Below, one piece after another: positions 1 through 64,000 of a stretch of 64,000 nt of DNA. Origin of the DNA: Candidatus Nomurabacteria bacterium RIFCSPLOWO2_01_FULL_41_18 (GTDB lineage Bacteria; Patescibacteriota; Minisyncoccia; Phycocordibacterales; UBA9973); the NCBI GenBank assembly GCA_001785865.1, contig MFUZ01000003.1:15048-79047 (forward strand), in the 5' to 3' direction. How positions within the stretch are numbered: the first letter of the stretch is position 1; each line of letters begins with the position of its first letter. Both the position numbers and the translations under genes were made by a program. The notes beneath the pieces were generated by a model that was not told the origin of the DNA, did no database searches, and saw nothing but the letters and a program-made list of their open reading frames with translations.

Positions 1-214
1 TTTTGGTGTGCCTTTTGGGTTCATTTCATATTTATTTCTACATTACGAACTCAGTGTCATATCTTTTTTCTCACATTTACCTTTTGCATCGTTTTCTATC
101 CCAAATTTCCCGCTTTGGATTACAATTTTAATTTACGTCTATTTTTTATATAAACTTTTTGGCAGAGATATAAAAAGTTTTTTTATCGAATCTGAATAAA
201 ACTTGTCGCAGGCG

Positions 215-276
215 TATTTTTTAGAAAGCCTTGCGCAGTTGGGTAGACGAGCAGTTCGCTCGCAAAGCTTTGCGAG
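215..276 (-). repeat. Copy 1 of a ~62-nt conserved noncoding element; copy 2 lies inverted at 33591-33652
   Basis: The reverse complement of 215-276 aligns base-for-base with 33591-33652. Shared core: AGCGAACTGCTCG..CTGCGCAAGGC.TTCTAAAAAT. It is preceded by a hairpin whose two arms differ between copies but stay complementary. Confidence 0.6.
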
Positions 277-313
277 ATAGATTGCTTTATAAAAAGTATG
301 CCAAGAAAGAGTT

Positions 314-907
314 TTATTTCGCCTTTTTGAAATTTTCTTCTATTATTTTCCAGTTTAGATTTTCAAAAAATACTTCTACGTACTTCTTTTTTTCTGAAGT
401 CGGGTAATCATAAACAAAAGCATGTTCCCACATATCAATTCCCAAAATTAGAGTACAATCTTGAAGCTGTCCCAAATGCTGTTCATCCACCCAAGTAGAG
501 AGGAGTCGCCCTTCTTTTCTATCATAGTAAAGCATTGCCCAGCCTATACCACGAGTCAAAGCTATAGCCTTAAAACGGTTAAGCCATAAATCAAAAGAAC
601 CCCATTCAGCAATAATTGCCTTTTTTAATTCACTACCGTCAACCTGAGGCTGAGCTCCTCCAGAAAGAGAATTGAAATAAATCTCATGATTTCGCATGCC
701 ATTATATTCAAAACCAAACCTTCTCTGAACTTCTCCTAGCGCGTATGCGTTTTTTTCAGCATCTTTTGAAAGTTCGTCAATTTTTTCTAGTATTAAATTA
801 GAGTGTTTTACATAGCCCGCATAAAGTTTCAAATGTTCCTCAATATTTTTTGCTGATATTCCTTTTAATGTTCCTATATTAAATTTTAATTCTTCAAATT
901 TTTTCAT
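314..907 (-). CDS. Fe/Mn-family superoxide dismutase
   Basis: 197 aa with the Fe/Mn SOD C-terminal signature DMWEHAFVYDY and a QVDGSELKKAI-type N-terminal domain. Confidence 0.9.
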   Translation of the reverse strand: MKKFEELKFNIGTLKGISAKNIEEHLKLYAGYVKHSNLILEKIDELSKDAEKNAYALGEVQRRFGFEYNGMRNHEIYFNSLSGGAQPQVDGSELKKAIIAEWGSFDLWLNRFKAIALTRGIGWAMLYYDRKEGRLLSTWVDEQHLGQLQDCTLILGIDMWEHAFVYDYPTSEKKKYVEVFFENLNWKIIEENFKKAK

Positions 908-984
908 ATATATTTATTAGTCGTTCAGACTCTGAGAGTCTTCAGACTCGAATGAGTTACTTGTTAATGTGTTAACATTATAAC

Positions 985-1866
985 ATGTTTCAACAATATA
1001 AAACATCTGGCAAAAAGTATGGACTGCTGATTTTCACCTCTCTTCTTTTGCTGGCGACTACTTTTCTTTTCTATCAAGATTTTCACAATTCTGGAAATAA
1101 GCTTACTTTTGCAATGTTAGATGTAGGTCAGGGTGACGCTCTTTTCATAGAGTCGCCGACCGGAACACAAATATTAATTGATGTAGGTCCGCCCAGAAAG
1201 ATACTAAGTCAGCTTTCTCGGGTTATGTCTCCCTTCGATCGCACAATCGATGGCATTATTATTACTAATCCCGACACAGACCACATTGGCGGTTTTCTGG
1301 ATGTTTTGAAGATATATAAGGTAGACCAAGTTTTTGAGCCGGGTACTTTGAATGACTCCAAAACATTTCAAAATGTTAAAACAGAGATAAAAAATAAAAA
1401 GATTTCTAACATTTTAGCAAAGAAGGGGATGCGGTTAGACATAGGCGGAGGGGCAGTGATTGATATCTTGTTTCCTGATAGAGATGTTTTCGATTGGTCT
1501 ACAAATGATGGGTCTATCATCGCGAGGCTTACTTATGGCGAAACTTCTATAATGTTGACTGGTGATTCTACAAGCGTAACAGAGAAAATAGTTCTTGAAG
1601 GAAATTCTGAGACTACACTGGATAGCACTATTTTGAAAGTTGGACATCATGGGTCACGTACTTCCACCTCAGAAGCTTTTGTAAAAGCTGTTTCTCCAGA
1701 ATATGCAGTTATTTCAAATGGTAAGGACAATAATTATGGTCATCCACATCCGGATACCCTAGATACCCTGACTTCTTTTGGCGCAAAAATCTTTAGAACA
1801 GACTTACTGGGTACCATAATCATGAAGTCTGATGGCAAAAATGAAGAGTTTTCATTTCGTAAGTAA
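985..1866 (+). CDS. ComEC/Rec2-like metallo-beta-lactamase-fold protein with an N-terminal membrane anchor
   Basis: Hydrophobic N-terminus, then MLDVGQGDALFIE, ITNPDTDHIGG, KVGHHGSRTSTS and YGHPHP motifs typical of the ComEC C-terminal MBL domain. Confidence 0.6.
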   Translation: MFQQYKTSGKKYGLLIFTSLLLLATTFLFYQDFHNSGNKLTFAMLDVGQGDALFIESPTGTQILIDVGPPRKILSQLSRVMSPFDRTIDGIIITNPDTDHIGGFLDVLKIYKVDQVFEPGTLNDSKTFQNVKTEIKNKKISNILAKKGMRLDIGGGAVIDILFPDRDVFDWSTNDGSIIARLTYGETSIMLTGDSTSVTEKIVLEGNSETTLDSTILKVGHHGSRTSTSEAFVKAVSPEYAVISNGKDNNYGHPHPDTLDTLTSFGAKIFRTDLLGTIIMKSDGKNEEFSFRK

Positions 1867-1883
1867 TTTGTTATATTATAAAC

Positions 1884-3128
1884 ATGCGAGATAAACTAGT
1901 AGAAAAATTGATAAAAGGGGAGGAAAAAAGGCAGAAAGAAGGTTTAGAATTAATTCCTTCTGAGAATTACGTCTCTGAAGATGTTTTGAGGGCGAATGGG
2001 TCGGTTTTTACTAACAAATATTCGGAAGGTTATCCTGGCAAGCGTTATTATGGAGGGCAAGAATTTACCGATAAAGTGGAAAGTCTGGCTATTGAGCGTG
2101 TTTGTAAACTTTTTAATTGTAAATTTGCAAATGTGCAACCACATTCTGGCGCTCCAGCAAACTTGGCTGTTTATGCTGCATTACTTCAACCAGGGGACAC
2201 AGTCTTGGGGATGGATTTATCTCATGGAGGGCATCTGACTCATGGTCATCCGATGACTCTTCCTGCAAAGATTTATAAATTTGTCACATACAAAATGAAG
2301 AATCCGGAAACGGGAGAAATAGATTATGAAGACATGAGGAGAGTGGCTATAGCCAACAAACCCAAACTAATTATCGCTGGTTTTTCTGCTTATCCTCGTA
2401 CACTAGACTACAAAAAATTCGTAGAAATTGCTCGCGAAGTAGGGGCTATCACTATGGCAGACATGGCTCATATTGCTGGACTTATCGCAGGAGGGGTACT
2501 TCGCAATCCGTTTGATGATGGTTTTGACATTATCACCTCTACGACTCACAAAACACTCCGCGGTCCACGGGGAGGAATAATTTTAACTCGTGAAAGTGAA
2601 GAAATTGCTACAAAAATAAATAAATCTATTTTCCCTGGGATTCAAGGTGGTCCGCATATGCATATAATTGCTGCGAAAGCCGTTGCTTTCGGTGAAGCAA
2701 TGACTCCAAAATTCAAAAAATATGCGGGACAAGTTTTGAAAAATGCCAAAGCAATGGCAGAAGTTTTGCGAAAAAATAAAGTTAGAATGATAGGTGGTGG
2801 GACTGACAATCACCTCATTCTCGCTGACGTTTTTGGCTCTTTGAGGGTGACAGGTAAAGAAGCACAAACGGTTCTAGATGAAGTAGGTATTACATTAAAT
2901 ATGAATGCTATTGCAGGGGACACCAGAAAGCCAATGGATCCATCTGGAATTAGATTTGGAACCCCAGCTATTACAACTCGTGGTTTCAAGGAAAAAGATT
3001 GTGCAAAAGTTGCTGAGCTGATGATTAAAGTTTTAAAAAATAAAGACGATAAAAAATTAAAAGAATCAGTGCATAGAGAAATTAAAGCTCTTGCCAAAAA
3101 ATTCCCTATACCAAAGAAGTTTGTATAG
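1884..3128 (+). CDS. glyA: serine hydroxymethyltransferase
   Basis: 414 aa; LELIPSENYVS, YSEGYPGKRYYGG, and the PLP-lysine region TTHKTLRGPRGG. Confidence 0.95.
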   Translation: MRDKLVEKLIKGEEKRQKEGLELIPSENYVSEDVLRANGSVFTNKYSEGYPGKRYYGGQEFTDKVESLAIERVCKLFNCKFANVQPHSGAPANLAVYAALLQPGDTVLGMDLSHGGHLTHGHPMTLPAKIYKFVTYKMKNPETGEIDYEDMRRVAIANKPKLIIAGFSAYPRTLDYKKFVEIAREVGAITMADMAHIAGLIAGGVLRNPFDDGFDIITSTTHKTLRGPRGGIILTRESEEIATKINKSIFPGIQGGPHMHIIAAKAVAFGEAMTPKFKKYAGQVLKNAKAMAEVLRKNKVRMIGGGTDNHLILADVFGSLRVTGKEAQTVLDEVGITLNMNAIAGDTRKPMDPSGIRFGTPAITTRGFKEKDCAKVAELMIKVLKNKDDKKLKESVHREIKALAKKFPIPKKFV

Positions 3129-3135
3129 AAAATTT

Positions 3136-3867
3136 ATGGATTTAAAAGATAAAAACATTTTAATAACAGGTTCATCTTCAGGAATTGGGGCGGCTACTGC
3201 TCGTTTAGCCAAAGAATATGGGGCAAAACCAATTTTGCATGGAAAGACAGAAAGCGAAGAATTAAAAAAACTAGCAAAAGAATTAGAATGCGAATATATT
3301 TTTTGTGATGTTGCTGACAAGATGGCCGTTGATTCTGAAGTAAAGAGAATCCTTAAAAAAGTTGAAAAAATAGATATTTTAGTAAATTCAGCTGGTATTG
3401 CAACTAGGCAAAAGTTTTTGGAATCAACAGAGGAAACATGGTTGGATATTTTTAAGATTAATGTTCTCGGTACCACTCATTTTTGTCAGGCAGTGATTCC
3501 ACAAATGCAAAAAAATAAATATGGCAGAATTGTTAATATTGCTTCCATAAGAGCTTTTGGTTCTACGTCTGGTCGCCCCGCTTATTCTGCCTCTAAAGCA
3601 GCTGTGATGAACTTAACATCAGTATTAGCAAAGGAATTTGCGCCAGATATTCTCGTAAATGCTGTTGCGCCTGGATTTATAGAAACCCCGATGTCTAAAG
3701 TTTGGGATGAGGAAATATGGAAAAAGATAAAAACTGCACTCTTGGGAAGAGTTGGCCAGCCGAAAGAAATTGCAGAAGCGATTTTGTTTTTAGCGAGTGA
3801 TAAAGCTAGTTTTATCACTGGGCAGACGATCATTGTTGATGGTGGGTATTCAATTTCAGGTAAATAA
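3136..3867 (+). CDS. SDR-family oxidoreductase (3-oxoacyl-ACP reductase-like)
   Basis: TGSSSGIG Rossmann motif, NSAG, and YSASK catalytic Tyr-Lys. The ATG at 3136 follows the glyA stop; the ORF-track start at 3091 overlaps glyA. Confidence 0.8.
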   Translation: MDLKDKNILITGSSSGIGAATARLAKEYGAKPILHGKTESEELKKLAKELECEYIFCDVADKMAVDSEVKRILKKVEKIDILVNSAGIATRQKFLESTEETWLDIFKINVLGTTHFCQAVIPQMQKNKYGRIVNIASIRAFGSTSGRPAYSASKAAVMNLTSVLAKEFAPDILVNAVAPGFIETPMSKVWDEEIWKKIKTALLGRVGQPKEIAEAILFLASDKASFITGQTIIVDGGYSISGK

Positions 3868-3868
3868 T

Positions 3869-4570
3869 ATGGCAAAAAAGGGCAAACTCATAGTAATAGA
3901 CGGTACGGATAGTAGTGGAAAGGCGACTCAAACGGAACTTTTAATTAAACATTTAAGAAAAGATGGGCGCAAAGTGAAAATTGTTGATTTTCCAGATTAT
4001 TATTCAAATTTCTTCGGTAAATTTATCGGGCACTGTCTTTCGGAGCAATATTACAATTTCGTGAAAGTGCATCCAAAGATCGCTTCAGTGCTTTACGCTG
4101 CGGACCGCTTTGAATCAAGAGATAAAATTAAAAAATGGATTGCCGAGGGTAATATAGTCATTGCAAACAGGTATGCTAGTGCGAACCAAATCCATCAAGG
4201 CGGAAAAATTGCCAATACAAAAAAAAGAGAAAGTTTCTTGAAATGGCTGGCAGAGATGGAATACGAAGTTTTCAAAATTCCAAAGCCAGATGCTATATTT
4301 TATTTGAGCGTGCCTATTCCTGTTGTTTTGAAATTAATTCGCCAAAGAGATCAGGAGAAAAAAAATAAAAACAGAAGATATCTTGGTAAGAAGAAAGATG
4401 TTCATGAGAAAGATGTAAATTTTTTGATAAATTCTCGCAAAACTGCCCTTTGGCTCGCAAAAACTCAAAAGGGATGGGTAAAAATTGAATGTGTAAAAGG
4501 TGGAGTACTAGATACTCGTGAAAATATACATAAAGAAATTTATGCGAAAATTAAAAAAGTTTTAAAATAA
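3869..4570 (+). CDS. tmk: thymidylate kinase
   Basis: P-loop IVIDGTDSSGKAT, and a DRF/ANRY-like LID region. Internal ATG at 3869. Confidence 0.8.
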   Translation: MAKKGKLIVIDGTDSSGKATQTELLIKHLRKDGRKVKIVDFPDYYSNFFGKFIGHCLSEQYYNFVKVHPKIASVLYAADRFESRDKIKKWIAEGNIVIANRYASANQIHQGGKIANTKKRESFLKWLAEMEYEVFKIPKPDAIFYLSVPIPVVLKLIRQRDQEKKNKNRRYLGKKKDVHEKDVNFLINSRKTALWLAKTQKGWVKIECVKGGVLDTRENIHKEIYAKIKKVLK

Positions 4571-4571
4571 A

Positions 4572-5084
4572 ATGAGAATTCAAATTGTAAATGAAAAAGA
4601 TGAAGTAATTAGTTGCAAGGAACGAGAGAAAACGGTACATGAAGATATACGTCGTATTACTGCCGTTTGGGTTTTTAATAAAAAAAAAGAATTTCTAATA
4701 GCTAAAAGACAATCAACAAAAGTTCTTAGTCCAAATAAATGGGGTCCTTCGGTTTCAGGCACACTAGAGGAAGGAGAAACTTATGAATCAAACGCGATTA
4801 AAGAGACTGAAGAAGAAATAGGACTAAAAAAGGTGTTTTTAGAACCTTTTAGAAAGATTTTCTATGAAAACATTAATGGGAGAAGATTTTGTTATATATT
4901 CACAACTTTGATAGATAAAGAAGTAAATGAATTTATTTTACAAGAAGATGAAGTTTCCGAAGTTAAATGGATTAGTTTAGAAGAGTTATCCAATTGGTAT
5001 CAAAGTTCTCCTGGTGATTTTATCCCTTCGCTTATCGAAACAATTAATCTTATTAAAGAATATCAAAATGCAAATAAAAGTTAA
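4572..5084 (+). CDS. NUDIX hydrolase
   Basis: Nudix box GTLEEGETYESNAIKETEEEIGL. Confidence 0.8.
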   Translation: MRIQIVNEKDEVISCKEREKTVHEDIRRITAVWVFNKKKEFLIAKRQSTKVLSPNKWGPSVSGTLEEGETYESNAIKETEEEIGLKKVFLEPFRKIFYENINGRRFCYIFTTLIDKEVNEFILQEDEVSEVKWISLEELSNWYQSSPGDFIPSLIETINLIKEYQNANKS

Positions 5085-5490
5085 AAAACTTAAGGAGAAT
5101 GCAAAGTTGCCTACATATCATCATCCGGGGGATGTGGGGATGGATTTGTATTCTATGGAGACGGTGACTATGAAGCCGGGGGAGCATTATCGTTTCTGGC
5201 ATGGGTTTGCGTTGGAATTTCCCGAAGGCTATGGGGCGATAATTATGGATAAAGGAAGTATCTCAAAGGCGGGGTTTGTGCATATGGGTGGGGTGTTTGA
5301 TGCGGGTTATAGGGGTGAATACAACACTCTTTTAGTGAATTTGTCTGATAAGAGTTATACTTTTGAGGAAGGAGACAAAGTTGCCCAGCTCGTGATTGTG
5401 CCTGTGGTTATTGCAAAGTTGAGAGAAGTCGATAAATTAAAAGATTCCGCTCGCGGCGAAGGAAAGTTTGGAAGTACAGGAAAGAAATAA
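5068..5490 (+). CDS. dut: dUTP diphosphatase
   Basis: GDVGMDL, a beta-strand core, and the C-terminal RGEGKFGSTG motif. Start taken at the ATG at 5068 (MQIKVKKL), overlapping the Nudix gene by 17 nt. Confidence 0.85.
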   Translation: MQIKVKKLKENAKLPTYHHPGDVGMDLYSMETVTMKPGEHYRFWHGFALEFPEGYGAIIMDKGSISKAGFVHMGGVFDAGYRGEYNTLLVNLSDKSYTFEEGDKVAQLVIVPVVIAKLREVDKLKDSARGEGKFGSTGKK

Positions 5491-5491
5491 A

Positions 5492-7156
5492 ATGGAGCAA
5501 AAAATTAAAAATTGGATAAAAGAAATTTTAAAGATCGAAGGGGATTTTGTTTTAGTGCATCCAAAAGATATAAAAAATGGCGACTATACTTTCATTTCAT
5601 CTTTAGAAAAACCAGCAGAAGATTTAGAAAAATTAAAAAAAAATAAATTGGTAGAAATAGAAAAGATAGAAATGGTAGGTAGATTTATAAATTTATATTT
5701 GTCACGAAAGTTTTTTGCTTCGAGTGTGGAAGAAATTTTAAATCAGGGAGGAAATGTTGGTAAAAATGACTTCTTTACCGGAAAGAAAATAATGATTGAA
5801 TATACCGACCCGAACCCTTTCAAACCTTTTCACATTGGGCATTTGATGAGTAATGCTATAGGTGAATCTATTTCGCGACTTATGGAATTCTCTGGCGCAG
5901 AGACATCACGAGCAAATTACCAGGGCGACTTGGGGCTTCATGTAGCTAAAGCCATATATGGTCTTTTGCAAAATGAGAAATTGCAAGCAAAAATTGGTTC
6001 TCATAATCTGCAAGCAGAAAACATAGGGCGGGCTTATGCCTTCGGTGCTGAAGCATATGAAATCGACAAAAAAGCTAAAAAAGAAATTGATAAAATAAAT
6101 AAAAAACTTTACGACAAAAAAGATAAAAAAATAATTGAGATTTATGATTGGGGTTTCAAGGTGACGATGGATGCCTTCCAAGATTTGTACGAAACTCTTG
6201 GCACAGAATTTGATTTTTATTTCTTGGAGAGTCAGATGGCACCGATTGGAGAACAAATTGTTCGTGCAAATACTGGTAAAATTTTTGAAAAATCTGATAA
6301 CGCCATAGTATTTAAGGCTGAAAAGTATGACCCGAAGCTTCATACCAGAGTTTTCATTACCAGTGAGGGCTTACCTACTTATGAGACCAAAGAGCTTGGC
6401 TTGGCTGAAGAGAAGTTTAAAACAGAACCAAACTTGGATTTGTCCGTTGTTGTCACTGCAAGTGAACAAATGGATTATATGCGTGTTGTTGCCAAAGCCA
6501 TTTCTTTGATAAATCCAGAACATGAGAAAAAAATGAAACACATTACGCATGGCATGATGCGTCTTTCAAGTGGCAAGATGAGTTCTAGGAAGGGGAATGT
6601 TGTTACAGGTGAATCACTTCTGAATGATGTTCGCGATGCAATTTTAGAAAAAATGACGGATAGAGAATTCTCAAATGAAGAAAGAGAGCAAGTGGCTTCT
6701 AGTGTTGCTGTGTCTGCCATAAAATATTCAATATTAAAACAAGGGATTGGTGGAGATATTATTTATGATTTTGAAAATTCTATTTCTTTTGAAGGGGATT
6801 CTGGTCCATATCTGCAATATTCTTTTGCGCGTGCAAATTCAGTTCTAGAAAAAGCAAAGAAAGAAAATATTTTGCCCGACCCGCATGCTTTTCCTGCTGA
6901 AACCTTTGAAGTAGAAAAATTATTATACAAATTTCCCGAAATTGTTTTACGTTCTGCAAAAGAATACGAACCGCATTATATCGCGAATTATTTGATAGAA
7001 GTCGCCCGCGCGTTCAACAGTTTTTATGGCAATAATTTAATTATAGATAAAAAAAATAAAACTTCTTCCTACAAAGTAGCTCTCACTTTTGCTTTTACGT
7101 TTGTAATGAAAAGTGGTTTGCACCTCCTTGGCATCAAAGCTCCAGAGAAGATGTAG
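5492..7156 (+). CDS. argS: arginine--tRNA ligase
   Basis: Class I HIGH motif (PFHIGHLMSNAIGES), ArgRS-like N-terminal domain, an MSSRKG segment and a DALR-type anticodon-binding C-terminus. ATG at 5492, directly after the dut stop. Confidence 0.85.
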   Translation: MEQKIKNWIKEILKIEGDFVLVHPKDIKNGDYTFISSLEKPAEDLEKLKKNKLVEIEKIEMVGRFINLYLSRKFFASSVEEILNQGGNVGKNDFFTGKKIMIEYTDPNPFKPFHIGHLMSNAIGESISRLMEFSGAETSRANYQGDLGLHVAKAIYGLLQNEKLQAKIGSHNLQAENIGRAYAFGAEAYEIDKKAKKEIDKINKKLYDKKDKKIIEIYDWGFKVTMDAFQDLYETLGTEFDFYFLESQMAPIGEQIVRANTGKIFEKSDNAIVFKAEKYDPKLHTRVFITSEGLPTYETKELGLAEEKFKTEPNLDLSVVVTASEQMDYMRVVAKAISLINPEHEKKMKHITHGMMRLSSGKMSSRKGNVVTGESLLNDVRDAILEKMTDREFSNEEREQVASSVAVSAIKYSILKQGIGGDIIYDFENSISFEGDSGPYLQYSFARANSVLEKAKKENILPDPHAFPAETFEVEKLLYKFPEIVLRSAKEYEPHYIANYLIEVARAFNSFYGNNLIIDKKNKTSSYKVALTFAFTFVMKSGLHLLGIKAPEKM

Positions 7157-7176
7157 TTACGTAATCGATTACGTAA
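7157..7176. repeat. Perfect 20-bp palindrome TTACGTAATCGATTACGTAA spanning the stop codons of two convergent genes
   Basis: Exact reverse-complement symmetry. The argS stop is TAG at 7154-7156; the stop of the minus-strand gene (TTA on plus) lies inside the palindrome at 7169-7171. Related to the TACGTAA palindromes at 8054, 9714 and 11871. Confidence 0.7.
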
Positions 7177-7834
7177 TTTGCGAATCTAGATACAAATTTC
7201 CATCGTGTGCTAATTTAGAAACATAGCCAGTATAAGTTTGTGGGCTATTATCTTTTTGTAGTTGAGCGATCAAATCTTCCAAACGAAAGTCACTAATATC
7301 AAATTGTGCTTCTTCTAAAATTGACTGAATGTTTTGATCGAGACGAACATCGTTTGTTATTCTTTGAATCCTTAAAGTTTCTATACCTTCTTTTTGGTGG
7401 GTATATCCTCCTTTTTTCAAGAGTACATGATTTTTTTCTACGAATTCAAGAAAATATAAAACATCTTTTTCTAAAAATTCAAGCACAAAATGCATACCGA
7501 CAAAATCGTATTTCTTTTGTTTAAGTTTTTCTACTACTAAAGTAGATTTAAATCCGTTTTTCTTTAAAAGAGCCAGTGCGACAAGCGTCAGATCACTACA
7601 TGGGTTCATAAATCCGGTATCTCCGTCTGCGAGGATTTGTTCCGCATTTCTTTTTACAAATTTTTCAGCAATCTCTTCATTGCTCCATTGTTTTCTTTTA
7701 ACTCTCTCATTTATCCATAAAACCAGGCTATTTATTTTCTGCTCAAGATTGCCTTCAAACGTTTCCAGACTACTTTCATCAAAAGTGCTTGGTTTTGCCC
7801 TAGTTAGAGGAATATTTGGTCCTTTATTTTCCAT
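7169..7834 (-). CDS. hypothetical protein (a transglutaminase-like Cys fold is possible but weak)
   Basis: 221-aa ORF with no strong family motif. GFMNPCSDLTLVALALLKKNGF resembles the Cys region of transglutaminase-like proteins. Confidence 0.4.
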   Translation of the reverse strand: MENKGPNIPLTRAKPSTFDESSLETFEGNLEQKINSLVLWINERVKRKQWSNEEIAEKFVKRNAEQILADGDTGFMNPCSDLTLVALALLKKNGFKSTLVVEKLKQKKYDFVGMHFVLEFLEKDVLYFLEFVEKNHVLLKKGGYTHQKEGIETLRIQRITNDVRLDQNIQSILEEAQFDISDFRLEDLIAQLQKDNSPQTYTGYVSKLAHDGNLYLDSQIT

Positions 7835-7880
7835 GGGATTGTATAGATAATAATATCACAAAATCTGGTATAATATTTTT

Positions 7881-8060
7881 ATGCAAGAAGAAACAAAACA
7901 AAAGTTCGGAGAACATTATATTTGCCTTGGGGGCTGTAGGGGAGTTTCCAAAGTTCCCGGTGCCTGCAATTCGCCTAGTTGCGTAAATCACAATCACAAA
8001 CTCGTGAAGTGCAATTGTACAGATGGTTTGCATAACAATTTTGAACTCTTATTACAATAA
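7881..8060 (+). CDS. possible leaderless Cys-rich micro-protein (59 aa)
   Basis: Below the 60-aa track cutoff. The ATG at 7881 lies 7 nt after an extended -10 (TGGTATAAT, 7866-7874). 8 Cys and 4 His (CLGGCRGVSKVPGACNSPSCVNHNHKLVKCNC). Its stop sits inside palindrome copy A. Confidence 0.25.
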   Translation: MQEETKQKFGEHYICLGGCRGVSKVPGACNSPSCVNHNHKLVKCNCTDGLHNNFELLLQ

Positions 8061-8090
8061 GTACGTAATGTATTACATAATACATTGTTT
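8054..8090. repeat. Palindromic repeat copy A (ACAATAAGTACGTAATGTATTAC-ATAATACATTG)
   Basis: Shares AATAAGTACGTAATGTATTAC with copies at 9714 and 11871. Imperfect inverted symmetry; lies just upstream of the helicase gene. Confidence 0.65.
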
Positions 8091-8119
8091 TTGCAAATAC
8101 GTAGTACAATGCTTGAGCC

Positions 8120-9718
8120 ATGACTCAAGATCAAGCATTGAATATTTTAAAAACTGGTGCTAATGTTTTTCTCACTGGCGAGCCGGGAGCTGGTAAGACG
8201 CACACAATAAATAATTTTGTGAATTATTTGCGTGCTTGTGATGTTGAGCCGGCTATTACAGCTTCTACGGGCATCGCGGCGACGCATATCGGTGGGATGA
8301 CCATTCATTCTTGGAGTGGTATAGGCATCAAAACAAAACTAGATAAATATGATTTGGACAAAATTGCTAGCAGTGAATATGTTGTGAGGCGTGTTAATCG
8401 CACGAGGGTTTTGATTATAGATGAGGTTTCAATGTTGTCGGAGAATATGCTCAACATGATGGATGCTGTTTGTAGAGAAATAAAACAAAATAGCCAGCCG
8501 TTTGGTGGGATACAGATTATTTTGGTTGGTGATTTTTTTCAGTTGCCGCCAATTGTGAAAAAGGACTTTATAGACGAAAAACAGAATTTGCTTATTAAAA
8601 ATATTGTGAAAAATAACAGTTTTGCATATGAATCAGGCGCATGGGAACGTGCACGACTAATTGTTTGTTATCTTTCTGAACAACATCGCCAAGATGATGC
8701 TGATTTTCTGTCTGTACTGGGAGGAATACGAGCCAATAATTTTTCGCAATCACACAGGAATCACATAAATACTAGAAAAATTAATTTAGATAGTCAGCCT
8801 GCGAATATTACAAAACTTTTCTCACACAATGTGGATGTGGACAAAGTAAACAATACTGAACTTGTAAAATTAGACGCAGAAGTAAAATCATTTAAAATGT
8901 CTGGAAGTGGAAATGATAAAATAGTTGAAACGCTCAAGAAAGGATGTTTGTCACCAGAGAATTTAGAACTCAAAATAGGTGCTGTGGTGATGTGTACCAA
9001 AAATAATCCAAAAGAAAGATTTGTGAATGGCACTCTTGGTAAGGTGACGGGCTACGAAGAATTTAGTGGAAACCCGATTATTAAAACCAAGAATGGACGG
9101 AATATTGTTGTTGCGCCTATGGATTGGACAGTGGAAGAGAACGGTAAAATTCGCGCGCAAATAACTCAAGTTCCGCTTCGATTGGCTTGGGCTATCACAG
9201 TGCACAAGAGCCAGGGGATGAGTATGGATGCGGCGGTGATGGATCTCTCGCAAGTGTTTGAATTTGGGCAGGGGTATGTGGCACTTTCCCGAGTGCGCAG
9301 ACTCTCTGGACTTTATTTGCTTGGCATAAATGAGCATGCGCTCAAAGTGCATCCAGAAATTTTGAAAAAAGATATTGATTTTAAAAACAAGTCGCAAGAA
9401 GCTGTGCAAGTTTTCGGTAAAATTCTGGAAAATGATTTAAAAAAGATGCATGATGATTTCGTGGTGGCTTGCGGAGGGAAGGTGGGGAATTTATCCACCC
9501 CGACGCAAGCGTCACCCCTCAAGAGGGGAATTAAAAATGGATTTGCTGAAATCAGAGAGAAACATCCGAACGCATACAGGCCATGGAACAAAGAACAAGA
9601 CGAAGAACTTAGCAAATTATTTATTTCCGGTTTTAAAATACCAGACCTAATGAAAAAATTTGGCAGAAAAAGGGGAGGGATTTCTGCAAGACTTGAAAAG
9701 CTTGGGTTGGTGAAATAA
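8120..9718 (+). CDS. PIF1/RecD-family 5'-3' DNA helicase (AAA_30 + C-terminal helicase domains) with an extra ~90-aa C-terminal tail
   Basis: Walker A (LTGEPGAGKTHT), Walker B (LIIDEVSML), QLPPI, and a C-terminal ITVHKSQGMSMD with GQGYVALSRVR — the PIF1 signature arrangement. Tail: PWNKEQDEELSKLF...GGISARLEKLG. Confidence 0.8.
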   Translation: MTQDQALNILKTGANVFLTGEPGAGKTHTINNFVNYLRACDVEPAITASTGIAATHIGGMTIHSWSGIGIKTKLDKYDLDKIASSEYVVRRVNRTRVLIIDEVSMLSENMLNMMDAVCREIKQNSQPFGGIQIILVGDFFQLPPIVKKDFIDEKQNLLIKNIVKNNSFAYESGAWERARLIVCYLSEQHRQDDADFLSVLGGIRANNFSQSHRNHINTRKINLDSQPANITKLFSHNVDVDKVNNTELVKLDAEVKSFKMSGSGNDKIVETLKKGCLSPENLELKIGAVVMCTKNNPKERFVNGTLGKVTGYEEFSGNPIIKTKNGRNIVVAPMDWTVEENGKIRAQITQVPLRLAWAITVHKSQGMSMDAAVMDLSQVFEFGQGYVALSRVRRLSGLYLLGINEHALKVHPEILKKDIDFKNKSQEAVQVFGKILENDLKKMHDDFVVACGGKVGNLSTPTQASPLKRGIKNGFAEIREKHPNAYRPWNKEQDEELSKLFISGFKIPDLMKKFGRKRGGISARLEKLGLVK

Positions 9719-9756
9719 GTGCGTAATGTATTATGTAATATATTACGTAACTTTAG
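9714..9756. repeat. Palindromic repeat copy B (AATAAGTGCGTAATGTATTATGTAATATATTACGTAAC)
   Basis: A degenerate version of copy C with 3 transitions. Starts at the helicase stop codon. Confidence 0.65.
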
Positions 9757-9830
9757 TAGAAAAATAGACTGGATTACGGCATGACTGGAAAAGCATGGAT
9801 TGGGATAGTATTTTACCATTACGAAATTGC

Positions 9831-9859
9831 TTGACATTTTATATAAATGGGTATATACT
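9831..9859 (+). promoter_or_regulatory. Near-consensus sigma70-type promoter upstream of the GHKL ATPase gene
   Basis: TTGACA (9831-9836), 17-nt spacer, TATACT (9854-9859). Followed by two copies of TTGGTGGCA..GCTATCGAGG at 9887-9915 and 10007-10030. Confidence 0.45.
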
Positions 9860-10041
9860 TTTTATATTATTAATTTAATTATAGTTTTGGTGGCACTTTA
9901 GGGTGCTATCGAGGCTTTCAAAAATTTATGACTACTTGATATATATTTGGTTTGCAGGAATATTCTGTATTTCTGCGTTTTTAGCTGTTTATTAACTAAT
10001 AAGTCTTGGTGGCAAAAGCTATCGAGGTAAAGAATAAAAAT

Positions 10042-11583
10042 ATGGAAACAATAAAATACAACAAAGAAAACACACCAAACGCTGCTAAATTAATGGAATC
10101 TCTTAGGTATAGTGGTTATGACAACAATATTGCAATAGCTGATCTTATAGATAACTCACTTGACGCTAATGCTACAAATATAAACATTGAAATAAATCTA
10201 GATTCAAAAAAAGAAGAGCATATCGTTATAATAGATGACGGTTCGGGTATGGACGAGGAAACACTAGGACAGGCTCTTCGTTTGGGCTCTATTACTCATC
10301 GAAATGTGGAATCAGATTTAGGTAGATTCGGTATGGGAATGGTAACCGCTTCTATTTCCATAGCAAAAAGAATTGAAGTATTTACCAAACAGAAAGACAA
10401 ACCAATGCTTACCAGCATTATGGATCTTGAAGAAATGGCAAAAAGTAACAACTTCAATGTTTATAGGGAAAAATCTACCTCAGAAGAAATTAAATTTGCT
10501 AAACATCGTGGACTTGAAGATTCCGGAACTATTTTGGTATTAAGAAAATGTGATAAATTAACGAAATCAGGTGTTGTAGAATTTACGGACTCTCTTAGAA
10601 AAGATGTTGGAGAGACTTATCGTTATTTCTTAAGATCTGGTAAAAAAATTACAATAAATAATAAGTTAGTGGAAATTGTCGATCCAATGTGGACGGACGG
10701 AGGACTCACAAAGGAATACAAACAAAAGTCGGAAATCTTCAGTGATGAAAGATATGAAATAAAAATCGATGGCGCAGACAGCAAAGAGTCTTTTGCAGTT
10801 AAAATTTATGTTCTTCCGCAATTTGACCAAAGTGTAATGCGAAAATTAAAAATCAATGTCAAGAATCAAGGGTTTTATATTTTAAGGAATTATAGACAAA
10901 TATCTAAAGCAGATCATTTGGGTGGATTATGGGAACAACACAATGATCTAAACCGAGTCAGGGTAGAGGTAATATTTTCTGGAACGTTAGATTCGGCTAT
11001 GGGAGTTAATTACACAAAGCATAATATAAAACCAATACAAGCTATAGTGGATAAGTTTCAAAGTGACATCATGCCTCAGATTGACACTCTTAGAAAGAGG
11101 TTCAAAAAGGATACAAAAAGAGAGTCAGCAAAAGACCTGAATTTTTCTGAAGCAGAAAGAATTATTTCACAGAAAAATAAATTACTAGATAAAGCTGAAC
11201 CAGATAAAAAGGGTAAACCTACTCCTATAAATCCAGTTGTAAAAAGACCGAAAACGAAAGTTGAGGAAGAAGTAATAAAAAGAGGAAGACCCAGTTTGGC
11301 ACACCTTGCGAGATTTGAATCACATAGTTTTGGTCTGACTGGCCCTATTTTTGAAGTTGAAAAACAGGGCAAAATTACTATTATTCAATGGAATATCGAT
11401 CATCCTTTTTACGAAAGATTTCTTATAGAATATAAAGATAATATAGATCTGGTAAATGCTGTATCATTTCTTGCTTACTCTCTTGGAGAATCAAAACTAA
11501 AATATAGTAGCGATGAAACCTACGAGATGTTGGAAAACATTATGAGTACCATCTCTACAAATTTAAGGGTATTATTAAGTTAA
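10042..11583 (+). CDS. GHKL-superfamily ATPase (HATPase_c_3 / MORC-like 'paraMORC' type), 513 aa
   Basis: Bergerat-fold motifs: N-box ADLIDNSLDA, G1 IIDDGSGMD, G2 GRFGMGM, G3 GTILVL, followed by YRYFL...ITIN..V...DPMW, typical of MORC/MutL-like ATPases. The track start at 10006 is a TTG; the ATG at 10042 has a GAGGT 13 nt upstream. Confidence 0.7.
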   Translation: METIKYNKENTPNAAKLMESLRYSGYDNNIAIADLIDNSLDANATNINIEINLDSKKEEHIVIIDDGSGMDEETLGQALRLGSITHRNVESDLGRFGMGMVTASISIAKRIEVFTKQKDKPMLTSIMDLEEMAKSNNFNVYREKSTSEEIKFAKHRGLEDSGTILVLRKCDKLTKSGVVEFTDSLRKDVGETYRYFLRSGKKITINNKLVEIVDPMWTDGGLTKEYKQKSEIFSDERYEIKIDGADSKESFAVKIYVLPQFDQSVMRKLKINVKNQGFYILRNYRQISKADHLGGLWEQHNDLNRVRVEVIFSGTLDSAMGVNYTKHNIKPIQAIVDKFQSDIMPQIDTLRKRFKKDTKRESAKDLNFSEAERIISQKNKLLDKAEPDKKGKPTPINPVVKRPKTKVEEEVIKRGRPSLAHLARFESHSFGLTGPIFEVEKQGKITIIQWNIDHPFYERFLIEYKDNIDLVNAVSFLAYSLGESKLKYSSDETYEMLENIMSTISTNLRVLLS

Positions 11584-11592
11584 AAAAAATAT

Positions 11593-11841
11593 ATGATGTC
11601 AAAATGTACATGTAATAGTTTCAGATTTGAGCTAAAAGAAGCCTCTCCTGAAAATTCTAGATATAAATTTTATTTCATTCAATGTGCATTATGTGGAAAT
11701 CCGATTGGAGTTACGGATTATTATCATACACATACAGCGATAGAAGCTATGAAAAAAGAAATTGAATCTAAGATAAGAAATATAGAGTCAAGTCTTGTAA
11801 ATATCGAACATTCATTAAGAGCAATTACTAATAAGCAATAA
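11593..11841 (+). CDS. small zinc-ribbon plus coiled-coil protein (82 aa), partner of the GHKL ATPase
   Basis: CTC...CALCG Cys pairs, then a heptad-like C-terminus (EIESKIRNIESSLVNIEHSLRAI). Starts 9 nt after the ATPase stop. Confidence 0.5.
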   Translation: MMSKCTCNSFRFELKEASPENSRYKFYFIQCALCGNPIGVTDYYHTHTAIEAMKKEIESKIRNIESSLVNIEHSLRAITNKQ

Positions 11842-11864
11842 AAGAATTAATAATTCTTTTCATT
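11841..11864 (+). terminator. hairpin plus T-tract after the Zn-ribbon gene
   Basis: AAAGAATTAATAATTCTTT, a near-perfect palindrome, followed by TTTC. Confidence 0.4.
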
Positions 11865-11870
11865 CCATGC

Positions 11871-11911
11871 TACAATAAGTACGTAATGTATTACGTAATA
11901 CATTACGTAAC
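11871..11911. repeat. Palindromic repeat copy C; contains a perfect 30-bp palindrome TACGTAATGTATTACGTAATACATTACGTA (11880-11909)
   Basis: Exact reverse-complement symmetry checked base by base. 5' flank ACAATAAGT and 3' flank ACGTAAC are shared with copies A and B. Confidence 0.75.
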
Positions 11912-11914
11912 TAA

Positions 11915-12091
11915 ATGCCTACACAAAAACTTATAAATCAAAATGTTCGGAAGATAACCAAACTTGGCGGGAAGTCTTTAGCTGTGACTTTGCCTAGAGA
12001 ATTGGTGACAAAGCTCGGATGGAAAGAAAAACAAAAAGTGACAGTCAAAAGAGTCCGAGGCGGGTTGCTGATTAAAGATTGGAAGAAATAG
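11915..12091 (+). CDS. AbrB/MazE/SpoVT-family swapped-hairpin DNA-binding protein (58 aa), antitoxin-like
   Basis: Not in the ORF track (<60 aa). MPTQKLINQNVRKITKLGGKSLAVTLPRELVTKLGWKEKQKVTVKRVRGGLLIKDWKK; G.S..VTLP.ELV..LG...GD.V is the AbrB-family core. The ATG is 5 nt after palindrome C. Confidence 0.55.
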   Translation: MPTQKLINQNVRKITKLGGKSLAVTLPRELVTKLGWKEKQKVTVKRVRGGLLIKDWKK

Positions 12092-12099
12092 ATAAAACT

Positions 12100-12690
12100 T
12101 GCATTTTTAACATAGCCGTGCTATGGTGTTGGCTGTTCGTTCTTAGTTTTTAGTGTTCTTAACCTCACAACCAACAACCAAACTGCAGTAGTTTTTGTTT
12201 CTTATGACCAAAATAGCAATATGGGAGTCACATCCCATCTTTTCGGAGGCAGTAGTCTCGTTAAAAACCGAACTTCCACTGTGTCACTTGTGGCACATGT
12301 ATGCCATAGCATGGAAGTGTGTCGTAAATGTTGCTGAGTACGGGCCGGCTTTAAGAAGCCTAAACCCGGACGAGCTCGATATGTACGATTTTCATGAGGT
12401 GGCACTTGGTCAGGTTGGAGTTCAACTTGATCAGGCTTCACAGAAAACACGGGATTACCGGTGTCTTCTCTTGATTTACAGCATCAATGTCGAGGTTTCA
12501 ACTTTGGTGACCCACTTCTTGGCGTCCATCGTCCGGCATCTGCAAGCAATCACACCCCAGCTTGCAACAAACAAATAAGGGGGATCAATTTCACGAAGCC
12601 GTGGCCAATAAAGGTCCACGGTCTTCTCTTTTTTAGGGCAAAAAAATAGAATAAAAAAGTGTAAAAACAGATATTTTGTGCTAAAATCAG
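12100..12690. ncRNA. GC-rich (~50% against an AT-rich surround) region with no credible ORF: candidate structured RNA of unassigned class, possibly an ileS leader or a standalone ncRNA
   Basis: The composition jump is sharp. ORFs overlap on both strands (12195-12578 plus; 12202-12450 and 12476-12742 minus) and none looks protein-like. Multiple local hairpins, for example CGTGGCCAATAAAGGTCCACG. I could not convincingly place RNase P, tmRNA, SRP or T-box signatures. Confidence 0.3.
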
Positions 12691-12696
12691 GCAATA

Positions 12697-15600
12697 ATGG
12701 CTGAAAACGAAGAAAACAATCCCGTGCGAAACAACGGTTCACAAAGTGAACCTGTTTCTAACGGGACAAGTAAAAAAAGTGAAGTAGCTTTAAGAGAAGA
12801 AAAAGTTCTTGAATTTTGGCATAAAAATAAAATTTTTGAAAGGTCTTTGGAGAAAAAATCCCCAAAGGGACGCTACGTTTTTTATGACGGCCCCCCCTTT
12901 GCCACGGGGCAGATTCATTATGGACATATTTTAGGCAGTACGGCGAAGGATGTCATCGGCAGATATCGGACTATGCAGGGATACTATGTGCCGAGGAAAT
13001 GGGGGTGGGATTGCCATGGTTTACCGATTGAAAATATAGTTGAAAAAGAATTAGGCATCGCCGGCCACGTCGAGATTGAAAAATACGGAATTGATAAATT
13101 TGTTGAATACGCGAGGAGTAAGGTTTTGCAGTACGACAAGGATTGGGAAAAGGGAATCGAGCGAATTGGACGCTGGGTGGATTTTCAAGGTGGGTATAAA
13201 ACCATGGATAATACCTTCATTGAATCCGTCTGGTGGGCATTGTCTGAACTTAATAAAAAAGATCTTATTTATGAAGGTGTGAGAGTGCTGGCCTATTGTC
13301 CGAGATGCGAGACGCCTATAGCCAACTCTGAAATCGCGATGGATAACAGTTATAAAGATATTTCCGATATTTCGGTGTACGTAAAATTTGAATTGGAAGA
13401 TGAACCGGGGACATATCTGCTCGCTTGGACGACGACCCCGTGGACTTTGCCAGGCAACACAGCTATCGCCATAAATAAAAATATTGTCTATGTGAAGGTG
13501 AAAGTCGAAAATGACGTGATTATCCTTGCCAAGGATACCCTATCAAATGCTCTTAAAAACAAAGAATATTACTTGCTCGGGGAAATCAAGGGGGAAGGAC
13601 TCATAGGCAAGAGATATATCCCGGTTTTTCCATATTATCGAACTTCAAATGAAGCTCAGAGTAAAAACATTTGGAAAGTGTGGCATGCGGATTTTGTGAC
13701 CGCGGATCAAGGTACAGGTCTGGCCCATGAAGCGCCGGCATTCGGTGAAGACGATATGAATCTCGCGAAGCAAAATAATATTCCTTGGATAATTCATGTT
13801 GATGAAACCGGAAAGTTCAAAAAAGAAGTTTCAGATTTCGCTGGGTTGCTAGTGAAACCAAAATCGTCCGAAAAAGACGGCCATCAAAAATCCGACATTG
13901 AGGTAATAAAATACTTGGCAAAAAATAATTTTCTCTTTGCTAAAGAGAAAATAATCCATCCCTATCCGCATTGTTATCGATGTGAAACGCCGATCATATA
14001 TTACGCGTTGCCTTCTTGGTTTATTAACATTCAAAAAGAAAAAGAAAATATTCTCACACAAGGGAGGAGTCTCAACTGGATTCCAGCTCATTTGAAAGAG
14101 GGAAGATTTAAAAATATCTCAGAGAATGCTCCAGACTGGAATATCTCAAGAAACCGCTACTGGGCGAGTCCGTTGCCTATTTGGAAGTGCGACAAATGCA
14201 AACAAAAAACCTTCGTCAGTTCTCTCAAAGATTTAAAAGAAAAAACAAAAAAATCCGGCAATAAATATTTTGTGATGCGACATGGGGAGGCAATGTACAA
14301 TGCCAAACACCTTGATGATCCAAAAGGAGATCCCGACAATCATTTGACAAAGCAGGGCGAGGGTGAGACGGTTGCGGCCGCGAAAAAATTAAAAAGCGAA
14401 AAAATCGACATTATATTTTCTTCTCCATTTTTGCGCACCAGGGAAACGGCGGAAATTTTAAGGCGTGAACTTGGCTTCGGAGAAGAGCAATTGATTATAG
14501 ATGAAAGATTGCACGAGATAAACGAAGAGGACCAAAATTTGGTGGCTAAAAGAATGGGTGATTTCATTTATAGTACAGAAAAAAAATTTCAAGGGAAAAA
14601 TATTATTGTGATTTCACATGGCAATCCCATTTGGACCTTGCAAAGGATTGTGGCCGGCGTACCGCATGCCGATTTTTCAGAAAAACAAATGTTGAATACG
14701 GGGGAGGCCGAAGAATTGAATTTCATTCCATTTCCCCACAACGCAAATTATGAGCTAGACTTGCACCGGCCGTACATTGATCAAGTTCCTCTCGTGTGTA
14801 GTTGTGCTGGCAGTCTAACGCGTATACCAGAAGTGTTGGATTGTTGGTTTGAATCTGGTTCGATGCCTTTCGCGCAAGATCATTATCCGTTTAAAAATCT
14901 AGAATGGAAAAAAAATAATTTTCCGGCAGCTTTTGTCGCTGAATACATAGCTCAGACAAGAACTTGGTTTTATTATACCCACGTAGTATCTGCAATACTT
15001 TTCAAACAGGCACCTTTTAAAAATATTGTGACGACCGGGACTTTGCGCGCAGAAGACGGAGAAAAAATGTCCAAATCCAAAAATAATTATCCAGATCCTT
15101 GGATTTTTATAAATAAATACGGCGTCGATGCGCTGCGTCTTTACCTGATGTCTTCAACTCTGATGAAAGGCGAGGATGCTAATTTCTCGGAAAAAGCAGT
15201 GCAAGACATTGCCACTAAAATAATCGGGCGACTTTTTAATGTTTTTGCCTTTTATGAAATATATCGAAATAAAACACTGGAAAAAAATGACAAACCTAGG
15301 TCAAAAAATGTTCTAGATATTTGGATCTTGTCTAGATTTGAGCAAATTTTAAATGAAATTACCAAAGGGATGGAAAATTATGATTTGGCCGAAGCGACCA
15401 GGCCAATAGATTTATTTGTGGATGATCTTTCTACTTGGTATTTGCGTCGTTCACGAGAGAGGATAAAAGAAGAGGCCGCAAACCCCGCCAGGGAGGACGG
15501 GGCAAGGCAAACTTTATATTTTGTTCTAAAAACGCTTTCAAAACTTATGGCCCCTTTTGCGCCTTTTACTGCAGAGGATATTTGGCTTAAATTGAGGACT

Positions 15601-16227
15601 GGCTACGTTCCAGTGGACGGTACGCGGCATGATTTCGCTAAATCAGATGCAGAAAGTGTGCATCTAGAAAATTGGCCCAGTGTGTCAAGGGGCATCTTTG
15701 ACATTTTTGGAAATGGAAAGAGTAAAGTTCTGGAAGAGATGTTAATAGCTAGAGAAATTTGTACAATTGGAAATGCTGAAAGACAGAAAATTAATATTCC
15801 TGTGCGTCAGCCATTACAAACACTCTTAATTAAAGATGCAGCATTTAATCTAATATCAAAAAATAATCAAATATTAAATTTGATTAAAGAAGAGTTAAAT
15901 ATAAAAAATATAGTTTTCGATAATTCAGTAAAAAAGGGGAATAAGAGCATAACTTTGGATACGAATATCACTCCAGAATTAAAACAAGAAGGGGATTATA
16001 GGGAGCTGGTACGAGCACTACAAGATATGCGTAAAAAGATGGGGTTGACGCCTAGCGATGTAGTAAAAATTGTACTTGACACTAATGAGACAGGACAAAA
16101 ATTAATAGAAAAATTTGCGTCAGATTTAAAAAAGACTGTTCTTGTGTCTCAAATTAAATTTGAAAATAACGATGGGCAAGAAGTGAAAATAGATGATTTA
16201 AATTTCAAAGTTAAGATAGAAAGATAG
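12697..16227 (+). CDS. ileS: isoleucine--tRNA ligase with a histidine-phosphatase (PGAM-like) domain inserted between its zinc-knuckle Cys pairs
   Basis: HIGH (PFATGQIHYGHIL), WNISRNRYWASPLP, EVLDCWFESGS and KMSKSKNNYP. 1176 aa against a typical ~920-1050. The insert (residues ~520-700) carries the RHGE catalytic motif, SSPFLRTRETAEI and VISHG, and is bounded by CDKC ... CSCAG. Confidence 0.85.
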   Translation: MAENEENNPVRNNGSQSEPVSNGTSKKSEVALREEKVLEFWHKNKIFERSLEKKSPKGRYVFYDGPPFATGQIHYGHILGSTAKDVIGRYRTMQGYYVPRKWGWDCHGLPIENIVEKELGIAGHVEIEKYGIDKFVEYARSKVLQYDKDWEKGIERIGRWVDFQGGYKTMDNTFIESVWWALSELNKKDLIYEGVRVLAYCPRCETPIANSEIAMDNSYKDISDISVYVKFELEDEPGTYLLAWTTTPWTLPGNTAIAINKNIVYVKVKVENDVIILAKDTLSNALKNKEYYLLGEIKGEGLIGKRYIPVFPYYRTSNEAQSKNIWKVWHADFVTADQGTGLAHEAPAFGEDDMNLAKQNNIPWIIHVDETGKFKKEVSDFAGLLVKPKSSEKDGHQKSDIEVIKYLAKNNFLFAKEKIIHPYPHCYRCETPIIYYALPSWFINIQKEKENILTQGRSLNWIPAHLKEGRFKNISENAPDWNISRNRYWASPLPIWKCDKCKQKTFVSSLKDLKEKTKKSGNKYFVMRHGEAMYNAKHLDDPKGDPDNHLTKQGEGETVAAAKKLKSEKIDIIFSSPFLRTRETAEILRRELGFGEEQLIIDERLHEINEEDQNLVAKRMGDFIYSTEKKFQGKNIIVISHGNPIWTLQRIVAGVPHADFSEKQMLNTGEAEELNFIPFPHNANYELDLHRPYIDQVPLVCSCAGSLTRIPEVLDCWFESGSMPFAQDHYPFKNLEWKKNNFPAAFVAEYIAQTRTWFYYTHVVSAILFKQAPFKNIVTTGTLRAEDGEKMSKSKNNYPDPWIFINKYGVDALRLYLMSSTLMKGEDANFSEKAVQDIATKIIGRLFNVFAFYEIYRNKTLEKNDKPRSKNVLDIWILSRFEQILNEITKGMENYDLAEATRPIDLFVDDLSTWYLRRSRERIKEEAANPAREDGARQTLYFVLKTLSKLMAPFAPFTAEDIWLKLRTGYVPVDGTRHDFAKSDAESVHLENWPSVSRGIFDIFGNGKSKVLEEMLIAREICTIGNAERQKINIPVRQPLQTLLIKDAAFNLISKNNQILNLIKEELNIKNIVFDNSVKKGNKSITLDTNITPELKQEGDYRELVRALQDMRKKMGLTPSDVVKIVLDTNETGQKLIEKFASDLKKTVLVSQIKFENNDGQEVKIDDLNFKVKIER

Positions 16228-16228
16228 T

Positions 16229-16879
16229 ATGTCAAAAACAATTTCTGAAATTTATACGGAATATAAAATAATGCCGAACTTGCAGGAGCACATGCTTCGT
16301 GTGGCAGGAGTTGCGTCTTTGATATGTGACAATTTTGATGAGCCACTAAATAAAGAAGAGATAATAACTGCATGTTTACTTCACGATATGGGAAATATTA
16401 TTAAATTTAAATTAGAAATCTGGCCACAATTTTTAGAACCGGAAGGACTGAAATACTGGCAAAATGTACAAAGCGAATTTAAAAATAAATATGGAAATAA
16501 TGAGTATTTAGCCCACGGAAAAATAGCGAATGAAATCGGCATAAATAATAGAGTTTTAGAAATAATTAATGCTATTAGTTTTTTGGGTGGGACTGGAAAT
16601 GCTTCAAGTGAAGATTTTGGCAAAAAAATTGCCCATTATTGTGATGACAGAGTAAGTCCTTTTAGTGTAGTAAGTTTAAAACAGCGTTTTACGGATTTAA
16701 GAAAACGTTATGCTCACCATGGCAACGATACACCGGAACGTGATGCATATGAAGTAGCATTAAGGCAAATCGAAGAGCAAATTTTCTCAAAATGCAAAAT
16801 AAAACCAGAAGATATAAATAATGACACAGTTGCGCCCATAATTTCAGAACTAAGAAATTTTGTGATCCGTTCGAACTAA
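16229..16879 (+). CDS. HD-domain phosphohydrolase
   Basis: H...HD motif pair (EHMLRVAGVA ... LLHDMGNI). Start overlaps the ileS stop. Confidence 0.55.
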   Translation: MSKTISEIYTEYKIMPNLQEHMLRVAGVASLICDNFDEPLNKEEIITACLLHDMGNIIKFKLEIWPQFLEPEGLKYWQNVQSEFKNKYGNNEYLAHGKIANEIGINNRVLEIINAISFLGGTGNASSEDFGKKIAHYCDDRVSPFSVVSLKQRFTDLRKRYAHHGNDTPERDAYEVALRQIEEQIFSKCKIKPEDINNDTVAPIISELRNFVIRSN

Positions 16880-16924
16880 CTCAGGATCATGGTGATAGAA
16901 ATAGAACCATGATAAAATAGGATT

Positions 16925-17446
16925 GTGGACAACAAATTTATCTACGTAAATGATAAATATCAGATCGATGCTCTAAATAAAGATTGGATTGGTTTACCAG
17001 TTTTTTTTGAAAATTTACCTGAAGAAATAAAAATAAAAGGAGATACTTTCTATTTTCCAACTCCATTTCATATTAGTCTTGTATATATCGGGAAAATAAT
17101 TGAAAAATACAATATTTCAATCCCAGATTTCAGAGACAAAATCATAGATGATTTTTCTAATTTTACGAAAACTGATAATATTGAAGTTATTAAATATAAT
17201 AATAAATATAAACTTGTTTCTAGAGATGGCATAAATAAAACTATTGTAGTAATGTGTGAAGTTTCAAACTTGAACAATTTTTTTGATTTTATAAATAAAA
17301 AATATGAGCTAAATATAAAATACCCAGCTACTCATGTTACTCTCTATAACACATCAAAGGGTAAATCTGGTATTTGGCTAATGGACGAAGATGATATTAA
17401 AAACATTACTGTAACTATACCAAATCCGATAGGTCGCCCTCTGTAA
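16925..17446 (+). CDS. 2H phosphoesterase superfamily protein (LigT/ThpR-like 2',3'-cyclic or 2'-5' phosphodiesterase)
   Basis: Two H-x-[ST]-x motifs (FHISLVY, THVTLYN) about 89 residues apart in a 173-aa protein — the defining 2H architecture. Confidence 0.55.
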   Translation: MDNKFIYVNDKYQIDALNKDWIGLPVFFENLPEEIKIKGDTFYFPTPFHISLVYIGKIIEKYNISIPDFRDKIIDDFSNFTKTDNIEVIKYNNKYKLVSRDGINKTIVVMCEVSNLNNFFDFINKKYELNIKYPATHVTLYNTSKGKSGIWLMDEDDIKNITVTIPNPIGRPL

Positions 17447-17480
17447 TTTTAATATGCTAAATACTTAGTAACATAATAGA

Positions 17481-17491
17481 TACGGCCGTTG
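17481..17491. repeat. ACGGCCGT-core palindrome upstream of the PaaX-like gene
   Basis: TACGGCCGTTG. Related to the perfect 18-bp palindrome TAGCAACGGCCGTTGCTA at 18095-18112, just downstream of the same gene. Confidence 0.5.
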
Positions 17492-17512
17492 TCAATATGC
17501 TATCATATCTTT

Positions 17513-18073
17513 ATGAAAATAATTGATAAAGAATCTAATTCGGGAAAGATAATCCGTGCCTTGGGTATGGGAATAGGAGTGACAGTAGCTTTATCAAATA
17601 AAAGAACAAGTTATAAAGTCACTAAATTATTGATTAAAGAAATTTTTGGCTTAAACAGAAAACCTGCAAATATGGCTGGTTATTTTTCAAAACTTAGGAG
17701 ACAAAAATTGATAGAGATTAAAAAATCTGGTAAATATCATAAAATTTTTCTTACAGAAAATGGTAGGGAAATATTTTTACGATTTAACTATGACGAATTA
17801 AAAATAAAAAATCCCAAAATTTGGGATAGAAATTTTAGAGTGATTGTTTTTGATATTCCAGAAACTAAGAGGGTAGCCAGAGATTCCTTAAGAGAAAAGA
17901 TGAAGGAACTAGGGTTTGTTAAATTTAACGACAGTGTATGGGTTTATCCGTATCCGTGCCAGAAAGAGATTGATTTTATTGCTAATTATTGGGAAATAGG
18001 TAGGTATGTCCATTTTATTTTGGCTCGGGATATCACCAATCGAGATTTATTAGAAAAAGCCTTTAGTTTGTAA
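17513..18073 (+). CDS. PaaX-like regulator domain protein (Cas2-like ferredoxin fold segment)
   Basis: WDRNFRVIVFDIPETKRVARDSLREKMKELGFVKFNDSVWVYP matches the PaaX middle domain (WDGKWLLLL...LIWQGFG...). The track start at 17489 is a TTG inside the palindrome; the ATG at 17513 is used. No CRISPR array nearby. Confidence 0.45.
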   Translation: MKIIDKESNSGKIIRALGMGIGVTVALSNKRTSYKVTKLLIKEIFGLNRKPANMAGYFSKLRRQKLIEIKKSGKYHKIFLTENGREIFLRFNYDELKIKNPKIWDRNFRVIVFDIPETKRVARDSLREKMKELGFVKFNDSVWVYPYPCQKEIDFIANYWEIGRYVHFILARDITNRDLLEKAFSL

Positions 18074-18094
18074 GTTACTTCAAACATAGCGTAA

Positions 18095-18112
18095 TAGCAA
18101 CGGCCGTTGCTA
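18095..18112. repeat. Perfect 18-bp palindrome TAGCAACGGCCGTTGCTA
   Basis: Exact reverse-complement symmetry. The partner site at 17481-17491 flanks the other side of the PaaX-like gene. Confidence 0.6.
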
Positions 18113-18168
18113 TAGTGTTATTATATATTTATTCTTTTTACTTATTTTGTCTGTGATATAATTAAAAT

Positions 18169-18807
18169 ATGAAGATAAAAAAGCTTGGACATTGTTGCTT
18201 TGTTGCCGAACCAAAAGAGGGAATTAGGGTAATGACAGATCCTGGCGCTTTTTCAACAATGCAAAGCGAAGAAAAAAATATTTCTGCTGTACTCATTACT
18301 CATGAACATCAAGATCACCTACATATTGATTCACTAAAAAAAGTCTTAGTAAATAATCCCACTGCAATTGTTATTACAAATACTGCTGTCGGTAAATTGC
18401 TCGACGAAGCTGGAATTAAATATATAAAAATAGAAGAAGGGCAGGAATACGATTTAAGTGGGGTAAGCATAAATGGTTTTGGAAATTTGCATGCGGAAAT
18501 TTATGAGACATATGGCAGAGTGCAGAATACAGGTTATATGGTTGATAAACTTTGTTATCCTGGAGACGCGTTTGCTAATCCAAATACTGAGGTAGATATT
18601 GTGGCGCTTCCCGTTACTGGTCCATGGATGAGAATAAAAGATGCTATCGATTATGCAAAAATGCTTAAGCCAAGAGTTGCCTTTCCGGTTCACGATGCTC
18701 ACATACACGAATGGGCTGGTTTTATTTTAAAAGTTCCCAATTTATTGCTTGGAGAAGTTGGAATAGATTTTAAGAAGATGGATCTAGGTAAAGAAGAAAA
18801 TTTATAA
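18169..18807 (+). CDS. MBL-fold metallo-hydrolase
   Basis: HxHxDH motif (ITHEHQDHL) and downstream His/Asp ligands (PVHDAHIHEW). Confidence 0.75.
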   Translation: MKIKKLGHCCFVAEPKEGIRVMTDPGAFSTMQSEEKNISAVLITHEHQDHLHIDSLKKVLVNNPTAIVITNTAVGKLLDEAGIKYIKIEEGQEYDLSGVSINGFGNLHAEIYETYGRVQNTGYMVDKLCYPGDAFANPNTEVDIVALPVTGPWMRIKDAIDYAKMLKPRVAFPVHDAHIHEWAGFILKVPNLLLGEVGIDFKKMDLGKEENL

Positions 18808-19389
18808 ATGCATCACATTTATCATACAGAGGGGATAATATTGAGCAGTAAGAATTTTGGAGAAGCGGGGAAACACTTTTCTATTTTCACTCGTGATTTG
18901 GGGATGATAACAGCGACGGCGCAAGGAGTTCGAAAGATTTCTTCAAAACTTCGCTTTGTGTTGCAGGATTTTGCATATATAAAAATTGATTTGGTGCAAG
19001 GTAAAAATATTTTTAGAGTAACGACCGCATCGAAAACGAACCAGCTGGAGCAGTTGATTAAAAATAGAGAGACTTTTGCGGTTTTTGCCAATATTTCTCG
19101 CTTATTAAAGCGGTTACTTGCTGGCGTTGAACCCAACGAAGCATTATTTTCGGATTTGATTGGTGGTTTGTTTATTTTAGAAAAAACAGAAAAAAGGGAA
19201 GATTTAAGAAATATAGAAATAGTTATTGTTTTAAGGATTCTGAATAATCTGGGGTATATAGGTGAAAATGAAATATTAGAAAATCTCACCAAATCTCCAT
19301 TTGAAGAAGATTTAATATTCAAAGTTTCAGAATCAAGAATCCACGTATTAAATCAAATAAATAAAGCTCTTAAAGAGACACATCTATAG
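18808..19389 (+). CDS. recO: DNA repair protein RecO
   Basis: N-terminal OB-fold signature (TEGIILSSKNFGEAGKHFSIFTRDLGMITATAQGVRKISSKLR) matches RecO. Start is immediately after the MBL gene stop. Confidence 0.6.
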   Translation: MHHIYHTEGIILSSKNFGEAGKHFSIFTRDLGMITATAQGVRKISSKLRFVLQDFAYIKIDLVQGKNIFRVTTASKTNQLEQLIKNRETFAVFANISRLLKRLLAGVEPNEALFSDLIGGLFILEKTEKREDLRNIEIVIVLRILNNLGYIGENEILENLTKSPFEEDLIFKVSESRIHVLNQINKALKETHL

Positions 19390-19408
19390 ACTATGGTATA
19401 ATCTTAGA

Positions 19409-21358
19409 ATGCCTCAAAATGATAGGGATAAGTTAAATAGAATAGAAGAGTTAAAAAGCAAGCTTTTCAGCAAAAGCTATCAGACAAAAATAGAACACAA
19501 GGATCGTTTTACTCATTTCGAGAAAAAAGACGTGCCAGATGCCTGGGGGAAAAGCCCAAAATTCGACCTTGCGCCATCATATTCAAGCGAAAAATTTTTT
19601 ATGAAAACCTCGGTTTTCAAAAATTTCTTCATATTTTCTTTAGTTTTTTTTGCTTTGACCCTTCTATACGCTTCTTATGTCTTTTTCGGTGGTAGCAATA
19701 CTGTTTCCAATGACAATATCGATATTTCCATAGTCGGCAACAATTTCACGGCCGGAGGAGAAGAATTGTCACTGGTCGTCGGAATCACGAACAAAAACAG
19801 TTCTGCACTCGACTTGGTGGACCTGGTCGTAGAGTATCCGAAGAGCTCTCGTCTAGGTAGTACTGCGCCGCCCTCTGGGACAGAGAGATTTCGAGAATCC
19901 CTGGGCACAATTCCCGCCGGAGTGGTGCGCAATGAAAATATAAAACTTATTCTTTTTGGAGAACAGGGCACAGAGCGGCAGATAAAAATTTCCTTGGAAT
20001 ATCGGGTAGAAGGATCAAACGCCATTTTCGTAAAAGAGAAATTCTACGAGGTGACCATTAGCTCTACACCGCTCAATATCTTAGTCGATGCGCCTAAAGT
20101 GATAAGTCCGAACCAGGATATTACTCTCAATATAAAAACAACACTGAACGCTACCAACCCAGCATCCAAAATACTTCTGAAGATCGATTATCCTCTCGGA
20201 TTCCAATTTAAGTCATCCGTTCCGGTTCCGTCCCTTGGAAACAATATCTGGAATTTGGGGGACCTAGCTCCTGGCGCTGAGCGCAATGTCGTGGTCACTG
20301 GTCAGATGATTGATGTGTTTGATGGAGAAGAGAAAATATTTCATATCTCAAGCGGATCCCAGTCGGGAGGAGACAAGTCTCTTATCGATGTCGTCTTCAA
20401 TTCTCTAGCTTACTCGGTCGGTATCCAAAAGCCTTTCATCGAAGCGAAGCTGTATGTAAATGGCGTATATCAGAGGGAGTACGCTACTACTGCAAAGAAT
20501 CCGGTCCGAGGCGAAATAAAATGGACCAACAATTTAGATACGAAAGTAAATGACCTAGAGATTCGAGCTAAGATTTCCGGGAATTCATTCGATCGGGAGA
20601 CCATAGATAGCGACCAAGGGTTTTATGATTCGGCGATCGATACCATAATCTGGGACAAGAATTCTGAAAGTGAACTTTCCGAAGTGAATCCTGGAGATTC
20701 GGGTTCAGTGAACTTTTCCGTCTCTCCGCGTTTGCTGTTTTCAGCTACTGGCGGGATAATTTCCGATCCGTCGATTAATATCAATATTTCTATTTCTGGA
20801 AAGCAGATGACTACCGGCTATACCACTGTCGATCTAAACAATTCCGATTCCTCGGTCATTAGGATCATTTCGGACGTGGGATTCGCGACCAAAGCGCTCT
20901 ACTATTCGGGTATTTTTACAAATACCGGTCCGGTGCCTCCCCAAGTCGGAAAAGAAACCACTTATACTGTAGTGTGGTCCTTATCCAATACTTCAAACAG
21001 TATTTCGAAAGGCATTGTCCGTTCATCGTTGCCATCCTGGATGAAGTTTACCAACAAGATCTCGCCGGAAAGTGAAGATGTGACTTACAATCCTTCAACT
21101 CGGGAAATCGTCTGGAATATCGGCAGGATTCCGCGAGGCACAGGTATCGCCACCGTCGACAAAAGCGTTTCTTTTCAGGTAGCATTTACCCCATCCCTGT
21201 CTCAGGTTCGCACAACGCCGGTTATCGTCAACGAAGCTGTTTTGACGGGTCATGATGATTTTGCTAATGTGGATGTGCGGGTAAGTAAGTCGTCAATCCG
21301 AACACAGCTCGAGAATGACCCTTCTTTCCCTCCGGGTGGGGGCACAGTAGTGGAATAA
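19409..21358 (+). CDS. hypothetical membrane-anchored extracellular protein (649 aa)
   Basis: Short cytoplasmic N-terminus, one TM helix (FFIFSLVFFALTLLYASYVFF), then a large Ser/Thr/Asn-rich beta-type ectodomain. No family recognised. Confidence 0.5.
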   Translation: MPQNDRDKLNRIEELKSKLFSKSYQTKIEHKDRFTHFEKKDVPDAWGKSPKFDLAPSYSSEKFFMKTSVFKNFFIFSLVFFALTLLYASYVFFGGSNTVSNDNIDISIVGNNFTAGGEELSLVVGITNKNSSALDLVDLVVEYPKSSRLGSTAPPSGTERFRESLGTIPAGVVRNENIKLILFGEQGTERQIKISLEYRVEGSNAIFVKEKFYEVTISSTPLNILVDAPKVISPNQDITLNIKTTLNATNPASKILLKIDYPLGFQFKSSVPVPSLGNNIWNLGDLAPGAERNVVVTGQMIDVFDGEEKIFHISSGSQSGGDKSLIDVVFNSLAYSVGIQKPFIEAKLYVNGVYQREYATTAKNPVRGEIKWTNNLDTKVNDLEIRAKISGNSFDRETIDSDQGFYDSAIDTIIWDKNSESELSEVNPGDSGSVNFSVSPRLLFSATGGIISDPSININISISGKQMTTGYTTVDLNNSDSSVIRIISDVGFATKALYYSGIFTNTGPVPPQVGKETTYTVVWSLSNTSNSISKGIVRSSLPSWMKFTNKISPESEDVTYNPSTREIVWNIGRIPRGTGIATVDKSVSFQVAFTPSLSQVRTTPVIVNEAVLTGHDDFANVDVRVSKSSIRTQLENDPSFPPGGGTVVE

Positions 21359-21394
21359 TCATAAAGTTCATAAAGTAAAAAGTTATAAAGTAAA

Positions 21395-22609
21395 ATGAAA
21401 AAAGAAAGTAAGGAAAACGACTTGATGGAAAAGATAGTCTCGCTCGCTAAAAGGCGTGGGTTTGTTTTTCAGGGCTCGGAGATATATGGGGGATTGGCGG
21501 GGACTTACGACTGGGGGCATTTTGGTGTTGCTTTAAAAAATAATATTAAGCAGAATTGGTGGAAAAAATTTGTTGATTCTCGCCGAGACATGTATGGCAT
21601 AGATGCGGCGATATTGATGCGTCAAGAAGTTTGGCAAGCGACAGGCCACGTGGCAAATTTCGCAGACCCTCTTGATGGTAAACAATTTAATACAATGCTC
21701 AAGACTCAAGTCGGTGCAGGGGAGGAGGCTACGGTTTCCTATCTGCGACCAGAAACAGCACAGGGTATGTTTGTAAATTTTAAAAATACAGTAGATGCAT
21801 TTCACCCAAAACTGCCTTTCGGTATGGCTCAGATCGGTAAAGCTTTCAGAAACGAAATTGCCCCTCGGGATTTCTTGTTTCGACAGCGCGAATTTGAGCA
21901 AATGGAAATAGAATATTTTATTCGTTCAGTTGATTGGGAAAAATATTTTGAATATTGGAGAAGTGAGATGTTAGACTGGATGCAAGAACTAGGCCTTGAT
22001 ATGGGTCGTGTGCATGAGCTGGAAGTTTTAGATGCTGACAGAGCGCATTACTCTAAAAGAACAATTGATTTTGAGTTTGATTTTCCTTTCGGAAGAAAAG
22101 AACTTTTTGGCTTGGCATATCGTACTGATTTTGATTTGAAAACTCATAAATTGGAATATGTAGATGAAGAAAATTCAGAAAAAATTGTTCCACATGTAAT
22201 CGAACCATCAATGGGAGTCGATAGGGCAGTATTGTCTCTCCTTATCTCTACATATACGGAAGACGAAAAGGATGGGGAGGTGCGTTCATACTTGAAATTT
22301 AAGCCCAATATTGCTCCAGTCATTTGCGCTGTTTCGCCTTTGCTTAAGAATAAACCAGAGCTTGTAGAATACGCTAATGCAAAAGTCTATGCTCCACTCA
22401 AAGAAGAATTCGGCAGGGTGGCATGGGACGACAACGGCAATATCGGCAAACGTTATCGCCGTCAAGACGAAATCGGCACACCTTTTTGCATTGTTGTTGA
22501 TTTTGATACTTTGACAGATGATTCTGTGACTGTGCGAGACAGAGATACAGGCGAACAGGAAAGAATAAAAGTAGAAGATTTAAAAAAATATATAAAGGGG
22601 AAGATTTAG
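21395..22609 (+). CDS. glyQS: glycine--tRNA ligase (alpha2 GlyQS type)
   Basis: YGGLAGTYDWGHFGVALKNNIKQNWW (motif 1 region), class II motifs and a C-terminal anticodon-binding domain. Confidence 0.8.
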   Translation: MKKESKENDLMEKIVSLAKRRGFVFQGSEIYGGLAGTYDWGHFGVALKNNIKQNWWKKFVDSRRDMYGIDAAILMRQEVWQATGHVANFADPLDGKQFNTMLKTQVGAGEEATVSYLRPETAQGMFVNFKNTVDAFHPKLPFGMAQIGKAFRNEIAPRDFLFRQREFEQMEIEYFIRSVDWEKYFEYWRSEMLDWMQELGLDMGRVHELEVLDADRAHYSKRTIDFEFDFPFGRKELFGLAYRTDFDLKTHKLEYVDEENSEKIVPHVIEPSMGVDRAVLSLLISTYTEDEKDGEVRSYLKFKPNIAPVICAVSPLLKNKPELVEYANAKVYAPLKEEFGRVAWDDNGNIGKRYRRQDEIGTPFCIVVDFDTLTDDSVTVRDRDTGEQERIKVEDLKKYIKGKI

Positions 22610-22622
22610 CACCCCCTCCCAG

Positions 22623-22720
22623 CCTCCCCCTTGGCGAAGAGGGAGGGGAAGATAAATTAATCACCACCCCTGACCCCTCCTCCACAAGGTGGGGTGCCTT
22701 TAGGAGGGGTGGTGATTTTT
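22623..22720 (+). terminator. GC-rich compound hairpins plus T-tract after glyQS
   Basis: CCTCCCCC..GGGAGGGG, and ATCACCACCCCT...AGGGGTGGTGAT (12-bp arms) followed by TTTTT. Confidence 0.65.
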
Positions 22721-22734
22721 ATATAAAAAAAGTT

Positions 22735-22769
22735 CAGCCACGACCCCCGGTTTCCCAGAGACGTGGCTG
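22735..22769 (-). terminator. hairpin CAGCCACG..CGTGGCTG with a T-run on the minus strand; terminator for the small minus-strand gene
   Basis: 8-bp stem. The minus-strand reading has AACTTTTTTTA immediately 3'. Confidence 0.5.
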
Positions 22770-22777
22770 TGATTGTT

Positions 22778-23023
22778 TCATTGCTCGGTTCTTTGTTTCG
22801 GGAGGGGGCGCCCAAGAACATAACCCGTGACGAGTCCGGAAATCCACAGGAGTGTAATTCCCAGAATCAGGTAGTGAACTTGGATGTTGTCATCTTTTTG
22901 TACGCTTGCTATAAGCGTCATACCAAGAGCCAGGGGAATAAAAATCCCCAATGCCCATCTTGTTCGGTAGTCCATTTTAGTGAAGTGTGCAAATTGAGGT
23001 ATCCATCCTCGTTCAGGTCGCAC
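22778..23023 (-). CDS. small two-TM membrane protein (81 aa), hypothetical
   Basis: Two hydrophobic helices (ALGIFIPLALGMTLIASV; LILGITLLWISGLVTGYVL), followed by a terminator. Preferred over the overlapping plus-strand ORF 22763-23053. Confidence 0.4.
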   Translation of the reverse strand: MRPERGWIPQFAHFTKMDYRTRWALGIFIPLALGMTLIASVQKDDNIQVHYLILGITLLWISGLVTGYVLGRPLPKQRTEQ

Positions 23024-23129
23024 GCCTGTTTTGTTGTTGAAAGGACGAAATAGTTACATAAAAGTTGTACAATATTTTATGCACAATTGCAAGCGTTTTT
23101 AAAATTACTATAATGCTATACTTTTTTGT

Positions 23130-24398
23130 ATGAAATTCTCAAAAAAAGTTTTAAGAAATGGCCTGCGAGTTATAACTGTGCCGATGAAGGACAATCCCAC
23201 CATAACCGCCTTGATTTTGGTAGAAACAGGCTCAAAATATGAAAAAAAGGAGATAAATGGCATTTCGCACTTTTTGGAGCATATGTGCTTTAAGGGCACA
23301 ATAAAGAGGTCAAAAGCTGTTGATATTTCCAAAGAATTAGATGCACTAGGGAGTCAATACAACGCTTTTACTGCTCAAGAATACACAGGATATTACGCCA
23401 AGTCCGACGCTCGGCATTTCAAGCAAATTTTTGACATTGTTTCAGATATTTATCTTAATTCTACTTTTCCAGAACAAGAAATGGAAAGGGAAAAGGGAGT
23501 AATAATAGAAGAAATAAATATGTATGAAGATATGCCACAAAGACATGTGCAAGACCTGATGATGAAATTGCTTTATGGAGATCAGCCAGCTGGATGGAAC
23601 ATAGCCGGTGAAAAGAAAAATATTTTAAAAATGAAACGTGATGATTTTGTTAAATATAAAAAATCTCACTATTTACCAGAAGCGACAGTGCTCGTGGTAG
23701 CAGGACAGGTTACAGAAAAGCAGGTTTTAGAAGAGGTAAATAAAATTTTTAGCAAAGTTTCCTCTGGCCGGAAGGGAAATAAATTAAAAATAAAAGAAAA
23801 ACAAAAAAAACCGCAAGTATTATTGAATTTTAAAAAAACAGACCAGACTCATTTTGTTTTGAGTGTGCGTACGTATGATCTATTTGATAAGAAAAATACG
23901 GTTCTTTCTGTCCTTGGTGGAATTCTTGGAGGAGGAATGAGTTCGCGCCTTTTCGTAAAGCTTCGTGAAGAAATGGGTGTAGGATATTATGTTCGCGCAT
24001 ATAACGATTCATATACAGACCATGGATTTTTCCAAATCTCGGCTGGAGTTGATAATAAAAGAATTGATGAGGTGCTGGAGGCCATTCTTCTAGAATGTAA
24101 AAAATTAAAAGACCAGAAAGTTTTCAAAGAAGAATTGGATAAAGTAAAAGAATATTTGATAGGTAATATGAAGCTTTCTCTCGAGTCAAGCGATGACATT
24201 GCCCACTTTTATGGTGGCCAAGAGCTTTTGAAAAGAGAGATCTTGAATGCTCATGAAAAGGCGGAAAAAATACGCAAAGTTACTGCAAATCAAGTTCATA
24301 ACTTGGCCAAGGAAATTTTCAAGAACGAAAAGCTCAATCTGGCCATCATCGGCCCGTTTAAGAAAAAATCAAATTTTCTTACGATACTCCGGTTCTAA
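23130..24398 (+). CDS. M16-family zinc peptidase (insulinase/pitrilysin-like)
   Basis: Inverted zinc motif HFLEHM (HxxEH), with a downstream E in EEINMYED, in a 422-aa two-half fold. Confidence 0.8.
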   Translation: MKFSKKVLRNGLRVITVPMKDNPTITALILVETGSKYEKKEINGISHFLEHMCFKGTIKRSKAVDISKELDALGSQYNAFTAQEYTGYYAKSDARHFKQIFDIVSDIYLNSTFPEQEMEREKGVIIEEINMYEDMPQRHVQDLMMKLLYGDQPAGWNIAGEKKNILKMKRDDFVKYKKSHYLPEATVLVVAGQVTEKQVLEEVNKIFSKVSSGRKGNKLKIKEKQKKPQVLLNFKKTDQTHFVLSVRTYDLFDKKNTVLSVLGGILGGGMSSRLFVKLREEMGVGYYVRAYNDSYTDHGFFQISAGVDNKRIDEVLEAILLECKKLKDQKVFKEELDKVKEYLIGNMKLSLESSDDIAHFYGGQELLKREILNAHEKAEKIRKVTANQVHNLAKEIFKNEKLNLAIIGPFKKKSNFLTILRF

Positions 24399-24435
24399 TC
24401 TTTTACTGCAAGCCTGTTTGTGGTATCATATTTCT

Positions 24436-25518
24436 ATGTTGGAAAAAAACAGCCTAACTTCTATTTCTATCACTACTGGCACCATGGTACGCGCGATCCT
24501 GGTTCTGCTTGTTGTTTTTCTCATTTGGTTCCTGCGTGATCTGGTTCTGGTGGTTTTGACCTCGATCGTGATCGCTTCTTTTGTTGAATCAGCGGTTCCA
24601 TATTTTAATAAGTTGCATATGCATCGGGTGGTCGGTATAGTAGTGCTGTATATTTTTTCGCTTACCATTCTGGCGGGTGTATTTTATCTTTTTGCACCCC
24701 TTCTCATAACTGAAATATATAATTTTTCTAATTTCATTTCGGCTTACATCCCAGGTGTTTCTTTCTTTGACTTCTTCAAGAACGAAGAATTTTCTGGCGC
24801 GAAAGATATAATTTCCTCTCTTGGAAACAACTTTTCGATTTCTTCCTTATTTTCAGTTTCAAAAGCTTTTGTTCTGAATCTCTCTGGGGGCTTTTTTCAG
24901 ACAGTTTCTGTCGCTTTCGGGAGCTTTTTCAATTTCATACTAATCGTCATAATTTCTTTCTATCTCACTATCCAAGAAAAAGGAATAGAAAATTTTCTTC
25001 GGCTCATATTCCCAATCGACCAAGAGGATTACGTGGTAGATCTCTGGGAGCGCTCTAGGCGCAAGATCGCGCTCTGGATGAAGGGGCAAGTGGTCTTGGG
25101 AGTTGTGGTGGGAGTGCTTATTTATCTAGTCTTGTCGCTTCTCGGCATAGAATACGCTCTTCTTTTTGCTATTATCGGAGGCATAATGGAAATGGTACCT
25201 TATGGGATTTTAGTCTCGATGATTCCAGTTTTTTCCTTTTCTTATTTAACCAGCGGGCTCTCAAGCGCACTAGTGGTCGCAGGTGCCTATTTCATAATCC
25301 ATCAATTCGAAGTGTTCCTTTTTGCTCCGCTGATTATCAAAAAAATTGTTGGGCTTTCGCCAATCGTTATCATCTTGTCCGCTTTAATCGGTTTCGAATT
25401 GAGTGGATTTTGGGGGTTGGTGCTCGCTATTCCGGCCGCGGTTATCGTAATGGAATTTTTAAGCGATCTCGAGAAAAGAAAAATTTTAGCTCGTACGCAA
25501 GAAAATAAAGGCAAATAA
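24436..25518 (+). CDS. AI-2E family transporter (PerM/YdiK-like)
   Basis: ~8 TM helices, with the conserved MEMVPYGILVSMIPV region. The upstream part of the track ORF (from 24247) overlaps the peptidase gene and is rejected. Confidence 0.65.
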   Translation: MLEKNSLTSISITTGTMVRAILVLLVVFLIWFLRDLVLVVLTSIVIASFVESAVPYFNKLHMHRVVGIVVLYIFSLTILAGVFYLFAPLLITEIYNFSNFISAYIPGVSFFDFFKNEEFSGAKDIISSLGNNFSISSLFSVSKAFVLNLSGGFFQTVSVAFGSFFNFILIVIISFYLTIQEKGIENFLRLIFPIDQEDYVVDLWERSRRKIALWMKGQVVLGVVVGVLIYLVLSLLGIEYALLFAIIGGIMEMVPYGILVSMIPVFSFSYLTSGLSSALVVAGAYFIIHQFEVFLFAPLIIKKIVGLSPIVIILSALIGFELSGFWGLVLAIPAAVIVMEFLSDLEKRKILARTQENKGK

Positions 25519-25520
25519 TA

Positions 25521-26957
25521 ATGAAAAAAGATAGCTTCTATATTACAACCACTATTCCATATGTAAACGCAGATCCCCATATCGGTTTTGCGCTGGAGTT
25601 GGTGCAGGGAGACGCCATCGCCAGATACCAGCGCCTTTATGGTCGTGAAGTCTTTTTCAGCACTGGTACGGATGAATACGGTCAAAAGATCTGGGAAGCA
25701 AGCATAAAAGAAGGGAAAAACGTCCAAGATTATGTTGACCATTATGCGCAAAAATTTATCGATTTGAAGGGAACATTAGATCTTTCTTACGACAATTTCA
25801 TCCGGACGACGAGTAAAGAGCATGTTCGTGCCACCCAAGAATTTTGGAGGCTTTGTGACGTCGCAGGTGATATTTATAAGAAGATATACCGGGGATTATA
25901 TTGCGTGGGGTGTGAGAAATTTCTGACAGAAAAAGATCTGATGGAAGGAGTCTGCTCTCTTCATCCGAATAAAACTCCCGAGATGGTGGAAGAAGAAAAT
26001 TATTTTTTTAAGCTGACCAAGTACAAAGAACAGCTTTTACAATATCTTTCTAATAAAAAAGTTATCATTCCAGAGTGGCGCAGGCAAGAAGCCATAGATT
26101 TTGTAAAAGATGGTATGGAAGATTTCTCCATTTCCCGCAACAAAGAGCGATTTTCTTGGGGCATCCCGATACCTGGGGATGACAAGCAAGTCATGTACGT
26201 CTGGTTTGGCGCTTTTATAAATTATATTTCGACTTTAGGGTGGCCCGACAGTAAGGGAAAGTTTGAAAAATTTTGGCAGGAGGGAAAGAGAATCCAAGTG
26301 GCTGGCAAAGATATGGTGAAATTCCAGTCAGTGATGTGGCAGGGGATGCTCATGTCCGCAGGGATGCCTGCGACCGACGTCGTCGTTTATCACGGCTTTA
26401 TCACTGGTGAGGGTGGAGTCAAGATGTCAAAGTCTCTCGGCAATGTAGTGAGTCCGAATGAAATAGTGAAAGAATACAGTACTGACGCACTGCGCTATTT
26501 TCTTTTACGTGAAATTTCTTCTTTTGAGGACAGTCCGTTTACCATGGAAAGATTTAAAGATGCTTATAATTCAGGCTTGGCAAATGGTTTGGGAAATTTA
26601 GTTTCAAGGATTTTAACTTTGTCAGAAAAATATTTAGAAAAATGTCCGGAGATCCTGGAGCATTCCATGCCGCAAGAATTTAAAGACCACCTGGATAAAT
26701 TTGAAATTCAAAAAGCTGTAAATTTTACCTGGAATGAAATAGGCGCACTCGACCGATTTATCCAGGAGACCGAGCCATTCAAAGTGGTAAAGACCGACAA
26801 AGAAAAAGGGAAAAAGATAATTACTGATATGGTGCTCCGTCTGTACACCATTGCTCGAATGTTAAATCCGATAATGCCGGAAACCAATATTTTGCTCAAA
26901 GCTCTGATCAAAGCGAACAAGAAGCCCGATAAGCCTTTATTCCCCAGAAAAGACTAG
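25521..26957 (+). CDS. metG: methionine--tRNA ligase (minimal form)
   Basis: TIPYVNADPHIGFALELVQGDAIARYQRLYGREVFF aligns to MetRS [38 protein letters not shown]..C zinc knuckle, YVWFGAFINY, and KMSKSLGN. Note HIGF in place of HIGH. Confidence 0.8.
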   Translation: MKKDSFYITTTIPYVNADPHIGFALELVQGDAIARYQRLYGREVFFSTGTDEYGQKIWEASIKEGKNVQDYVDHYAQKFIDLKGTLDLSYDNFIRTTSKEHVRATQEFWRLCDVAGDIYKKIYRGLYCVGCEKFLTEKDLMEGVCSLHPNKTPEMVEEENYFFKLTKYKEQLLQYLSNKKVIIPEWRRQEAIDFVKDGMEDFSISRNKERFSWGIPIPGDDKQVMYVWFGAFINYISTLGWPDSKGKFEKFWQEGKRIQVAGKDMVKFQSVMWQGMLMSAGMPATDVVVYHGFITGEGGVKMSKSLGNVVSPNEIVKEYSTDALRYFLLREISSFEDSPFTMERFKDAYNSGLANGLGNLVSRILTLSEKYLEKCPEILEHSMPQEFKDHLDKFEIQKAVNFTWNEIGALDRFIQETEPFKVVKTDKEKGKKIITDMVLRLYTIARMLNPIMPETNILLKALIKANKKPDKPLFPRKD

Positions 26958-26970
26958 AAGGAAAAATAAT

Positions 26971-27813
26971 ATGCTTCCCAAATACATAGATATACACAGT
27001 CATGTAAATTTCAAAGCCTTCGATGAGGATCGAGATAAAGCCATCCGCCGTGCTTTGGATAGTGGTACTTGGGTTATAAATGTTGGTACGCAGATAGAGA
27101 CCTCAAAAAAGGCTGTAGAAATGGCAAACCAACACGAGGAAGGGGTGTATGCGATTGTAGGTCTACATCCGATACATACTGGCGCTTCGTATCATGATGA
27201 AAAAGAATTGGGCGAAGGTGGTAAAGAATTTACTTCTCGAGGAGAAATTTTTAATAAAGAATCTTACAGAGAACTTTTGAAAGATAAAAAGGTTGTTGGC
27301 ATAGGGGAGTGTGGGCTCGATTATTATCGAATGGATCTGGAATCGATTGAAAAGCAAAAACTCGCTTTTATCGGACAGATTGAGCTCGCGAATGAATTCA
27401 ACAAGCCTCTCATGCTACACATAAGGAATAGCATAAATAAAGAGGGCCCGAGCGCCTACAAGGACGCTTTAGAAATTTTGAAGCAGTATGCCAAGGTAAA
27501 AGGAGACGTACATTTTTTTGCAGGGAACTGGGTCGATGCGAAAGGTTTTTTGGATTTCGGCTTCACCCTTTCTTTTACCGGAGTCATCACCTTTACCCAT
27601 GATTATGATGAAGTCATCAGAAATACTCCGCTCGATATGATATTGTCCGAGACGGATTCGCCATATGTCGCTCCGGTGCCCCATAGAGGCAGGCGCAACG
27701 AGCCGTCATATGTGAAGGAAGTAGCAAAAAGGATTGGTCTTATAAAAAAAATACCAGAGGATGAGGTATTTGTCGCCTTGATTGCTAATGCAAGGCGGGT
27801 ATTTGGCATATAG
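26971..27813 (+). CDS. tatD: TatD-family metal-dependent hydrolase/DNase
   Basis: N-terminal IDIHSHVNF, and GECGLDY. 280-aa TIM-barrel pattern. Confidence 0.8.
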   Translation: MLPKYIDIHSHVNFKAFDEDRDKAIRRALDSGTWVINVGTQIETSKKAVEMANQHEEGVYAIVGLHPIHTGASYHDEKELGEGGKEFTSRGEIFNKESYRELLKDKKVVGIGECGLDYYRMDLESIEKQKLAFIGQIELANEFNKPLMLHIRNSINKEGPSAYKDALEILKQYAKVKGDVHFFAGNWVDAKGFLDFGFTLSFTGVITFTHDYDEVIRNTPLDMILSETDSPYVAPVPHRGRRNEPSYVKEVAKRIGLIKKIPEDEVFVALIANARRVFGI

Positions 27814-27880
27814 ATCCTAATTTTTCGATGTAGCCCCCTCGATCCTTTACTTTCCAGAAGGTTTTTGATAGTATAAAAAA

Positions 27881-28384
27881 ATGCCCGAAAACAATAGTGA
27901 TGTTGCAAATGAAGTGCTAGAGGAAGGAAATTCGCAGGTCTATGAGCTCGGCTATCTTTTGGTGCCGACGATCAAAGAAGAGGATATGCCAATAAGCTAT
28001 GGCAATCTCAAAGAACTTGTTTCTTCTTTTAGGGGCGCCGTCATAGCAGACGAGATGCCAAAAATGATCAATCTTTCCTATACTATGTCCAAAGTCATAT
28101 CGAACGTGCGCAATAAGTTCAGCACAGCGTACTTTGGCTGGGTGAAATTCACCATGGATTCGCAAAAAGTTCTAGAGCTCAAGAAGAATCTTGATCTTGA
28201 TCCGAATTTTATCAGATTCCTGATATTGAAGACGGTTAAAGAAAATACTATTGCCGCGAAAAGATTTATCCGCGGAGACATTTACAAAAAGCCTAAAACC
28301 AAGAAAACTGCTGAAAATGAGACAGCTCTTCCTATAAATAAAGAGGAGATAGATAAAGAGATAGAAGCTTTGATCGCAGCTTAA
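27881..28384 (+). CDS. rpsF: 30S ribosomal protein S6 with N- and C-terminal extensions
   Basis: S6 core (YELGYLLVP...AYFGWVKFTMD...IRFLILKT), in the conserved rpsF-ssb-rpsR order. Confidence 0.7.
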   Translation: MPENNSDVANEVLEEGNSQVYELGYLLVPTIKEEDMPISYGNLKELVSSFRGAVIADEMPKMINLSYTMSKVISNVRNKFSTAYFGWVKFTMDSQKVLELKKNLDLDPNFIRFLILKTVKENTIAAKRFIRGDIYKKPKTKKTAENETALPINKEEIDKEIEALIAA

Positions 28385-28403
28385 TTATTATATAAACATA
28401 ATC

Positions 28404-28856
28404 ATGTATTTAAACAAGGCAATATTAATAGGAAACCTTACCCGTGACCCAGAGCTTCGTTCTTTGCCCTCCGGCGTCAAAGTATGCTCATTTTCTTTAG
28501 CCACGAATCGTGTCTGGAAAGACAAGAACGGCGCACGTCAAGAATCTGCTGATTATCACAATGTCGTAGTTTTCGGACGCCAAGCCGAGACAGTCGCACA
28601 ATATATGAAAAAAGGCAGTTCTATTTTAGTCGAAGGCCGGATGCAGACCAGAAGCTGGGATGATAAGACCAGTGGGGAGAAGAAATATCGCACCGAAGTC
28701 ATTGCTGATCGTACGCAGTTTGGTCCTAGATCAGGCAATACCAATGCAGGGTCAGTTCCAAGCAAATCCGAACCAAGTGTAGCTCCTAAGAATGGAGAAG
28801 TCGACACCATAGAGTATCCGGAGGAAGACATTAATCCAGAAGACATTCCATTTTAA
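28404..28856 (+). CDS. ssb: single-stranded DNA-binding protein
   Basis: OB-fold (NKAILIGNLTRDPELR...ADYHNVVVFGRQAE...VEGRMQTRSW) and an acidic C-terminal tail ending in DIPF. Confidence 0.9.
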   Translation: MYLNKAILIGNLTRDPELRSLPSGVKVCSFSLATNRVWKDKNGARQESADYHNVVVFGRQAETVAQYMKKGSSILVEGRMQTRSWDDKTSGEKKYRTEVIADRTQFGPRSGNTNAGSVPSKSEPSVAPKNGEVDTIEYPEEDINPEDIPF

Positions 28857-28870
28857 TAACTAAAACAAAT

Positions 28871-29071
28871 ATGAAACAAGATTACTTTTCAGCTAACAAT
28901 ATAAAATACATAGATTATAAGGACATAGAGATCTTAAAGAAATTCCTTGGTCCGAACGGCAAGATTGTAGGCCACAAAAGGACGGGAGTCACTTCCAAAA
29001 ATCAACGACAATTGACTTCGGCTATCAAACATGCCCGGTTCCTTGGCTTGCTTCCTTTCGTGATAAAGTAA
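28871..29071 (+). CDS. rpsR: 30S ribosomal protein S18
   Basis: YIDYKDIEILKKFL..GKI......G...K.QR.L..AIK.AR.LGLLPF. Confidence 0.85.
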   Translation: MKQDYFSANNIKYIDYKDIEILKKFLGPNGKIVGHKRTGVTSKNQRQLTSAIKHARFLGLLPFVIK

Positions 29072-29082
29072 AAACTTACCCA

Positions 29083-29160
29083 ACCTCACCTCAATCCTCT
29101 CCTGAAAGGAGAGGAGAAATTCAGCCCCTTCCCCTTTCAGGGGAAGGCGGGGGATGAGGT
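29083..29160. terminator. GC-rich nested hairpins between the convergent rpsR and efp genes (bidirectional terminator)
   Basis: CCTCTCC-TGAAA-GGAGAGG and CCTTCCCC-TTTCA-GGGGAAGG, nested inside CCTCACCTCAATCC..GGATGAGGT. Confidence 0.55.
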
Positions 29161-29741
29161 TAAACCCTCTCCACATATTCTCCAGTTTCTGTATTGATGC
29201 TCACTGTGTCACCTTCGGCGATAAACATCGGAGCGTTAAGAGTGGCTCCATTTTCAAGCGTGATGATCTTGTTGCCTCCTTTGGAGGTGTCTCCGCGCAC
29301 AGCCGGGGGGGCCTCTTTTACTTTGAAATTCATTTTGATAGGTAGGGTGACTTTTATTATTTGTTCAACTTCATCTTCATTTTCCCAAATCACAGCTTCA
29401 GCATTACTGTTTTGTTTCAAAAATTTTTCGGCATTGCCTATCAGCGCTGCGTCCAGTTTAAATCTTTTACTTTTATCTGTCGGGTCGCAGAACCAATACT
29501 CGTTCCGATTGTGGTAAAGGAAGGTGATAAGTTTTTTTTGGATGTCGGCTTCATCAGCTGATTCGGAAACGTGAAAAGTGGCATTGATGGTCTTACCGGA
29601 TATCAATGTCTTCAATTTTACCTGGTTTTGAGGCTTTCTCTGTTGAGTTCGGGCCACATGGGACTCGATGACTTCGCAAGGTTCACCATCGTAAATGATT
29701 ATCTTTTTCTCGCGAATTTCGTTATATTCAAGTTTTGACAT
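29160..29741 (-). CDS. efp: elongation factor P
   Basis: 193 aa; KPGKG-type loop region (RTQQRKPQNQVKLK...) and three OB/KOW-like domains. Confidence 0.85.
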   Translation of the reverse strand: MSKLEYNEIREKKIIIYDGEPCEVIESHVARTQQRKPQNQVKLKTLISGKTINATFHVSESADEADIQKKLITFLYHNRNEYWFCDPTDKSKRFKLDAALIGNAEKFLKQNSNAEAVIWENEDEVEQIIKVTLPIKMNFKVKEAPPAVRGDTSKGGNKIITLENGATLNAPMFIAEGDTVSINTETGEYVERV

Positions 29742-29759
29742 GGCACCATCCTAGCAGAT

Positions 29760-30827
29760 TTAGACTTCCTCCGCAAATTTTTTCAGAATTTCTTTTAAGA
29801 TCTGGTCAGATACTTTCTTTTCCTCTTTCAAGAATTTGCGAGTGGCGTCATAGCCGACTCCCAATTTAACCTTTTCTTTTCCTTCACCTGCCGGTGTATA
29901 GAAATATGAATTTCCGGTTTTTTCAATTATTTTGAATTTCTCTCCGAGAGCCATAATCTCGCCTTCTCTCGATATGCCTTCATTATAGATGATGTCGAAT
30001 TCTGTCTGTTTAAATGGAGCGGCAACCTTGTTTTTTACCACTTTCACGCGGGTGCGGCTTCCGACTACCTCTTCTCCCTTTTTTATCTGGGCGATCTTGC
30101 GAATGTCTAGACGGACCGAAGTATAGAATTTGAGCGCCTTTCCTCCCGGAGTGGTCTCCGGATTGCCGAACATGACACCGATCTGCATTCTGATCTGATT
30201 GATAAATATTACCACTGTTTTAGATTTGGCCACGATCGCAGTGAGCTTCCGGAGTGCTTGTGACATCAGCCGGGCTTGTTTTCCGACATGATACGCACCC
30301 ATATCGCCCTCGATCTCATCTTTTGGGGTGAGCGCCGCCACAGAGTCGACAACAATAACGTCAATTTTTCCTGTTCGTACCAAAGATTCCACTATTTCAA
30401 GTGCCTGTTCGCCGTTGTCCGGCTGGGAAATGAGCAAATTGTTTATATTGACTCCGAGCTTCTTGGTATATTCGGGGTCCATGGCGTGTTCGGCGTCGAT
30501 GTAGGCACAGACTCCGCCTTTATTTTGCGCTTCAGCAACAATGTGTAGGGAGAGGGTGGTCTTGCCCGAAGATTCAGGTCCGAATATCTCGATTATTCGG
30601 CCTCGAGGTATTCCGCCGACTCCTAGCGCCATATCGAGACCTATGGATCCGGTAGGGATCACATTGATATTTACTTTTGGCGAATCGCCGAATTTCATTA
30701 TTGAACCTTCACCGAATTTGGTTTGGATAGCTTTCAAAGTGTCTTCAAGTACTGCTATTCCGATGGTCTTGTCCCCGTCCGCATGACTCGTGTCAGCGTG
30801 TCGGGCAGGCTTTTTCTTGTTTTGCAT
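29760..30827 (-). CDS. recA: recombinase RecA
   Basis: Walker A ([10 protein letters not shown]), L1/L2 loop regions, and [13 protein letters not shown]. Confidence 0.95.
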
Positions 30828-30833
30828 AAATTA

Positions 30834-31265
30834 TTAGGGTTTTAGGTGGTCTATAGACTGTCTGAGACCGAGGCCTCCCAATTCCTCTGTTAATATTAAT
30901 TTATAATTTTTTTCATCCACATAGCCGAATTTATCTTTGGCTGTGATATTCATCACATTATATCCCTCAAGCAGGGTAATCGTTTCGTTGAAATTGCCGT
31001 CCTGATTTATGGAGATCTCTCGGCCATTGATGGTCAAATTTGTGGCGTTTACCGCGTTTCCGGTAATTTTTAAGACTCCGTTTTCAACCTTGATGCCGGA
31101 CTCTGCGGGCATATCGCCTAGATTTACATCCTTTATTCTGACTCCGAAGATCAAATTATGAGAGCCGAAAAACGCATAAGCGACAATGATTATGAAAAAA
31201 GCCGAGAGGCCGATTATTGGTATTATTTTTCTGCTGTTTTTATTCATCTGGTTAGAAACTTGCAT
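30834..31265 (-). CDS. hypothetical membrane-anchored protein (143 aa)
   Basis: N-terminal TM helix (IIPIIGLSAFFIIIVAYAFF) and a beta-rich ectodomain. Co-directional with, and immediately upstream of, recA. Confidence 0.4.
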   Translation of the reverse strand: MQVSNQMNKNSRKIIPIIGLSAFFIIIVAYAFFGSHNLIFGVRIKDVNLGDMPAESGIKVENGVLKITGNAVNATNLTINGREISINQDGNFNETITLLEGYNVMNITAKDKFGYVDEKNYKLILTEELGGLGLRQSIDHLKP

Positions 31266-31306
31266 TGATTACATTATATCAGATATCTCTCGCTTGGCGA
31301 GTTGTG

Positions 31307-33529
31307 TCATATCATGTTTTCTCCACCCTCATTTCTTTGTATCTTTTCCAATACTTCTCTCGGTTTTGCGCCGTCTCCAGGTCCGATCACTCCTTTTTCT
31401 TCCAATTTATCCATCAGCCTCGCTGCTCGGGCGTACCCTAATTTAAGTTTTCTTTGCAGATAAGAGGTCGATGCCTTACCAGCCTCGATGACGCAGGCTC
31501 GCGCTTCCTCGTACATCTCATCGTCATCTTCGGAATCCTCATCATCCAGTGTGCTTTCGAAAATACTTTTATCGGCCGATACTGAACCAGATGTCAGTGT
31601 TATTTCTTCTAGAACTTCGTCTTTATATGCATCTGCCAAATAATTAACGACTTTTTTTACTTCTATTTCTGAAATAAATGCGCTTTGTAGGCGTTCTGGC
31701 TGAGCTTCACCCGAAGAATATAACATGTCACCAGCACCCAAAAGTTTTTCTGCTCCACCAGCATCCAAAATAGTTCTCGAATCCACTTGAGAAGATACTT
31801 TCAAGGCAACACGGGCCGGAATGTTTGCTTTAATGAGTCCGGTAATGATATTTACTTCCGGGCGCTGGGTGGAAAGTATAAGGTGGATACCTACAGCTCG
31901 GGACATTTGTGCCAAACGGACAATGGCTGACTCAAGCTCTCTAGGATATGAACTCATTATGTCTGCTAATTCATCTATTATAATGACAATATATGGCAAT
32001 CGGTCTACACCCACTTCTTCATCTATTCCCTCACTGTTTTTTACCATTTTCTTTTGGTTTTTATCAAAAACATTACTATGATAACTCTCTATGTCTCGAA
32101 CACTTTCGGCTTCCAGTATGTCATAACGACGGTCCATTTCCTTTGCTGCCCATTTTAATGCAAAGATAGTTTTCTTTGCTTCAGTGATAACGGGGGTTAA
32201 TAAATGGGGGATATTGTTATAAAGGGTAAGTTCTACTCGTTTTGGGTCTATTAAAATAAGTTTTAAATCGTCTGGACCATTTCTGTATAAGAGGGAAGTA
32301 ATAATAGAGTGGATAGTTACTGATTTTCCAGATCCAGTCGTGCCTGCGACGAGGCAGTGCGGCATTTTCGCTAGGTTTCCAAAAACCGCTTTACCAGCGA
32401 TGTTTCGACCGAGTGCGATGGTAAGGGCTTTCGCAGAATTTTGGTATTTGTCATCTCCGAGAAGGGTAGCGAGGCCGACTATTGATTTTGATTTGTTTGG
32501 AATTTCAATACCCACTAGCGATTTGCCTGGAATCGGCGCTTCTATTCTGATGGGATGTGCCGCGAGCGACAGAGCCAAGTCGTTTTGTAGTCCTACGATG
32601 CGGGAGAGTTTTACTCCTTCAGCTGGTTTCAATGCATAACGAGTGACAGTCGGGCCGATTGTTATTTCATCCATTTCCACTTCAATGCCAAAGTTTTGAA
32701 GCGTGCGCTTGATTATGTTCGCATTAGCTTTGATGTCTCCCGTATTCGGTTTGCCTTTATCTTCTTCAAGGAGAGCAAGGGGAGGGGGAACGTAATTGGT
32801 ATGGAGGTTGGTCCTAGGCTTCAGTTTCTTGATTTCTATCTCATCTTCGTCCTCTTTCTTTTTTCCTACTCCCAATGCTTTTTTTATCTTTTCTCCCGTG
32901 CTCTCTTCTTCCGCATCTTCGTCGTTCTCTTCCTCATCTTTTGGCAGGGAAGCTACCAGAAGTTTTTCTCCCTCTATTAGTGTTTCTTTCGTTTCACTCG
33001 AATTGTCTGCAGTTTTTTTGTTAGCTCGCAGGTTCCACATCTTTTTGATAAAAGGTATCGGGTTTAGTTCGGTATCAAACAAGACAAGGATTGAAATTAT
33101 TAAAATAGCTCCCAGGAAGATGGTGCTCGCATAGACATCAAATAGAGCGACTAAGGGCGTAGACAAGACCTCACCCAAAATTCCTCCAAAGGGTCCGCCG
33201 GAGATGATGTCTATAATCCCTAAACTAGAGAGCAGGAACAAGATTGCACTCGCGATACTCCTCCATCCGATATCCGGAGTCTTGGATCGGAGAAATGAAA
33301 TTCCGAGCATGATAAAAAGAATAGGGAGAAGGATATAGCCGACACCGAGCAGAATATCGAATTTTTCGTAAACGAATACACCCGCTTTTCCGGTGATGTC
33401 AAAATATGACATTAAAAAAAATAATGCCAGAACAAAAAAAACTATTGCCATGATCCCGTGTTTTGTTTGACTCTTTAATCCAAAATTTTCATTTCCAAAA
33501 TCCTTCTTCTTATTTCCATTTTTCGCCAT
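31307..33529 (-). CDS. ftsK: DNA translocase FtsK/SpoIIIE
   Basis: N-terminal TM helices, an acidic linker, an ATPase domain with Walker A (GTTGSGKSV), and a gamma-domain winged helix (ARACVIEAGKASTSYLQRKLKLGYARAARLMDKLEEKG). Confidence 0.9.
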   Translation of the reverse strand: MAKNGNKKKDFGNENFGLKSQTKHGIMAIVFFVLALFFLMSYFDITGKAGVFVYEKFDILLGVGYILLPILFIMLGISFLRSKTPDIGWRSIASAILFLLSSLGIIDIISGGPFGGILGEVLSTPLVALFDVYASTIFLGAILIISILVLFDTELNPIPFIKKMWNLRANKKTADNSSETKETLIEGEKLLVASLPKDEEENDEDAEEESTGEKIKKALGVGKKKEDEDEIEIKKLKPRTNLHTNYVPPPLALLEEDKGKPNTGDIKANANIIKRTLQNFGIEVEMDEITIGPTVTRYALKPAEGVKLSRIVGLQNDLALSLAAHPIRIEAPIPGKSLVGIEIPNKSKSIVGLATLLGDDKYQNSAKALTIALGRNIAGKAVFGNLAKMPHCLVAGTTGSGKSVTIHSIITSLLYRNGPDDLKLILIDPKRVELTLYNNIPHLLTPVITEAKKTIFALKWAAKEMDRRYDILEAESVRDIESYHSNVFDKNQKKMVKNSEGIDEEVGVDRLPYIVIIIDELADIMSSYPRELESAIVRLAQMSRAVGIHLILSTQRPEVNIITGLIKANIPARVALKVSSQVDSRTILDAGGAEKLLGAGDMLYSSGEAQPERLQSAFISEIEVKKVVNYLADAYKDEVLEEITLTSGSVSADKSIFESTLDDEDSEDDDEMYEEARACVIEAGKASTSYLQRKLKLGYARAARLMDKLEEKGVIGPGDGAKPREVLEKIQRNEGGENMI

Positions 33530-33590
33530 GAAAGTATTTTAACACGGGCTAGAAGTTTCAGCTAGAATCAATTTTTATAATGCAATCTAT

Positions 33591-33652
33591 CTGGCGTTGC
33601 TACGCCAGCGAACTGCTCGCCTCGTCAGCCTGCGCAAGGCATTCTAAAAATT
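33591..33652 (+). repeat. Copy 2 of the ~62-nt conserved noncoding element, in the divergent ftsK / 33733 intergenic region
   Basis: See 215-276. Here the 5' hairpin is CTGGCG-TTGCTA-CGCCAG, against CTCGCAA-AGCT-TTGCGAG in copy 1. Confidence 0.6.
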
Positions 33653-33732
33653 ATTCTGGCTTACACCTTGCCCATCCTTGCTTTTTTCCTTGTCCGATAT
33701 ATAATGGACACACATAACCTACTTACAAGGAC

Positions 33733-34620
33733 ATGAATAAAAACATAAAAGACACTCAATCGTCCATATCCACCCAGTCTTCTAATTTTGGAGAACAGGG
33801 AGCTCTCGTGTCCTTTAGCAAGACCTACCAGCCTGCTATTGTAAATAAGGCCGGCAAGCTGATCACAGCATTGTACATGGTAACGGACGTAATGGACAAA
33901 GAAGAACCGATAAAAAATAAGTTAAGGACATTGGGTACAGAAATCATATCAGACATGCATTCAGTGCCATCGGATATAGATAGTAAAATTACGGAAATCA
34001 TGTCCTTTTTGAATATAGCTACAGCCATGAGCTTTATTTCAGAAATGAATTGCTCTATTCTCAAAAAAGAATTTTCAGTCTTACAACAATCCATAAAAGA
34101 ATCAGCTCAAATGAAGCCTGCCTGGCTCGAGGATTTTTTGGAAGAAGAATTTCCTCCCCTTCTTGATAAGGAGGGGAATGAGGGGAGGTTTCTGGAGAAT
34201 TCACCTCACCCCAACCCTCTCCTTATTAAGCCTGCCCGCCTGGAGCGTTCGGGCGGGGAGAGGGGGAGTCCAATTTCTAAAGGACATGTTAGAATTGGTG
34301 TCCAAAAGAGAGACGCCTTTTTAAAAATTATAAAGGACATGTCCGATAGAAGTATAGTTTCACAAGGTGTTCACACAGGATCTGATTTTGGTGTATTAAA
34401 GAAACAAAGACGCAACGACATCATCAATATGGTGAAGGTTGTTGGCGGGAGTGCTACTATAACGGACATCAGGGACCAAGTTCAGATGGCTCCAGCCCAG
34501 GCCGGCCTGCTCGTTTCTTGCAGTGAAAAAACGTTGCAAAGAGAGTTGATGTCCATGACGAAGGACGGTCTATTGAAGAAGACAGGGGAAAAAAGGTGGA
34601 GCCGGTATTTCATCAAATAA
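33733..34620 (+). CDS. hypothetical protein with a C-terminal winged-helix domain; a GC-rich hairpin repeat is embedded in frame
   Basis: C-terminus ATITDIRDQV...SEKTLQRELMSMTKDGLLKKTGEKRWSRYFIK resembles Fic/RecG-type wHTH tails. Nucleotides 34141-34290 (EEFPPLLDKEGNEGRFLENSPHPNPLLIKPARLERSGGERGSP) are made of CCCCTT..AAGGGG-type hairpins. Confidence 0.45.
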   Translation: MNKNIKDTQSSISTQSSNFGEQGALVSFSKTYQPAIVNKAGKLITALYMVTDVMDKEEPIKNKLRTLGTEIISDMHSVPSDIDSKITEIMSFLNIATAMSFISEMNCSILKKEFSVLQQSIKESAQMKPAWLEDFLEEEFPPLLDKEGNEGRFLENSPHPNPLLIKPARLERSGGERGSPISKGHVRIGVQKRDAFLKIIKDMSDRSIVSQGVHTGSDFGVLKKQRRNDIINMVKVVGGSATITDIRDQVQMAPAQAGLLVSCSEKTLQRELMSMTKDGLLKKTGEKRWSRYFIK

Positions 34621-35127
34621 CCTCTTAAATTCAACCCTCCCATCCTCCCCTTATCAGGGGAGATAGAATGTCGAATCCCCTTAATAAGGGGATTTAGGGG
34701 GTTGTATCTTTTACATTTGCATTTTGCTCAAATTGTGATAATATAGCTTTGTGGGTTTTATTCGCTTAAAAGGCGAGTTATCCACATAATATCTTGCTCT
34801 ATCTTGGAGCTATGTATTATAATAATATTGTGTTTATGTGGCGCGCATTTTATGCGTATCATGTATTCACAAATTATATTTGTTTTCACTTTGATTTTTG
34901 TTTGAGATTTCGTCGAAAAGATTTCAAGCAATGCGGAGAGAAAATAAATGCCCATTGAAAACCGAATAGCTATGTTTTTAATGGTTTAGTTTACATCTGT
35001 TCGTTATTTTAAATCCGTTGCATTATAAATTATTAATAGTTATTAACGGATGAGGAATAATGATAGAAAAAATTGCGCTTTTAGTTTTGTCGAAACTTAT
35101 TAATAGCGTAAAAATTAGAAAAATTAT

Positions 35128-37179
35128 ATGAGTAATATATTAAATTTAAAAGGAGTAAAGCTTTTTGCCATCATCGTGTTGGCATTGGCTGTACTCGCAA
35201 CATTCGGAATGGTTGCTGTGCAATCAGCAAGTGCTGATGCAGCTGCTCTTGCGACTTGCCCTACGTTGAGCCAAGGTTCATCTGCACAAAGTTGTGTTAT
35301 GAACCTACAAGGCGCGCTCAATTCGTTTGGAGCAACGCTCGTAGTTGATGGAGCTTTTGGTCCTATGACCAAGGCCGCAGTCGTATCCTTCCAATCTGCT
35401 CGTAATCTAGTTCCTGACGGAGTCGTCGGTCCTTTGACAAAAGCAGCTTTGATGGGTGCAACGGGAGGAGTATTCCCAGCAGGTTGTACTTCAGCTGCAG
35501 GGTTTAGTACCACTACTGGTGCTCCTTGTACCTCAAGTTCTCTTCCAGCAGGTTGTACTTCAACCGTAGGTTACAGCCCAACTACTGGCACAAAGTGTGA
35601 TGGTAGCCAAGGCGGTGGCGGTGGTGGAGGAGATACAGGCCTACAAGGTGGTGCAGGATCAGCTAACTATTCATTAATGTCAGATTACAGTAGTGAAACA
35701 GTTGGCGAAGGTGCAGAAGATGTGAAAGTTGCTGGTATCGAAGTCGAAGCAAATGGCTCTGACCTTGAACTTACAGCAGTTCGTTTAGTCTTTACACAAG
35801 GCACAGCAGGTAGCGACTTTGAAGACTATGCTGCCGAAGTTTCTGTATGGCTTGATGGAGAAGAACTCGGTCGCGTAGATGCTGATGAATTCACTGATGG
35901 CAACAATTACACCAGCACTATCACTCTTGACAGTGGCGTCATCGAAGAAGATGCGACTGGAGAGCTCGTAGTGGCTATTTCAGGAATTGGTAATCTTGAC
36001 ACCAACGATGCAGGTGACACTTGGACGGTAGATTTCCGTTCAGTTCGCTTCCTCGATGCGTTGGGAGATTCAACTTCCGAAGACCCATCAACAGCTACCA
36101 AGACGTTCTCTTTTGAGAACTTCGCTACATCTTCAGACAGCAGACTCGATATGCGTTTGACGACTGGTGATGCTGCAGATGCGATCAACAAAGCTCACTT
36201 GATCAACTCTCATGCAACTGATGAGACTGAAATGAAGAACGTTGTGCTCTTGGAATTCACTATGGAAGCGGAAGGAGACTCTGACCTTGAAATTAGAGAC
36301 TTCGGAGTTGACATTGTGGTTGCCACAGAAGATCATGTAGATGATCTTATTGCTGGCGGCACAGCACCTGAAGTTTTCCTTGAAATCGAAGGCGAGAACT
36401 ACGGTACTGCTGGTTACAACGAAGATGCTGATGACACAGACGTAGGGGTAGACGAAGAAGTTGCCTTTGCTGACGTGGATTACACCATCGATGCCGGCGA
36501 TACGGTTACAGTTCGCATAGTTGCAAACTTGACCGCTGCTGATGTTCACGCTGCAGGCTCTACTATCTACGCTCAGGTTACCGAGACTCAAAGCAACGAT
36601 ACCGCTTTGTTTGATATTCGGGATGAGTCCAACACCCAGCTCGCGGATGCCGATATGGTTGGTACTCCAACTGGCGAAGCTAGCACCTTGCGAGGTAGTG
36701 GATTTAACCTTGTTTTCGTATCAGAATCTGCAACTGAAAGCCACTCCGGCAACGTTGCTAACGCTTCTGACCACGACGAAGGAACATTCACTCTCGTATT
36801 CACAGTAGAGGCATGGGATGACAATGCTACAAGCATCTTCATCGACAACACCGCTCCAACTGAGACTGGTGGTGCTACGGAATCAGACGTGAATGTTACA
36901 GGCACAGATACCTATGTAACATCAAGTATTGAAAGGACTGGTGGTGATACTGCGGTAGAATCTGGCGATGACTTTGAAGTGTTAGCTGGAGACACGGTAG
37001 AATTTACCATTACCTATGTCACTGCAGCTGGCGCAGATGGTTTGTTTGATGTATCTCTTGGAAGTCTTCTATACGCCCTTGCTACGGGTGATGGAGACCT
37101 TACCGTTGCTGATGCACAAATCGATCTTCTCGACTTCAAGACGACACCTCCACTCAACTTGAACTATGATGTTGACTAA
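35128..37179 (+). CDS. secreted protein: N-terminal peptidoglycan-binding domain (PG_binding_1-like), Cys-containing short repeats, and a long acidic Thr/Asp/Glu-rich C-terminal region
   Basis: Signal peptide or TM helix (LFAIIVLALAVLATFGMVAVQSASA). LQGALNSFGATLVVDGAFGPMTKAAVVSFQSARNLVPDGVVGPLTKAAL is the PG-binding motif. AGCTSxxGxSxTTGxxC appears twice, then a Gly run. Gene GC ~50%, clearly above its surroundings. Confidence 0.6.
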   Translation: MSNILNLKGVKLFAIIVLALAVLATFGMVAVQSASADAAALATCPTLSQGSSAQSCVMNLQGALNSFGATLVVDGAFGPMTKAAVVSFQSARNLVPDGVVGPLTKAALMGATGGVFPAGCTSAAGFSTTTGAPCTSSSLPAGCTSTVGYSPTTGTKCDGSQGGGGGGGDTGLQGGAGSANYSLMSDYSSETVGEGAEDVKVAGIEVEANGSDLELTAVRLVFTQGTAGSDFEDYAAEVSVWLDGEELGRVDADEFTDGNNYTSTITLDSGVIEEDATGELVVAISGIGNLDTNDAGDTWTVDFRSVRFLDALGDSTSEDPSTATKTFSFENFATSSDSRLDMRLTTGDAADAINKAHLINSHATDETEMKNVVLLEFTMEAEGDSDLEIRDFGVDIVVATEDHVDDLIAGGTAPEVFLEIEGENYGTAGYNEDADDTDVGVDEEVAFADVDYTIDAGDTVTVRIVANLTAADVHAAGSTIYAQVTETQSNDTALFDIRDESNTQLADADMVGTPTGEASTLRGSGFNLVFVSESATESHSGNVANASDHDEGTFTLVFTVEAWDDNATSIFIDNTAPTETGGATESDVNVTGTDTYVTSSIERTGGDTAVESGDDFEVLAGDTVEFTITYVTAAGADGLFDVSLGSLLYALATGDGDLTVADAQIDLLDFKTTPPLNLNYDVD

Positions 37180-37295
37180 ATTCTTTAGTCAGATAGTTTA
37201 GAGTAGGAGTTTCGTTTAATTAGTCACGACTCTGGTTAATACACCTTAAAAAGTATTCCCGCTTTCGGACGGGTAAAACAAACGAAACAAAACAA

Positions 37296-37327
37296 CCCCC
37301 GCCTCTTACGAGAGGCCGGGGTTTTTT
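37296..37327 (+). terminator. rho-independent terminator
   Basis: CCCCCGCCTC-TTACGA-GAGGCCGGGG followed by TTTTTTGTTTTT. Confidence 0.75.
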
Positions 37328-37361
37328 GTTTTTATTGGAGAAATTGTTTATAATCAATTTT

Positions 37362-39287
37362 ATGGCGCGAACATGGATAGTATGTATAACGGTTGTTTCT
37401 ATTTTTTTATTTCCTCTATTATATATAGGAGGATTTTCTTTCCCGGCGATTTTTCCCCACGCTATGTTTATATTTTTTATATCAGAGCTATTGCTTTTAC
37501 TCTTTTTGTGGGGCGGAATACGCAAACAACAATTGGTTTTCAAAAAAAGTCTTCTTACTGCGGGGCTTTTGGCATACATTGTCGTTTTATTTATTTCCGC
37601 GCTCGCGGGCGCTGATTTCTTGCAGTCGTTTTGGTCAAGCTATAGTCGGATGACTGGCTTGGTCACCTGGGTTCATTATTTTATTTTGTTTTTCGTTCTC
37701 TCGTCGGTTTTAGAACGGCAGGACTGGAAATATGTTTTTCGGGCGTTGATTCTTTCCGCAATTGTGCTTGCGATAGGGTCTTTTCTAGGACCGACTGGTT
37801 TCAATATCGGATGGAAACCGATTGCAGGGGCAGGATCGTTACTAGGAAACAGTAGCTACAGCGGTATCTATTATGTACTGGTGTTTTTTATGTCTGTTGT
37901 CGGATTTGCATTGGAAGACAGAAGAAAATGGAAATATATATACGGATTCGGCTGGCTAATAATATTCATTAGTCCTGATCTGTTTAATTTTCAATTTTTC
38001 ACGGGAGCGATATCTTTCTCTGAAATTTTCGGAAACCCCTTTTTGCTTCTTGGGTATGCGCGGGCGTCAACTGTGGCATTGTGGACGGGGATTGTCTTAC
38101 TGGGGATTTTGTATGGCATCCATACTATATCTAAAGTTTTTATCCAGAAGATGCTTTTGGGGATTGTGTTTGTTTGTCTTAGTGGAGGGTATGTGTTCGG
38201 CTTCTTGTCTATCATCAACAAGCAGGGAATTGTCTATGAAAAATATATAGAGGAGGAGGGCGAACATATTCGGTCAAGTGTGTGGAATATTGCCTTACAG
38301 AGCATAAAGGAACGTCCATGGTTTGGCTACGGGCTGGAGAACTTTGAGCATACATATCAAAAACATTTAAACGCAAGCATGATTGAGAATAAAAATGATT
38401 TGCGGATGGTTACGCTTAGAGAGACTTTATGGTTTGATATGGTGCATAATACAACACTGGAATCGCTAGTTTATAACGGTGTTATTGGTACGCTTACAAA
38501 AATATTGCTTTTGGGAATAGTTCTTTTTCTGTGTATGCGCCGGTATTTTCAAAAGAGAGAATTTTATTTCCTAGTTGTACCTTTCGTTTTTATTTTGCAT
38601 TTACTCCAGACACAGACATCGTTTGAGACAGACAGCGGGTTACTGCTCTTGTTTTTATTGCTTGCCTTTCTAGTCTCGCGCGAAGAAAAGATCATTGCCT
38701 TGTCGCTTCCCGGAAACAGGTGGTGGTACAGAGTTGGGGCTGTGGCATTGTTTATGGTTACGTTGTATAGCTTTATATTTGTTCCAATTCGTGAGAATAA
38801 GACATTGGCAAATATACAAAGTGCGGCATATGTTGATAAAAGAATTCCTCTATATAAAGATTTGTACTCTTTACGTATGTCTCCCGAAAAGAGTTTGCGG
38901 ATTTTATCCGGTAAATACACGGCTGGTATTGTTACCAAATATGAAGACATTTTACAGTATCAACAGTCGGACAATGTCCGCAAGGAATTGAATATATATC
39001 TTGACTTGTATGAACACTATTTACCACGTTATGAGAATAGTTACAGGTATTTGATTGACTATGCAAATGTCATACACATCGCGTATCTTTTTGGTATTAA
39101 TGAAACAGAGAAGGGTGAAACGCTGTCGCGTCGAGCACTTTCTATCTCACAGTCATATCCTCATGCGTACTGGTTTCTCGCGTTTAATATGTATCGTCAA
39201 GAAAGGTTTGACGAAGCAAAAGAGTATATGCAAGCGGCGCAAACAATTGATCCATCAATAAAATCTGACTTTCTGTATAAAAATTAA
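37362..39287 (+). CDS. O-antigen ligase / Wzy_C-family polytopic membrane protein with a C-terminal TPR-like domain (WaaL/PglL-like)
   Basis: 10+ TM helices and a periplasmic loop with RPWFGYGLENFEH, typical of Wzy_C. Soluble C-terminal ~200 aa with helical repeats. Start could be 37326. Confidence 0.6.
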   Translation: MARTWIVCITVVSIFLFPLLYIGGFSFPAIFPHAMFIFFISELLLLLFLWGGIRKQQLVFKKSLLTAGLLAYIVVLFISALAGADFLQSFWSSYSRMTGLVTWVHYFILFFVLSSVLERQDWKYVFRALILSAIVLAIGSFLGPTGFNIGWKPIAGAGSLLGNSSYSGIYYVLVFFMSVVGFALEDRRKWKYIYGFGWLIIFISPDLFNFQFFTGAISFSEIFGNPFLLLGYARASTVALWTGIVLLGILYGIHTISKVFIQKMLLGIVFVCLSGGYVFGFLSIINKQGIVYEKYIEEEGEHIRSSVWNIALQSIKERPWFGYGLENFEHTYQKHLNASMIENKNDLRMVTLRETLWFDMVHNTTLESLVYNGVIGTLTKILLLGIVLFLCMRRYFQKREFYFLVVPFVFILHLLQTQTSFETDSGLLLLFLLLAFLVSREEKIIALSLPGNRWWYRVGAVALFMVTLYSFIFVPIRENKTLANIQSAAYVDKRIPLYKDLYSLRMSPEKSLRILSGKYTAGIVTKYEDILQYQQSDNVRKELNIYLDLYEHYLPRYENSYRYLIDYANVIHIAYLFGINETEKGETLSRRALSISQSYPHAYWFLAFNMYRQERFDEAKEYMQAAQTIDPSIKSDFLYKN

Positions 39288-39308
39288 TATGATACAATAC
39301 ACAGCATT

Positions 39309-40220
39309 ATGAAATGTTTAGTAACAGGTGGGGCGGGGTTTATCGGCTCGCATTTAGTGGATCGTTTATTCCAAGAAGGTCATGAGGTATATGTCGTTGA
39401 TAACCTTTCTACCGGGAAACGAGAGAACATTAACAAAAATGCACGCTTTCTTGAAGGAGACATAACAAATTTCGACGAACTTCAAAAGATATTTACTGAA
39501 ACAAAGCCAGAATATGTGTTCCACGAGGCCGCTATTCCACGTATGCCTGTTTCTATCGAAGACCCCGTCGGTACATCAAAAGTAAATATCTTAGGCACAA
39601 TTAATGTGCTGAAAGCTGCGGTGGATGCTGGAGTTAAAAAAGTTATCTTCGCTTCTTCTTCTTCGGTTTATGGCGACCAGAAGACCTTGCCCCTAAAAGA
39701 AGATATGTCACCAAACCCCATGAGTCCGTATGGTTTACAAAAATATACTGGAGAACTCAACCTTCGTCTGTTTTCGTCTCTCTATGGTTTGCCCACTGTT
39801 GCTCTGCGTTACTTTAATGTGTATGGACCAAGAGCTGATATCAATTCCGATTATAGTTTAGTTGTAGGCAAGTTTTTAAGGTTGAATAAAGAAATGAAGC
39901 CGCTTACGATATTTGGGGATGGAAAGCAATCCAGAGCTTTTTGCTATGTAGAGGACGTAGTGGAAGCAAATATAAGAGCCATGAATTCTGCTCGCGTGGG
40001 AACCGGAGAGGTAATTAATATTGGGGCTAGAATTCCAGTTTCTGTGGAACAAATTGCCGAAGCCATAGGCGGAAAAAAAGAATATCTACCACCTAGAACT
40101 GGAGATCCTATGCATACAGCTGCTGATCTCTCCCGTGCAACAGAACTTTTAGAATGGGAGCCTAAAGTAAGTTTTCAAGAAGGTCTTAAGAAAACAAAGG
40201 CATGGTTTGATAGACAGTAA
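39309..40220 (+). CDS. NAD-dependent nucleotide-sugar epimerase/dehydratase (GalE-like SDR)
   Basis: MKCLVTGGAGFIGSHLVDRL, and a YxxxK-containing catalytic region (SPYGLQKYTGE). Confidence 0.8.
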   Translation: MKCLVTGGAGFIGSHLVDRLFQEGHEVYVVDNLSTGKRENINKNARFLEGDITNFDELQKIFTETKPEYVFHEAAIPRMPVSIEDPVGTSKVNILGTINVLKAAVDAGVKKVIFASSSSVYGDQKTLPLKEDMSPNPMSPYGLQKYTGELNLRLFSSLYGLPTVALRYFNVYGPRADINSDYSLVVGKFLRLNKEMKPLTIFGDGKQSRAFCYVEDVVEANIRAMNSARVGTGEVINIGARIPVSVEQIAEAIGGKKEYLPPRTGDPMHTAADLSRATELLEWEPKVSFQEGLKKTKAWFDRQ

Positions 40221-40244
40221 CAAGTAATACATGGCTGACATAAA

Positions 40245-40324
40245 TTACAAGTTACTATTTACATGTTACGGATTATTAGTTACTATTTACCAGTTACGTG
40301 TTACTAATTACTAGTTACTAATTT
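40245..40324. repeat. Tandem/direct repeats of GTTACTA(A/T)TTAC-type units (5 copies) between the epimerase and dehydrogenase genes
   Basis: AGTTACTATTTAC at 40250 and 40278. TGTTACTAATTAC at 40299. AGTTACTAATT at 40313. GTTACGG and GTTACGTG variants. Confidence 0.6.
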
Positions 40325-40331
40325 TAAAACA

Positions 40332-41171
40332 ATGAATAAAAAAAACTTAAAAGACATTAAAATAGCGATAGTGGGTGTCGGAATGGTCGGAGGAGCAATG
40401 GCTAATTATTTTAAAAAAGCTGGAAGAACTCCGTTTCTGTATGATCCCCACAAGAACATGGGTTCCAAAGGAGATGTGAACCAAGCAGATGTTGTTTTTA
40501 TTTGTGTGCCAACCCCGTTTTTGAAAGATGGGAGTGGATTCGACTTGTCGTATGTAAAGGAAGCTTGTGAATTTTTAGAAAAAGGGAAGATCGTGGTCAT
40601 CAAATCAACCGTTGTTCCCGGAACTACAGAGAAGCTCCAGAGGGAATACCCTCATCTTAAGTTTTTATTTAATCCAGAGTTTTTAACGGAAATTACCGCT
40701 GATCAGGATATGAACTATCCTGATCGCCAGATTCTGGGATATACCAAAGAGAGTTACAACGTTGTTGGTCACTTGATGCGACTACTGCCACTTGCGCCGT
40801 ATGAGAAAATAATGCCCGCGACAGAAGCAGAGATGGTGAAGTATTACGGGAACACTTGGTTTTCCGTGAAAGTAACCTTTGCCAATCAGATGTACGACCT
40901 CTGCGAGAAATTGGGCATTGATTACGATTTGGTAAAGGAAGCCGCCGCAGCTGATAAGCGTATCGGTCCGTCACACCTTGAGGTGTGGCACAAAGAATAT
41001 CGGGGATATGGTGGCAAGTGTTTGCCGAAAGATACACGCGCTCTCATTGAGCTCGCTGACTCTATAGGCGTGGATATGAAACTTCACAAGATGGCGGAAG
41101 AGATAAACAATAGAATGATGGATGAACAGGGAATAGAAGACCCCGAGAAATTTTCAAAGAGAGAGGGCTAG
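40332..41171 (+). CDS. UDP-glucose/GDP-mannose dehydrogenase-family protein lacking the usual C-terminal domain (279 aa)
   Basis: N-terminal Rossmann motif IAIVGVGMVGGAMA, and the catalytic Cys region GYGGKCLPKDT (compare GGSCFPKD). Ends well before the usual UDP-binding domain. Confidence 0.55.
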   Translation: MNKKNLKDIKIAIVGVGMVGGAMANYFKKAGRTPFLYDPHKNMGSKGDVNQADVVFICVPTPFLKDGSGFDLSYVKEACEFLEKGKIVVIKSTVVPGTTEKLQREYPHLKFLFNPEFLTEITADQDMNYPDRQILGYTKESYNVVGHLMRLLPLAPYEKIMPATEAEMVKYYGNTWFSVKVTFANQMYDLCEKLGIDYDLVKEAAAADKRIGPSHLEVWHKEYRGYGGKCLPKDTRALIELADSIGVDMKLHKMAEEINNRMMDEQGIEDPEKFSKREG

Positions 41172-42416
41172 CTAAATTCTTTGAAAGAAAAAAAATATCA
41201 TTGCCGATCTTACCACTTCTGTAATAAGTATTGTCCCTACGACTCCCCAAATGCCGAAAAAGGGCGTTAGTAGAAGAAGGAGAATAATCCTAAAAATAGA
41301 GGATCCTACCCTAATGACATAAAGGTCCTTTTTTCTTAAGTCGCTTACAAGCGCGGTTTCCAAAAGTTGGAAAGGAATCATTATTCCAATAATTGATAAT
41401 GCTTGCAGATAGATTATCGACTCTAGATAGTTCGGAAAGAATATTTTATAGATAAAAGGTATAATTGCAATATTAGCAATGACGAATGGTACTGATAGAA
41501 AAAATAAAGAAAAGAATTTATTCAGCAGTCCTTTTTTGATATCTTTTACATTTTTCTCACCAATTTTTGGGAGCGCGAGTGCTTGTATTGGTAAATAATT
41601 GTTTAATGCTTTTATGGGAAAGTAGCTGAAAGAATATACAGCGACCTGAATAGGACCGAGGAAGTGCCATAGAATTACTGTATCAAAATTTTTCCCAATT
41701 TTAGCGATTGCATCCATTATTGTCATATCTTTGCCAAATTTTATTGCACTGCCATCCTGTTCGTTGTTTTTCAGTTGTCTGATGGTTTTATATAATAAGA
41801 ATCCTTCGAAAACCGCATGGGCGACAAGGGTTGTAAAAATAACCCAGAAGACGCTGTTGGTGAAGTAGATAACAGGAAAAAGCGCTAGTAGTATTAAGAG
41901 TGCAGGCCCGAATTTATATAAGCTCTCTTTGGCAAACTTTTTTTTAGCATTCCAAAAAACCCTAGCAAGAGGAAATGTGGTCCAGAAAGGCAGGAAAATA
42001 GCGGCAACAAAAAAACTGCTCGCCAGTTCCATATTTTGGTGCGCGAGGTACCAACCAGCCGCTGTAGTAAGACCGAGTGAACCAACTAAAGACCACTTCA
42101 TTTTTTTCTTAATAACAGTGATGAGCGCGCCCTCGCTATTACGAGCAATGCTTCTAATAAGCGTTGTATTTAACCCAGACAAAGCGAAAATGCTTGCAAT
42201 ATCAATTCCAGCAAGCACGAATTGATATGTACCATACATTTCTTTAGGGAACCAACGCGCGAATGCCATCATTGTTACAAATGAAATAGTAAGCACTCCA
42301 ATTCTGCCAAGAATAATCCAGAAACTTCCTCCGGCAACGTAAACCATATCCGTTTTTGTATAACGTTCCGACCAGCGGAGCAATTGCAATATTTTGTTCC
42401 GTAATAATAATTGCAT
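41172..42416 (-). CDS. polysaccharide flippase (Wzx-like, MOP superfamily)
   Basis: 414 aa with ~12 TM helices. Polysacc_synt-like N-terminal region (LLRWSERYTKTDMVYVAGGSFWIILGRIGVLT). Confidence 0.6.
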   Translation of the reverse strand: MQLLLRNKILQLLRWSERYTKTDMVYVAGGSFWIILGRIGVLTISFVTMMAFARWFPKEMYGTYQFVLAGIDIASIFALSGLNTTLIRSIARNSEGALITVIKKKMKWSLVGSLGLTTAAGWYLAHQNMELASSFFVAAIFLPFWTTFPLARVFWNAKKKFAKESLYKFGPALLILLALFPVIYFTNSVFWVIFTTLVAHAVFEGFLLYKTIRQLKNNEQDGSAIKFGKDMTIMDAIAKIGKNFDTVILWHFLGPIQVAVYSFSYFPIKALNNYLPIQALALPKIGEKNVKDIKKGLLNKFFSLFFLSVPFVIANIAIIPFIYKIFFPNYLESIIYLQALSIIGIMIPFQLLETALVSDLRKKDLYVIRVGSSIFRIILLLLLTPFFGIWGVVGTILITEVVRSAMIFFFFQRI

Positions 42417-42446
42417 ATATCCTATTTTACCAAAAGATGATATGAT

Positions 42447-43397
42447 GTGCTAATCGTTAATATGTTTTCACGAATCAAAAATTTTCCACACCAATTCTTT
42501 TTTACAGGGGTGTCAAAGTTCCACATTTTTTGGCGTGGATTTCAACTATTATTCTATGAAATATTTGGCAAAAAACAGATCGTTTCCAATGTCAATGGTT
42601 TCTCGATGCTTCTAGACTTGCAGACTCCGGGCATATCAAAGGCGCTGTTTGTTTACGGTACAAGAGAGATTCTTGACACACAAATTGTGCAAGAGGTTAT
42701 GCGCGACAATATGGATGTTATTGAAGTTGGGGGGAATATCGGCTATTATACTCTTTTAGAAGCTAATGGGAGCGCGGGCACAATCTATGTGTTTGAACCG
42801 GATCCAAGAAATAAACCGATTCTTGAGAAGAATATACGAATGAACAATTTACAAGATCGTATTAAACTTTATCCTTGGGCCGTCGGAGACAAGTCTGGCA
42901 ATCAACAGTTTTATTTGGGACGCAAATCAAATTTAAGCAGTACGCAACCTCGGTTCGGAACTACCACGGGAGGACAATTAGAGGTAAAATCTATTAAACT
43001 GGATGATTTTAAGCCGGCATACGCCGCTTCATTCTTGCGCATGGACATTGAGGGCGCAGAGGACTCTGTGATTCGTGGCATGGAAAAAATACTTTTACAA
43101 GGCAAGCCATTTGCTTTTTTGATTGAGCTTCATCCCACTCTATATAAAACGCTTAACATTCCCTTTGTTGAGACTTTGCGTCATTTAAAGGACATTGGTT
43201 TTATTTGTCGCTATGCAATTTCCGCAGGCGTTATTGAACATCCCTTGCTTATATCAAAAGGGTATAAACCCATCCGTGGCGTTCAAGAGACGGAAAAAGG
43301 GCATGGGTTGTACGAACACATTAAGATGGACGATCTTATAGAAATGATGGACGAAAAGAAAAAAATTGTTCGCTCCGTTTTATTAGTGCGTGAATAA
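42447..43397 (+). CDS. FkbM-family methyltransferase
   Basis: IEVGGNIGYYTLLEA, and the downstream FkbM pattern (YPWAVGDKSG...DIEGAE). Confidence 0.65.
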   Translation: MLIVNMFSRIKNFPHQFFFTGVSKFHIFWRGFQLLFYEIFGKKQIVSNVNGFSMLLDLQTPGISKALFVYGTREILDTQIVQEVMRDNMDVIEVGGNIGYYTLLEANGSAGTIYVFEPDPRNKPILEKNIRMNNLQDRIKLYPWAVGDKSGNQQFYLGRKSNLSSTQPRFGTTTGGQLEVKSIKLDDFKPAYAASFLRMDIEGAEDSVIRGMEKILLQGKPFAFLIELHPTLYKTLNIPFVETLRHLKDIGFICRYAISAGVIEHPLLISKGYKPIRGVQETEKGHGLYEHIKMDDLIEMMDEKKKIVRSVLLVRE

Positions 43398-44937
43398 AAA
43401 TACAGGTATGGTAAAAAATACTTCTTTAATAGATTTATTAAAAAAAGGAAGCATTTCATTGTGGGGATATCACGACAAATGTCTTCCCGATTTATTGTTA
43501 GAAAATCATAATGTTTGCATTCACACACGCGACAAACCCTCTACAATTTCACGGGAACAATCAGAAGTTTGTTTTTTAGACAGGGAAATAATTAAAGCGC
43601 TACTGGTGGCATTTCCCCAAAATTCTCGATATATTCTTGTGCGTCTTGCATTCAGAACCTCGTGGCTTATAGGATTTTTTGGGATTATTCGCTGGCTCGC
43701 CCAAAAACAATTTATTTTTAGAGGAATACTACCTTTGCGATCAAGAAAGTCTTGGCAGTTTTGGGTGGTTCTCGAGCGCAGAAAACAAAAAAAAGTGGTC
43801 CAACAGTCCAATTTGTCGGCAGAAATCGGAGTGCAGGGTTTGTTGGACTTTCTGCGAAAAGAAGATATAAATTATGTTGTTTTGCGCTCTTTTGATAAAT
43901 TGCCGAAACTTGCTAGAGAGGGCGGTGATCTTGATATTCTTGTAGCAGACAAAGATGAATTACGAGTGAGAGAATTTTTAAATTTGAATCAGGGTAATAT
44001 TCCTATAGATATATATTCGGTTTCCGGTTTGTCTGCAGGTGGCCTTCCTTATTACCCCCCTCCTCTCGCCAGAAAAATTTTAGAAAGCGCAGTCGAAGGT
44101 CCTGCAGGATCGCGCGTGCCGGCTTTAAGGGAGGCATTTTTAAGTTTTGCCTATCATGTGCTCTATCATAAGGGTTCCCTCACCGAACACAGACATATGG
44201 AAAATCTTTTATTAATGGCCCAAAAGATGGATATTTTTATGGATATTACACTGGAGAACTTAGAGGAGTATCTTGCCGGCCAAGGATGGCGACCGAAACG
44301 CGACACGCTTGCCAAAATTGCTGTGATGAATGAATGGGTTTGGAAAAGATTCTTAGCCGATTCTTCCCCGAAAAACGAGATTGGCCTGGGGGTTTTTATA
44401 CTGAAGGGTGGGGCGGTAAGGCTGGGCTTTGCTAGCGCCGTGGTAAAAGCTATTGAAAGGGATGGTTTTGCCATAATTCATAAAATTCAATTTAATGATA
44501 AGCAAAAACATTACGCCGCAGATCATTTAAGAGGCGGGAACTGGATTTATCAGTCATCGATTTCGCCGGAGGATTATCTACCCGCTATGGCAATTGTTGT
44601 GCTTGATCGCAATCCCATAAAATGGATTAATGAGCAAGCGCTCGGCCAAGTCCCTGCTGGCCGGATGCACGCATTAAAGCTGAAACTGCGGAAAGAGTTT
44701 GATTTAAGCGGACAAAAAAGCTTTATTCATGGCACCGACAATACAACCGAAGCATGGGAATACATAGAAATTTGTTTTCCGGGAGAGTTAGCTCTTATCG
44801 AAAAGAAAATGGAAAATTTCAAACAAAAAAATGGTTTCAATTTTTTAAAAAAAATGCATCTATATTTACGTCTATCGCCTTATTTATTACGGCATGGTTT
44901 GAAAAGATTTATTATTAAGCGTATTATAGAGCGATGA
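43390..44937 (+). CDS. multidomain hypothetical protein with a C-terminal nucleoside-diphosphate-kinase-like domain and a possible minimal nucleotidyltransferase motif
   Basis: C-terminal: GVFILKGGAVRLGFASAVVKAIERDGFAII...KHYAADHL, then AIVVLDRNPIKWIN, then FIHGTDNTTEAWEYIEICF. These parallel the NDK motifs ERTFIIKP.AV..G....I..R.E..GF...HY...; the Kpn loop; and N.IHGSDS.E.A.REI..WF. Mid-region: REGGDLDILVADKDE. Confidence 0.5.
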   Translation: MNKNTGMVKNTSLIDLLKKGSISLWGYHDKCLPDLLLENHNVCIHTRDKPSTISREQSEVCFLDREIIKALLVAFPQNSRYILVRLAFRTSWLIGFFGIIRWLAQKQFIFRGILPLRSRKSWQFWVVLERRKQKKVVQQSNLSAEIGVQGLLDFLRKEDINYVVLRSFDKLPKLAREGGDLDILVADKDELRVREFLNLNQGNIPIDIYSVSGLSAGGLPYYPPPLARKILESAVEGPAGSRVPALREAFLSFAYHVLYHKGSLTEHRHMENLLLMAQKMDIFMDITLENLEEYLAGQGWRPKRDTLAKIAVMNEWVWKRFLADSSPKNEIGLGVFILKGGAVRLGFASAVVKAIERDGFAIIHKIQFNDKQKHYAADHLRGGNWIYQSSISPEDYLPAMAIVVLDRNPIKWINEQALGQVPAGRMHALKLKLRKEFDLSGQKSFIHGTDNTTEAWEYIEICFPGELALIEKKMENFKQKNGFNFLKKMHLYLRLSPYLLRHGLKRFIIKRIIER

Positions 44938-45710
44938 AACAAAAAGCGTGGATCAAAAACTTTCTTAAAAAATATTTTCCACCAGCACACGCTTTTTCAG
45001 TGCGCTGTTCGTTGGTTCTCCGGGCATTTTTGAGATATGGGTTGGATTGCAACCCGTTGCGTCTTTTTTGGATTGTTGAGCCTTATACTATGGTAGGGCA
45101 TGCGCGACTTTTTAATGCATACGATCTGAGTCAACGTTGCCAAAAAGAGCATATTGAAGGGGCGTTTGTTGAATGCGGAGTTTGGCGAGGAGGATGTGCG
45201 GCTATAATGGCTGCTGTCGCAACTCGTCATGGTGCAAGGCGGAAAACATGGCTCTTTGACTCGTTTGAAGGATTACCGCACCCAACAGAAAAAGACGGCG
45301 AAAAAGCCGCATTATATGCCAAGCAAAATGTGACTGGGGAACTGGCGTCCATTAAGATAAATGTAGGACCCCTTCAGGATGTTGAGAGGCTGTTATTCAA
45401 GATTCTCAAACTTCCACGAGAGTCTGTTTATGCAGTGAAAGGGTGGTTTCAAGAGACACTGCCCCAAAAGAAAGATCAGATTGGACCTATTGCGATACTT
45501 CGCATGGATGGCGACTGGTACGAATCAACAAAGTGTATTTTAGATAATCTTTACGACAGTGTAATACCAGGCGGATATATTATAGTGGATGATTACGGAA
45601 GCTGGGAGGGGTGTAAAAAGGCAGTTGATGACTTTTTCCGCGCCAGGATGCAGCCTGAAATTGACTTTAAAATGATTGATCTTGCGGGTCTTTATTTCCA
45701 AAAACCATGA
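44934..45710 (+). CDS. TylF/MycF-family class I SAM-dependent O-methyltransferase
   Basis: GAFVECGVWRGGCAAIMAAV, WLFDSFEGLP, and LRMDGDWYESTKCILDNLYDSVIPGGYIIVDDYG. Confidence 0.75.
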   Translation: MKQKAWIKNFLKKYFPPAHAFSVRCSLVLRAFLRYGLDCNPLRLFWIVEPYTMVGHARLFNAYDLSQRCQKEHIEGAFVECGVWRGGCAAIMAAVATRHGARRKTWLFDSFEGLPHPTEKDGEKAALYAKQNVTGELASIKINVGPLQDVERLLFKILKLPRESVYAVKGWFQETLPQKKDQIGPIAILRMDGDWYESTKCILDNLYDSVIPGGYIIVDDYGSWEGCKKAVDDFFRARMQPEIDFKMIDLAGLYFQKP

Positions 45711-45717
45711 CGAGACT

Positions 45718-46518
45718 ATGTATTTAAAAATAAAAAAATTCCTTAAAAAGCGTATCAAAACCGGCGGGCTTCTATGGCATTTGTTGGTGTTTCCCCAAAG
45801 GTTTCAACGTCATAGGTTTAGAATTTTCAAAGGGTATTGGGAGGCGCGCGAAACAAAAGAAATGATAGCTCCTTTGAAGACGCGAGAATTTCTAAAAGAA
45901 CATGTTTCTATAGTTATTCAAAGTGCCGGTCGGGGTGAATATTTAAAAAGGACTATTGAAGCTCTACGAAAATATTTTGACTACGACCCAACGAAAACCC
46001 ACTGGCTCATTATTGACGACTATCCGGATTCAAAAGAAACGAGGGATTATATTAAAAGTTTAGATTTTTTTGAAAAAGTGATCTTGAACGAGAAGAACCG
46101 CGGAATCGGCTACTCAATTAACAGGATTTTCGCTGGAGTTCACACTGAATTTATTTTTTATTGCCAAGAGGATTTTGAAATTCTCCAGTCCGTGCCAATA
46201 CAGCGGATGATTGATATTCTTCGGGGGAATTCGCATTTAAGCCAGCTTATGATCAAGGGGACCAAGGAATATGTTGGAGCGTTGCAGACAGACAGGGGTT
46301 ACTTTGAATATTATAGAATGTTCGGATTTTGGCCGTATCTTGCGTCCATGAATTTTTTGCGCGAGCATCTTCCTTTTCCTTTTTATTTTACGGCTCCCGA
46401 GTTTACATTTCGACTGCATAAAAAAGGATGGAGTACTGCTGGCGTTTTAGGAAACAAAAACGATTCCCCCTTGGTAAGGCACATAGGAGAAGAACGAAAA
46501 GTATTTGTGGTAAAATAG
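45718..46518 (+). CDS. glycosyltransferase family 2-like protein
   Basis: VSIVIQSAGRGEYLKRTIEAL ... WLIIDDYPDSKET ... NEKNRGIGYSINRIFAGVHTEFIFYCQEDF follows the GT2 pattern. The ATG at 45718 is used to avoid overlapping the upstream gene. Confidence 0.5.
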   Translation: MYLKIKKFLKKRIKTGGLLWHLLVFPQRFQRHRFRIFKGYWEARETKEMIAPLKTREFLKEHVSIVIQSAGRGEYLKRTIEALRKYFDYDPTKTHWLIIDDYPDSKETRDYIKSLDFFEKVILNEKNRGIGYSINRIFAGVHTEFIFYCQEDFEILQSVPIQRMIDILRGNSHLSQLMIKGTKEYVGALQTDRGYFEYYRMFGFWPYLASMNFLREHLPFPFYFTAPEFTFRLHKKGWSTAGVLGNKNDSPLVRHIGEERKVFVVK

Positions 46519-46545
46519 TATTTATGGTAAAATAGCATTACACAT

Positions 46546-47466
46546 ATGAATTATCACGATCTCCTCACATTAGATGACAAAGCTTACAAAGAGTTTAGTT
46601 ATTACATAGAACAATCCAGGGGAATTCTCACTCATCTCGTTCGCCTAGGCCGGTATAAATGGAGATATATTTTTCATGCACTTTTACGCCTAGGATTTAC
46701 GCCGAGGTTTATTATAAAAAGTCAAAAAACATTTTGGGGCAAGGATTTATATATGCGTATTTTAGACCAGCAGTTTGGGCCATTGCTGTTGTTTGGCACA
46801 TTGATTATAGAGGAACACAGCCTAACAAGATTTTTAATTAAAAGAATAAAATCGGATGATGTATTTTATGATGTTGGGGCAAACTATGGATTTTACACTC
46901 TTCTCGGAAATGAGCTCGCAGGAGAAATTCATTCTTTTGAGCCTCTGCCCTCGGTTTTTTTATGCCTTGAAAAAAGTATAAAGGGAATGAGCGCTAATTG
47001 CTATTTGAATAATATTGCTTTGAGTGATACTGCAGGAAAAATAAATTTTTACGATACCAGTAAAAAACACAGGGGGACGGCGGCAAGCTCTATGATGAAA
47101 AAAGTTGCAGAGGAACGTCTCAAGAATTACAATACAATCTCTGTTTCTTCAACAACGCTGGATGACTATGTTAGTAATCACAAACCCCCTACGATCATTA
47201 AAATAGATGTAGAGGGAGCAGAGGAGTTAGTGGTTCGAGGTGCAATGGAGACATTCTCAAAACATAAACCACTTATTATAATGGAAATATGGGGGAAGGA
47301 AAGATTGTATGGAGATTCCGCGCATTTTAAAGCCGTGCGCATGCTTTTAGGGCTTGGGTATAAAGCACATCACTTAGATGAGGATGGGGAGATTCATTAT
47401 CTTAATGAAGATTCTCTCGGTCGGCACATGGCTAAATTGAAACGTGATAACATAGTTTTCTCTTAA
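46546..47466 (+). CDS. FkbM-family methyltransferase
   Basis: FYDVGANYGFYTLL, and IKIDVEGAEELVVRGA. Confidence 0.65.
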   Translation: MNYHDLLTLDDKAYKEFSYYIEQSRGILTHLVRLGRYKWRYIFHALLRLGFTPRFIIKSQKTFWGKDLYMRILDQQFGPLLLFGTLIIEEHSLTRFLIKRIKSDDVFYDVGANYGFYTLLGNELAGEIHSFEPLPSVFLCLEKSIKGMSANCYLNNIALSDTAGKINFYDTSKKHRGTAASSMMKKVAEERLKNYNTISVSSTTLDDYVSNHKPPTIIKIDVEGAEELVVRGAMETFSKHKPLIIMEIWGKERLYGDSAHFKAVRMLLGLGYKAHHLDEDGEIHYLNEDSLGRHMAKLKRDNIVFS

Positions 47467-47507
47467 ACTATCAGTATAAGTAGGTTTTATTTTAAAAACT
47501 ATAGAAC

Positions 47508-48275
47508 ATGAATCCTAGAAAATTATACACTTTTCTTGCGAGGTGCTACAAATTCGGAATTTTTTGGTGTATCAAAATGAGCACCACAAAATTATTGTCT
47601 CGACGGGATGAGTTCGGTATACGCATCCCCGGCTATAAACAAAAAATGTTTTTGAGAAAACATACTTCAGACGAAGATGCATTTGATCAGATTTTTGTTG
47701 CGCAAGATTACACCAATCCTTTTTTAGATGGTTTTTCTCCTAAAGTTATAATTGATGCCGGAGCCTATGTTGGATATAGCTCGGTTTATTTTGCCAATAA
47801 ATACTCAGATGCAAAAATTATAGCTATAGAACCCGAAGACTCTAATTTCGAGTTACTTCAAAAAAACACTCTAAACTATAATAATATTTATTGTATACAG
47901 GCGGCGTTGTGGGGCGAACCGGAAAAATTGAAAGTTGTTGAGGGTGATGCTGGAAGACATTGGGCGTTCAAAGTAGAAAAGCTTTCGGGTGATGGAAATG
48001 CGAATAGCAGGGCAGTGTCCGTAGTAACTATGCCACAGATTATAGCTACCTATAAATTGGAGACTATAGATATTTTAAAAATTGATATTGAGGGTGCGGA
48101 GAAGGAACTTTTTTCTAAGAACTATGAATCATGGATCTCGAAGTGTAAGATTATTGTCATTGAGTTGCACGATAGGTTTTTGCCTGGCTGCAGTAAGGTA
48201 TTTTATTCCGCTCTTTCTACTCTCCCGTTTAATCAGCATACTAAAAGAGAGAATATTTTTGTGGATTTAAGATAA
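47508..48275 (+). CDS. FkbM-family methyltransferase
   Basis: IIDAGAYVGYSSVYFA, and LKIDIEGAEKELF. Confidence 0.65.
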   Translation: MNPRKLYTFLARCYKFGIFWCIKMSTTKLLSRRDEFGIRIPGYKQKMFLRKHTSDEDAFDQIFVAQDYTNPFLDGFSPKVIIDAGAYVGYSSVYFANKYSDAKIIAIEPEDSNFELLQKNTLNYNNIYCIQAALWGEPEKLKVVEGDAGRHWAFKVEKLSGDGNANSRAVSVVTMPQIIATYKLETIDILKIDIEGAEKELFSKNYESWISKCKIIVIELHDRFLPGCSKVFYSALSTLPFNQHTKRENIFVDLR

Positions 48276-48288
48276 CTTAAGAAAATTT

Positions 48289-48879
48289 TTATACCCCTTC
48301 TTTAGTAAATTTATAAATTACCTGAGATTTATACGGCTCTGTGTGAGTGCATTGAAAGCCTGCATTCTCAAAGATCTTAATGAATTCCACTGAACTGTAA
48401 TAATTAACCCAGCCCATCACTCCTCGGTTACTTTTGTTCGTATCTGTTACTGCGTATGAGGCAATAATGGTATCGACGAAATGCGATAAATGTGATACTA
48501 CCTTTGGTACGTCATTAACATATTCAAAAACACCGCTGAGAACAGCAACGTCGTAAGATTTGAATTTCGGAAGTGGGTCATTATTTAGGTCGCAGACAAT
48601 CGTATCTTCCCCTCTGTGAACAAGGTCAGATGGAGTATAAGAGCAATTTGTGGGTAATAAGGTTTTCAAAACGAGTTTCCCCGCGCCAAATTCAATTACC
48701 GACGTTCCCGGCTCAATGAGTTTGGCCATTTGTTCGGTTCTTGTGTCCCAATCCTGACGTAAATTTTTATTGTTACTCCACTTTCGGTAATCGGATTTTC
48801 CAGTGGCTTTTCTTAAAGACGTATAAATCCCTCTTTTTAGCCAAACAATTTTCCTTAGCAGTGTTTTAATCCCACTCAT
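48289..48879 (-). CDS. class I SAM-dependent methyltransferase
   Basis: Motif I VIEFGAGKLVLK, with downstream acidic and DVAVLSGVFEY motifs. Confidence 0.6.
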   Translation of the reverse strand: MSGIKTLLRKIVWLKRGIYTSLRKATGKSDYRKWSNNKNLRQDWDTRTEQMAKLIEPGTSVIEFGAGKLVLKTLLPTNCSYTPSDLVHRGEDTIVCDLNNDPLPKFKSYDVAVLSGVFEYVNDVPKVVSHLSHFVDTIIASYAVTDTNKSNRGVMGWVNYYSSVEFIKIFENAGFQCTHTEPYKSQVIYKFTKEGV

Positions 48880-48899
48880 TATAATTTTATTGCTTCTGC

Positions 48900-49829
48900 T
48901 CAGTTATTTATAAAATTCTCGCACGTTTTCCGTAACGCTTCCTGTAATGGTGTAATATCGCGCGGATTAGGCAGGGGATTTTCCCAATTTATTTCATGAA
49001 TATTTTTCTTGAAGTCTTCTGTGGAGTAAGCCCTTAGGTAATCAAGAAGCCCGCCGAATCTCGGATCGTTTAAATCTTTATATACAAATATGACAGGCGT
49101 GCCAAACGCCAAGCAAGGAAGTGCGCAGTGGAGCCTTGAAGTTACCACAAGTTTTGCTCCAGCGTACGTTTTGAGCAGTTCACGAGCCTTCTTAAATTTA
49201 TCTCCTTCTTGGATCTTGTTTAGAAAAAACCATGAGAGTGTGTTAAGCCCTAATTTTCTTATAAAAGATTTCAAAGGGTGAGGGATAAGAGCAGATGCTT
49301 TTTTCGTATATTGAGAGTATCCCCAATGGTTGGTGTATATAGAGTGGTCTCGTATTTCTTTTGGCAATACTTTTTCAGCCTCTTTTTCAAGATCAGCGAT
49401 TACTATATTGTTGTGTTTGTCTACGGATGGCTTTTTGAGTGTCAAAGTCAGGCATCCTGAAAAGTATGCTTGCACTCCTTTATCTTCAAGTATTTTTTGC
49501 GTATGCGTGTCTCTACAGCCAATAGGTTCATGTTTCTTGAAGTAGTCTATTGATTTTGGTGAAGTAAAGTTTTCAACGGCGCACTGTGCAATATGGAACG
49601 AGAGGAACAGCGGGTCTATGATGTCCGATGGCGGCCAATTGTGCGGTTCATGGCTAAACCATCCATTCATGATAATTCTTATCTTGTTTTTGCTTTTTAC
49701 TTTGTTGAGGGTACCTGCATCAAGGCGTAGGTCAACGCGGGGAAGAAATTGTAATGTCGCCACGCTTTGTATTTCATTTCCCACATTTCCAGTTTTGTGG
49801 GATAATAATCCATATATGAATTTTTCCAT
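48900..49829 (-). CDS. polysaccharide pyruvyl transferase-family protein (tentative)
   Basis: N-terminal GNVGNEIQ, as in the PS_pyruv_trans GN.GD..I motif. ~300-aa size and locus context fit. Confidence 0.4.
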   Translation of the reverse strand: MEKFIYGLLSHKTGNVGNEIQSVATLQFLPRVDLRLDAGTLNKVKSKNKIRIIMNGWFSHEPHNWPPSDIIDPLFLSFHIAQCAVENFTSPKSIDYFKKHEPIGCRDTHTQKILEDKGVQAYFSGCLTLTLKKPSVDKHNNIVIADLEKEAEKVLPKEIRDHSIYTNHWGYSQYTKKASALIPHPLKSFIRKLGLNTLSWFFLNKIQEGDKFKKARELLKTYAGAKLVVTSRLHCALPCLAFGTPVIFVYKDLNDPRFGGLLDYLRAYSTEDFKKNIHEINWENPLPNPRDITPLQEALRKTCENFINN

Positions 49830-49915
49830 ATATTTTAACTATACACTTTTTTTTTCTAATGAAAAGCGAATAAAATAGTACAAATAGAGTTTTATGTATA
49901 TAATGACTTTATCAA

Positions 49916-50569
49916 ATGAAAGAAATAATTTATAAGGATTTTGGAGAAGCTAATCGCAAGTATGAACTCGATCGCATAGAGTATGAACTTGCTCTTGGTA
50001 TTATGGCTGGTAGGGAATTTGGCAATGATGTCCTTGATGTTGGAGCAGGTAAAGGTGAGTTTACTGATATGCTTTCAAAGCGTGGATACAGAGTAAATTG
50101 TGTCGAAGGGACAAAAAAGCTTTTTGAAGAACTTAAAGAAAAAGGATACAAGAGTGTGCTTGTTGATTTGGAGGAAGAAAAATTACCTTTTCCAGATAAT
50201 TCTTTTGATTTGGTTGTTTCTTTGGAGGTAATAGAACATCTGTGGAATACAGATCATTATTTAAGCGAGTTAAAGCGAGTGGTTAAACCAAATGGATATG
50301 TGATTATCACCACCCCGAATTATAATTACTGGAGTTTTCGTCTGCGCGCATTCTTTGGACAAGCAGAGAAGTTTTTAACGCAGGACTATCATAAAAAATT
50401 ATTTACAGCGCGTTCTCTCCCACAGAGATTAGCTCCATATTTTGAAATTTTGAAATTTAAAGGACGGGGAATGGTACCCAAAACACGAAAGCATTATGCT
50501 ACGCCATTTTTTCTTAATTTTTTTGCTATGCACATCGGAGTCTTATGCAGGCCCAAGAAAGACATATGA
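49916..50569 (+). CDS. class I SAM-dependent methyltransferase
   Basis: VLDVGAGKGEFTDML, DLVVSLEVIEHL, and VKPNGYVIITTPN. Confidence 0.7.
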   Translation: MKEIIYKDFGEANRKYELDRIEYELALGIMAGREFGNDVLDVGAGKGEFTDMLSKRGYRVNCVEGTKKLFEELKEKGYKSVLVDLEEEKLPFPDNSFDLVVSLEVIEHLWNTDHYLSELKRVVKPNGYVIITTPNYNYWSFRLRAFFGQAEKFLTQDYHKKLFTARSLPQRLAPYFEILKFKGRGMVPKTRKHYATPFFLNFFAMHIGVLCRPKKDI

Positions 50570-51606
50570 AATTTTTATTCATAGCTCCACGCTTTCATAA
50601 TAATCAGTATTATTGGGTGAAGAGTCTAACCGATCATAACCATGAGGTGCGGTTTTGGGTATGGAGAAAGGAGCCATTGGAAAATTATAGCGCGCTTACT
50701 CCGAGTCTTATCCCACGTTCTAGTTTTGGTTTGCCGAAAATACTTTCGTGTTACAGAGAAATGAAAGCACTAGACCCTGATATTGTTGTTGTGAGAGATC
50801 CCAGATCTTTTTTATTCGTATTTGTTTCTATGCTTATAGCACGAATGCAGAAACGAAAAGTTTTCATATACAGCCAAACACCACTATACCAAACAATGTC
50901 ATGGGTAAAAAAAATAACCGTAAGATTAATGCTTCGGTTTTTCGGTTCTCTTTGGATTACCCCAATTATTGGAGATATGAGATATCCCAAATTTCACCCA
51001 AGAGCTTTTTATGTGCCTTTTGCTATAGAGCCGCAAGCCCAAGAGAAATCTCCTGTCAGGAGGCCTATTAGAATTATCTCTGTGGGGAAGATTTATCAGG
51101 AAAGAAAAAACCACCTGCTTCTACTCGAAGCTTTTTATGACTCTTTGAAAAAGTCGGATATTCGTCTTACGATTATCGGCGCATTAAGTGGGAATAGTCC
51201 GGAGTATTTTAACAAAATGCGGGTTTATATTAAAAAGTATGACTTAGAGCAGACAGTGGAGATAAAGACTAATTTAGAGCATAACGAAGTGCTTAGAGAA
51301 TATGCAAAGCACGATCTTTTTGTTCTCCCTAGTTCCAACGAACCTCTCGCTTATTCTCCCTTAGAGGCTATGGGCGCGGGACTCCCTGTCATCTGTAGCG
51401 ATACGAATGGTTTTAGGTGGTATGTGAAAGATGGAGAGAATGGATATATTTTTAAGAGTGAAGATGTTTCCGATTTGAAAGACAAAGTGAGTTTGGCGAT
51501 TCCTCGTCTTCAGGAGATGAGTAAAAATAGTTTAAATTCTGTCAAACAGTTCTATACCCCAAAATCTTTTTACGAAAAATTTATGGAAGCAGTTCAGAGT
51601 GTATAA
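50566..51606 (+). CDS. glycosyltransferase family 4 (GT-B)
   Basis: C-terminal EPLAYSPLEAMGAGLPVICSDTNGF (the E-x7-E region). ATG at 50566 gives a 4-nt ATGA overlap with the upstream gene. Confidence 0.7.
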   Translation: MKFLFIAPRFHNNQYYWVKSLTDHNHEVRFWVWRKEPLENYSALTPSLIPRSSFGLPKILSCYREMKALDPDIVVVRDPRSFLFVFVSMLIARMQKRKVFIYSQTPLYQTMSWVKKITVRLMLRFFGSLWITPIIGDMRYPKFHPRAFYVPFAIEPQAQEKSPVRRPIRIISVGKIYQERKNHLLLLEAFYDSLKKSDIRLTIIGALSGNSPEYFNKMRVYIKKYDLEQTVEIKTNLEHNEVLREYAKHDLFVLPSSNEPLAYSPLEAMGAGLPVICSDTNGFRWYVKDGENGYIFKSEDVSDLKDKVSLAIPRLQEMSKNSLNSVKQFYTPKSFYEKFMEAVQSV

Positions 51607-52037
51607 CGAAGGCCCCAAAATGGGCGACTCTCTGCCTTGTCTTTAAATCCGCATTTTTCTATATAAAATCTGCGCGCTCCCTCTCTTCTCGTTGAAAGGT
51701 CAACACACCTTGCTCCTCTTTCTTGGGCATCTTTTAACATTTGTTCTGTAAGTTTTTTTCCGACTCCTTTGCCTCGCGCAGATTCATCAACCACAACATC
51801 CTCGATAGTCCATACTTCTCCCCCCAGTTTTTCATAAGAAGCAAGCTCCGATGTGCCAACTATTTCTCCGCCTATCGTTGCAATATACATACTTACGTTT
51901 GGGCTATTTACCACTCTTTGGAATTTTTCAAATTCTAGAGGCGGTATTTCGGGGTAGAGTTGTGTCAGCAGATTGCGGATTGCATTATATGTTTTTTCAT
52001 CTACTGCTTTTACTTTTTCTATACGTACCCTATTCAT
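51594..52037 (-). CDS. GNAT-family N-acetyltransferase
   Basis: Acetyl-CoA binding motif ARGKGVGKKLTEQMLKDAQERGA. Confidence 0.75.
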   Translation of the reverse strand: MNRVRIEKVKAVDEKTYNAIRNLLTQLYPEIPPLEFEKFQRVVNSPNVSMYIATIGGEIVGTSELASYEKLGGEVWTIEDVVVDESARGKGVGKKLTEQMLKDAQERGARCVDLSTRREGARRFYIEKCGFKDKAESRPFWGLRYTL

Positions 52038-52081
52038 ATCTCAAGTATACATAAATCCAATAATTTGTTAAGATAGATGTT

Positions 52082-53080
52082 ATGGTAAATCAAGAGACAG
52101 TATTCATCACCGGAGGAGCAGGGTTTCTCGGGTCTTACATTGCGAGTAAACTTGTTGCGGAGGGATATAAGGTTGTTGTCTACGATGCATTTATTCGATA
52201 CTCAAACCCTTTTTTCGACTCTAAGTTTTTAGAAAGGCAATTTCAGAGCCGTTTTCAAGGTACTAAAGACAAAGTGATTTTTGTAAGGGGAGATACTTCT
52301 CACAAGTCATTTCTACAAAAATCTATTCTTGACCACAAGCCGTCTGTAATTATTCATTTGGCCGCTCTCCCAATAGCTGATATTGGAGACAAGAATCCGG
52401 ATGAAGCGATTTCGAGCATTATTGATGGCACAATTAATATTTTAAATATTATTAAAGATGTGAATTTTGTGCGACGTTTTGTCTATACTTCATCAAGTAT
52501 GGTTTATGGAGATTTTGAACATAATCCAGCTGATGAGGAGCACCCCAAAAAACCCAAGAGTATATATGGAGGTACAAAGCTTGCCGGTGAAGTTCTTACA
52601 GAGGCGTACGCAAGGAGGTATAGAATACCGTACACCATTATAAGACCATCTGCTATTTATGGCCCTGGTGATGTGAACCGTCGAGTTGTTCAGATTTTTT
52701 TGGAGAATGCTTTTGAAGATCGTCCGATTAAACTTCACAATGGGGGGACATCAAAGCTAGACTTTTCTTTTGTGGAAGATATTGCAGATGGTTTCATTCT
52801 CGCGGCTTTTCATCCTAAAGCCGAAAATCAAATATTCAATATTACAAGAGGTGAGGGTAGACAACTAAAAGAGGCTGTTGATATTATTCAAAATCTTATT
52901 GGGCACCCATTAAAAATTGAAATAACTTCACCGGACTTTCACCGACCGGAGCGAGGGGCACTAAGTATTGAAAAAGCAAAAAAACTTATCGGATATGATC
53001 CAAAATATTCACTTGAGCAAGGAGTAGAAAAATATTATCAGTTTTTTAAGCAATTTTATACGGATGATGCAAGAGAATAA
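52082..53080 (+). CDS. NAD-dependent epimerase/dehydratase (extended SDR)
   Basis: VFITGGAGFLGSYIASKL, and the YGGTK catalytic motif (SIYGGTKLAGE). Confidence 0.8.
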   Translation: MVNQETVFITGGAGFLGSYIASKLVAEGYKVVVYDAFIRYSNPFFDSKFLERQFQSRFQGTKDKVIFVRGDTSHKSFLQKSILDHKPSVIIHLAALPIADIGDKNPDEAISSIIDGTINILNIIKDVNFVRRFVYTSSSMVYGDFEHNPADEEHPKKPKSIYGGTKLAGEVLTEAYARRYRIPYTIIRPSAIYGPGDVNRRVVQIFLENAFEDRPIKLHNGGTSKLDFSFVEDIADGFILAAFHPKAENQIFNITRGEGRQLKEAVDIIQNLIGHPLKIEITSPDFHRPERGALSIEKAKKLIGYDPKYSLEQGVEKYYQFFKQFYTDDARE

Positions 53081-53087
53081 TTCAAAA

Positions 53088-54194
53088 ATGTCCTGCAAAG
53101 TTCCTCTTTGTAAGGCAGATATCGGAGAAGAGGAGTTGAACGCTGTTCGTGAGGTTCTAGCTTCGGGTTGGTTGACCCATGGGCCTAAAAACAAGGAGTT
53201 TGAAGAGGCGTTCGCGTCTTATATCGGCGTCAAACACGCGGTTTCTTTAAATTCTTGCACGGCAGCTCTGTTTTTGGCGCTAAAGGCGCACAACATTACA
53301 GGCGAAGTGATTTTGCCCAGTTTTACGTTTTCTGCTTCAGCCAATGCGGTTGTCACTGCCGGCGCTGTGCCCCGTTTTGCAGATATTGATGAAGAAACTT
53401 ATATGCTAGATCCAAAGAGCGTAGAGGCTCTTATCACGCCTAAGACCGAGGCTATTATGGTTGTGCATTTTGGAGGACAGGCGGGTCCGATCAAAGAGCT
53501 CAAAGAGCTTGCCGATAAACATAAACTTTTATTTATTGAAGATTCTGCAGAGGCTATAGGAGCAGAATACAAAGGCGAAAAAACCGGTTCTTTCGGTGTG
53601 GGGTGTTTTTCTTTTTTTCCCACGAAAAATATGACAACTGGTGAGGGTGGGATGCTAACCACTAATGACAAAAAAATTGCTGAAACAGTTGCGCTTCTTT
53701 CTGCGCATGGCATTCCAAAGTCGGTTAATCCACCGCATGTTGGATATCGTTCAGCGGTTATGCCTGGATATAATTTTCGTTTGAGTAATATTCTTGCTGC
53801 GCTTGGCACGGTTCAGCTAAAAAAATTGGATGCAATGAATGAAAAGAGAAGGGTTGCGGCCGCAAAGTATAATAATTTACTCTCTGCGATACCGGGGGTT
53901 GTTACGCCAGTTGAGAAACTAGGCAGAAAACATGTATACCAAATGTATACAGTGAGAGTTGCAAAAGAAAAAAGAAACAAATTTATACTGAAATTAAAAG
54001 ATGCAGGCATAGAAGTTTCGGTTCATTTCAACCCACCAGTGCATTTGCAAGACTATTACAAAGAAAAATATCCCACTAATTTGCCTGTTACCGAGAAAAT
54101 CGCTGAAGAGATTGTTACTCTACCGATGTACCCCGATATTAGAGAAGAGGACATAGCTTATGTGTGTGATATCATACGGGAAAATATCGCATGA
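53088..54194 (+). CDS. DegT/DnrJ/EryC1/StrS-family PLP-dependent sugar aminotransferase
   Basis: N-terminal VPLCKADIGEEELNAVREVLASGWLTHGP, FSFFPTKNMTTGEGG (PLP-lysine region), and GYNFRLSNILAALG. Confidence 0.8.
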   Translation: MSCKVPLCKADIGEEELNAVREVLASGWLTHGPKNKEFEEAFASYIGVKHAVSLNSCTAALFLALKAHNITGEVILPSFTFSASANAVVTAGAVPRFADIDEETYMLDPKSVEALITPKTEAIMVVHFGGQAGPIKELKELADKHKLLFIEDSAEAIGAEYKGEKTGSFGVGCFSFFPTKNMTTGEGGMLTTNDKKIAETVALLSAHGIPKSVNPPHVGYRSAVMPGYNFRLSNILAALGTVQLKKLDAMNEKRRVAAAKYNNLLSAIPGVVTPVEKLGRKHVYQMYTVRVAKEKRNKFILKLKDAGIEVSVHFNPPVHLQDYYKEKYPTNLPVTEKIAEEIVTLPMYPDIREEDIAYVCDIIRENIA

Positions 54195-55306
54195 AAAAAA
54201 TAAAGTTATTTGTGTTTATTCCTTCTTTGAAAGGGGGAGGCGCCGAAAGAGTTTCATCTAAAATTGCTTCGCGCCTTGACCCAAAATTATTTGATACAAC
54301 TCTTGTTGTAGGCAAGAAAGAAGGAGAATATGTTTCTGCGCTTCCAGCTAATCTTGCGGTGCGCGATCTTGGCAAGGTCCACGTACGTGGCTGTATAGTT
54401 CCTCTCGCATTTCTTTTTCGGCGGGAGAAGCCGGATGCGGTAATTTCCTTTATGCATCACAGTAATATTGCGGTGCTTCTAGCTAAAGCTATAAGTATGA
54501 GCGATGTAAAAATAATAACCGCAGAGCGAAACGTTATGGAATATGTGTACGAGCATGTTCCTAAAATCGTTCTACCTTTTGTGCGTTTTTTGTACCGCCT
54601 ATCAGCGGCATCGCTAGGAGGTTCAAGGGGTTTACAGAAGAATGTTCAAGCATTTCTAAGAATTCCAGAGGATAAATTTCGCGTTATTTATAACCCTATT
54701 GATTTCGATTTTATTCAGAATAAAGCTAAAGAACTGACGCATCATCCGTGGTTGCAAGATAATTATCCACCAGTTGTTTTGGGCGTGGGCAGACTTGTTC
54801 CCCAAAAGGATTTTGCCACGCTTATTCAGGCGTTTGCGCGCGCCGAAAAGCCGGAAGGTACAAAGCTTATTATTTTAGGGCAGGGTCCGCTTCGCGATGA
54901 TTTACTTGGTTTAGTAAAAAAACTGGAAATTGCCAAGTATGTTGATTTGCCGGGATTCCAGAAAAATCCCTATTCATTTTTCGCAAATGCGGATGTGTTT
55001 GTTCTATCTTCGCTTTGGGAGGGATTTGGTAATGTAATTCCAGAAGCCTTTGCTCTCGGAGTGCCGGTGGTAAGCACTGATTGCAATTATGGCCCGAACG
55101 AAATTGTGCATAATGGAATAAACGGCTTGCTGGTCCCGCCGGGGGATATAGAGGCTATGGCTCGGGGCATAGAGCGGATGCTTCGCGATAGAGAATTTGC
55201 TCTGCGGTGTGGCGTAAACGCGAGAAAAGAATCAGAGAGCCTTTCGATAGAAAACATTGTAAAACAATATCAAGATTTTGTTAATTTTGTAATTAAAAGG
55301 AAATGA
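54191..55306 (+). CDS. glycosyltransferase family 4
   Basis: EGFGNVIPEAFALGVPVVSTDCNYGPNEIV. Confidence 0.75.
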   Translation: MKKIKLFVFIPSLKGGGAERVSSKIASRLDPKLFDTTLVVGKKEGEYVSALPANLAVRDLGKVHVRGCIVPLAFLFRREKPDAVISFMHHSNIAVLLAKAISMSDVKIITAERNVMEYVYEHVPKIVLPFVRFLYRLSAASLGGSRGLQKNVQAFLRIPEDKFRVIYNPIDFDFIQNKAKELTHHPWLQDNYPPVVLGVGRLVPQKDFATLIQAFARAEKPEGTKLIILGQGPLRDDLLGLVKKLEIAKYVDLPGFQKNPYSFFANADVFVLSSLWEGFGNVIPEAFALGVPVVSTDCNYGPNEIVHNGINGLLVPPGDIEAMARGIERMLRDREFALRCGVNARKESESLSIENIVKQYQDFVNFVIKRK

Positions 55307-56427
55307 AAATTATTCATGTTATTACAGGTCTTAATGTCGGTGGGGCTGAAATGATGCTGTATAAGATCTTGCAACATTCCTCCGGCAAAGAATTTCTACA
55401 TGAAGTGATATCTCTCACAGATGTCGGTTTAGTTGGTGAGAAGATACAAAAGCTTGGTGTACCCGTGCGCGCTCTTAATATGAAAGAAATTGATTTACCA
55501 ATTACGGTTATTCGTCTTGCGCTCTGGCTCCGAAAGAGTAATCCTGATGTTGTGCAGACTTGGATGTATCATGCAAACCTTGTTGGCGGACTCGCGGCGA
55601 CGCTCTGTTTTAAGAAAATACCAGTTGTGTGGGGGATAAGACAAAGTGATCTTAATCCAAAACTGAATAAGCGGAGGACTATATTGGTCGCACAAGTTGG
55701 AGCTTTTCTTTCTCGCTTTATTCCTGGGAATATTATTATAAATTCAATACGAGGTAAAAAAAATCACGAAGCTTTGGGATATGAAGCAAGTAAAATGGTT
55801 GTAATTCCAAACGGTTTTGATTTAAAAGTGTTCCGTCCCGACACAGAAGCGAGAATTTTGTTTCGTCAAAAGATAGGAATTTCTCCAACGTCTTTTATTA
55901 TTGGATCTGTCGCGCGGTTCGATCCATCAAAAGATCAAAAAACTCTCATCCAGTCGGCTAAAATTTTGCTCAACGGATACAAGGATCTGCATTTTGTTTT
56001 GTGCGGTAGGGGAATGACTGATAAAAATAAGCTGCTCACAGAATGGATTAACGAAATAGATATAGCTCCCCGGTTACACCTTTTAGGTGAGTGTGAGGGC
56101 ATAGAAAATATTACCGCTGCTTTTGATGTTGCCGTGCTTTCTTCGGTTTCAGAAGGATTCCCGAATGTGATAGGAGAGGCGATGGCTTGTGGCGTTCCTT
56201 GTGTTGTAACCGACGCAGGGGATTCTGCCTATATTGTCGGAGATACTGGTTTGATGGTGCCGCCTAGTGATCAGGTGGCTTTAGCTAATGCCTTTCGGCA
56301 GATGATTGAGATGAAAGATATAGAACGTAAGGCGCTCGGGGAACGAGCGAGGAAGCGTATAGAGGAAAATTTTTCTATTGATCTGGTTGTTAAAAAATAC
56401 ATAGAATTGTATACTAGTTTGGCATGA
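55303..56427 (+). CDS. glycosyltransferase family 4
   Basis: N-terminal GGAEMML, and C-terminal EGFPNVIGEAMACGVPCVVTDAGDS. Confidence 0.75.
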   Translation: MKIIHVITGLNVGGAEMMLYKILQHSSGKEFLHEVISLTDVGLVGEKIQKLGVPVRALNMKEIDLPITVIRLALWLRKSNPDVVQTWMYHANLVGGLAATLCFKKIPVVWGIRQSDLNPKLNKRRTILVAQVGAFLSRFIPGNIIINSIRGKKNHEALGYEASKMVVIPNGFDLKVFRPDTEARILFRQKIGISPTSFIIGSVARFDPSKDQKTLIQSAKILLNGYKDLHFVLCGRGMTDKNKLLTEWINEIDIAPRLHLLGECEGIENITAAFDVAVLSSVSEGFPNVIGEAMACGVPCVVTDAGDSAYIVGDTGLMVPPSDQVALANAFRQMIEMKDIERKALGERARKRIEENFSIDLVVKKYIELYTSLA

Positions 56428-57872
56428 ATATTTTTATAGGACTTCTTTTTATTTTAGGTCTTTCAGGTGTCTTGGGAGCGATTATGTGGAAGCTCGGTAT
56501 GCGCGATAGGCGAGCGTATATTTTATTTGGAATTTCTTTATTGATACATATTCTCGCGGTTCTTTTTATTTATGCATTTGACTTTCAACCTTTTAGTGGA
56601 GGCGGGGGAGATTATGGTAGCTATCACAAAACCGCTGTGCTCATTACCGACGAAATCGGACAAGGGAATCTTTTGCCAGACATAGAAATAAGAGGGGTTC
56701 CCCACCACTTTCCCACTATTATTGGGTATGTTTATTTTTTCACTGTCCCCTCTATGGTGGTCGGGCAACTTTTCAATGCATTTGTTGCATCAGTGGGGAT
56801 TATGCTCTTATATTTTATAGTACTTGAATTCTCACAATCGTTTCGGTGGGCGTTTGGTATTGGGCTCTTGGCAAATCTGTATCCCAGCTTTTTATTTTAC
56901 TCCAGCTTGCTCCTGAAAGATGTTTTTGTAGTTTTATTTGCGCTGGTGGGAGCGTTTCTAATGCTTCGTATTTTGAAACGTTTCTCTTGGGGATTATTTG
57001 CATTGTTTTATATATCCCTAATAGCACTGACTCACTTCCGTTTCTATGTGGGGATTGTTCTTTTGATGGCCTTTTCTATTTCTTGGTTTTTGCTTTCGAG
57101 CAAACCGATCAAAGCGCGTTTTGCTTATGGGCTTGGGATGATCTTTCTGCTCGGTTTTATTCCACAGATGTTTGGAATGGGATACTATGGATTTTCAACA
57201 CTTCGGCATTATACAAATCCAGATACCCTTACTTATTACCAGGATATTGCTTATACAGGCAAAGATGTTGCTTCGCCCTCATCCGTCCCACCTGCCCCTG
57301 ATGTTGTCTCTCCGCCTCCACCTGCCCCATCTACGCCTGTTGATGTTACTCCTTCATCATCTGCCCCACCCACGCCTATTGTTGATCCCGTACCTCCTCC
57401 CACCCCATCTACACCTTTTGGTGAGCTTTTAGAAGAGTCTTCATCTTCAGGAGAAAATAGTGGTTTTACTTCTACGGTTGATTTAAAAGTTAGTTTCGGA
57501 AGCCCTATGGCATTTATTACCACCTTCCCTAAATCTTTTGCTTTTGTGGCAATTGGTCCGTTTCCTTGGCAGTTCACTGCAGATAGACATTACCTCGCTC
57601 TCTTAGAAACAATTCCATGGACTATTCTAAGTGTTTTGGCGTTGTTAGGTATCATACATACATTACGATCTCGACACAGAGTATTGTCACTTGCGATATT
57701 TAGTTTCGGGCTTTTCCTTATCCTTACCATTTATATAAATAATTTTGGCATTACAACACGCATTCGCATGCCGGCGTTTTTCTTGTTGCTTGCCTTTGTT
57801 CCGTTTGGGGTTGTTGAATATCAACGTTGGAAATATTATATTTATAATTTTCTGTATGGAAACAAAAAGTAA
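56424..57872 (+). CDS. polytopic membrane protein with a Pro/Ser/Thr-rich loop; possible GT-C-fold glycosyltransferase or polymerase
   Basis: ~11 TM helices. An acidic first loop (DFQPFSGGGGDYGSYH). A PAPDVVSPPPPAPSTPVDVTPSSSAPPTPIVDPVPPPTPSTP linker. Family not firmly recognised. Confidence 0.35.
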   Translation: MNIFIGLLFILGLSGVLGAIMWKLGMRDRRAYILFGISLLIHILAVLFIYAFDFQPFSGGGGDYGSYHKTAVLITDEIGQGNLLPDIEIRGVPHHFPTIIGYVYFFTVPSMVVGQLFNAFVASVGIMLLYFIVLEFSQSFRWAFGIGLLANLYPSFLFYSSLLLKDVFVVLFALVGAFLMLRILKRFSWGLFALFYISLIALTHFRFYVGIVLLMAFSISWFLLSSKPIKARFAYGLGMIFLLGFIPQMFGMGYYGFSTLRHYTNPDTLTYYQDIAYTGKDVASPSSVPPAPDVVSPPPPAPSTPVDVTPSSSAPPTPIVDPVPPPTPSTPFGELLEESSSSGENSGFTSTVDLKVSFGSPMAFITTFPKSFAFVAIGPFPWQFTADRHYLALLETIPWTILSVLALLGIIHTLRSRHRVLSLAIFSFGLFLILTIYINNFGITTRIRMPAFFLLLAFVPFGVVEYQRWKYYIYNFLYGNKK

Positions 57873-58743
57873 TAAACTACCACTTATTGTTCTGGCGACA
57901 TATTGGAACGAAAGTCGTTTTGTTCAGCCTTCGTTAGCACAAATTGAGGAATTGAATCCGGTTGAGGTTATTATTTGTGATGGGGCATTTAATCCGAAAA
58001 TCCTTGACCATTCAACAGATGGCACTAGAGAAATTCTTGAGAACTTTATTGAAACACATAAAAATGCGCGCGTTGTTTCTCCTATTCGCCCAGGGATTCT
58101 AAAATCAGCTTGGCTATTACTTCTTGGACATAAACATCTTCCATGGTGGACAATATTTAGATTTGCTAGGTGGAAATTTCTCATTGTGTCAATGATAAGG
58201 ACACCATATCAGCGCAATGAGGGGTTAAATTTTCAACACATGATAAGTTTGTCTAAGGAATGGAAGCCGGGTGCATGGTTTATGACGTGTGACTCGGATC
58301 AATTCTTTAGCGATGAGATGATGGAAAAGATAAAGAAAATTATAAGCGATGGACAATTTGATTTAGACTTGATAACGGGGAACGAGATGACCTTTTTTAG
58401 AGACTTTAAGCATTATGTAAATTCTTATGAGAAGCGCATTTTTAATAATATGCCCCACCGTATCTATAGTGACACCAACATTCAGCCCCAGAGAAGTGTG
58501 ATAAGGGAAACTAGGTCCGGGAGTTTGATGAATCCACGCGATATCTTGGCAAAGCATTTGTATGTACGTTTTGGTAAACAATTGCATGCTGGAACATATT
58601 TTCACTATAAACTCAATTCAAGAGAGCGTCATGACTTGGGCTATAAAATTGGAGACCGCAAAAAACCGAATCCGCAAGATTACCCAGAGCTGGATTTTAT
58701 TGGCGAACACCCACGTGTCATAATAGAGCATTTTAAGCTATGA
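57856..58743 (+). CDS. glycosyltransferase family 2-like hypothetical protein
   Basis: LIVLATYWNESRFVQPSLAQI...VIICDGAF...DGTREIL resembles the GT2 N-terminal half. The ATG at 57856 overlaps the upstream gene by 17 nt. Confidence 0.35.
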   Translation: METKSNKLPLIVLATYWNESRFVQPSLAQIEELNPVEVIICDGAFNPKILDHSTDGTREILENFIETHKNARVVSPIRPGILKSAWLLLLGHKHLPWWTIFRFARWKFLIVSMIRTPYQRNEGLNFQHMISLSKEWKPGAWFMTCDSDQFFSDEMMEKIKKIISDGQFDLDLITGNEMTFFRDFKHYVNSYEKRIFNNMPHRIYSDTNIQPQRSVIRETRSGSLMNPRDILAKHLYVRFGKQLHAGTYFHYKLNSRERHDLGYKIGDRKKPNPQDYPELDFIGEHPRVIIEHFKL

Positions 58744-59561
58744 AAACTTCACTTGTGTCAGTTGTTCTGCCAACCCGCAATCGCTTAAAAACGTTGCGTG
58801 ATGCGTTGGATAGTGTGCTTAATCAATCGTATTCTGATTTAGAAGTAATCTTGGTTGATGATTATTCAGACCAGGAAACCAAAGTTGGAATTGAGGAAAT
58901 AGTGCGAAAAGATTCACGCGTTAGAATTATAAGAAATGAAGAGAATATTGGATTTGTCCGTTCTTTAAATAAGGGTATCAGAGAATCAAGGGGAGAATAT
59001 ATTGCGAGGATTGATGACGATGACGCTTGGATGGATAAAGCAAAATTACTAAAACAAGTAGTGTTTTTAGACAAACACCCTCTGTATGCAGTTGTTGGCG
59101 GTGGCATTGTTCGAGTTGACGGTGATGGCAAAGAGATATCTCGGCAGCTTTTTCCTGAAACCGATGAGGCCATCAGAGGTATAATGCTTATTACAGATCC
59201 CATTGTACATGTCGCGGTTGTTTTTAGGAAAAAAGATTGGGAAAGTGTTGGGGGCTATGATGAAGAATTTGATTACTCACAAGATTGGGAACTATGGATG
59301 AAATTTGGCAAGCGCGGAAAGTATTATAACTTCCCAGAATATTTTGTGCGGTCTATTTTTTCAAAGGAAGGGCGCTCTAGTAAAAATATGCGTCACCACC
59401 TTTGGTTGGCTATAGTTGCAAGAAAGAGGTATAAAAATGAGTTTCCAAATTTTTTGAAGGGGTATATACTCGGCTGGTTATCATACTTATTTTCTTTTAT
59501 TTCCATCAGATATCGCGTTAGTTTCATCCTTACTAAAATAAAGAGGCTGTTTTTAAAATAA
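58740..59561 (+). CDS. glycosyltransferase family 2
   Basis: VSVVLPTRNRLKTLRDALDSVLNQSYSDLEVILVDDYSDQET ... IARIDDDD (DxD). Confidence 0.8.
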   Translation: MKTSLVSVVLPTRNRLKTLRDALDSVLNQSYSDLEVILVDDYSDQETKVGIEEIVRKDSRVRIIRNEENIGFVRSLNKGIRESRGEYIARIDDDDAWMDKAKLLKQVVFLDKHPLYAVVGGGIVRVDGDGKEISRQLFPETDEAIRGIMLITDPIVHVAVVFRKKDWESVGGYDEEFDYSQDWELWMKFGKRGKYYNFPEYFVRSIFSKEGRSSKNMRHHLWLAIVARKRYKNEFPNFLKGYILGWLSYLFSFISIRYRVSFILTKIKRLFLK

Positions 59562-59568
59562 ATACATA

Positions 59569-60384
59569 ATGAGAAAAATCATTAAGATAATAAGTTATTT
59601 GAGATATCTCCCAGTAATCATTTTTAAAATTAAAAATTGGCCAATTTTTTTATTGAATTATGCCCATCTTCGAAATACAGCCGCCGAATATATTTTCAGA
59701 AACGGTCTTAGAATAAAAACTTTTGACTCTGTTAGTGCTACTACTATAGCCGTAATTTTTATCAAAAGAGATTACGGTGGCATCCCTAATGATTCTGTTA
59801 TAATAGATGTCGGAGCGAATATAGGAGTTTTTTCAATATTTTCTGCTGGTAAAGGCAATGTTGTTTACAGCTACGAACCGATGCCAGACAATTTTCACTT
59901 ATTAGAAGAAAATATAAAGCTTAATAAACTAGAAAACAGAGTTTTTGCTTTTAATCTTGGAGTGGCGGCTAAGCGAGAGAAAAGAAAACTATATCTAGGC
60001 AAGTCGCCTTTTCACTCGTTTCTACCAGTGGGGAGTTCACCATTTAATGTTTTACATAATGACAGAGAAGGCGTAAGTAAACAAAGTTTTTTAGAAGTTG
60101 ATTGTATCTCTTTAAAAGATATTTTTGATGAAAATCAAATAAGTGAGTGCGATATTCTAAAAATAGATTGCGAAGGCGCAGAATACGAGATTTTATATAA
60201 TCTACCGGACATTTATTTTAAAAGAATTAAAGAAATTAGAATGGAGTATCATAATCACTTAAATCAATATAAGAATAATGGAGAGTATTTAAAAAGTTTT
60301 CTGATAAATAGGGGTTTTTCTGTTGAGAAATTAAAAAAGGGATCACCTTACCAGGGTGATGTTTGGTTTAAAAAAGTAGATTAA
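59569..60384 (+). CDS. FkbM-family methyltransferase
   Basis: IIDVGANIGVFSIFSA, and LKIDCEGAEYEIL. Confidence 0.65.
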   Translation: MRKIIKIISYLRYLPVIIFKIKNWPIFLLNYAHLRNTAAEYIFRNGLRIKTFDSVSATTIAVIFIKRDYGGIPNDSVIIDVGANIGVFSIFSAGKGNVVYSYEPMPDNFHLLEENIKLNKLENRVFAFNLGVAAKREKRKLYLGKSPFHSFLPVGSSPFNVLHNDREGVSKQSFLEVDCISLKDIFDENQISECDILKIDCEGAEYEILYNLPDIYFKRIKEIRMEYHNHLNQYKNNGEYLKSFLINRGFSVEKLKKGSPYQGDVWFKKVD

Positions 60385-60389
60385 ATTCA

Positions 60390-61562
60390 ATGCAGACAAA
60401 ATCCCAGACCAAAGTATGCCATATTGCAACTGTCGACATAGCCCTTAGATTTTTACTGCTTAATCAGCTACTTTTTCTAAAAAATAAGGGTTATGATATT
60501 TCGGCTGTTTGTTCGCCCGGACCATGGGTCTCCGAGATTGAACGATCAGGGATTAGAGTAAAACAAATTTCTATGACGCGCCGTATTACTCCATTGCGAG
60601 ATTTTACAGCTCTTGTGCGGCTTATACAATATTTTCGCGAACAAAAACCTGATGTGGTGCATACTCATACACCGAAGGCTGGATTTTTAGGTACGCTGGC
60701 GGCTAGGTTGGCTCGTATACCTATCATCATTCACACCAATCATGGCTTTTATTTTCATGAAAATTCTTCTTGGTTACACAAGCAGATTTTTATGTGGATG
60801 GAGTGCATTATAGCTTCCAATGCGCATTTAGTTTTCTCCGTGAATAAAGAAGACATAGTTGTGGCGGGAGAGAAGCATATTGCAGGTCCTAATAAAATGA
60901 AATATTTTGGCGGGTGGGTTAATATTGATAAGTACAATCCGAACCGTTTTTCTAAGGAATTTGTAATTAGTAAAAAGAAGGAGTTGGGGATTCCTGATGG
61001 AGTTCCCGTAGTTGGGATTGTAGCTAGACTAGTTAGGGAGAAAGGATACTTTGATCTTTTTGAAGCAATGAGGACGGTCGTTCTTAAATTCCCCAGCGCA
61101 TTACTTGTTTCTGTTGGGTTTACTGAACCAGAAAAAAAGGATGGATTTCAACCTGAGATTGCAAGTAAATACGGAATAGAAAACAACACTCTTTTTTTGG
61201 GGAAAAGAACAGATGTTGATGAAATTCTTCCAGTAATGGATGTTTTTACTCTTCCTTCGTGGAGAGAGGGAATTGGTACCTCTATTTTAGAAGCCTCGGC
61301 AATGGAATTGCCGGTTGTTGTTACAAATGTTCGTGGATGCCGTGAGGCAGTGGATGATGGGATAACCGGTAAACTTGTTCCGCATAAAAACGGAGATATG
61401 CTGGGAGAGGCACTTATCTCTATGCTAGAGCATCCTAAAGAGGCAAAGTTTATGGGCAAGGCCGGTAGACTAAAAATGGAAAAAGAGTTTGATGAGCGTA
61501 TTGTATTTGAGCGATTAGATAGAGAATATAAGAGATTGATTCAAACTAAACTTAAAAAATGA
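60390..61562 (+). CDS. glycosyltransferase family 4
   Basis: REGIGTSILEASAMELPVVVTNVRGCREAVDDGITG. Confidence 0.75.
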   Translation: MQTKSQTKVCHIATVDIALRFLLLNQLLFLKNKGYDISAVCSPGPWVSEIERSGIRVKQISMTRRITPLRDFTALVRLIQYFREQKPDVVHTHTPKAGFLGTLAARLARIPIIIHTNHGFYFHENSSWLHKQIFMWMECIIASNAHLVFSVNKEDIVVAGEKHIAGPNKMKYFGGWVNIDKYNPNRFSKEFVISKKKELGIPDGVPVVGIVARLVREKGYFDLFEAMRTVVLKFPSALLVSVGFTEPEKKDGFQPEIASKYGIENNTLFLGKRTDVDEILPVMDVFTLPSWREGIGTSILEASAMELPVVVTNVRGCREAVDDGITGKLVPHKNGDMLGEALISMLEHPKEAKFMGKAGRLKMEKEFDERIVFERLDREYKRLIQTKLKK

Positions 61563-62143
61563 TGTATTTTATCGTAAAACGAATAATGGATATTACAATA
61601 AGCGCTCTCGCTCTTCTTTTGCTTGCTCCATTACTGTTTGTCATTGCTTTATTTATAAAAATGGATTCGCCAGGACCGGTATTTTTTGCGCAGTCGCGTG
61701 TTGGGTACAAAAAGAAGATTTTTAAGATTCTTAAGTTTCGCACGATGGCTAAAGATGCGGATAAGGTTGATATAGCTGTTCAACAAGTGAGAGATTGGGA
61801 GATCAATAGCAATGATCCAAGAGTTACACGGGTTGGGAAATGGTTGCGCAAGACGGGGGTGGACGAGATTCCACAGTTTTTTAATGTTTTGAAAGGAGAT
61901 ATGAGTTTGGTTGGCCCAAGACCGTATTATCAGCCTCGAATAGACGCCGATCCAAACCTAGAAGAGCGACTTTCCATAACACCAGGGTGTATTTCTTTGG
62001 CGATTGTGAGTGGAAGAGTACGCCTTTCTGAGGAAGAAATAAAAAAATATGACAGGGAATACCAAAACAAAAGAGGTTTATGGTTGGATATTAAAATTTT
62101 ACTTAAGGCTGTATATTTGGTAATATCAGGAAAGGGATTTTAA
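61559..62143 (+). CDS. undecaprenyl-phosphate sugar phosphotransferase (small bacterial sugar transferase, PglC/WbaP C-terminal type)
   Basis: N-terminal TM helix, PGPVFFAQSRVG, KFRTM, DEIPQFFNVLKGDMSLVGPRP. Confidence 0.85.
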   Translation: MMYFIVKRIMDITISALALLLLAPLLFVIALFIKMDSPGPVFFAQSRVGYKKKIFKILKFRTMAKDADKVDIAVQQVRDWEINSNDPRVTRVGKWLRKTGVDEIPQFFNVLKGDMSLVGPRPYYQPRIDADPNLEERLSITPGCISLAIVSGRVRLSEEEIKKYDREYQNKRGLWLDIKILLKAVYLVISGKGF

Positions 62144-62146
62144 ACT

Positions 62147-62533
62147 ATGGAAGACAGATTTAAAAACTGGTCAAGGCCGGATATTAAGGAAGGAGAATTA
62201 ACAAAGTGGCACTGGAAAGTTATTGGTGTTGACGGTTTTAAATTGGGCGACAAAACTGATATTGGTGCTTTTACTTTAATCAACGCCAAATATGGCGTTG
62301 TAATTGAAGATGAAGTACAAATCGGCGCGCATTGCGCAATTTATTCAGAGTCGACCATTGATGATAAGCGTGGCAAGGTAACGTTAAAAAAGAATTGTAA
62401 AATAGGCGCCCACTCTGTCATTTTGCCGGGGGTGACAGTGGGAGAGAATGCTGTGGTTGGGGCAATGTCGCTCGTTAAAAGTGATATACCTCCCAATGTT
62501 GTAGCTTTTGGTGTTCCGGCGAAGATCAAGTAA
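62147..62533 (+). CDS. hexapeptide-repeat sugar N-acetyltransferase (PglD/WbbJ-like)
   Basis: Left-handed beta-helix repeats (IGAHCAIYSESTID; IGAHSVILPGVTVGENAVVGAMSLV). Confidence 0.75.
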   Translation: MEDRFKNWSRPDIKEGELTKWHWKVIGVDGFKLGDKTDIGAFTLINAKYGVVIEDEVQIGAHCAIYSESTIDDKRGKVTLKKNCKIGAHSVILPGVTVGENAVVGAMSLVKSDIPPNVVAFGVPAKIK

Positions 62534-62541
62534 ATAAATTT

Positions 62542-63675
62542 ATGACTTGGAAAATTCCCTTATTTAAATTGCATTCGGATAGCAAAGACATCAATGCTGT
62601 TTCCCGAATCATCAAAAGTGGTATGAATTGGGCAACTGGAGATGATATTGTTTTTTTTGAGCGGGAGCTTGCAGCATATGCGGGTGTAAAATACGCCGTC
62701 TCTTTCAGTTCCGGCACCGCGGCTCTACATGCACTTTTGCTTGCGCTTCACATCGGCAAGGGAGACGAAGTTATCGTGCCTTCATTTACCTTTATTTCCA
62801 CCGCAAATGCGGTTCTTTTTGTGGGAGCCACGCCGGTCTTTGCTGAGATTGAGCGCGAGACTTTTGGACTTGATTATAAAGATGTGGAACGAAAAATTAC
62901 TAAAAAAACCAAAGCTATCATTCCTGTTCACATCGGAGGGCTTGCTTGCAAGATAGAAGAGTTGAAGCGGGTGGCGGAAAAACATAAATTGTTGCTTATC
63001 GAAGATGCCGCTGAATCCCTTGGAGCAACCATCAAGGGGAAAAAAGTTGGTTCTTTCGGATGTGCGGGGATGATTAGTCTGTGCGGTCCAAAAGTTATCA
63101 GCACCGGCGAGGGTGGTGCTATTGTCACCGATTCCCGAGATATTTATGAACAATTAAGACTTCTTCGCTCTCACGGCCGAGCCGATACCAAGGATTATTT
63201 TAAAACCACTGAATATCTGGATTATATTCAGCTCGGGTATAATTTCCGACTTTCAAATATTCTTGCCGCATTGGGGCGCACTCAGCTCAAAAAGATTGAG
63301 AAATTGATTACCGCTCGCAGAAAAAATTCGGCTTATTTATCACAGCAACTAAAAAATATTCATGAAATTTCTGTGCCGACGGAACCCAAAAACAACCGCC
63401 ACATTTTTCAAATGTATATCGTGCGTGTGGGGGGAGGAAAAAATAAGCGAGATGCTCTGCAAAAACACCTAAATGAAAAAGGCATCATGGCAAAGGTGTA
63501 TTTTCCGCCAGTGCATCTATCTCAATTTTACAAATCGAAAGGATTCAAAAAAGGGCATCTTCCCGAAACCGAAGCGATATCGAATGAGGTTCTTACTTTG
63601 CCCATGTTTCCAACACTCACGAAACATGAAATGGATTTTATGGCAAAGGAGATAAAAGCATTTTTCCATGAATAA
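62542..63675 (+). CDS. DegT/DnrJ/EryC1/StrS-family PLP-dependent sugar aminotransferase (PglE-like)
   Basis: GDEVIVPSFTFISTANAV, and LGYNFRLSNILAALG. Confidence 0.8.
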   Translation: MTWKIPLFKLHSDSKDINAVSRIIKSGMNWATGDDIVFFERELAAYAGVKYAVSFSSGTAALHALLLALHIGKGDEVIVPSFTFISTANAVLFVGATPVFAEIERETFGLDYKDVERKITKKTKAIIPVHIGGLACKIEELKRVAEKHKLLLIEDAAESLGATIKGKKVGSFGCAGMISLCGPKVISTGEGGAIVTDSRDIYEQLRLLRSHGRADTKDYFKTTEYLDYIQLGYNFRLSNILAALGRTQLKKIEKLITARRKNSAYLSQQLKNIHEISVPTEPKNNRHIFQMYIVRVGGGKNKRDALQKHLNEKGIMAKVYFPPVHLSQFYKSKGFKKGHLPETEAISNEVLTLPMFPTLTKHEMDFMAKEIKAFFHE

Positions 63676-64000
63676 ACTCATATCTTTTGTAAAACAGCAT
63701 AAAGTGTCTGTAACATTCTTTGCCGACCTTGGACTTGTTGCGCTTGCGACATATATGGCATTTTTGATTCGTTTTGATGGTGTCATTCCAAGAGCTCGGT
63801 ACGATGGATTTCTCTGGTTTATGGCCTCCGCGCTGATCATAACACCGATTGTGTTTGTTTTTTTTAGATTGTATCGTTTCCCCTATTCTTTTATTAGTTT
63901 GACCGACCTTCCTTCTATTGGGAAGGGAGTCCTTTTTTCTGTGTTTATTCTTGGTACCGGGCTCTTTCTTTTTCGCGACGCGCCACCATTTGAGGAATTT
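63668..64000 (+). CDS. polysaccharide biosynthesis protein CapD/PglF/WbpM-like (UDP-sugar 4,6-dehydratase), 5' partial
   Basis: Open frame to the window end. MNKLISFVKQHKVSVTFFADLGLVALATYMAFLIRFDG... is the typical membrane N-terminus of PglF/CapD. The ATG overlaps the upstream stop (ATGAATAA). Confidence 0.6.
   Translation, partial: MNKLISFVKQHKVSVTFFADLGLVALATYMAFLIRFDGVIPRARYDGFLWFMASALIITPIVFVFFRLYRFPYSFISLTDLPSIGKGVLFSVFILGTGLFLFRDAPPFEEF

Follow-up and report, generated by a model that had tools for sequence, protein, structure and literature searches.

The question raised by this locus is whether the genes that follow ileS in the window (the 64-kb stretch of Nomurabacteria DNA analysed here) work together as a set of phosphoesterases, or whether another element gives the region its character. 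An earlier note had described an HD-domain gene, a 2H phosphoesterase gene and a PaaX-like regulator gene directly after an ileS/histidine-phosphatase fusion, and all three are present in that order (Table 1). In this work we find that the real feature is the palindrome-bracketed PaaX-like gene, not the neighbouring hydrolase run. Much of bacterial diversity belongs to the CPR/Patescibacteria, whose control of transcription is, to our knowledge, almost entirely uncharted; the PaaX-like protein and its palindrome offer a concrete and directly testable candidate protein–DNA pair in this group.

Table 1. Features of the ileS–recO region, in coordinates of the window.
Feature	Position	Strand	Details
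ileS with inserted histidine-phosphatase domain	12697..16227	+	Pfam tRNA-synt_1 9e-121, His_Phos_1 3.5e-22, Anticodon_1, DUF5915
HD-domain phosphohydrolase, 216 aa	16229..16879	+	PF01966 (Pfam HD) 7e-08, 33.2 bits vs cut-off 22
Inverted repeat ATCATGGT / ACCATGAT	16886..16913	+	between HD and 2H-like genes; read from sequence
Extended -10-like box TGATAAAAT	16910..16918	+	6 nt 5' of the 2H-like GTG start
Divergent 2H-fold protein (putative), 173 aa	16925..17446	+	GTG start; HxS at H49, HxT at H137
Upstream 32-bp imperfect palindrome	17470..17501	.	10/16 pairs; core ACGGCCGT 17482-17489
PaaX-like promoter (predicted)	17477..17506	+	TAGATA (-35-like), 18-nt spacer, TG-c-TATCAT extended -10 at 17498-17506 (promoter scan)
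PaaX-like protein, 186 aa	17513..18073	+	predicted N-terminal winged-helix region, then Cas2-like PaaX_M domain (PaaX_M 4e-20)
Downstream 32-bp palindrome	18088..18119	.	12/16 pairs; 20 nt past stop codon; promoter-less second copy
Extended -10 box TGATATAAT	18154..18162	+	6 nt 5' of MBL start codon; separate from palindrome
MBL-fold hydrolase	18169-18807	+	Lactamase_B_3 1.9e-25
recO	18808-19389	+	RecO_N 5.3e-14, TIGR00613 1.3e-16

The assignment of the regulator gene to the PaaX type is upheld by its match to PaaX_M (Table 1). The TTG start at 17489 implied for it is wrong, as all homologues begin with M[KR]xID[KQ]ES, which places the start at the ATG at 17513. The protein stops at residue 186, right after PaaX_M, and PaaX_C is absent. 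At the N-terminus Pfam finds no PaaX_N domain, and the only related match is to a winged helix, DUF6293_C, below threshold (23.7 bits against a cut-off of 27). AF2 models residues 34–82 as helix–helix–strand–strand (pLDDT 56–73), with confidence poor across the first 100 residues (pLDDT 23–73), which counts against the regulatory reading proposed below. Structural neighbours are PaaX and Cas2, and a search of PDB sequences with the family profile gave no match. The E. coli repressor PaaX, which responds to phenylacetyl-CoA and controls the paa operon (PDB 8a39), is about 305 aa long with its PaaX_C domain. The PaaX-like protein shares the central Cas2-like domain but differs from it in lacking PaaX_C, in scoring far below the PaaX equivalog cut-off (TIGR02277, 27.3 bits against 264.55), in a single 32–36 bp palindrome on each side of its gene, in a predicted leaderless mRNA, and in having no paa genes beside it, its neighbours being ileS, recO and glyRS, or rpoD/dnaG, rpmB or a DEAD-box helicase gene. 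Nor does the protein qualify as Cas2, with TIGR01573 at 16.5 against a cut-off of 24.5 and no cas1 among the called genes within 10 kb on either side. Its fusion to a predicted DNA-binding region and its housekeeping loci also distinguish the protein from ferredoxin-fold nucleases of the Cas2/VapD type. Nevertheless, the FDIPE motif, with its invariant Asp, and the NDSVW motif are Cas2-like, so that the protein may have a nuclease role, a second point against a purely regulatory one. When clustered at 50% identity, the family of small proteins that join a predicted winged helix–turn–helix (wHTH) to a Cas2-like domain falls into about 4,000 clusters. No relatives were found in viral contigs, and a phage origin was discarded on that ground. 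In open-access full text we found no paper that connects Patescibacteria, or palindromes of this kind, with PaaX-like or Cas2-like proteins, which is weak evidence given that coverage.

The bracketing of this gene by palindromes, proposed in the earlier note, is confirmed: the 64 kb contain exactly two copies of ACGGCCGT, one on each flank of the PaaX-like gene (17482-17489 and 18100-18107), with 0.34 occurrences expected per 64 kb and two of 100 shuffled sequences reaching two. The perfect 18-mer described at 18095-18112 extends to a perfect 20-mer at 18094-18113; the site described at 17481-17491 is real and flanks the gene, but only the 8-mer within it is perfect. The similarity of the flanks is wider than the palindromes, as 17469-17514 and 18087-18132 form a 46-nt direct repeat with 74% identity. 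The ATG lies 6 nt after the extended -10, which suggests a leaderless mRNA, and the upstream palindrome overlaps this predicted promoter, for which we propose it as the operator.

This arrangement is conserved. In about 40 related loci a palindrome of 32–36 bp stands on either side of the PaaX-like gene: the upstream one is present in all 33 genome loci with a homologue and the downstream one in essentially all, metagenome loci show both, and some orthologous sites are perfectly symmetric over as much as 36 bp. The upstream copy, which carries the promoter, is in fixed register: 21 of 33 genome loci and 8/9 metagenome loci have its centre 27 nt 5' of the ATG. TG+TAnnnT, the TG of which is supplied by the right arm, is found at 24/29 upstream versus 4/28 downstream sites, and TAGACA in the left arm at 16/29 versus 1/28. 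The downstream copy lies at a variable distance from the stop codon (23–62 nt). We considered that it might be the promoter of the next gene, and rejected this because it lacks the T6 of the -10 and a -35 element, because it stands anywhere from 41 to 82 nt before that gene, and because the next gene has its own box. The conserved blocks read ATAAT(A/G), three variable bp, ACGG-CCGT. Mismatches between the arms cluster at positions 5–7 from the centre, positions 2–4 and 8–10 being nearly invariant, and they show no strand bias (G.T versus A.C, 39:34 upstream and 32:20 downstream). Two blocks contacted by a protein would fit the position and symmetry of the mismatches better than an RNA stem. 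On the other hand, a palindrome of 32–36 bp, often perfectly symmetric, is long for a single wHTH dimer, and this counts against the regulatory reading.

The two copies of a locus co-vary. Their cores share 11.1 of 14 positions within a locus, compared with 8.9 for copies from different loci (permutation p < 1e-4); in locus L038 both copies read GCCTAGGC, and in L037 both read ACACGTGT. The proteins of these same two loci are changed at Y57-F58, two residues of the predicted recognition helix that are otherwise conserved, and K60R tracks GC-type palindrome cores imperfectly, so the correlation between recognition-helix residues and palindrome core is no more than suggestive. The distant PaaX_M paralogues, which are 27–33% identical, are each bracketed by their own, different palindromes; they occur as second copies in L031, L035 and L008, and also in L101, L111, L120 and L047. 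The gene and its two palindromes also recur in at least three other genomic contexts, beside rpoD-dnaG, rpmB and a DEAD-box helicase gene.

From the conservation, register and co-variation of these elements, the palindromes are very likely the binding sites of the PaaX-like protein. The model that we favour, with a probability of about 0.6, is that a wHTH plus Cas2-like dimer binds these putative sites and represses the leaderless promoter of its own gene. The locus is a self-contained unit of palindrome, promoter, gene and palindrome, and its product resembles a PaaX without the ligand-associated C-terminal domain, a predicted winged helix being joined to a Cas2-like dimerization domain. The dimer would most likely bind the palindrome of about 32 bp, and the upstream site would span approximately -44 to -12 of the gene's own extended -10 promoter; since this site covers the promoter, we infer that the bound protein shuts off its own transcript (negative autoregulation) rather than acting as a MerR-like activator. 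The downstream copy, which has lost the promoter elements while staying palindromic and co-evolving with its partner, is presumably a second binding site. It may cooperate with the first copy through a loop across the 618-bp unit or, as a roadblock or insulator, protect the small gene against transcription from its neighbours. Candidate roles for the downstream sites, and for the isolated copies described next, are an insulator or roadblock, a REP/RAYT-like partnership and recombination.

Isolated copies of the palindrome, away from any PaaX-like gene, number at least 22 among the metagenome matches, in a pattern scan in which at least 13/16 pairs were required; this filter excluded 64 chance sites with poor extended palindromy in unrelated GC-rich contigs. 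They lie mostly between convergent genes (14 convergent, 7 tandem and 1 divergent setting), within 1–30 nt of the stop codons, and L036 offers another case. This placement is terminator or REP territory, not that of a promoter, and it counts against the autoregulation model. Additional cognate copies number zero in the window and about one in the approximately 460 kb of related loci.

As for the neighbouring genes, the HD-domain call is supported by Pfam, and the protein carries H21 and an L-L-H-D-M-G motif (the H...HD metal-binding motif); its best PDB match, HDDC2, is too weak (E 0.7) to give a subfamily. This gene begins 2 nt past the ileS stop codon. In eight related loci (L010, L011, L012, L014, L015, L016, L019 and L031) a single ORF encodes IleS with HD at its C-terminus, an arrangement which Pfam confirms for L010 and L014, and fragments of such a fusion with Anticodon_1, DUF5915 and HD were also found among relatives; in the remaining related loci that have HD, it directly follows ileS. 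We therefore read the HD protein of the window as a C-terminal IleS domain that has become a separate gene and is functionally part of IleS. The fusion of IleS, histidine phosphatase and HD is a separate, smaller lead on housekeeping of nucleotides and of aminoacyl-tRNA-synthetase side reactions in these organisms.

The 173-aa protein was introduced as a textbook 2H phosphoesterase. Its motifs, FHISL (residues 48–52) and THVTL (136–140), are indeed conserved as two Hx[ST] motifs about 88 residues apart: in 42 homologues the two His never vary, and conservation of S and T is 90% or more (H49-x-S51 and H137-x-T139). Its top structural matches are all 2H enzymes, with the 2H alpha+beta fold. It thus shares both motifs and structural matches with the 2H superfamily (LigT/ThpR, Usb1, CPDase, the viral ns2/VP3 PDEs and Acb1). 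However, 'textbook' is an overstatement, as Pfam models give no match at E <= 1 for any of the 42 family members, NCBIfam gives none for the window protein, and a profile search of PDB sequences with the family found no 2H protein. A canonical LigT/ThpR identity was rejected, there being no match to LigT_PEase, 2_5_RNA_ligase2 or the NCBIfam ThpR model. The structural evidence supports a remote, unannotated, putative 2H-fold phosphoesterase, assigned by fold only, in an unannotated family restricted to Paceibacteria. Its gene is present in only four of the roughly 19 syntenic loci, and it lies 5' of the regulator in the window alone; in L010, L012 and L014 it lies 3' of the regulator, where it replaces the MBL gene. 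In the window the right arm of the inverted repeat that precedes it runs into its promoter box. Distant members of the family have unrelated neighbourhoods without the regulator and adjoin NUDIX, ITPase-like, dUTPase and thymidylate kinase genes, neighbours which make a role in nucleotide house-cleaning or salvage plausible for the 2H protein alone, again a separate and smaller lead on nucleotide housekeeping in these organisms.

Synteny is anchored by ileS, which in 19 related loci likewise precedes the cassette, and the backbone 3' of the MBL gene is recO-P649-glyRS. A TGnTAnnnT box lies 6–7 nt before the start codon of 12 of the 55 window genes, against a background of 0.56% per position, so that leaderless design appears to be common in this Nomurabacteria genome. 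The 2H-like, PaaX-like, MBL and P649 genes each have their own box 6 nt before the start codon, which suggests that they are separate transcription units, and TGTGATAAAAT boxes, analogous to that of MBL, precede the downstream gene in L012, L014, L015 and L019. No known RNA family or tRNA was found within 11500-19500. The ileS–recO interval is best explained as a variable slot of several independently transcribed leaderless genes, not one module.

These observations bear directly on the proposal that HD, 2H and PaaX-like regulator form a module of nucleotide or RNA-end metabolism, in which the regulator would control the phosphoesterases and the molecules turned over might be cyclic nucleotides or immune second messengers. 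Small hydrolases (HD, 2H, MBL and Ser_hydrolase) do recur in the slot, the 2H gene is the first after the downstream palindrome in three relatives, distant 2H genes adjoin the nucleotide-metabolism genes listed above, and the structural neighbours of the 2H-like protein include Acb1 and viral 2',5'-PDEs. We nevertheless hold the proposal to be highly improbable, and an operon or module was rejected on synteny and per-gene promoters: HD belongs with IleS in relatives, the three genes are separate transcription units, the 2H gene moves or is absent from most syntenic loci and its family is also found where there is no regulator, the regulator in turn stands with its palindromes beside rpoD-dnaG, rpmB or the DEAD-box helicase gene with no phosphoesterase, and the gap between downstream palindrome and next gene varies. 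The neighbourhood conservation that the earlier note had suggested checking does not hold, the genes being largely scattered in relatives, and the only connection found to viral anti-immune 2H enzymes is the fold-level resemblance. Another possibility is that the palindromes are protein-independent RNA or DNA hairpins (bidirectional terminators or mRNA-stabilizing stems) that happen to stand at the ends of adjacent genes and resemble each other through local duplication. The isolated copies between convergent genes, close to stop codons, are where such hairpins would be expected, the downstream copy of the window folds at -12.9 kcal/mol (z -2.3) and is flagged by a terminator scan, and many palindromes are perfect, with symmetric compensatory differences between copies, as in L120. 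However, the sequence of the arms is conserved across genomes beyond pairing, mismatches concentrate mid-stem, at positions 5–7, no T-run follows the stem, and in L041 the palindrome is trailed by a separate canonical terminator. The upstream copy of the window gives no RNA fold (-2 kcal/mol, z +1.5), yet its sequence blocks are kept; for the upstream site neither wobble strand bias nor mismatch positions nor folding support the hairpin, which may still apply to the downstream site. As hairpins would also leave unexplained the pairing of protein clade with palindrome type and the 27-nt promoter register, we consider this possibility very unlikely.

A further possibility is a REP/RAYT-like or recombination cassette, in which the palindromes would be substrates that the wHTH plus Cas2-like protein maintains, copies or recombines, and of which the isolated copies and a palindrome-flanked MazEF cassette would be products. 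RAYT genes are flanked by REPs, have paralogue-specific palindrome types and are inherited vertically (PMC3337134), and the PaaX-like gene, which is short (about 500–560 bp) and single-copy, is similarly always flanked on both sides by cognate palindromes, with its own type for each paralogue and vertical inheritance at conserved loci; its isolated copies are extragenic and in 3' positions, as extra REP copies are. Moreover, in L041 identical 34-bp copies and a direct repeat of about 45 nt flank a MazEF cassette, which hints at recombination or duplication at palindromes and counts against simple autoregulation; the 2H-like and MBL genes stand on different sides of the cassette in different genomes, and Cas2-like motifs are invariant in the protein. 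The 13-8-13 geometry of the palindromes presumably also belongs here, as by inspection we take it to resemble lox and dif core sites, in which inverted arms surround a spacer of 6–8 bp. Nevertheless, the protein has neither a HUH/Tyr transposase nor a recombinase fold and gives no Y1_Tnp match, and no integrase or recombinase was found among the called genes within 10 kb on either side of the window locus. Copy number looks low, repeats appearing few per genome in the window and the related loci, compared with tens to hundreds for REPIN. No relatives were found in viral contigs, and the upstream repeat is built into a promoter at an exact register that regulation explains and mobility does not. 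We therefore regard such a cassette as distinctly unlikely. A broader version is unlikely too, that of a CPR-wide, previously undescribed protein–repeat partnership in which each gene would be bracketed by its own palindrome type and further copies would be scattered over the 3' ends of other genes and around accessory cassettes, the protein serving either as a sequence-specific roadblock or insulator in place of conventional terminators in compact genomes, or as a Cas2-derived nuclease that copies or recombines repeats; the nuclease version would be a functional analogue of RAYT-REPIN from a different fold.

The autoregulation model, in turn, likens the PaaX-like unit to autoregulated repressors such as type II antitoxins and C-proteins, in which a palindrome covers -35 to -10 of the gene's own promoter and provides negative feedback. 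It differs from them in that a second, promoter-less copy always follows the stop codon, in that isolated copies stand at the ends of other genes, and in the unusual length of the site. The architecture is unusually clean, with the promoter inside a palindrome at fixed register, a second copy, paralogue-specific sites and isolated copies at gene ends. If the downstream and isolated sites are bound as well, they would point to a novel means by which minimal genomes insulate or terminate transcription units, or maintain repeats. The window also contains a MazE/AbrB-type gene, at 11915, with a palindrome over its own promoter in the manner of antitoxins.

The bracketing of the PaaX-like gene by palindromes is the real, conserved and interesting part of this locus. 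Across the 64 kb of the window there are just two copies of ACGGCCGT (0.34 expected), one on each side of the gene, and both lie within a 46-nt direct repeat (74% identical). With the PaaX-like protein as anchor, 34 loci were drawn from GTDB species representatives, and the homologues of each neighbouring gene were located in them. In these related loci (designated by L-numbers) the palindrome flanks the gene on both sides, with the consensus (T)ACCATAATAGACACGG/CCGTGTCTATTATGGT(A) (the slash marks the centre), and is often perfect over 32–36 bp. The palindromes reported in the earlier note are thus genuine and conserved on both flanks. Gene and domain analysis showed the note's coordinates and domain guesses to be essentially right; the PaaX-like gene starts at ATG 17513 and not at TTG 17489, because the N-terminus M[KR]xID[KQ]ESN is common to all homologues. 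The features are collected in the table below.

Features of the window and of related loci (positions are those of the window unless a locus is named)
Feature	Position	Remark
Palindrome GTACGTAATGTATTAC/GTAATACATTACGTAA	11879-11910	32 bp, near-perfect, 15/16 pairs; centre 11894
MazE/AbrB-type gene	11915-12091	58 aa
Region from MazE-like gene to ileS	12092-12696	~600 nt
ileS	12697-16227	inserted His_Phos_1 domain
IleS plus HD part	12697-16879; L010 4021-7941; L014 3859-7938
HD-domain gene	16229-16879	directly after ileS
Inverted repeat ATCATGGT ... ACCATGAT	16886-16913	8-bp arms, 12-nt loop; between HD and 2H-like genes
2H-like ORF	16925-17446	173 aa; GTG start
Upstream ACGGCCGT	17482-17489
PaaX-like gene	start ATG 17513	between 2H-like and MBL genes
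Downstream palindrome	18094-18113	perfect 20-mer; ACGGCCGT at 18100-18107
MBL-fold hydrolase gene	18169-18807
recO, P649 (649-aa protein), glyRS		3' of MBL gene, in that order
Extended -10 boxes (examples)	16910-16927; 17498-17515; 18154-18171; 19394-19411
Second PaaX_M paralogue	L008 13070-13669; L031 13257-13859; L022 3-548; L035 51-650	own flanking palindromes
Palindrome-flanked MazEF cassette	L041 1489-2264

The two copies differ in their relation to promoters. In 21 of 33 genome loci, and in 8 of 9 from metagenomes, the centre of the upstream palindrome falls exactly 27 nt 5' of the ATG. The TG at the end of its right arm opens a TGnTAnnnT extended -10 box in 24 of 29 sites, and its left arm, 18 nt upstream, is TAGACA in 16 of 29. 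As 6 nt separate the -10 hexamer from the ATG, the predicted transcription start is the A of this codon. The downstream copies, 23–62 nt past the stop codon, are palindromic but have not kept the promoter elements (4 of 28 show TG+TAnnnT and 1 of 28 TAGACA), and the gene 3' of them is served by a promoter of its own, some 50 nt beyond.

Whether the palindromes act as DNA sites or as RNA hairpins can be judged from several features. Arm-to-arm mismatches are concentrated at positions 5–7 from the centre, while positions 2–4 and 8–10 are almost invariant, and wobble-type mismatches have no strand preference (39:34 upstream, 32:20 downstream). For the upstream copy of the window, which keeps the conserved blocks, RNA folding gives no structure (-2 kcal/mol, z +1.5), against a moderate one for the downstream copy (-12.9 kcal/mol, z -2.3). 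Copies of the same locus are more alike than copies of different loci (of 14 core positions, 11.1 versus 8.9 agree; permutation test, p < 1e-4): both L038 copies are GCCTAGGC and both L037 copies ACACGTGT, and the proteins of these two loci are those that depart from the conserved Y57-F58. Distant PaaX_M paralogues (27–33% identical) are bracketed by different palindromes of their own (ACGCTA/TAGCGT in L031 and L008, CTCGCGA/CCGTGAG in L035, perfect 36-mers in L111 and L120). Taken together, the mismatch pattern, the folding, the fixed promoter register and this paralogue-specific pairing favour a model in which the encoded protein would recognize duplex DNA sequence-specifically, with autorepression at the upstream site. 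We consider it probable (about 0.6) that this predicted PaaX/Cas2-fold dimeric DNA-binding protein represses its own leaderless promoter through the built-in palindrome. A dimer would bind the upstream palindrome and shut the promoter, while the other cognate site, 3' of the gene, and the few solo sites at gene ends might serve in looping, as a roadblock or insulation, or in repeat maintenance or recombination. We found no description of such a palindrome-bracketed PaaX-like architecture in the searchable open-access full-text literature.

Copies of the palindrome away from any PaaX-like gene (solo copies) raise the alternative of a proliferating, REP-like repeat family. A metagenome scan for ATAGNNACGGCCGTNNCTAT yielded at least 118 loci, and at least 58 sites paired at 13 or more of the 16 extended positions. 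Among the matches listed, 19 of the 58 abut PaaX_M genes, and the others include many true solo copies from CPR-like contigs, in convergent (14), tandem (7) or divergent (1) contexts. They often lie a few nucleotides from both stop codons, as between convergent pyrB and tig or a convergent 142-aa ORF and HATPase gene, and L036 has one further copy of this gene-end type. An RHH-antitoxin/PemK(MazF) cassette in L041, inserted after rplL and before a peptidoglycan-binding protein gene, is bordered on both sides by the same 34-bp palindrome (TACCACAATAGCAACGGCCGTTGCTATTGTGGTA) and some 45 nt of direct repeat next to it, with a canonical terminator 3' of the palindrome; this pair of identical copies suggests that the palindromes mark cassette boundaries or insertion/duplication hot spots. 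The solo and L041 positions are not typical of operators. The palindromes resemble the core sites of lox/dif type in their 13-8-13 geometry, and their solo and L041 positions recall REP elements; the PaaX-like gene is flanked by cognate repeats, as are RAYT genes, which are single-copy and repeat-type-specific (PMC3337134). A proliferating repeat family is argued against by the apparently low copy number (0 extra in the 64-kb window, about 1 in ~460 kb of related loci) and by the PaaX-like protein, whose domain and structure matches include no transposase or recombinase fold.

The PaaX-like family is very large (~185-aa proteins, 4,029 clusters at 50% identity, E <= 1e-3), and relatives were absent from the viral contigs searched. 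Two copies per genome are common in the GTDB representative loci, and the palindrome–gene–palindrome unit recurs in three or more further conserved contexts, including between convergent dsbA-like and rpoD-dnaG-rpoC genes and between convergent DEAD helicase and rpmB genes. The protein is conserved far better than the products of its neighbours, with 65–90% identity across species against 40–75% for the 2H-like protein. Several genomes carry the second paralogue (E about 1e-20 to 1e-32 versus the window protein), either immediately 3' of glyRS or 5' of ileS.

The idea that the hydrolase genes form a phosphoesterase run is not supported: HD goes with IleS, the 2H-like gene moves or is absent, and the transcription units are separate. 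Across the mapped loci the ileS ... recO-P649-glyRS backbone is kept, and the 2H-like gene is present in only four syntenic loci. HD belongs with IleS because it lies in the same ORF (L010, L011, L012, L014, L015, L016, L019, L031; in L010 and L014 a single protein with the Pfam domains tRNA-synt_1, His_Phos_1, Anticodon_1, DUF5915 and HD) or, in the remaining loci, immediately 3' of ileS, and a database search retrieved both stand-alone ~215-aa forms and IleS-C-terminal fusion fragments. The window HD gene starts 2 nt past the ileS stop codon. With His_Phos_1 inserted in the catalytic core and, in many relatives, a C-terminal HD on the same polypeptide, IleS shows a three-way aaRS–phosphatase–phosphohydrolase association, which might serve to remove Ap4A or other by-products. 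The 2H-like gene lies 3' of the PaaX-like gene, at the usual MBL position, in L010, L012 and L014; the MBL gene is 5' in L016 and L019, and Ser_hydrolase occupies the slot in L017, L032 and L160. The ileS–recO slot (L007-L019, L022, L031, L160) is a hot spot in which small hydrolases (HD, 2H-like, MBL-fold, Ser_hydrolase) differ by genome, 2H-like and MBL genes occurring 5' or 3' of the PaaX-like cassette. More distant 2H-like relatives adjoin NUDIX, ITPase-like, dUTPase or Tmk genes, or a variable region near a resolvase.

The 2H-like protein, previously described as textbook, is neither that nor a canonical LigT/ThpR. Its ~100 homologues, all from Paceibacteria/Nomurabacteria, are unnamed and without Pfam domain; the invariant histidines H49 and H137 lie in the motifs FHVSLV and THVTLY. 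Because family members had no Pfam match at E <= 1, the window protein had no NCBIfam match and a family profile search of PDB sequences retrieved no 2H protein, this is a remote, unannotated 2H-fold family.

A TGnTAnnnT box stands 6 nt 5' of the start codon in each of four window genes (2H-like, PaaX-like, MBL and P649), which are thus separate, probably leaderless transcription units. The box lies 6–7 nt before the start of 12 of 55 window genes (background 0.56% per position); judging from these motifs, leaderless transcripts seem common in this low-GC CPR/Patescibacteria genome. The 2H-like gene has a leaderless-type promoter yet a GTG start, which is unusual for leaderless mRNA. The inverted repeat before it, whose right arm overlaps its TGATAAAAT box, may be a terminator or regulatory hairpin. 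No Rfam family or tRNA match was found in 11500-19500. Between the MazE-like gene and ileS, where GC is above the surroundings, there is no convincing ORF, Rfam gave nothing at E <= 1, and neither a T-box nor another known leader was detected. No toxin gene is obvious beside the MazE/AbrB-type gene; the near-perfect palindrome 20 nt before it probably serves as an operator for autoregulation of the antitoxin type.

Follow-up and report, generated by a model that had tools for sequence, protein, structure and literature searches.

Palindromic repeats resembling REPINs and RPEs in Nomurabacteria, with one copy tolerated in frame within a protein linker

REP sequences and REPINs are short imperfect palindromes with a one-sided unpaired tag, usually arranged as inverted doublets that form a larger hairpin; they are mostly extragenic and lie 3' of genes, and intragenic copies are occasional (PMC3733652, PMC3337134). 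The RPEs of Rickettsia, which end in CGTC (PMC3733652), are found as numerous in-frame insertions in protein genes unrelated to one another, where the encoded peptide is compatible with the fold (PMC10969869). Bacterial MITEs (Correia, ERIC, BOX, RUP) and the terminator-like SPRITE of pneumococci are small non-autonomous elements with inverted ends, for which transcript hairpins, in-frame fusions or a likeness to terminators have been described (PMC10969869).

Here we examine a family of hairpins in a 64-kb stretch of Nomurabacteria DNA (henceforth the window; all features given below are on the plus strand). Genomes of CPR bacteria (Patescibacteria) are small and thought to be streamlined. 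Our main reading, to which we give a probability of about 0.8, is that the hairpins are short non-autonomous palindromic repeats, similar to REP/REPINs and RPEs, that populate the genomes of Nomurabacteria and Paceibacteria. In the full-text literature on palindromic repeats in Patescibacteria, Parcubacteria and the candidate phyla radiation we found no such elements described, and the family is apparently a REPIN/RPE-like one undescribed in CPR bacteria.

The original prediction, made from the window alone, had pointed to GC-rich hairpins at four sites, and all the sequences quoted for them are present there. A covariance model (R1), built from 30 intergenic metagenome copies only and run with filters off, matched positions 34144-34275, 22598-22727, 29083-29165 and 34631-34712, and its best match was the copy inside a gene. 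No other site in the window scored below E 0.02, and the sole match at 0.02 (29127-29147) falls inside 29083-29165. The window contains 7 perfect hairpins of 6 bp or more whose 5' arm is all pyrimidine and whose 3' arm is all purine (Y/R arms), compared with a mean of 0.36 and a maximum of 2 in 200 dinucleotide shuffles, and the fold z-scores of the four sites range from -3.2 to -4.7. On the sequence evidence, the four sites are a single repeat family. No sequence of the window reached the gathering score of an Rfam 15 family, and E-value scans returned chance-level miRNA-like matches only. The proposed signature of the family, CCCCTT..AAGGGG, had to be abandoned: the literal motif occurs once, and the common trait is the polarity of the arms together with a C-rich flank. 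The genome had also been called AT-rich, which is right to a moderate degree only, as its GC content is about 39%.

The repeat unit is a stem-loop of 7-11 bp whose 5' arm is C-rich and consists of pyrimidines only and whose 3' arm consists of purines only; it carries a C-rich flank on one side only, for instance AATTCACCTCACCCCAA. When 51 copies were inspected, the flank was 5' only in 21, 3' only in 20 and on both sides in 6. Composites of about 80-125 nt consist of two inverted units and can adopt either three hairpins or a single long one; composites of type I and type II are conserved. Their ends, AATTCCTCCCCTCCTT and AAGGGGAGGGGGAA(TT), are inverted repeats by virtue of the palindromy of the whole element. 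Three 106-nt copies in the related locus L077 show 87-93% mutual identity. Elements nest within one another, as hairpins inside hairpins. The 5'-pyrimidine/3'-purine polarity, which in a palindrome does not depend on the strand, is pronounced: in 1.35 Mb, perfect Y/R-arm hairpins outnumber those of opposite polarity by 162 to 2 if the stem is at least 7 bp, and by 286 to 31 if it is at least 6 bp.

Because each of the three stop codons contains T plus a purine, Y/R arms are free of stops in all six frames; therefore, a copy that lies in frame and has a length divisible by three survives where the protein tolerates a flexible insert. Translation of the arms yields Pro/Leu/Ser followed by Gly/Glu/Lys/Arg, and the same arm is used by different proteins in three reading frames. 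Judged from such comparisons of sequence, the constraint acts on nucleotides and not on the peptide. An example of an element-coded peptide is FLENSPHPNPLLIK.

The copy within a gene is an in-frame type I composite of three hairpins at 34150..34268, which R1 matches over its full length (70.3 bits, E 1.6e-20). It is made of unit 1 (34150-34189, a hairpin with the 3' flank GAGGGGAGGT), a central loop (34190-34201) and unit 2 (34202-34268, the 5' flank CACCTCACCCCAA with the hairpin CCCTCTCCTT..GGAGAGGG). The host ORF, 33733..34620, reads through 34141-34290 unbroken, as had been proposed, and the segment encodes EFPPLLDKEGNEGRFLENSPHPNPLLIKPARLERSGGERGS. The composite has a minimum free energy of -69.1 kcal/mol (z -4.7 against shuffles) and can fold as a single long hairpin; relative to 1000 synonymous recodings its z-score is -8.1, a fold far beyond what the peptide calls for. 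Compared with the element of locus L032, its nucleotide identity is 0.90, against 0.59 for the remainder of the gene; at third codon positions the figures are 0.81 and 0.42, the synonymous sites of the element being far more conserved than those of the surrounding domains. A 22-mer from this copy, AAGGAGGGGAATGAGGGGAGGT, recurs exactly in 63 metagenome stretches.

A nested hairpin insertion of 27 nt or 9 codons (CCTGCCCGCCTGGAGCGTTCGGGCGGG, 34231..34257) separates AAG from GAG in the 3' arm of unit 2. Codon alignments with L032 and two other loci show a clean 9-codon gap exactly there, and in the R1 alignment the loop of hairpin 3 is enlarged by an insertion of 28 nt. A related hairpin family, CCTGCCCGCC..GGCGGG, was seen in four loci. 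The databases hold no close relative of the window genome, and the history of the in-gene copy is therefore not datable.

The host gene encodes a 295-aa conserved Paceibacteria/Nomurabacteria protein (1127 homologues; top non-self match 55% identical), in which a variable linker joins a helical N-domain to a C-terminal winged-helix-like domain. It is a DNA-binding protein; a Pfam scan gave nothing over the cut-offs. In an AlphaFold2 model, helices occupy residues 34-137 and 193-277, residues 148-191 have a pLDDT below 50, and the element-coded residues are predicted to be disordered. Alignment of orthologues shows two conserved domains and a hypervariable linker that ranges from 39 to 76 aa. 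A linker hairpin of this type is found in only 19 of 77 orthologues and the segment is otherwise absent or replaced, contrary to what ancestral coding sequence would show; linkers with a hairpin are longer than those without (66 versus 57 aa, p = 5e-4). The copy at 34150-34268 is a tolerated in-frame insert in a disordered linker between two domains.

The remaining copies in the window are intergenic. A type II composite just 3' of the stop codon of the host gene, at 34632..34704 (fold -36 kcal/mol, z -3.2; R1 19.0 bits, E 3.6e-4), has an outer stem AACCC / GGGTT around the hairpins CTCCCCTtatcAGGGGAG and ATCCCCTTaataAAGGGGAT, and equivalent composites lie directly 3' of the orthologue in four related loci. 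Another type II composite (29082..29161; fold -44.2 kcal/mol, z -4.4; R1 21.1 bits, E 7.8e-5) lies between the S18 and EF-P genes, which are convergent, and has an outer stem AACCTCA / TGAGGTT around CCTCTCCT and CCTTCCCCT; it matches the flank and arm of the in-gene copy at 19 of 22 bases, with 0 such matches expected by chance, and three loci have this same composite in other genomic contexts. Two hairpins at 22613..22716 (22613-22648 and 22660-22716; fold -55.5 kcal/mol, z -3.9; R1 28.7 bits, E 2.9e-7) lie 3' of the glycyl-tRNA synthetase gene, whose product has class II aaRS and HGTP anticodon-binding domains. The second of them, which ends at 22716, has a long stem, CACCACCCCT..AGGGGTGGTG, and is the only hairpin at these sites in the window to be followed by a T-run.

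The proposal that the hairpins double as terminators was not supported. They resemble Rho-independent terminators in being GC-rich stem-loops 3' of genes in a lower-GC genome; however, TTTT is found within 12 nt of the hairpin in only 14 of 192 copies (7%), the other 93% having no U-tract, copies are limited to about 7% of intergenic regions, and sister genomes have none. A terminator consensus scan called none of the three intergenic sites of the window. Copies are also present in divergent, promoter-side spacers, with a density of 0.30 per kb compared with 0.64 in tandem and 0.50 in convergent spacers.

As many as 90 of the 162 perfect hairpins of the related loci lie within ORFs, an upper bound given that the longest-ORF map is crude and stop-free arms inflate spurious ORFs. 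In metagenomes, matches to the 22-mer were intergenic in 44 cases and inside ORFs of 292-773 aa in 10, in both orientations; several contigs carry 2-3 copies each, and none of the ORFs that span the 22-mer has the conserved motifs of the host gene. In-frame copies occur in the gene of the window and, among related loci, in FtsK, TatD, a gene of about 357 aa and another of about 495 aa, and copies inside genes are placed between domains.

The family is patchy: 32 of 81 sequences are devoid of any copy, and L024 has 14 copies while its 79%-identical relative L049 has none. The loci L024 and L048, 83% identical, hold different elements at the same three hot spots. At an N-terminal hot spot, L097 has a 126-nt nested composite where L098-100, 98.9% identical, have a 60-nt cassette; the difference has sharp borders and no SNPs nearby, and is a replacement, not a simple insertion. 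Hot spots are always filled by some hairpin cassette, such as the 'PERKPSASYGAG' module or the 'PAPYEAxGFRSG' module, both of which occur at two positions. No pair of empty and filled sites with a simple precise insertion of a Y/R-arm element was found, and the three L077 copies showed no target-site duplication. A different, 74-nt element with a 9-bp duplication was observed in L097. Element density does not correlate with GC content (rho 0.14, p 0.21). A 30-nt length difference in FtsK between the P0071 strain variants was considered as a possible element and ruled out, as it stems from a stop-codon SNP. A phage vector was considered as well; with 0 and 8 exact matches to viral contigs, out of 2.9 million contigs, there is no sign of one. 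The turnover between close relatives and the difference between 98.9%-identical strains fit a moving element. The idea of a small hairpin element, duplicative or mobile, that a gene tolerates in frame is supported: neither of the two observations that the original prediction had named as refuting it was made, as the segment is missing or replaced in most orthologues and the intergenic copies are homologous to the in-gene copy.

Genes resembling Y1_Tnp or REP-associated transposases (RAYT-like) are present in 21 related loci. They are flanked by other hairpins, with mixed stems of 11-12 bp and CAG/CTG or CCA/TGG loops, and their presence in a locus does not track element density: four loci, L049 among them, have the gene and no elements. 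The window gave no tblastn match to a RAYT-like gene and lacks the syntenic block in which relatives carry one; a Pfam scan of about 20 of the 57 window ORFs revealed no transposase. That the flank might be half of a RAYT-cognate hairpin was rejected: CCCCTACCC is common to both in one locus, and three others showed no co-variation. Neither a GTAG nor a CGTC tag is present in the window flanks CACCTCACCCCAA, AACCTCACCTCAAT and AACCCTCCCATC or their complements; in other genomes, GTAG is confined to the CCTCCCCC subfamily, where the complement of the flank reads CTGGGTAGGGGT.

If the in-gene copy were an ancestral Pro/Gly/Glu linker inherited vertically, and the intergenic hairpins unrelated terminators of like composition, the occurrence of SPHPNPLLxKERG at the same linker position in many orthologues would be accounted for, as it could mimic vertical inheritance. 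The variable length of the linker and the lack of the module in most orthologues speak against such a history, and so do the conservation of synonymous sites, a codon choice that maximises folding, recognition of the in-gene copy by a model trained on intergenic copies, and the recurrence of the 22-mer in dozens of unrelated contexts that are not fragments of the host gene. We consider this explanation very improbable. Alternatively, each hairpin might be a structure that selection maintains in place for a function in RNA or DNA (a terminator, an mRNA stabiliser, a protein-binding site or an inter-domain translational pause), the likeness among copies resulting from convergent or purifying selection and not from mobility. 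Composites directly after the orthologue stop codon in several genomes, the lower density in divergent spacers, the placement of in-gene copies between domains, and paired C/T with G/A changes in hairpin 3 (copies with CCCTCCCC..GGGGAGGG versus copies with CCCTCTCC..GGAGAGGG) are compatible with this. Nevertheless, a needed function would not be dispensable in sister lineages, and loci without a copy include close relatives of rich genomes; the same site is occupied by different subfamilies in 83%-identical genomes, and U-tracts and filled spacers are both rare. Selection in place is thus distinctly unlikely.

A further explanation concerns how copies arise. Cassettes might be made or exchanged without a transposase, through template switching at palindromes during replication or through short-patch recombination or gene conversion between copies or strains. 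Since the strain difference is a replacement, recombination could also yield it, and the permanent occupancy of hot spots, the nesting of hairpins, the lack of target-site duplications in the L077 copies and a local duplication in the linker of L032 (KNSPHPNS-KNSPHPNPLL) point in the same direction. Such a route leaves near-identical 100-nt composites at unrelated loci and contigs unexplained unless a dispersal step is added, and a sharp-bordered swap without flanking SNPs is not what a diverged donor would be expected to leave. We regard it as unlikely. Under our preferred reading of mobile, non-autonomous repeats, new copies would probably arise by a single-stranded-DNA hairpin pathway. A candidate enzyme would be an HUH/Y1 (RAYT-like) transposase such as many related genomes encode, and hairpin-templated replication or recombination might be an alternative source of copies. 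Selection would then retain only those in permissive spacers and linkers, and any effects on transcription or mRNA stability would be secondary.

The repeats described here share with REP/REPINs a short palindrome in many copies, a one-sided flank, inverted pairing, a location for the most part outside and 3' of genes with some intragenic copies, and the presence of RAYT-like genes in the clade. They differ in that window units have neither tag, the RAYT-like genes of the clade are flanked by other hairpins, and the in-ORF share is much larger. With RPEs they have in common palindromic repeats of about 100-150 bp, in-frame location in unrelated genes and a reduced genome, a likeness at the level of description. 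To our knowledge, no transposase has been assigned to RPEs, which is a further point in common. Unlike RPEs, the present elements belong to an unrelated phylum, do not end in CGTC, have strict pyrimidine/purine arms, are composites of two inverted hairpin-plus-flank units, and show nesting and turnover in the occupancy of fixed hot spots. The terminal inverted repeats of the composites recall MITEs; however, no target-site duplication (in the three L077 copies) and no parent IS with matching ends were identified, and the U-tract of SPRITE is missing.

If none has been described before, this would be the second independent case, after the RPEs of Rickettsia, of palindromic DNA living in genes, and the Y/R arms provide a clear sequence rule that explains coding tolerance. 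Annotation is affected, as the repeat occupies both spacers and coding linkers and its stop-free arms produce spurious or fused ORFs, such as the GATase-TatD fusion in L077. Recurrent peptides like NSPHPNPLLxKERG are DNA repeats and not protein motifs, which matters for homology searches, and hot-spot differences are natural markers for strain tracking in groundwater metagenomes. A bolder proposal, which we hold to be rather unlikely, is that CPR/Nomurabacteria possess a lineage-specific 'translation-proof' REPIN-like system, in which Y/R arms are tolerated in any coding frame and which would be driven by HUH (RAYT-like) transposases carrying an in-frame copy of their own cognate hairpin, and would continuously remodel housekeeping proteins (FtsK, TatD, DNA-binding proteins) in their disordered linkers and at their N-termini. 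If true, such a system would give extremely reduced genomes an inherent source of variation in protein length.

The window has a GC content of about 39%, and the names attached to homologues of the protein encoded at 33733..34620 place its source genome among Patescibacteria of the Nomurabacteria/Paceibacteria type. The related set comprised 80 orthologous loci (identified by L numbers) from species-representative genomes, all of them MAGs of the same type. Gene order (S6, SSB, S18 / EF-P, RecA, FtsK / host gene / PG_binding_1 protein) agrees with that of the relatives. Every hairpin sequence quoted in the original prediction was found in the window, and the open reading frame 33733..34620 does continue unbroken across the GC-rich segment, as had been claimed. 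In an AlphaFold2 model of the host protein, the residues encoded by the element fall in a stretch that has pLDDT <50, lacks secondary structure and separates a helical N-domain from a winged-helix-like C-domain. Linker length ranges from 39 to 76 aa across 77 orthologues; in the 19 whose linker includes such a hairpin, it is longer and richer in GC. Sites in FtsK that are filled in many relatives are vacant in the FtsK of the window.

The window contains seven perfect hairpins (stem ≥6 bp) in which the 5′ arm is all pyrimidine and the 3′ arm all purine; 200 dinucleotide shuffles gave a mean of 0.36 and a maximum of 2. When the window and the 80 related loci (1.35 Mb) were considered together, this polarity outnumbered the opposite one by 162 to 2 when the stem was 7 bp or longer, and by 286 to 31 when it was 6 bp or longer. 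Such polarity is identical when the palindrome is read from either strand. An asymmetry of this kind would not be expected if GC-rich stems were simply favoured. Fold z-scores of the four sites in the window range from -3.2 to -4.7.

Flanked listings of all copies define the unit as an inner hairpin with a C-rich flank on a single side, as in AATTCACCTCACCCCAA-CCCTCTCCTT-nnn-AAGGAGAGGG. The flank in 51 copies of this subfamily is 5′ only in 21, 3′ only (that is, the unit in inverted orientation) in 20, and on both sides in 6. Two units inverted relative to each other form a composite. Type I composites have the order hairpin, purine flank, AT-rich loop, pyrimidine flank, hairpin, with three hairpins in a total of about 100 nt; type II composites have the order pyrimidine flank, hairpin, spacer, hairpin, purine flank, with two hairpins inside an outer stem. 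The in-gene composite (34150-34268) is of type I, and those at 29082-29161 and 34632-34704 are of type II. Locus L077 holds three type I copies of 106 nt with pairwise identities of 87-93%, and the resemblance ends abruptly at their borders. Alignment of 30 intergenic metagenome copies gave the consensus TTCCTCCCCTCCTTACCAAGGAGGGGAATGAGGGGAGGTTCTTAATTAATTAGGAACCCCTCCCCAGCCCTCCCCTTAGTAAGGGGAGGGGGAA; the element matches no RNA family described in Rfam.

The copy within the gene is the same element as the intergenic ones. Its flank and arm agree with the copy in the S18/EF-P spacer at 19 of 22 bases (0 expected by chance), and exact matches to its 22-mer AAGGAGGGGAATGAGGGGAGGT occur in 63 metagenome stretches. 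Of these matches, 44 fall between genes and 10 within ORFs (292-773 aa; both orientations). Two to three well-separated copies are present on several contigs. A covariance model built only from the 30 intergenic metagenome copies, run with filters off, detected the in-gene copy at 34144-34275 (70.3 bits, E 1.6e-20) as well as 22598-22727 (28.7 bits, E 2.9e-7), 29083-29165 (21.1 bits, E 7.8e-5) and 34631-34712 (19.0 bits, E 3.6e-4). These are precisely the four sites originally proposed; no further site in the window fell below E 0.02, and the lone match at 0.02 (29127-29147) lies within the 29083-29165 site.

Within genes, constraint acts on nucleotides and not on the peptide. The arm CCTCCCCCTT is read as LPL, SPL or PPP depending on the frame, in different proteins. 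One thousand recodings of the window peptide, drawn from the window's own codon usage, had a mean MFE of -29.8 ± 4.8 kcal/mol; that of the real in-gene sequence is -69.1 (z -8.1). In comparison with the L032 orthologue, the element retains a nucleotide identity of 0.90 (0.81 at third codon positions), versus 0.59 (0.42) for the gene outside it. The window copy also bears a clean 9-codon insertion (34231-34257) within the 3′ arm of unit 2, and this insertion is a hairpin from a different family.

How coding sequence accommodates such a repeat can be read from its arms. Each of TAA, TAG and TGA contains T and a purine; hence, a stop codon is impossible in arms made of pyrimidines only or purines only, in all six frames. 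The arms encode Pro/Leu/Ser, then Gly/Glu/Lys/Arg. The centre of intergenic composites, TTAATTAATTAG (metagenome loci L103-L165, alignment A6), has stops in all three frames of both strands, and an intact element with this centre would be a six-frame translational stop wherever inserted. Inside genes, copies either differ at the centre (the window copy has TCTGGAGAATT) or are read in the sole open frame.

A separate case was seen in L077 (1956-3419), where a 106-nt composite connects a glutamine-amidotransferase-like gene to a TatD gene, so that both read as one ORF of 487 aa; therefore, the repeat can fuse adjacent genes or mislead gene callers. Further hairpin-coded peptide modules recur in orthologue proteins (alignments A1, A4 and A5): 'PE(R/G)KxSASYGAG', 'MPAPYEAxGFRSGS', 'ITTSPFGHSSSIRRRE' and 'PPPPKGYSSRGEL'. 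The first two are each found at two positions of one protein family, differing by genome, so several hairpin families behave alike.

Copies are unevenly distributed: 32 of 81 sequences lack any, and L024 has 14 and L048 has 8, but L049 (79% identical to L024) has none. GC content does not account for this distribution. L024 and L048 are 83% identical overall, with near-identical conserved domains, and three shared positions (N-terminal variable site, linker and downstream spacer) are occupied by differing element subfamilies in the two. In one 90% protein cluster, members that are identical across about 250 residues differ only at the N-terminal site. At strain level, L097 and L098-100 share 98.9% DNA identity across 4.6 kb, and a 126-nt nested composite in the former occupies the place of a 60-nt hairpin cassette in the latter, with no SNPs near the borders. 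These signs of mobility and turnover fit the proposal that the hairpin is a small element, mobile or duplicative, which a gene can tolerate in its coding sequence, and that proposal is supported.

The accompanying proposal that the hairpins serve as terminators is not supported. TTTT lies within 12 nt of only 14 of 192 copies, about 7% of spacers contain a copy, divergent spacers included, and a consensus scan picked none of the three intergenic sites. On these grounds, canonical terminator identity was rejected.

As to machinery, tblastn with E. coli RayT retrieved ORFs of about 220-250 aa matching the Y1_Tnp and 'REP-associated tyrosine transposase' profiles in 21 related loci, frequently at a syntenic position; the clade thus does possess HUH enzymes of the type acting on hairpins in single-stranded DNA. 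Their flanking hairpins are genome-specific, 11-12 bp long, with CAG/CTG or CCA/TGG loops, and do not belong to the pyrimidine/purine family. RAYT-like gene presence does not track with element density, and tblastn found none in the window. For these three reasons, a link between RAYT-like enzymes and mobilisation of the element is a tentative and rather doubtful hypothesis, and our confidence in any specific mobilisation mechanism is low.

Several RAYT-like genes hold an in-frame internal copy of their own flanking hairpin (L023 19008-19703; L026 16305-17018; L046 19203-19904; L070 15784-16536; L004 18031-18771; L017 16136-16792; L065 17078-17773; L048 17693-18355). Internal and flanking hairpins co-vary across genomes, and in L023 the internal copy directly follows the HUH motif and encodes 'ITSPKSDLGE'. 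None of the papers examined was found to describe a transposase gene that harbours its own repeat. RAYTs are normally single-copy; L050 is thus unusual in having two 100% identical RAYT-like genes (16928-17608 and 19190-19870) 2.3 kb apart.

Other repeats and hairpins were also detected. Downstream of the host gene, before the PG_binding_1 gene, is a conserved hairpin (34750-34814) with GAGTTATCCACATAAT...CTTGCTCTATCTTGGAGCTATG after it, seen likewise in L001 (~4388), L026 (~10933) and L097-L100; it gave no match in Rfam and may represent a leader or small RNA. The conserved GAGTTATCCACATAAT motif, at 34775-34790 in the window, is also the target downstream of the gene in L097 of a 74-nt MITE-like insertion (4074-4147) that is not in L098-L100; its inverted ends are about 19 bp (CCACACCTTCTTTGAAGA) and it is bordered by a 9-bp duplication, GAGTTATCC. 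The same insertion is apparently present in L006 near 10973. An AT-rich palindrome of a separate family (AATAAGTACGTAATGTATTACGTAATACATTACGTAACT; 8056-8094, 9714-9752 and 11874-11912) brackets a PIF1-like helicase gene and a HATPase_c_3 gene, and its three copies are perhaps operators or terminators of an inserted gene pair. The GlyRS and peptidase M16 genes are separated by about 400 nt (22717-23129) containing a strong mixed-sequence hairpin (22729-22776, -26 kcal/mol); it has no match in Rfam and so may be an undescribed small RNA.

The nearest analogues of the element are Rickettsia palindromic elements, which insert in frame into many unrelated genes (PMC10969869), and REP/REPIN sequences, which have one-sided tags, form inverted doublets and lie chiefly downstream of genes, at times within them (PMC3733652, PMC3337134, PMC5581495). 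The element departs from the REP/RAYT class in two defining features, as the window units carry neither a GTAG nor a CGTC tag and flank no cognate RAYT; it differs from a classic MITE in showing no target-site duplication at the three L077 copies. Full-text searches on palindromic repeats in Patescibacteria, Parcubacteria and the candidate phyla radiation turned up no account of such elements. Altogether, we consider it probable (around 80%) that the element is a REPIN/RPE-like palindromic repeat of CPR bacteria with an arm design that coding sequence can accommodate.

Follow-up and report, generated by a model that had tools for sequence, protein, structure and literature searches.

A large, methyltransferase-rich gene cluster for a cell-surface glycan in Candidatus Nomurabacteria: a variant of familiar pathways rather than a copy of the bacillosamine (pgl) system

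Among the closest described systems are the S-layer protein O-glycosylation (slg) clusters of Paenibacillus alvei (WsfB) and Geobacillus stearothermophilus (WsaB/WsaA/WsaE/WsaP) (PMC2943079). Their hosts lack an outer membrane, a phosphoglycosyl transferase (PGT) acts as initiator, the glycan is the target of methyltransferase activity, and assembly on a lipid carrier precedes transfer by a protein that has a Wzy_C domain, with a TPR motif at its C-terminus or in a neighbouring gene (PMC2943079). The Nomurabacteria locus, as we read it, is similar in each of these respects, but differs in its export by Wzx instead of a Wzm/Wzt ABC transporter, in having seven separate methyltransferases instead of one methyltransferase capping domain, in its additional GT-C and NTase+NDK-like proteins, in the absence of rml genes from the locus, and in the candidate acceptor, a PG_binding_1-domain protein. 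With the pgl systems of Neisseria and Campylobacter (PglB/C/D with PglL; PglF/E/D/C with PglB) the locus has in common a small PglC-type PGT architecture, a flippase and a transferase of the Wzy_C (PglL) family; it is much larger, however, and contains seven methyltransferases. The general protein O-glycosylation cluster of Tannerella forsythia encodes Wzx, several glycosyltransferases and methyltransferases, and the glycan, of about ten partly O-methylated sugars, is carried by the S-layer and other surface proteins. T. forsythia differs from the present host in being a diderm of the Bacteroidota with fewer methyltransferases and with Pse/Leg sugar pathways.

The host is an uncultured, ultra-small groundwater bacterium of the CPR (Parcubacteria). 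The cluster of ∼29 kb, for a heavily methylated cell-surface sugar chain, is a genuine, contiguous glycan-assembly locus that extends 2.4 kb beyond the window (the whole 64,000-nucleotide stretch of DNA analysed), to ∼66416, where the last gene codes for an S-adenosylhomocysteine (AdoHcy) hydrolase. Family assignments with Pfam and NCBIfam HMMs cover 29 genes (Table 1), and the Pfam E-values are far beyond chance. A sequence-only reading had proposed a large glycan locus, and the HMMs largely bear out its inventory, including the flippase (Polysacc_synt), the pyruvyl transferase (PS_pyruv_trans), the GNAT acetyltransferase and a second epimerase/aminotransferase pair (SDR2 and DegT1); the five positions that it gave (37362, 61559, 62147, 62542 and 63668) are all true gene starts. 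Of the glycosyltransferases it counted, five of type GT4 become four by Pfam, and three to four of type GT2 become three, two of which are weak matches. The GT-C membrane protein, the NTase+NDK-like protein, the UDP-sugar dehydrogenase-like protein and the 3' extension were absent from its list. Overlaps of 4–17 nt between many neighbouring genes indicate that the genes from 52082 on form one operon.

Table 1. Features of the locus and its flank. Positions are counted from the first nucleotide of the window.
Feature	Position	Strand	Evidence
Secreted surface protein, 683 aa, candidate glycan acceptor	35128..37179	+	PF01471 4.3e-13
Wzy_C-family (WaaL/PglL-like) membrane protein, 641 aa	37362..39287	+	PF04932 48 bits, TPR_2 21.7 bits
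SDR1, GalE/TviC-like NDP-sugar 4-epimerase	39309..40220	+	PF01370 233 bits
UDP-sugar dehydrogenase-like, short, 279 aa	40332..41171	+	PF00984, PF03721
Wzx-type flippase (Polysacc_synt)	41172..42416	-	PF01943 55.7 bits
FkbM-type methyltransferase 1	42462 (or 42447)..43397	+	PF05050 5e-14
NTase+NDK-like protein, 509 aa, three-domain	43408..44937	+	motifs GGDLD, IHGTD
TylF-type O-methyltransferase	44934..45710	+	PF05711 1.2e-52, 179 bits
GT2-like glycosyltransferase, weak match	45718..46518	+	PF00535 35.5 bits
FkbM-type methyltransferase 2	46546..47466	+	PF05050 6e-18
FkbM-type methyltransferase 3	47508..48275	+	PF05050 2.8e-16
Class I methyltransferase (Methyltransf_23)	48289..48879	-	PF13489 1.6e-10
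Polysaccharide pyruvyl transferase (PS_pyruv_trans)	48900..49829	-	PF04230 2.2e-19
Class I methyltransferase (Methyltransf_11)	49916..50569	+	PF08241 1.1e-21
GT4 glycosyltransferase a	50545..51606	+	PF00534 3.3e-31
GNAT acetyltransferase	51594..52037	-	PF00583 8.1e-18
SDR2, GalE/UDP-GlcA-epimerase-like	52082..53080	+	PF01370 162 bits
DegT aminotransferase 1 (DegT1)	53064..54194	+	PF01041 420 bits
GT4 glycosyltransferase b	54191..55306	+	PF00534 1.5e-40
GT4 glycosyltransferase c	55303..56427	+	PF00534 3.4e-28
Polytopic membrane protein, 482 aa, Pro-rich loop, probable GT-C (PMT_2-like)	56424..57872	+	Pfam matches of homologues
GT2-like protein, very weak match	57856..58743	+	PF00535 24.5 bits
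GT2 glycosyltransferase, EpsE/TuaG/PglI-like	58740..59561	+	PF00535 118 bits, NCBIfam matches
FkbM-type methyltransferase 4	59569..60384	+	PF05050 2.7e-19
GT4 glycosyltransferase d	60390..61562	+	PF00534 8.7e-32
Small monotopic PGT, 194 aa, PglC architecture	61559..62143	+	PF02397 (Bac_transf) 196 bits
Hexapeptide (left-handed beta-helix) acetyltransferase, 128 aa	62147..62533	+	PF00132
DegT aminotransferase 2 (DegT2)	62542..63675	+	PF01041 384 bits
SDR3, membrane-anchored, 493 aa in full	63668..64000 in window, ends at window-equivalent 65149	+	L003 11127-12608
AdoHcy hydrolase, outside window	∼65154-66416	n/a	L003 12613-13875

The Wzy_C-family protein with its TPR tail had been likened to O-oligosaccharyltransferases/ligases, and its architecture fits this description. 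The Wzy_C score compares with a Pfam cut-off of 31.7 bits, whereas the single TPR_2 match is sub-threshold (21.7 versus 27 bits); a Wzy_C domain combined with a C-terminal TPR is also described for the O-oligosaccharyltransferases WsfB and PglL (Ristl et al., PMC2943079). Thirteen transmembrane helices are predicted, with the N-terminus inside by positive-inside topology, which places the TPR-like C-terminal tail of ∼150 residues outside the cell in this prediction. The best structural match in the PDB of the AF2 model (pLDDT 77) is WaaL of Cupriavidus metallidurans (7TPG; E 3.8e-5, TM 0.61 on target, 16% sequence identity). Both proteins have a conserved Arg and His in external loops, and R96, R234, G322, G324 and the WFDxxHN motif with H362 are invariant in the Wzy_C protein; it differs from WaaL in the extra 13th helix and the external tail, and in a host without LPS. 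With WaaL as the closest solved structure and the Arg/His residues conserved, the protein could also be a ligase like WaaL itself, which would join the glycan, once flipped, neither to protein nor to further glycan but to an anchor of lipid or glycolipid in the cytoplasmic membrane, yielding a lipoglycan. We regard this as very improbable, since the tail suggests a protein partner, the locus has no genes for lipid-anchor synthesis and CPR bacteria, to our knowledge, have no lipid A-core. The reading as an LPS-type (O-antigen) locus is excluded because the organism belongs to the CPR.

Bona fide Wzy polymerases also fall within Pfam Wzy_C, and none of the other locus genes is an evident polymerase candidate. 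The Wzy_C protein could thus be the repeat-unit polymerase of a classical Wzx/Wzy cell-wall or capsule-like polysaccharide, with factors encoded elsewhere fixing the polymer to peptidoglycan or releasing it; the TPR tail would then be a scaffold for the export and assembly machinery. Consistent with this, a Wzx is present, Wzx (orthologues at 184–337 bits) and Wzy_C occur together repeatedly in related loci, and the locus has a pyruvyl transferase, an enzyme typical of secondary cell-wall polymers (CsaB). However, neither the locus, nor the remainder of the window, nor the examined part of the contig contains a gene for Wzz/PCP, a tyrosine kinase (BY-kinase) or an LCP ligase, an ABC exporter is likewise absent from the locus and the window, and a length of 641–780 residues with an external TPR tail is atypical for Wzy polymerases. 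In addition, relatives have two or three tandem Wzy_C paralogues beside a surface-protein gene, an arrangement that better fits transferases with different acceptors or donors. We consider a polymerase less likely than transfer onto protein, but the likeliest of the alternatives.

The most obvious candidate acceptor is the secreted protein encoded upstream of Wzy_C. Besides an N-terminal signal/anchor and a PG_binding_1 domain, it contains a Cys/Ser/Thr linker, a Gly7 hinge and a very acidic, Thr/Ser-rich region of ∼500 residues; with a pI of ∼4.05 and 20% Ser+Thr, its composition is S-layer-like. An apparent S-layer has been seen by cryo-EM in a related Parcubacterium, for which the authors point to PG-binding proteins (10.1101/2022.04.20.488981). 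The PG_binding_1 protein adjoins Wzy_C in three lineages (the orthologues in L007 and L024 lie directly upstream), the Wzy_C proteins of which are ∼44% identical. The upstream flank (TatD...FtsK) is wholly syntenic in L007, so that the adjacency may reflect plain genome collinearity and not functional linkage; the more distant Wzy_C-TPR loci L008 and L010 have no PG_binding_1 neighbour.

The 3' genes had been read as a classic bacillosamine-type set, which their details do not support. Their order, from the PGT through the acetyltransferase and the aminotransferase to the membrane SDR, does match that of Neisseria pglB-pglC-pglD. The PGT has PglC as its best PDB match (8E37, 2.4e-30), followed by WbaP (1.2e-29). 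PGTs specific for diNAcBac are marked by five aromatic-box residues, a GLLLP motif and a C-terminal extension (PMC10186338); unlike those of the pgl systems, the locus PGT has none of the five residues, no GLLLP and no such extension. The acetyltransferase reaches 71 bits with the NeuD/PglD model TIGR03570 (cut-off 160.8) and covers positions 117–202 only, i.e. the beta-helix half; the N-domain of PglD/NeuD is absent, and PglD stands low in the ranking of its PDB matches. DegT2 is 45% identical to DegT1, and its gene overlaps that of SDR3. The latter consists of an N-terminal transmembrane domain of ∼170 residues and a GalE/Cj1427-like SDR domain (PF01370 Epimerase 169 bits versus Polysacc_synt_2 63 bits); its best PDB match is 6VO6 (1.2e-47), and the top matches are GalE and Cj1427, not PglF. 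Its motif STCSTYG...YGETK has T-C-S where dehydratases have T-D-E or T-D-K. Domain, matches and motif do not support a PglF/CapD-like dehydratase. We infer an amino-sugar module distinct from the canonical diNAcBac pathway.

Further sugar-nucleotide enzymes are encoded upstream. SDR1 (motif ASSSSVYG...YGLQK) scores 190 bits with the GalE and 178 bits with the TviC model of NCBIfam. The UDP-sugar dehydrogenase-like protein has the GGKCLPKD motif but not the C-terminal UDP-binding domain, and matches positions 73–299 of 413 in TIGR03026 (177.6 bits; cut-off 189.8). SDR2, the gene of which overlaps DegT1, has 4ZRM and 6ZL6 as best PDB matches and the motif TSSSMVYG, TDE or TSE being absent; DegT1 scores 320 bits with PseC and 308 bits with ArnB, each below its own cut-off. 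The 482-residue membrane protein itself has no match in Pfam and no sequence match in the PDB, but PMT_2 is matched by 35 and PMT by 16 of 50 aligned homologues, and it is probably a GT-C (PMT_2-like) glycosyltransferase. No clear polyprenyl-phosphate-sugar synthase for a GT-C step was identified.

The presence of both a GT-C and a Wzy_C protein raises the question of whether the island is a mosaic of at least two independent pathways, a Wzx/Wzy_C oligosaccharide next to a GT-C pathway that would place single, possibly amino, sugars on extracytoplasmic proteins or polymers, as Arn or Pmt systems do. Four of the genes are encoded on the opposite strand, and the dehydrogenase-like protein, SDR2, DegT1, GT2 and GT-C loosely parallel Ugd/ArnA/ArnB/ArnC/ArnT; yet SDR2 lacks the decarboxylase Glu, and the strong GT2 is EpsE/TuaG/PglI-like, not ArnC or GtrB. 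Moreover, homologues of the GT-C protein are fused to FkbM or GT4 in relatives, and its gene lies inside the operon of overlapping genes, which favours a single pathway and makes a mosaic improbable.

All seven methyltransferases of the earlier count (four FkbM/Methyltransf_21, one TylF and two class I) are backed by Pfam; they are divergent, SAM-dependent enzymes. Their density had been called unusual, and rightly so: 12 related loci have zero to three methyltransferase homologues. Between a degenerate Rossmann/methyltransferase-like N-domain and a basic C-terminal helix, the NTase+NDK-like protein has an NTase domain of the pol-beta type (GGDLD) and an NDK-like domain (IHGTD); some family members have a weak protein-kinase-like C-terminus. 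By functional analogy only, it may be compared with WbdD of E. coli O9a, a kinase and methyltransferase chain terminator: both would be multi-domain cytoplasmic proteins that combine a methyltransferase-like fold and a phosphotransfer-type domain with a membrane-binding helix at the C-terminus, and the gene is flanked by, and overlaps with, methyltransferase genes. Unlike in WbdD, the phosphotransfer domain is NDK-like (phospho-His type) and linked to an NTase domain, no SAM-binding motif is present in the N-domain, and the pathway is Wzx-dependent, not ABC-dependent.

Tentatively, and with somewhat less than even confidence, we propose that in this host without an outer membrane the product is a complex, heavily decorated, Wzx-dependent oligosaccharide, assembled on polyprenyl diphosphate and transferred to a surface protein by the Wzy_C protein. 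Homology shows the PGT to be the enzyme that loads the first sugar onto the lipid carrier. Four GT4 enzymes, together with two to three of type GT2, lengthen the chain to ∼7–8 sugars, the two DegT aminotransferases provide amino sugars, and the methyltransferases, the pyruvyl transferase, GNAT and the hexapeptide acetyltransferase add the decorations; the AdoHcy hydrolase can remove the by-product of methylation, and Wzx moves the product across the membrane. At the outer face, the GT-C enzyme may add at least one sugar from a polyprenyl-phosphate sugar, and the Wzy_C protein, with the Arg/His loop of the WaaL/PglL family, may transfer the glycan en bloc to a protein recruited by its TPR tail, i.e. 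S-layer-type O-glycosylation as proposed for P. alvei WsfB.

The genes from 37362 rightwards form a heavily methylated surface-glycan locus that contains an O-oligosaccharyltransferase (O-OTase)-like protein and lies in the genome of a host without LPS. Housekeeping genes (tRNA synthetases, RecO, S6/SSB/S18, EF-P, RecA and FtsK) take up the window's first 37 kb. Because the locus continues past the end of the window to the gene of S-adenosylhomocysteine (AdoHcy) hydrolase, its full extent is ~29 kb and 29 genes. The hydrolase gene follows the gene starting at 63668 and is itself followed by the genes of an AAA_28 protein and of the ribosomal proteins L10 and L12. Many neighbouring genes of the locus overlap by 4–17 nt. 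The composition profile showed no clear GC anomaly setting the island apart, and no RNA genes or elements were found with Rfam and ARAGORN. In the housekeeping part, an isoleucyl-tRNA-synthetase-like protein was observed in which, judged by Pfam, PF00300 (His_Phos_1) is apparently inserted between two tRNA-synt_1 segments.

Nearly all family assignments of the sequence-only reading were reproduced with Pfam and NCBIfam: the Wzy_C protein with a sub-threshold TPR_2 repeat, a Polysacc_synt flippase (Wzx; PF01943, 55.7 bits), a pyruvyl transferase, a GNAT protein, four FkbM, one TylF and two class I methyltransferases, two DegT aminotransferases, a Bac_transf phosphoglycosyl transferase (PGT) and a hexapeptide acetyltransferase. 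The HMMs yielded four rather than five GT4 enzymes, and three GT2 enzymes, two of them weak, where three to four had been counted. Three proteins were additional to that list: a 482-aa membrane protein, a 509-aa protein with nucleotidyltransferase and NDK-like domains (NTase+NDK-like protein), and a 279-aa UDP-sugar-dehydrogenase-like protein. The last of these keeps the GGKCLPKD cysteine motif and is missing the entire C-terminal UDP-binding domain; its gene ends exactly at the end of the convergent Wzx gene, and the protein may be either a remnant left by truncation or a short form in its own right.

Coordinates of the features discussed (window positions unless a related locus is named; SDR, epimerase-like short-chain dehydrogenase/reductase; L003 covers the end of the locus and its downstream flank).
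Feature	Position	Strand	Length (aa)	Remarks
Isoleucyl-tRNA-synthetase-like protein	12697-16227	+	1176	
295-aa protein	33733-34620	+	295	
Candidate acceptor protein	35128-37179		683	Directly upstream of Wzy_C gene; signal/anchor, PG_binding_1, Cys/Ser/Thr linker, Gly7 hinge
Wzy_C-TPR protein	37362-39287		641	
SDR1	39309-40220			
UDP-sugar-dehydrogenase-like protein	40332-41171	+	279	
Wzx flippase	41172-42416	-		
NTase+NDK-like protein	43408-44937	+	509	
SDR2 + DegT1	52082-54194			Overlapping pair; SDR2 52082-53080, DegT1 53064-54194
Polytopic membrane protein	56424-57872		482	
PGT	61559-62143		194	
Acetyltransferase	62147-62533		128	
DegT2 + SDR3	62542-64000			Overlapping pair, on to ~65149; DegT2 62542-63675
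SDR3	63668-65149		493	End is window-equivalent
AdoHcy hydrolase	~65154-66416			Window-equivalent
Second PG_binding_1 protein	L003 18524-20977		817	~5 kb downstream of locus, outside window
Tandem Wzy_C paralogues	L007 10001-16061			After PG_binding_1 gene
Tandem Wzy_C paralogues	L024 3008-6362			After PG_binding_1 gene

The Wzy_C match scored 48 bits (Pfam gathering cut-off 31.7), which places the protein in the superfamily of WaaL, PglL, PilO and some Wzy; it is polytopic, with 13 TM helices in the AlphaFold model (pLDDT 77). The sole significant PDB match to this model in Foldseek was WaaL (7TPG; E 3.8e-5, TM 0.61 on target), and the tail matched designed as well as natural TPR proteins. The Lys/Arg counts of the short loops favour an N-in topology, which with 13 TM helices would place the large conserved loop and the TPR tail after the 13th helix outside the membrane. 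The homologues found numbered only 13, all with the Wzy_C plus TPR architecture, and across them R96 (in a SFWSxxxRMxG loop), R234, W308, P319/G322/G324 and a WFDxxHN motif with H362 are invariant. A WaaL-like fold is thus predicted, with Arg and His conserved in loops on the extracytoplasmic side. O-OTases of the PglL/WsfB type pass a lipid-linked glycan to Ser/Thr (or Tyr) of a protein acceptor. The predicted S-layer O-OTases WsaB and WsfB carry Wzy_C; WsfB and PglL end in a TPR motif, and next to wsaB lies the gene of a TPR protein in its own right, WsaA (Ristl et al., PMC2943079). Since Wzy_C plus TPR is described there for WsfB, and TPR for PglL, the likeness to O-OTases proposed earlier is architecturally sound; on its predicted architecture the protein is O-OTase-like, and a candidate acceptor is encoded next door.

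A region of ~500 aa in this candidate acceptor has a pI of ~4.05 and 20% Ser+Thr, a composition suggestive of an S-layer-like protein. Cryo-EM of another Parcubacterium revealed an apparent S-layer, and the authors propose a contribution of PG-binding proteins to the envelope (10.1101/2022.04.20.488981). Two further lineages (loci L007 and L024), whose Wzy_C proteins are ~44% identical, share the gene order 295-aa protein, PG_binding_1 protein, Wzy_C. As the entire upstream flank is syntenic in L007, the adjacency of the PG_binding_1 and Wzy_C genes may reflect collinearity alone. In more distant Wzy_C-TPR loci SecA follows instead, and the genes 3' of Wzy_C differ from lineage to lineage, the usual picture where a variable surface-glycan island adjoins a conserved flank. 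A metagenome scan with the Wzy_C pair added only one locus.

Three further observations concern this region and its counterparts. The 295-aa protein has no Pfam match and is conserved upstream of PG_binding_1 and Wzy_C in L007 and L024 (67-149 bits). In both of these loci Wzy_C is present as a tandem array of two or three divergent paralogues, compared with one Wzy_C gene in the window. The second large PG_binding_1 protein, downstream of the locus, shows weak Kre9_KNH and faint Big_7 matches, and the NCBI record calls only an 86-aa fragment at this place.

An LPS-type locus, with the Wzy_C protein as a plain O-antigen polymerase, was ruled out because the contig belongs to a Candidatus Nomurabacteria bacterium (Parcubacteria, CPR) and the locus is surrounded by housekeeping genes. 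The 482-aa polytopic membrane protein has no Pfam match of its own; among 50 aligned homologues PMT_2 was matched in 35 (best 4.3e-9) and PMT in 16, and some homologues are fused to FkbM or GT4 domains. Searches of the PDB with the single protein, the 50-sequence profile and the homologue P0155 gave no sequence match. Its relatives make it a probable GT-C glycosyltransferase (PMT_2/GT39-GT83-like). The PGT together with another six to seven transferases would reasonably account for a single oligosaccharide of ~7–9 sugars. Besides Wzx, a Wzx/Wzy-dependent polysaccharide pathway would be expected to include a chain-length regulator or co-polymerase (Wzz/PCP, Wzc/CpsCD) and, for monoderms, LCP ligases; these, like a tyrosine kinase and an ABC exporter, were absent from the 29 genes of the locus, from the remaining window and from the flank downstream. 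In the model that we tentatively prefer, and that we rate as somewhat short of probable, a decorated oligosaccharide would be assembled in a Wzx-dependent manner and then moved by the Wzy_C-TPR protein onto a surface protein. In its main rival the same protein would act as the polymerase of a cell-wall polysaccharide, which we consider rather unlikely.

The sequence-only reading had been right in calling this a heavily methylated glycan locus with an O-OTase-like protein; its classic bacillosamine (diNAcBac) set, pglF/E/D/C, did not hold. The families and the order PGT, acetyltransferase, aminotransferase, membrane-anchored SDR were as described, and the order is presumably that of Neisseria pglB-pglC-pglD, but the diNAcBac-specific features were missing. 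A canonical diNAcBac module was ruled out on three of four specific tests (PGT signature, PglD domain and PglF-type SDR). The PGT is of the small monotopic type (PF02397, 196 bits, residues 7-189), with PglC as top PDB match (8E37, 2.4e-30) and the WbaP catalytic domain nearly equal (1.2e-29). UDP-diNAcBac PGTs are marked by an aromatic box (Y118, Y122, W150, F154, F197), a GLLLP loop and ~14 additional residues at the C-terminus (Anderson et al., PMC10186338). In the alignment with PglC, the box is absent from our protein (the positions read Arg, gap, Glu, Lys), the GLLLP loop is replaced by WEINS after a 9-residue insertion, and there is no C-terminal extension, the protein stopping short of the F197 region.

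The acetyltransferase scored 71 bits with TIGR03570 (NeuD/PglD; cut-off 160.8). With only model positions 117-202 matched and a length of 128 aa, it lacks the PglD N-domain, and hence the two-domain form of PglD/NeuD (nucleotide-sugar-binding N-domain plus left-handed beta-helix, ~195-200 aa); WxcM-like proteins, PerB and QdtC ranked far above PglD (3BSS/2VHE, ~26 bits) among its PDB matches. For DegT2, which occupies the PglE position, membership of the DegT/DnrJ/EryC1 family of PLP aminotransferases is clear (PF01041, 384 bits), and the score reached no equivalog threshold (PseC model, 305 bits, threshold 423.5).

SDR3 has a PglF-like N-terminal TM domain, and its catalytic domain scored 169 bits with PF01370 versus 63 bits with PF02719 (Polysacc_synt_2). 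Its best NCBIfam model is GalE and its best PDB match 6VO6 (1.2e-47), which we take to be Cj1427, a C4 dehydrogenase; PglF was absent among the 60 PDB matches listed (best 60 of 75 at E<=1e-10). The catalytic motif reads S-T-C-S-T-Y-G...Y-G-E-T-K, unlike that of PglF, a membrane-anchored UDP-GlcNAc 4,6-dehydratase of the Polysacc_synt_2 type with Thr-Asp-Lys. In general, 4,6-dehydratases carry T-D-E or T-D-K and decarboxylases T-S-E; none of the three SDRs of the locus has either signature, the corresponding motifs being ASSSSVYG in SDR1 and TSSSMVYG in SDR2. The best PDB matches of SDR2 were UDP-glucose and UDP-glucuronate 4-epimerases. From these motifs and the gene overlaps, each of the two aminotransferases is predicted to be translationally coupled to an epimerase-like SDR, with no recognisable keto-sugar-making enzyme in the locus. 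The keto sugar could come from a dehydratase encoded elsewhere in the genome, or the SDRs could act as Cj1427-like C4 oxidases. An Arn-like Ara4N branch was judged unlikely, since SDR2 has no Glu of the decarboxylase type and the GT2 resembles EpsE/TuaG. Overall, bacillosamine as the product is not supported, and for annotation the lesson is that a gene order resembling pglC-D-E-F does not here imply bacillosamine.

The methyltransferase density had been called unusual, and this was borne out by a comparison with 12 related loci, each anchored on a homologue of the Wzy_C-TPR or the NTase+NDK-like protein and annotated by phmmer with the window's proteins as queries. All seven methyltransferases of the locus lie within 18 kb, versus 0–3 homologues per stretch of up to 21.6 kb in the relatives, where the count is a minimum, since methyltransferases not homologous to the seven queries escape detection (as did a Methyltransf_3 gene in L010). 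The richness is at least twice that of any sampled relative. The four FkbM paralogues share only 25-31% mutual identity, which rules out a recent duplication as their origin; they are old paralogues whose specificities presumably differ. The AdoHcy hydrolase gene directly after the locus would suit a high flux of methylation, with recycling of the by-product of the seven methyltransferases, although in a small genome such adjacency could be coincidence.

The NTase+NDK-like protein gave a high-confidence model (pLDDT 89) with three domains. The N-domain is MTase-like and degenerate, the second is an NTase domain (GGDLD), and the third, NDK-like, retains in IHGTD the His that would be catalytic in the HG(S/T)D motif of an NDK. 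The C-terminal helix is basic, which suggests association with a membrane. The gene overlaps both of its neighbours, the FkbM gene on the 5' side and the TylF gene on the 3' side. Of 1.84 billion cluster representatives, 538 belong to the family at E<=1e-30, and the family (~540 aa) is unannotated; most members are nameless, and all named cases but one are called 'hypothetical protein'. Variants include GT2 or GT4 fusions and ~770-aa forms with a weak protein-kinase-like C-terminus. A search with an 8-sequence alignment gave 11 loci. Homologues are present in L010, L011 and L013-L023, and the family recurs beside Wzx and Wzy_C-TPR. The named records are mostly from Patescibacteria, with three of the 11 genome records labelled otherwise. 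These three, Chitinophagaceae (L015), Alphaproteobacteria (L020) and SAR116 (L022), represent either mis-binned contigs or a real spread beyond Patescibacteria. By analogy, we hypothesize that the protein phosphorylates or nucleotidylates a lipid-linked glycan, possibly in a WbdD-like capping step.

A broader reading joins four claims, and their conjunction is improbable. Wzx, a Wzy_C transferase with external TPR tail and the NTase+NDK-like enzyme may form a conserved surface-glycosylation core shared across Parcubacteria. Via a phospho-histidine, the NTase+NDK-like enzyme may cap the lipid-linked glycan with phosphate or a nucleotide-derived group, and may work with the flanking methyltransferases as a functional analogue of the WbdD terminator. 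The system may serve general protein O-glycosylation, in which an S-layer-like protein anchored to PG would be coated with an oligosaccharide that is pyruvylated and near-permethylated. Finally, this oligosaccharide may consist of 4-amino sugars made through dehydratase-independent coupling of SDR oxidases and aminotransferases.

CPR bacteria (Patescibacteria) make up a large share of bacterial diversity and live attached to other cells. To our knowledge there is essentially no experimental knowledge of their surface glycans, and a search of the literature on Patescibacteria O-antigen ligases and on glycosylation in CPR brought up no study of loci like this one. If the transferase is an O-OTase of relaxed specificity, it could serve glyco-engineering. 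The locus is noteworthy mainly for the scarcity of CPR glycobiology, its extreme methyltransferase load, its non-canonical amino-sugar module and its conserved, unannotated NTase+NDK-like partner. It offers a concrete, testable parts list for the CPR surface: a candidate O-OTase whose TPR tail would lie outside the membrane, a neighbouring gene for a candidate acceptor, unusually many and divergent methyltransferases together with an AdoHcy hydrolase, and an uncharacterised NTase+NDK-like family that travels with Wzx and Wzy_C.
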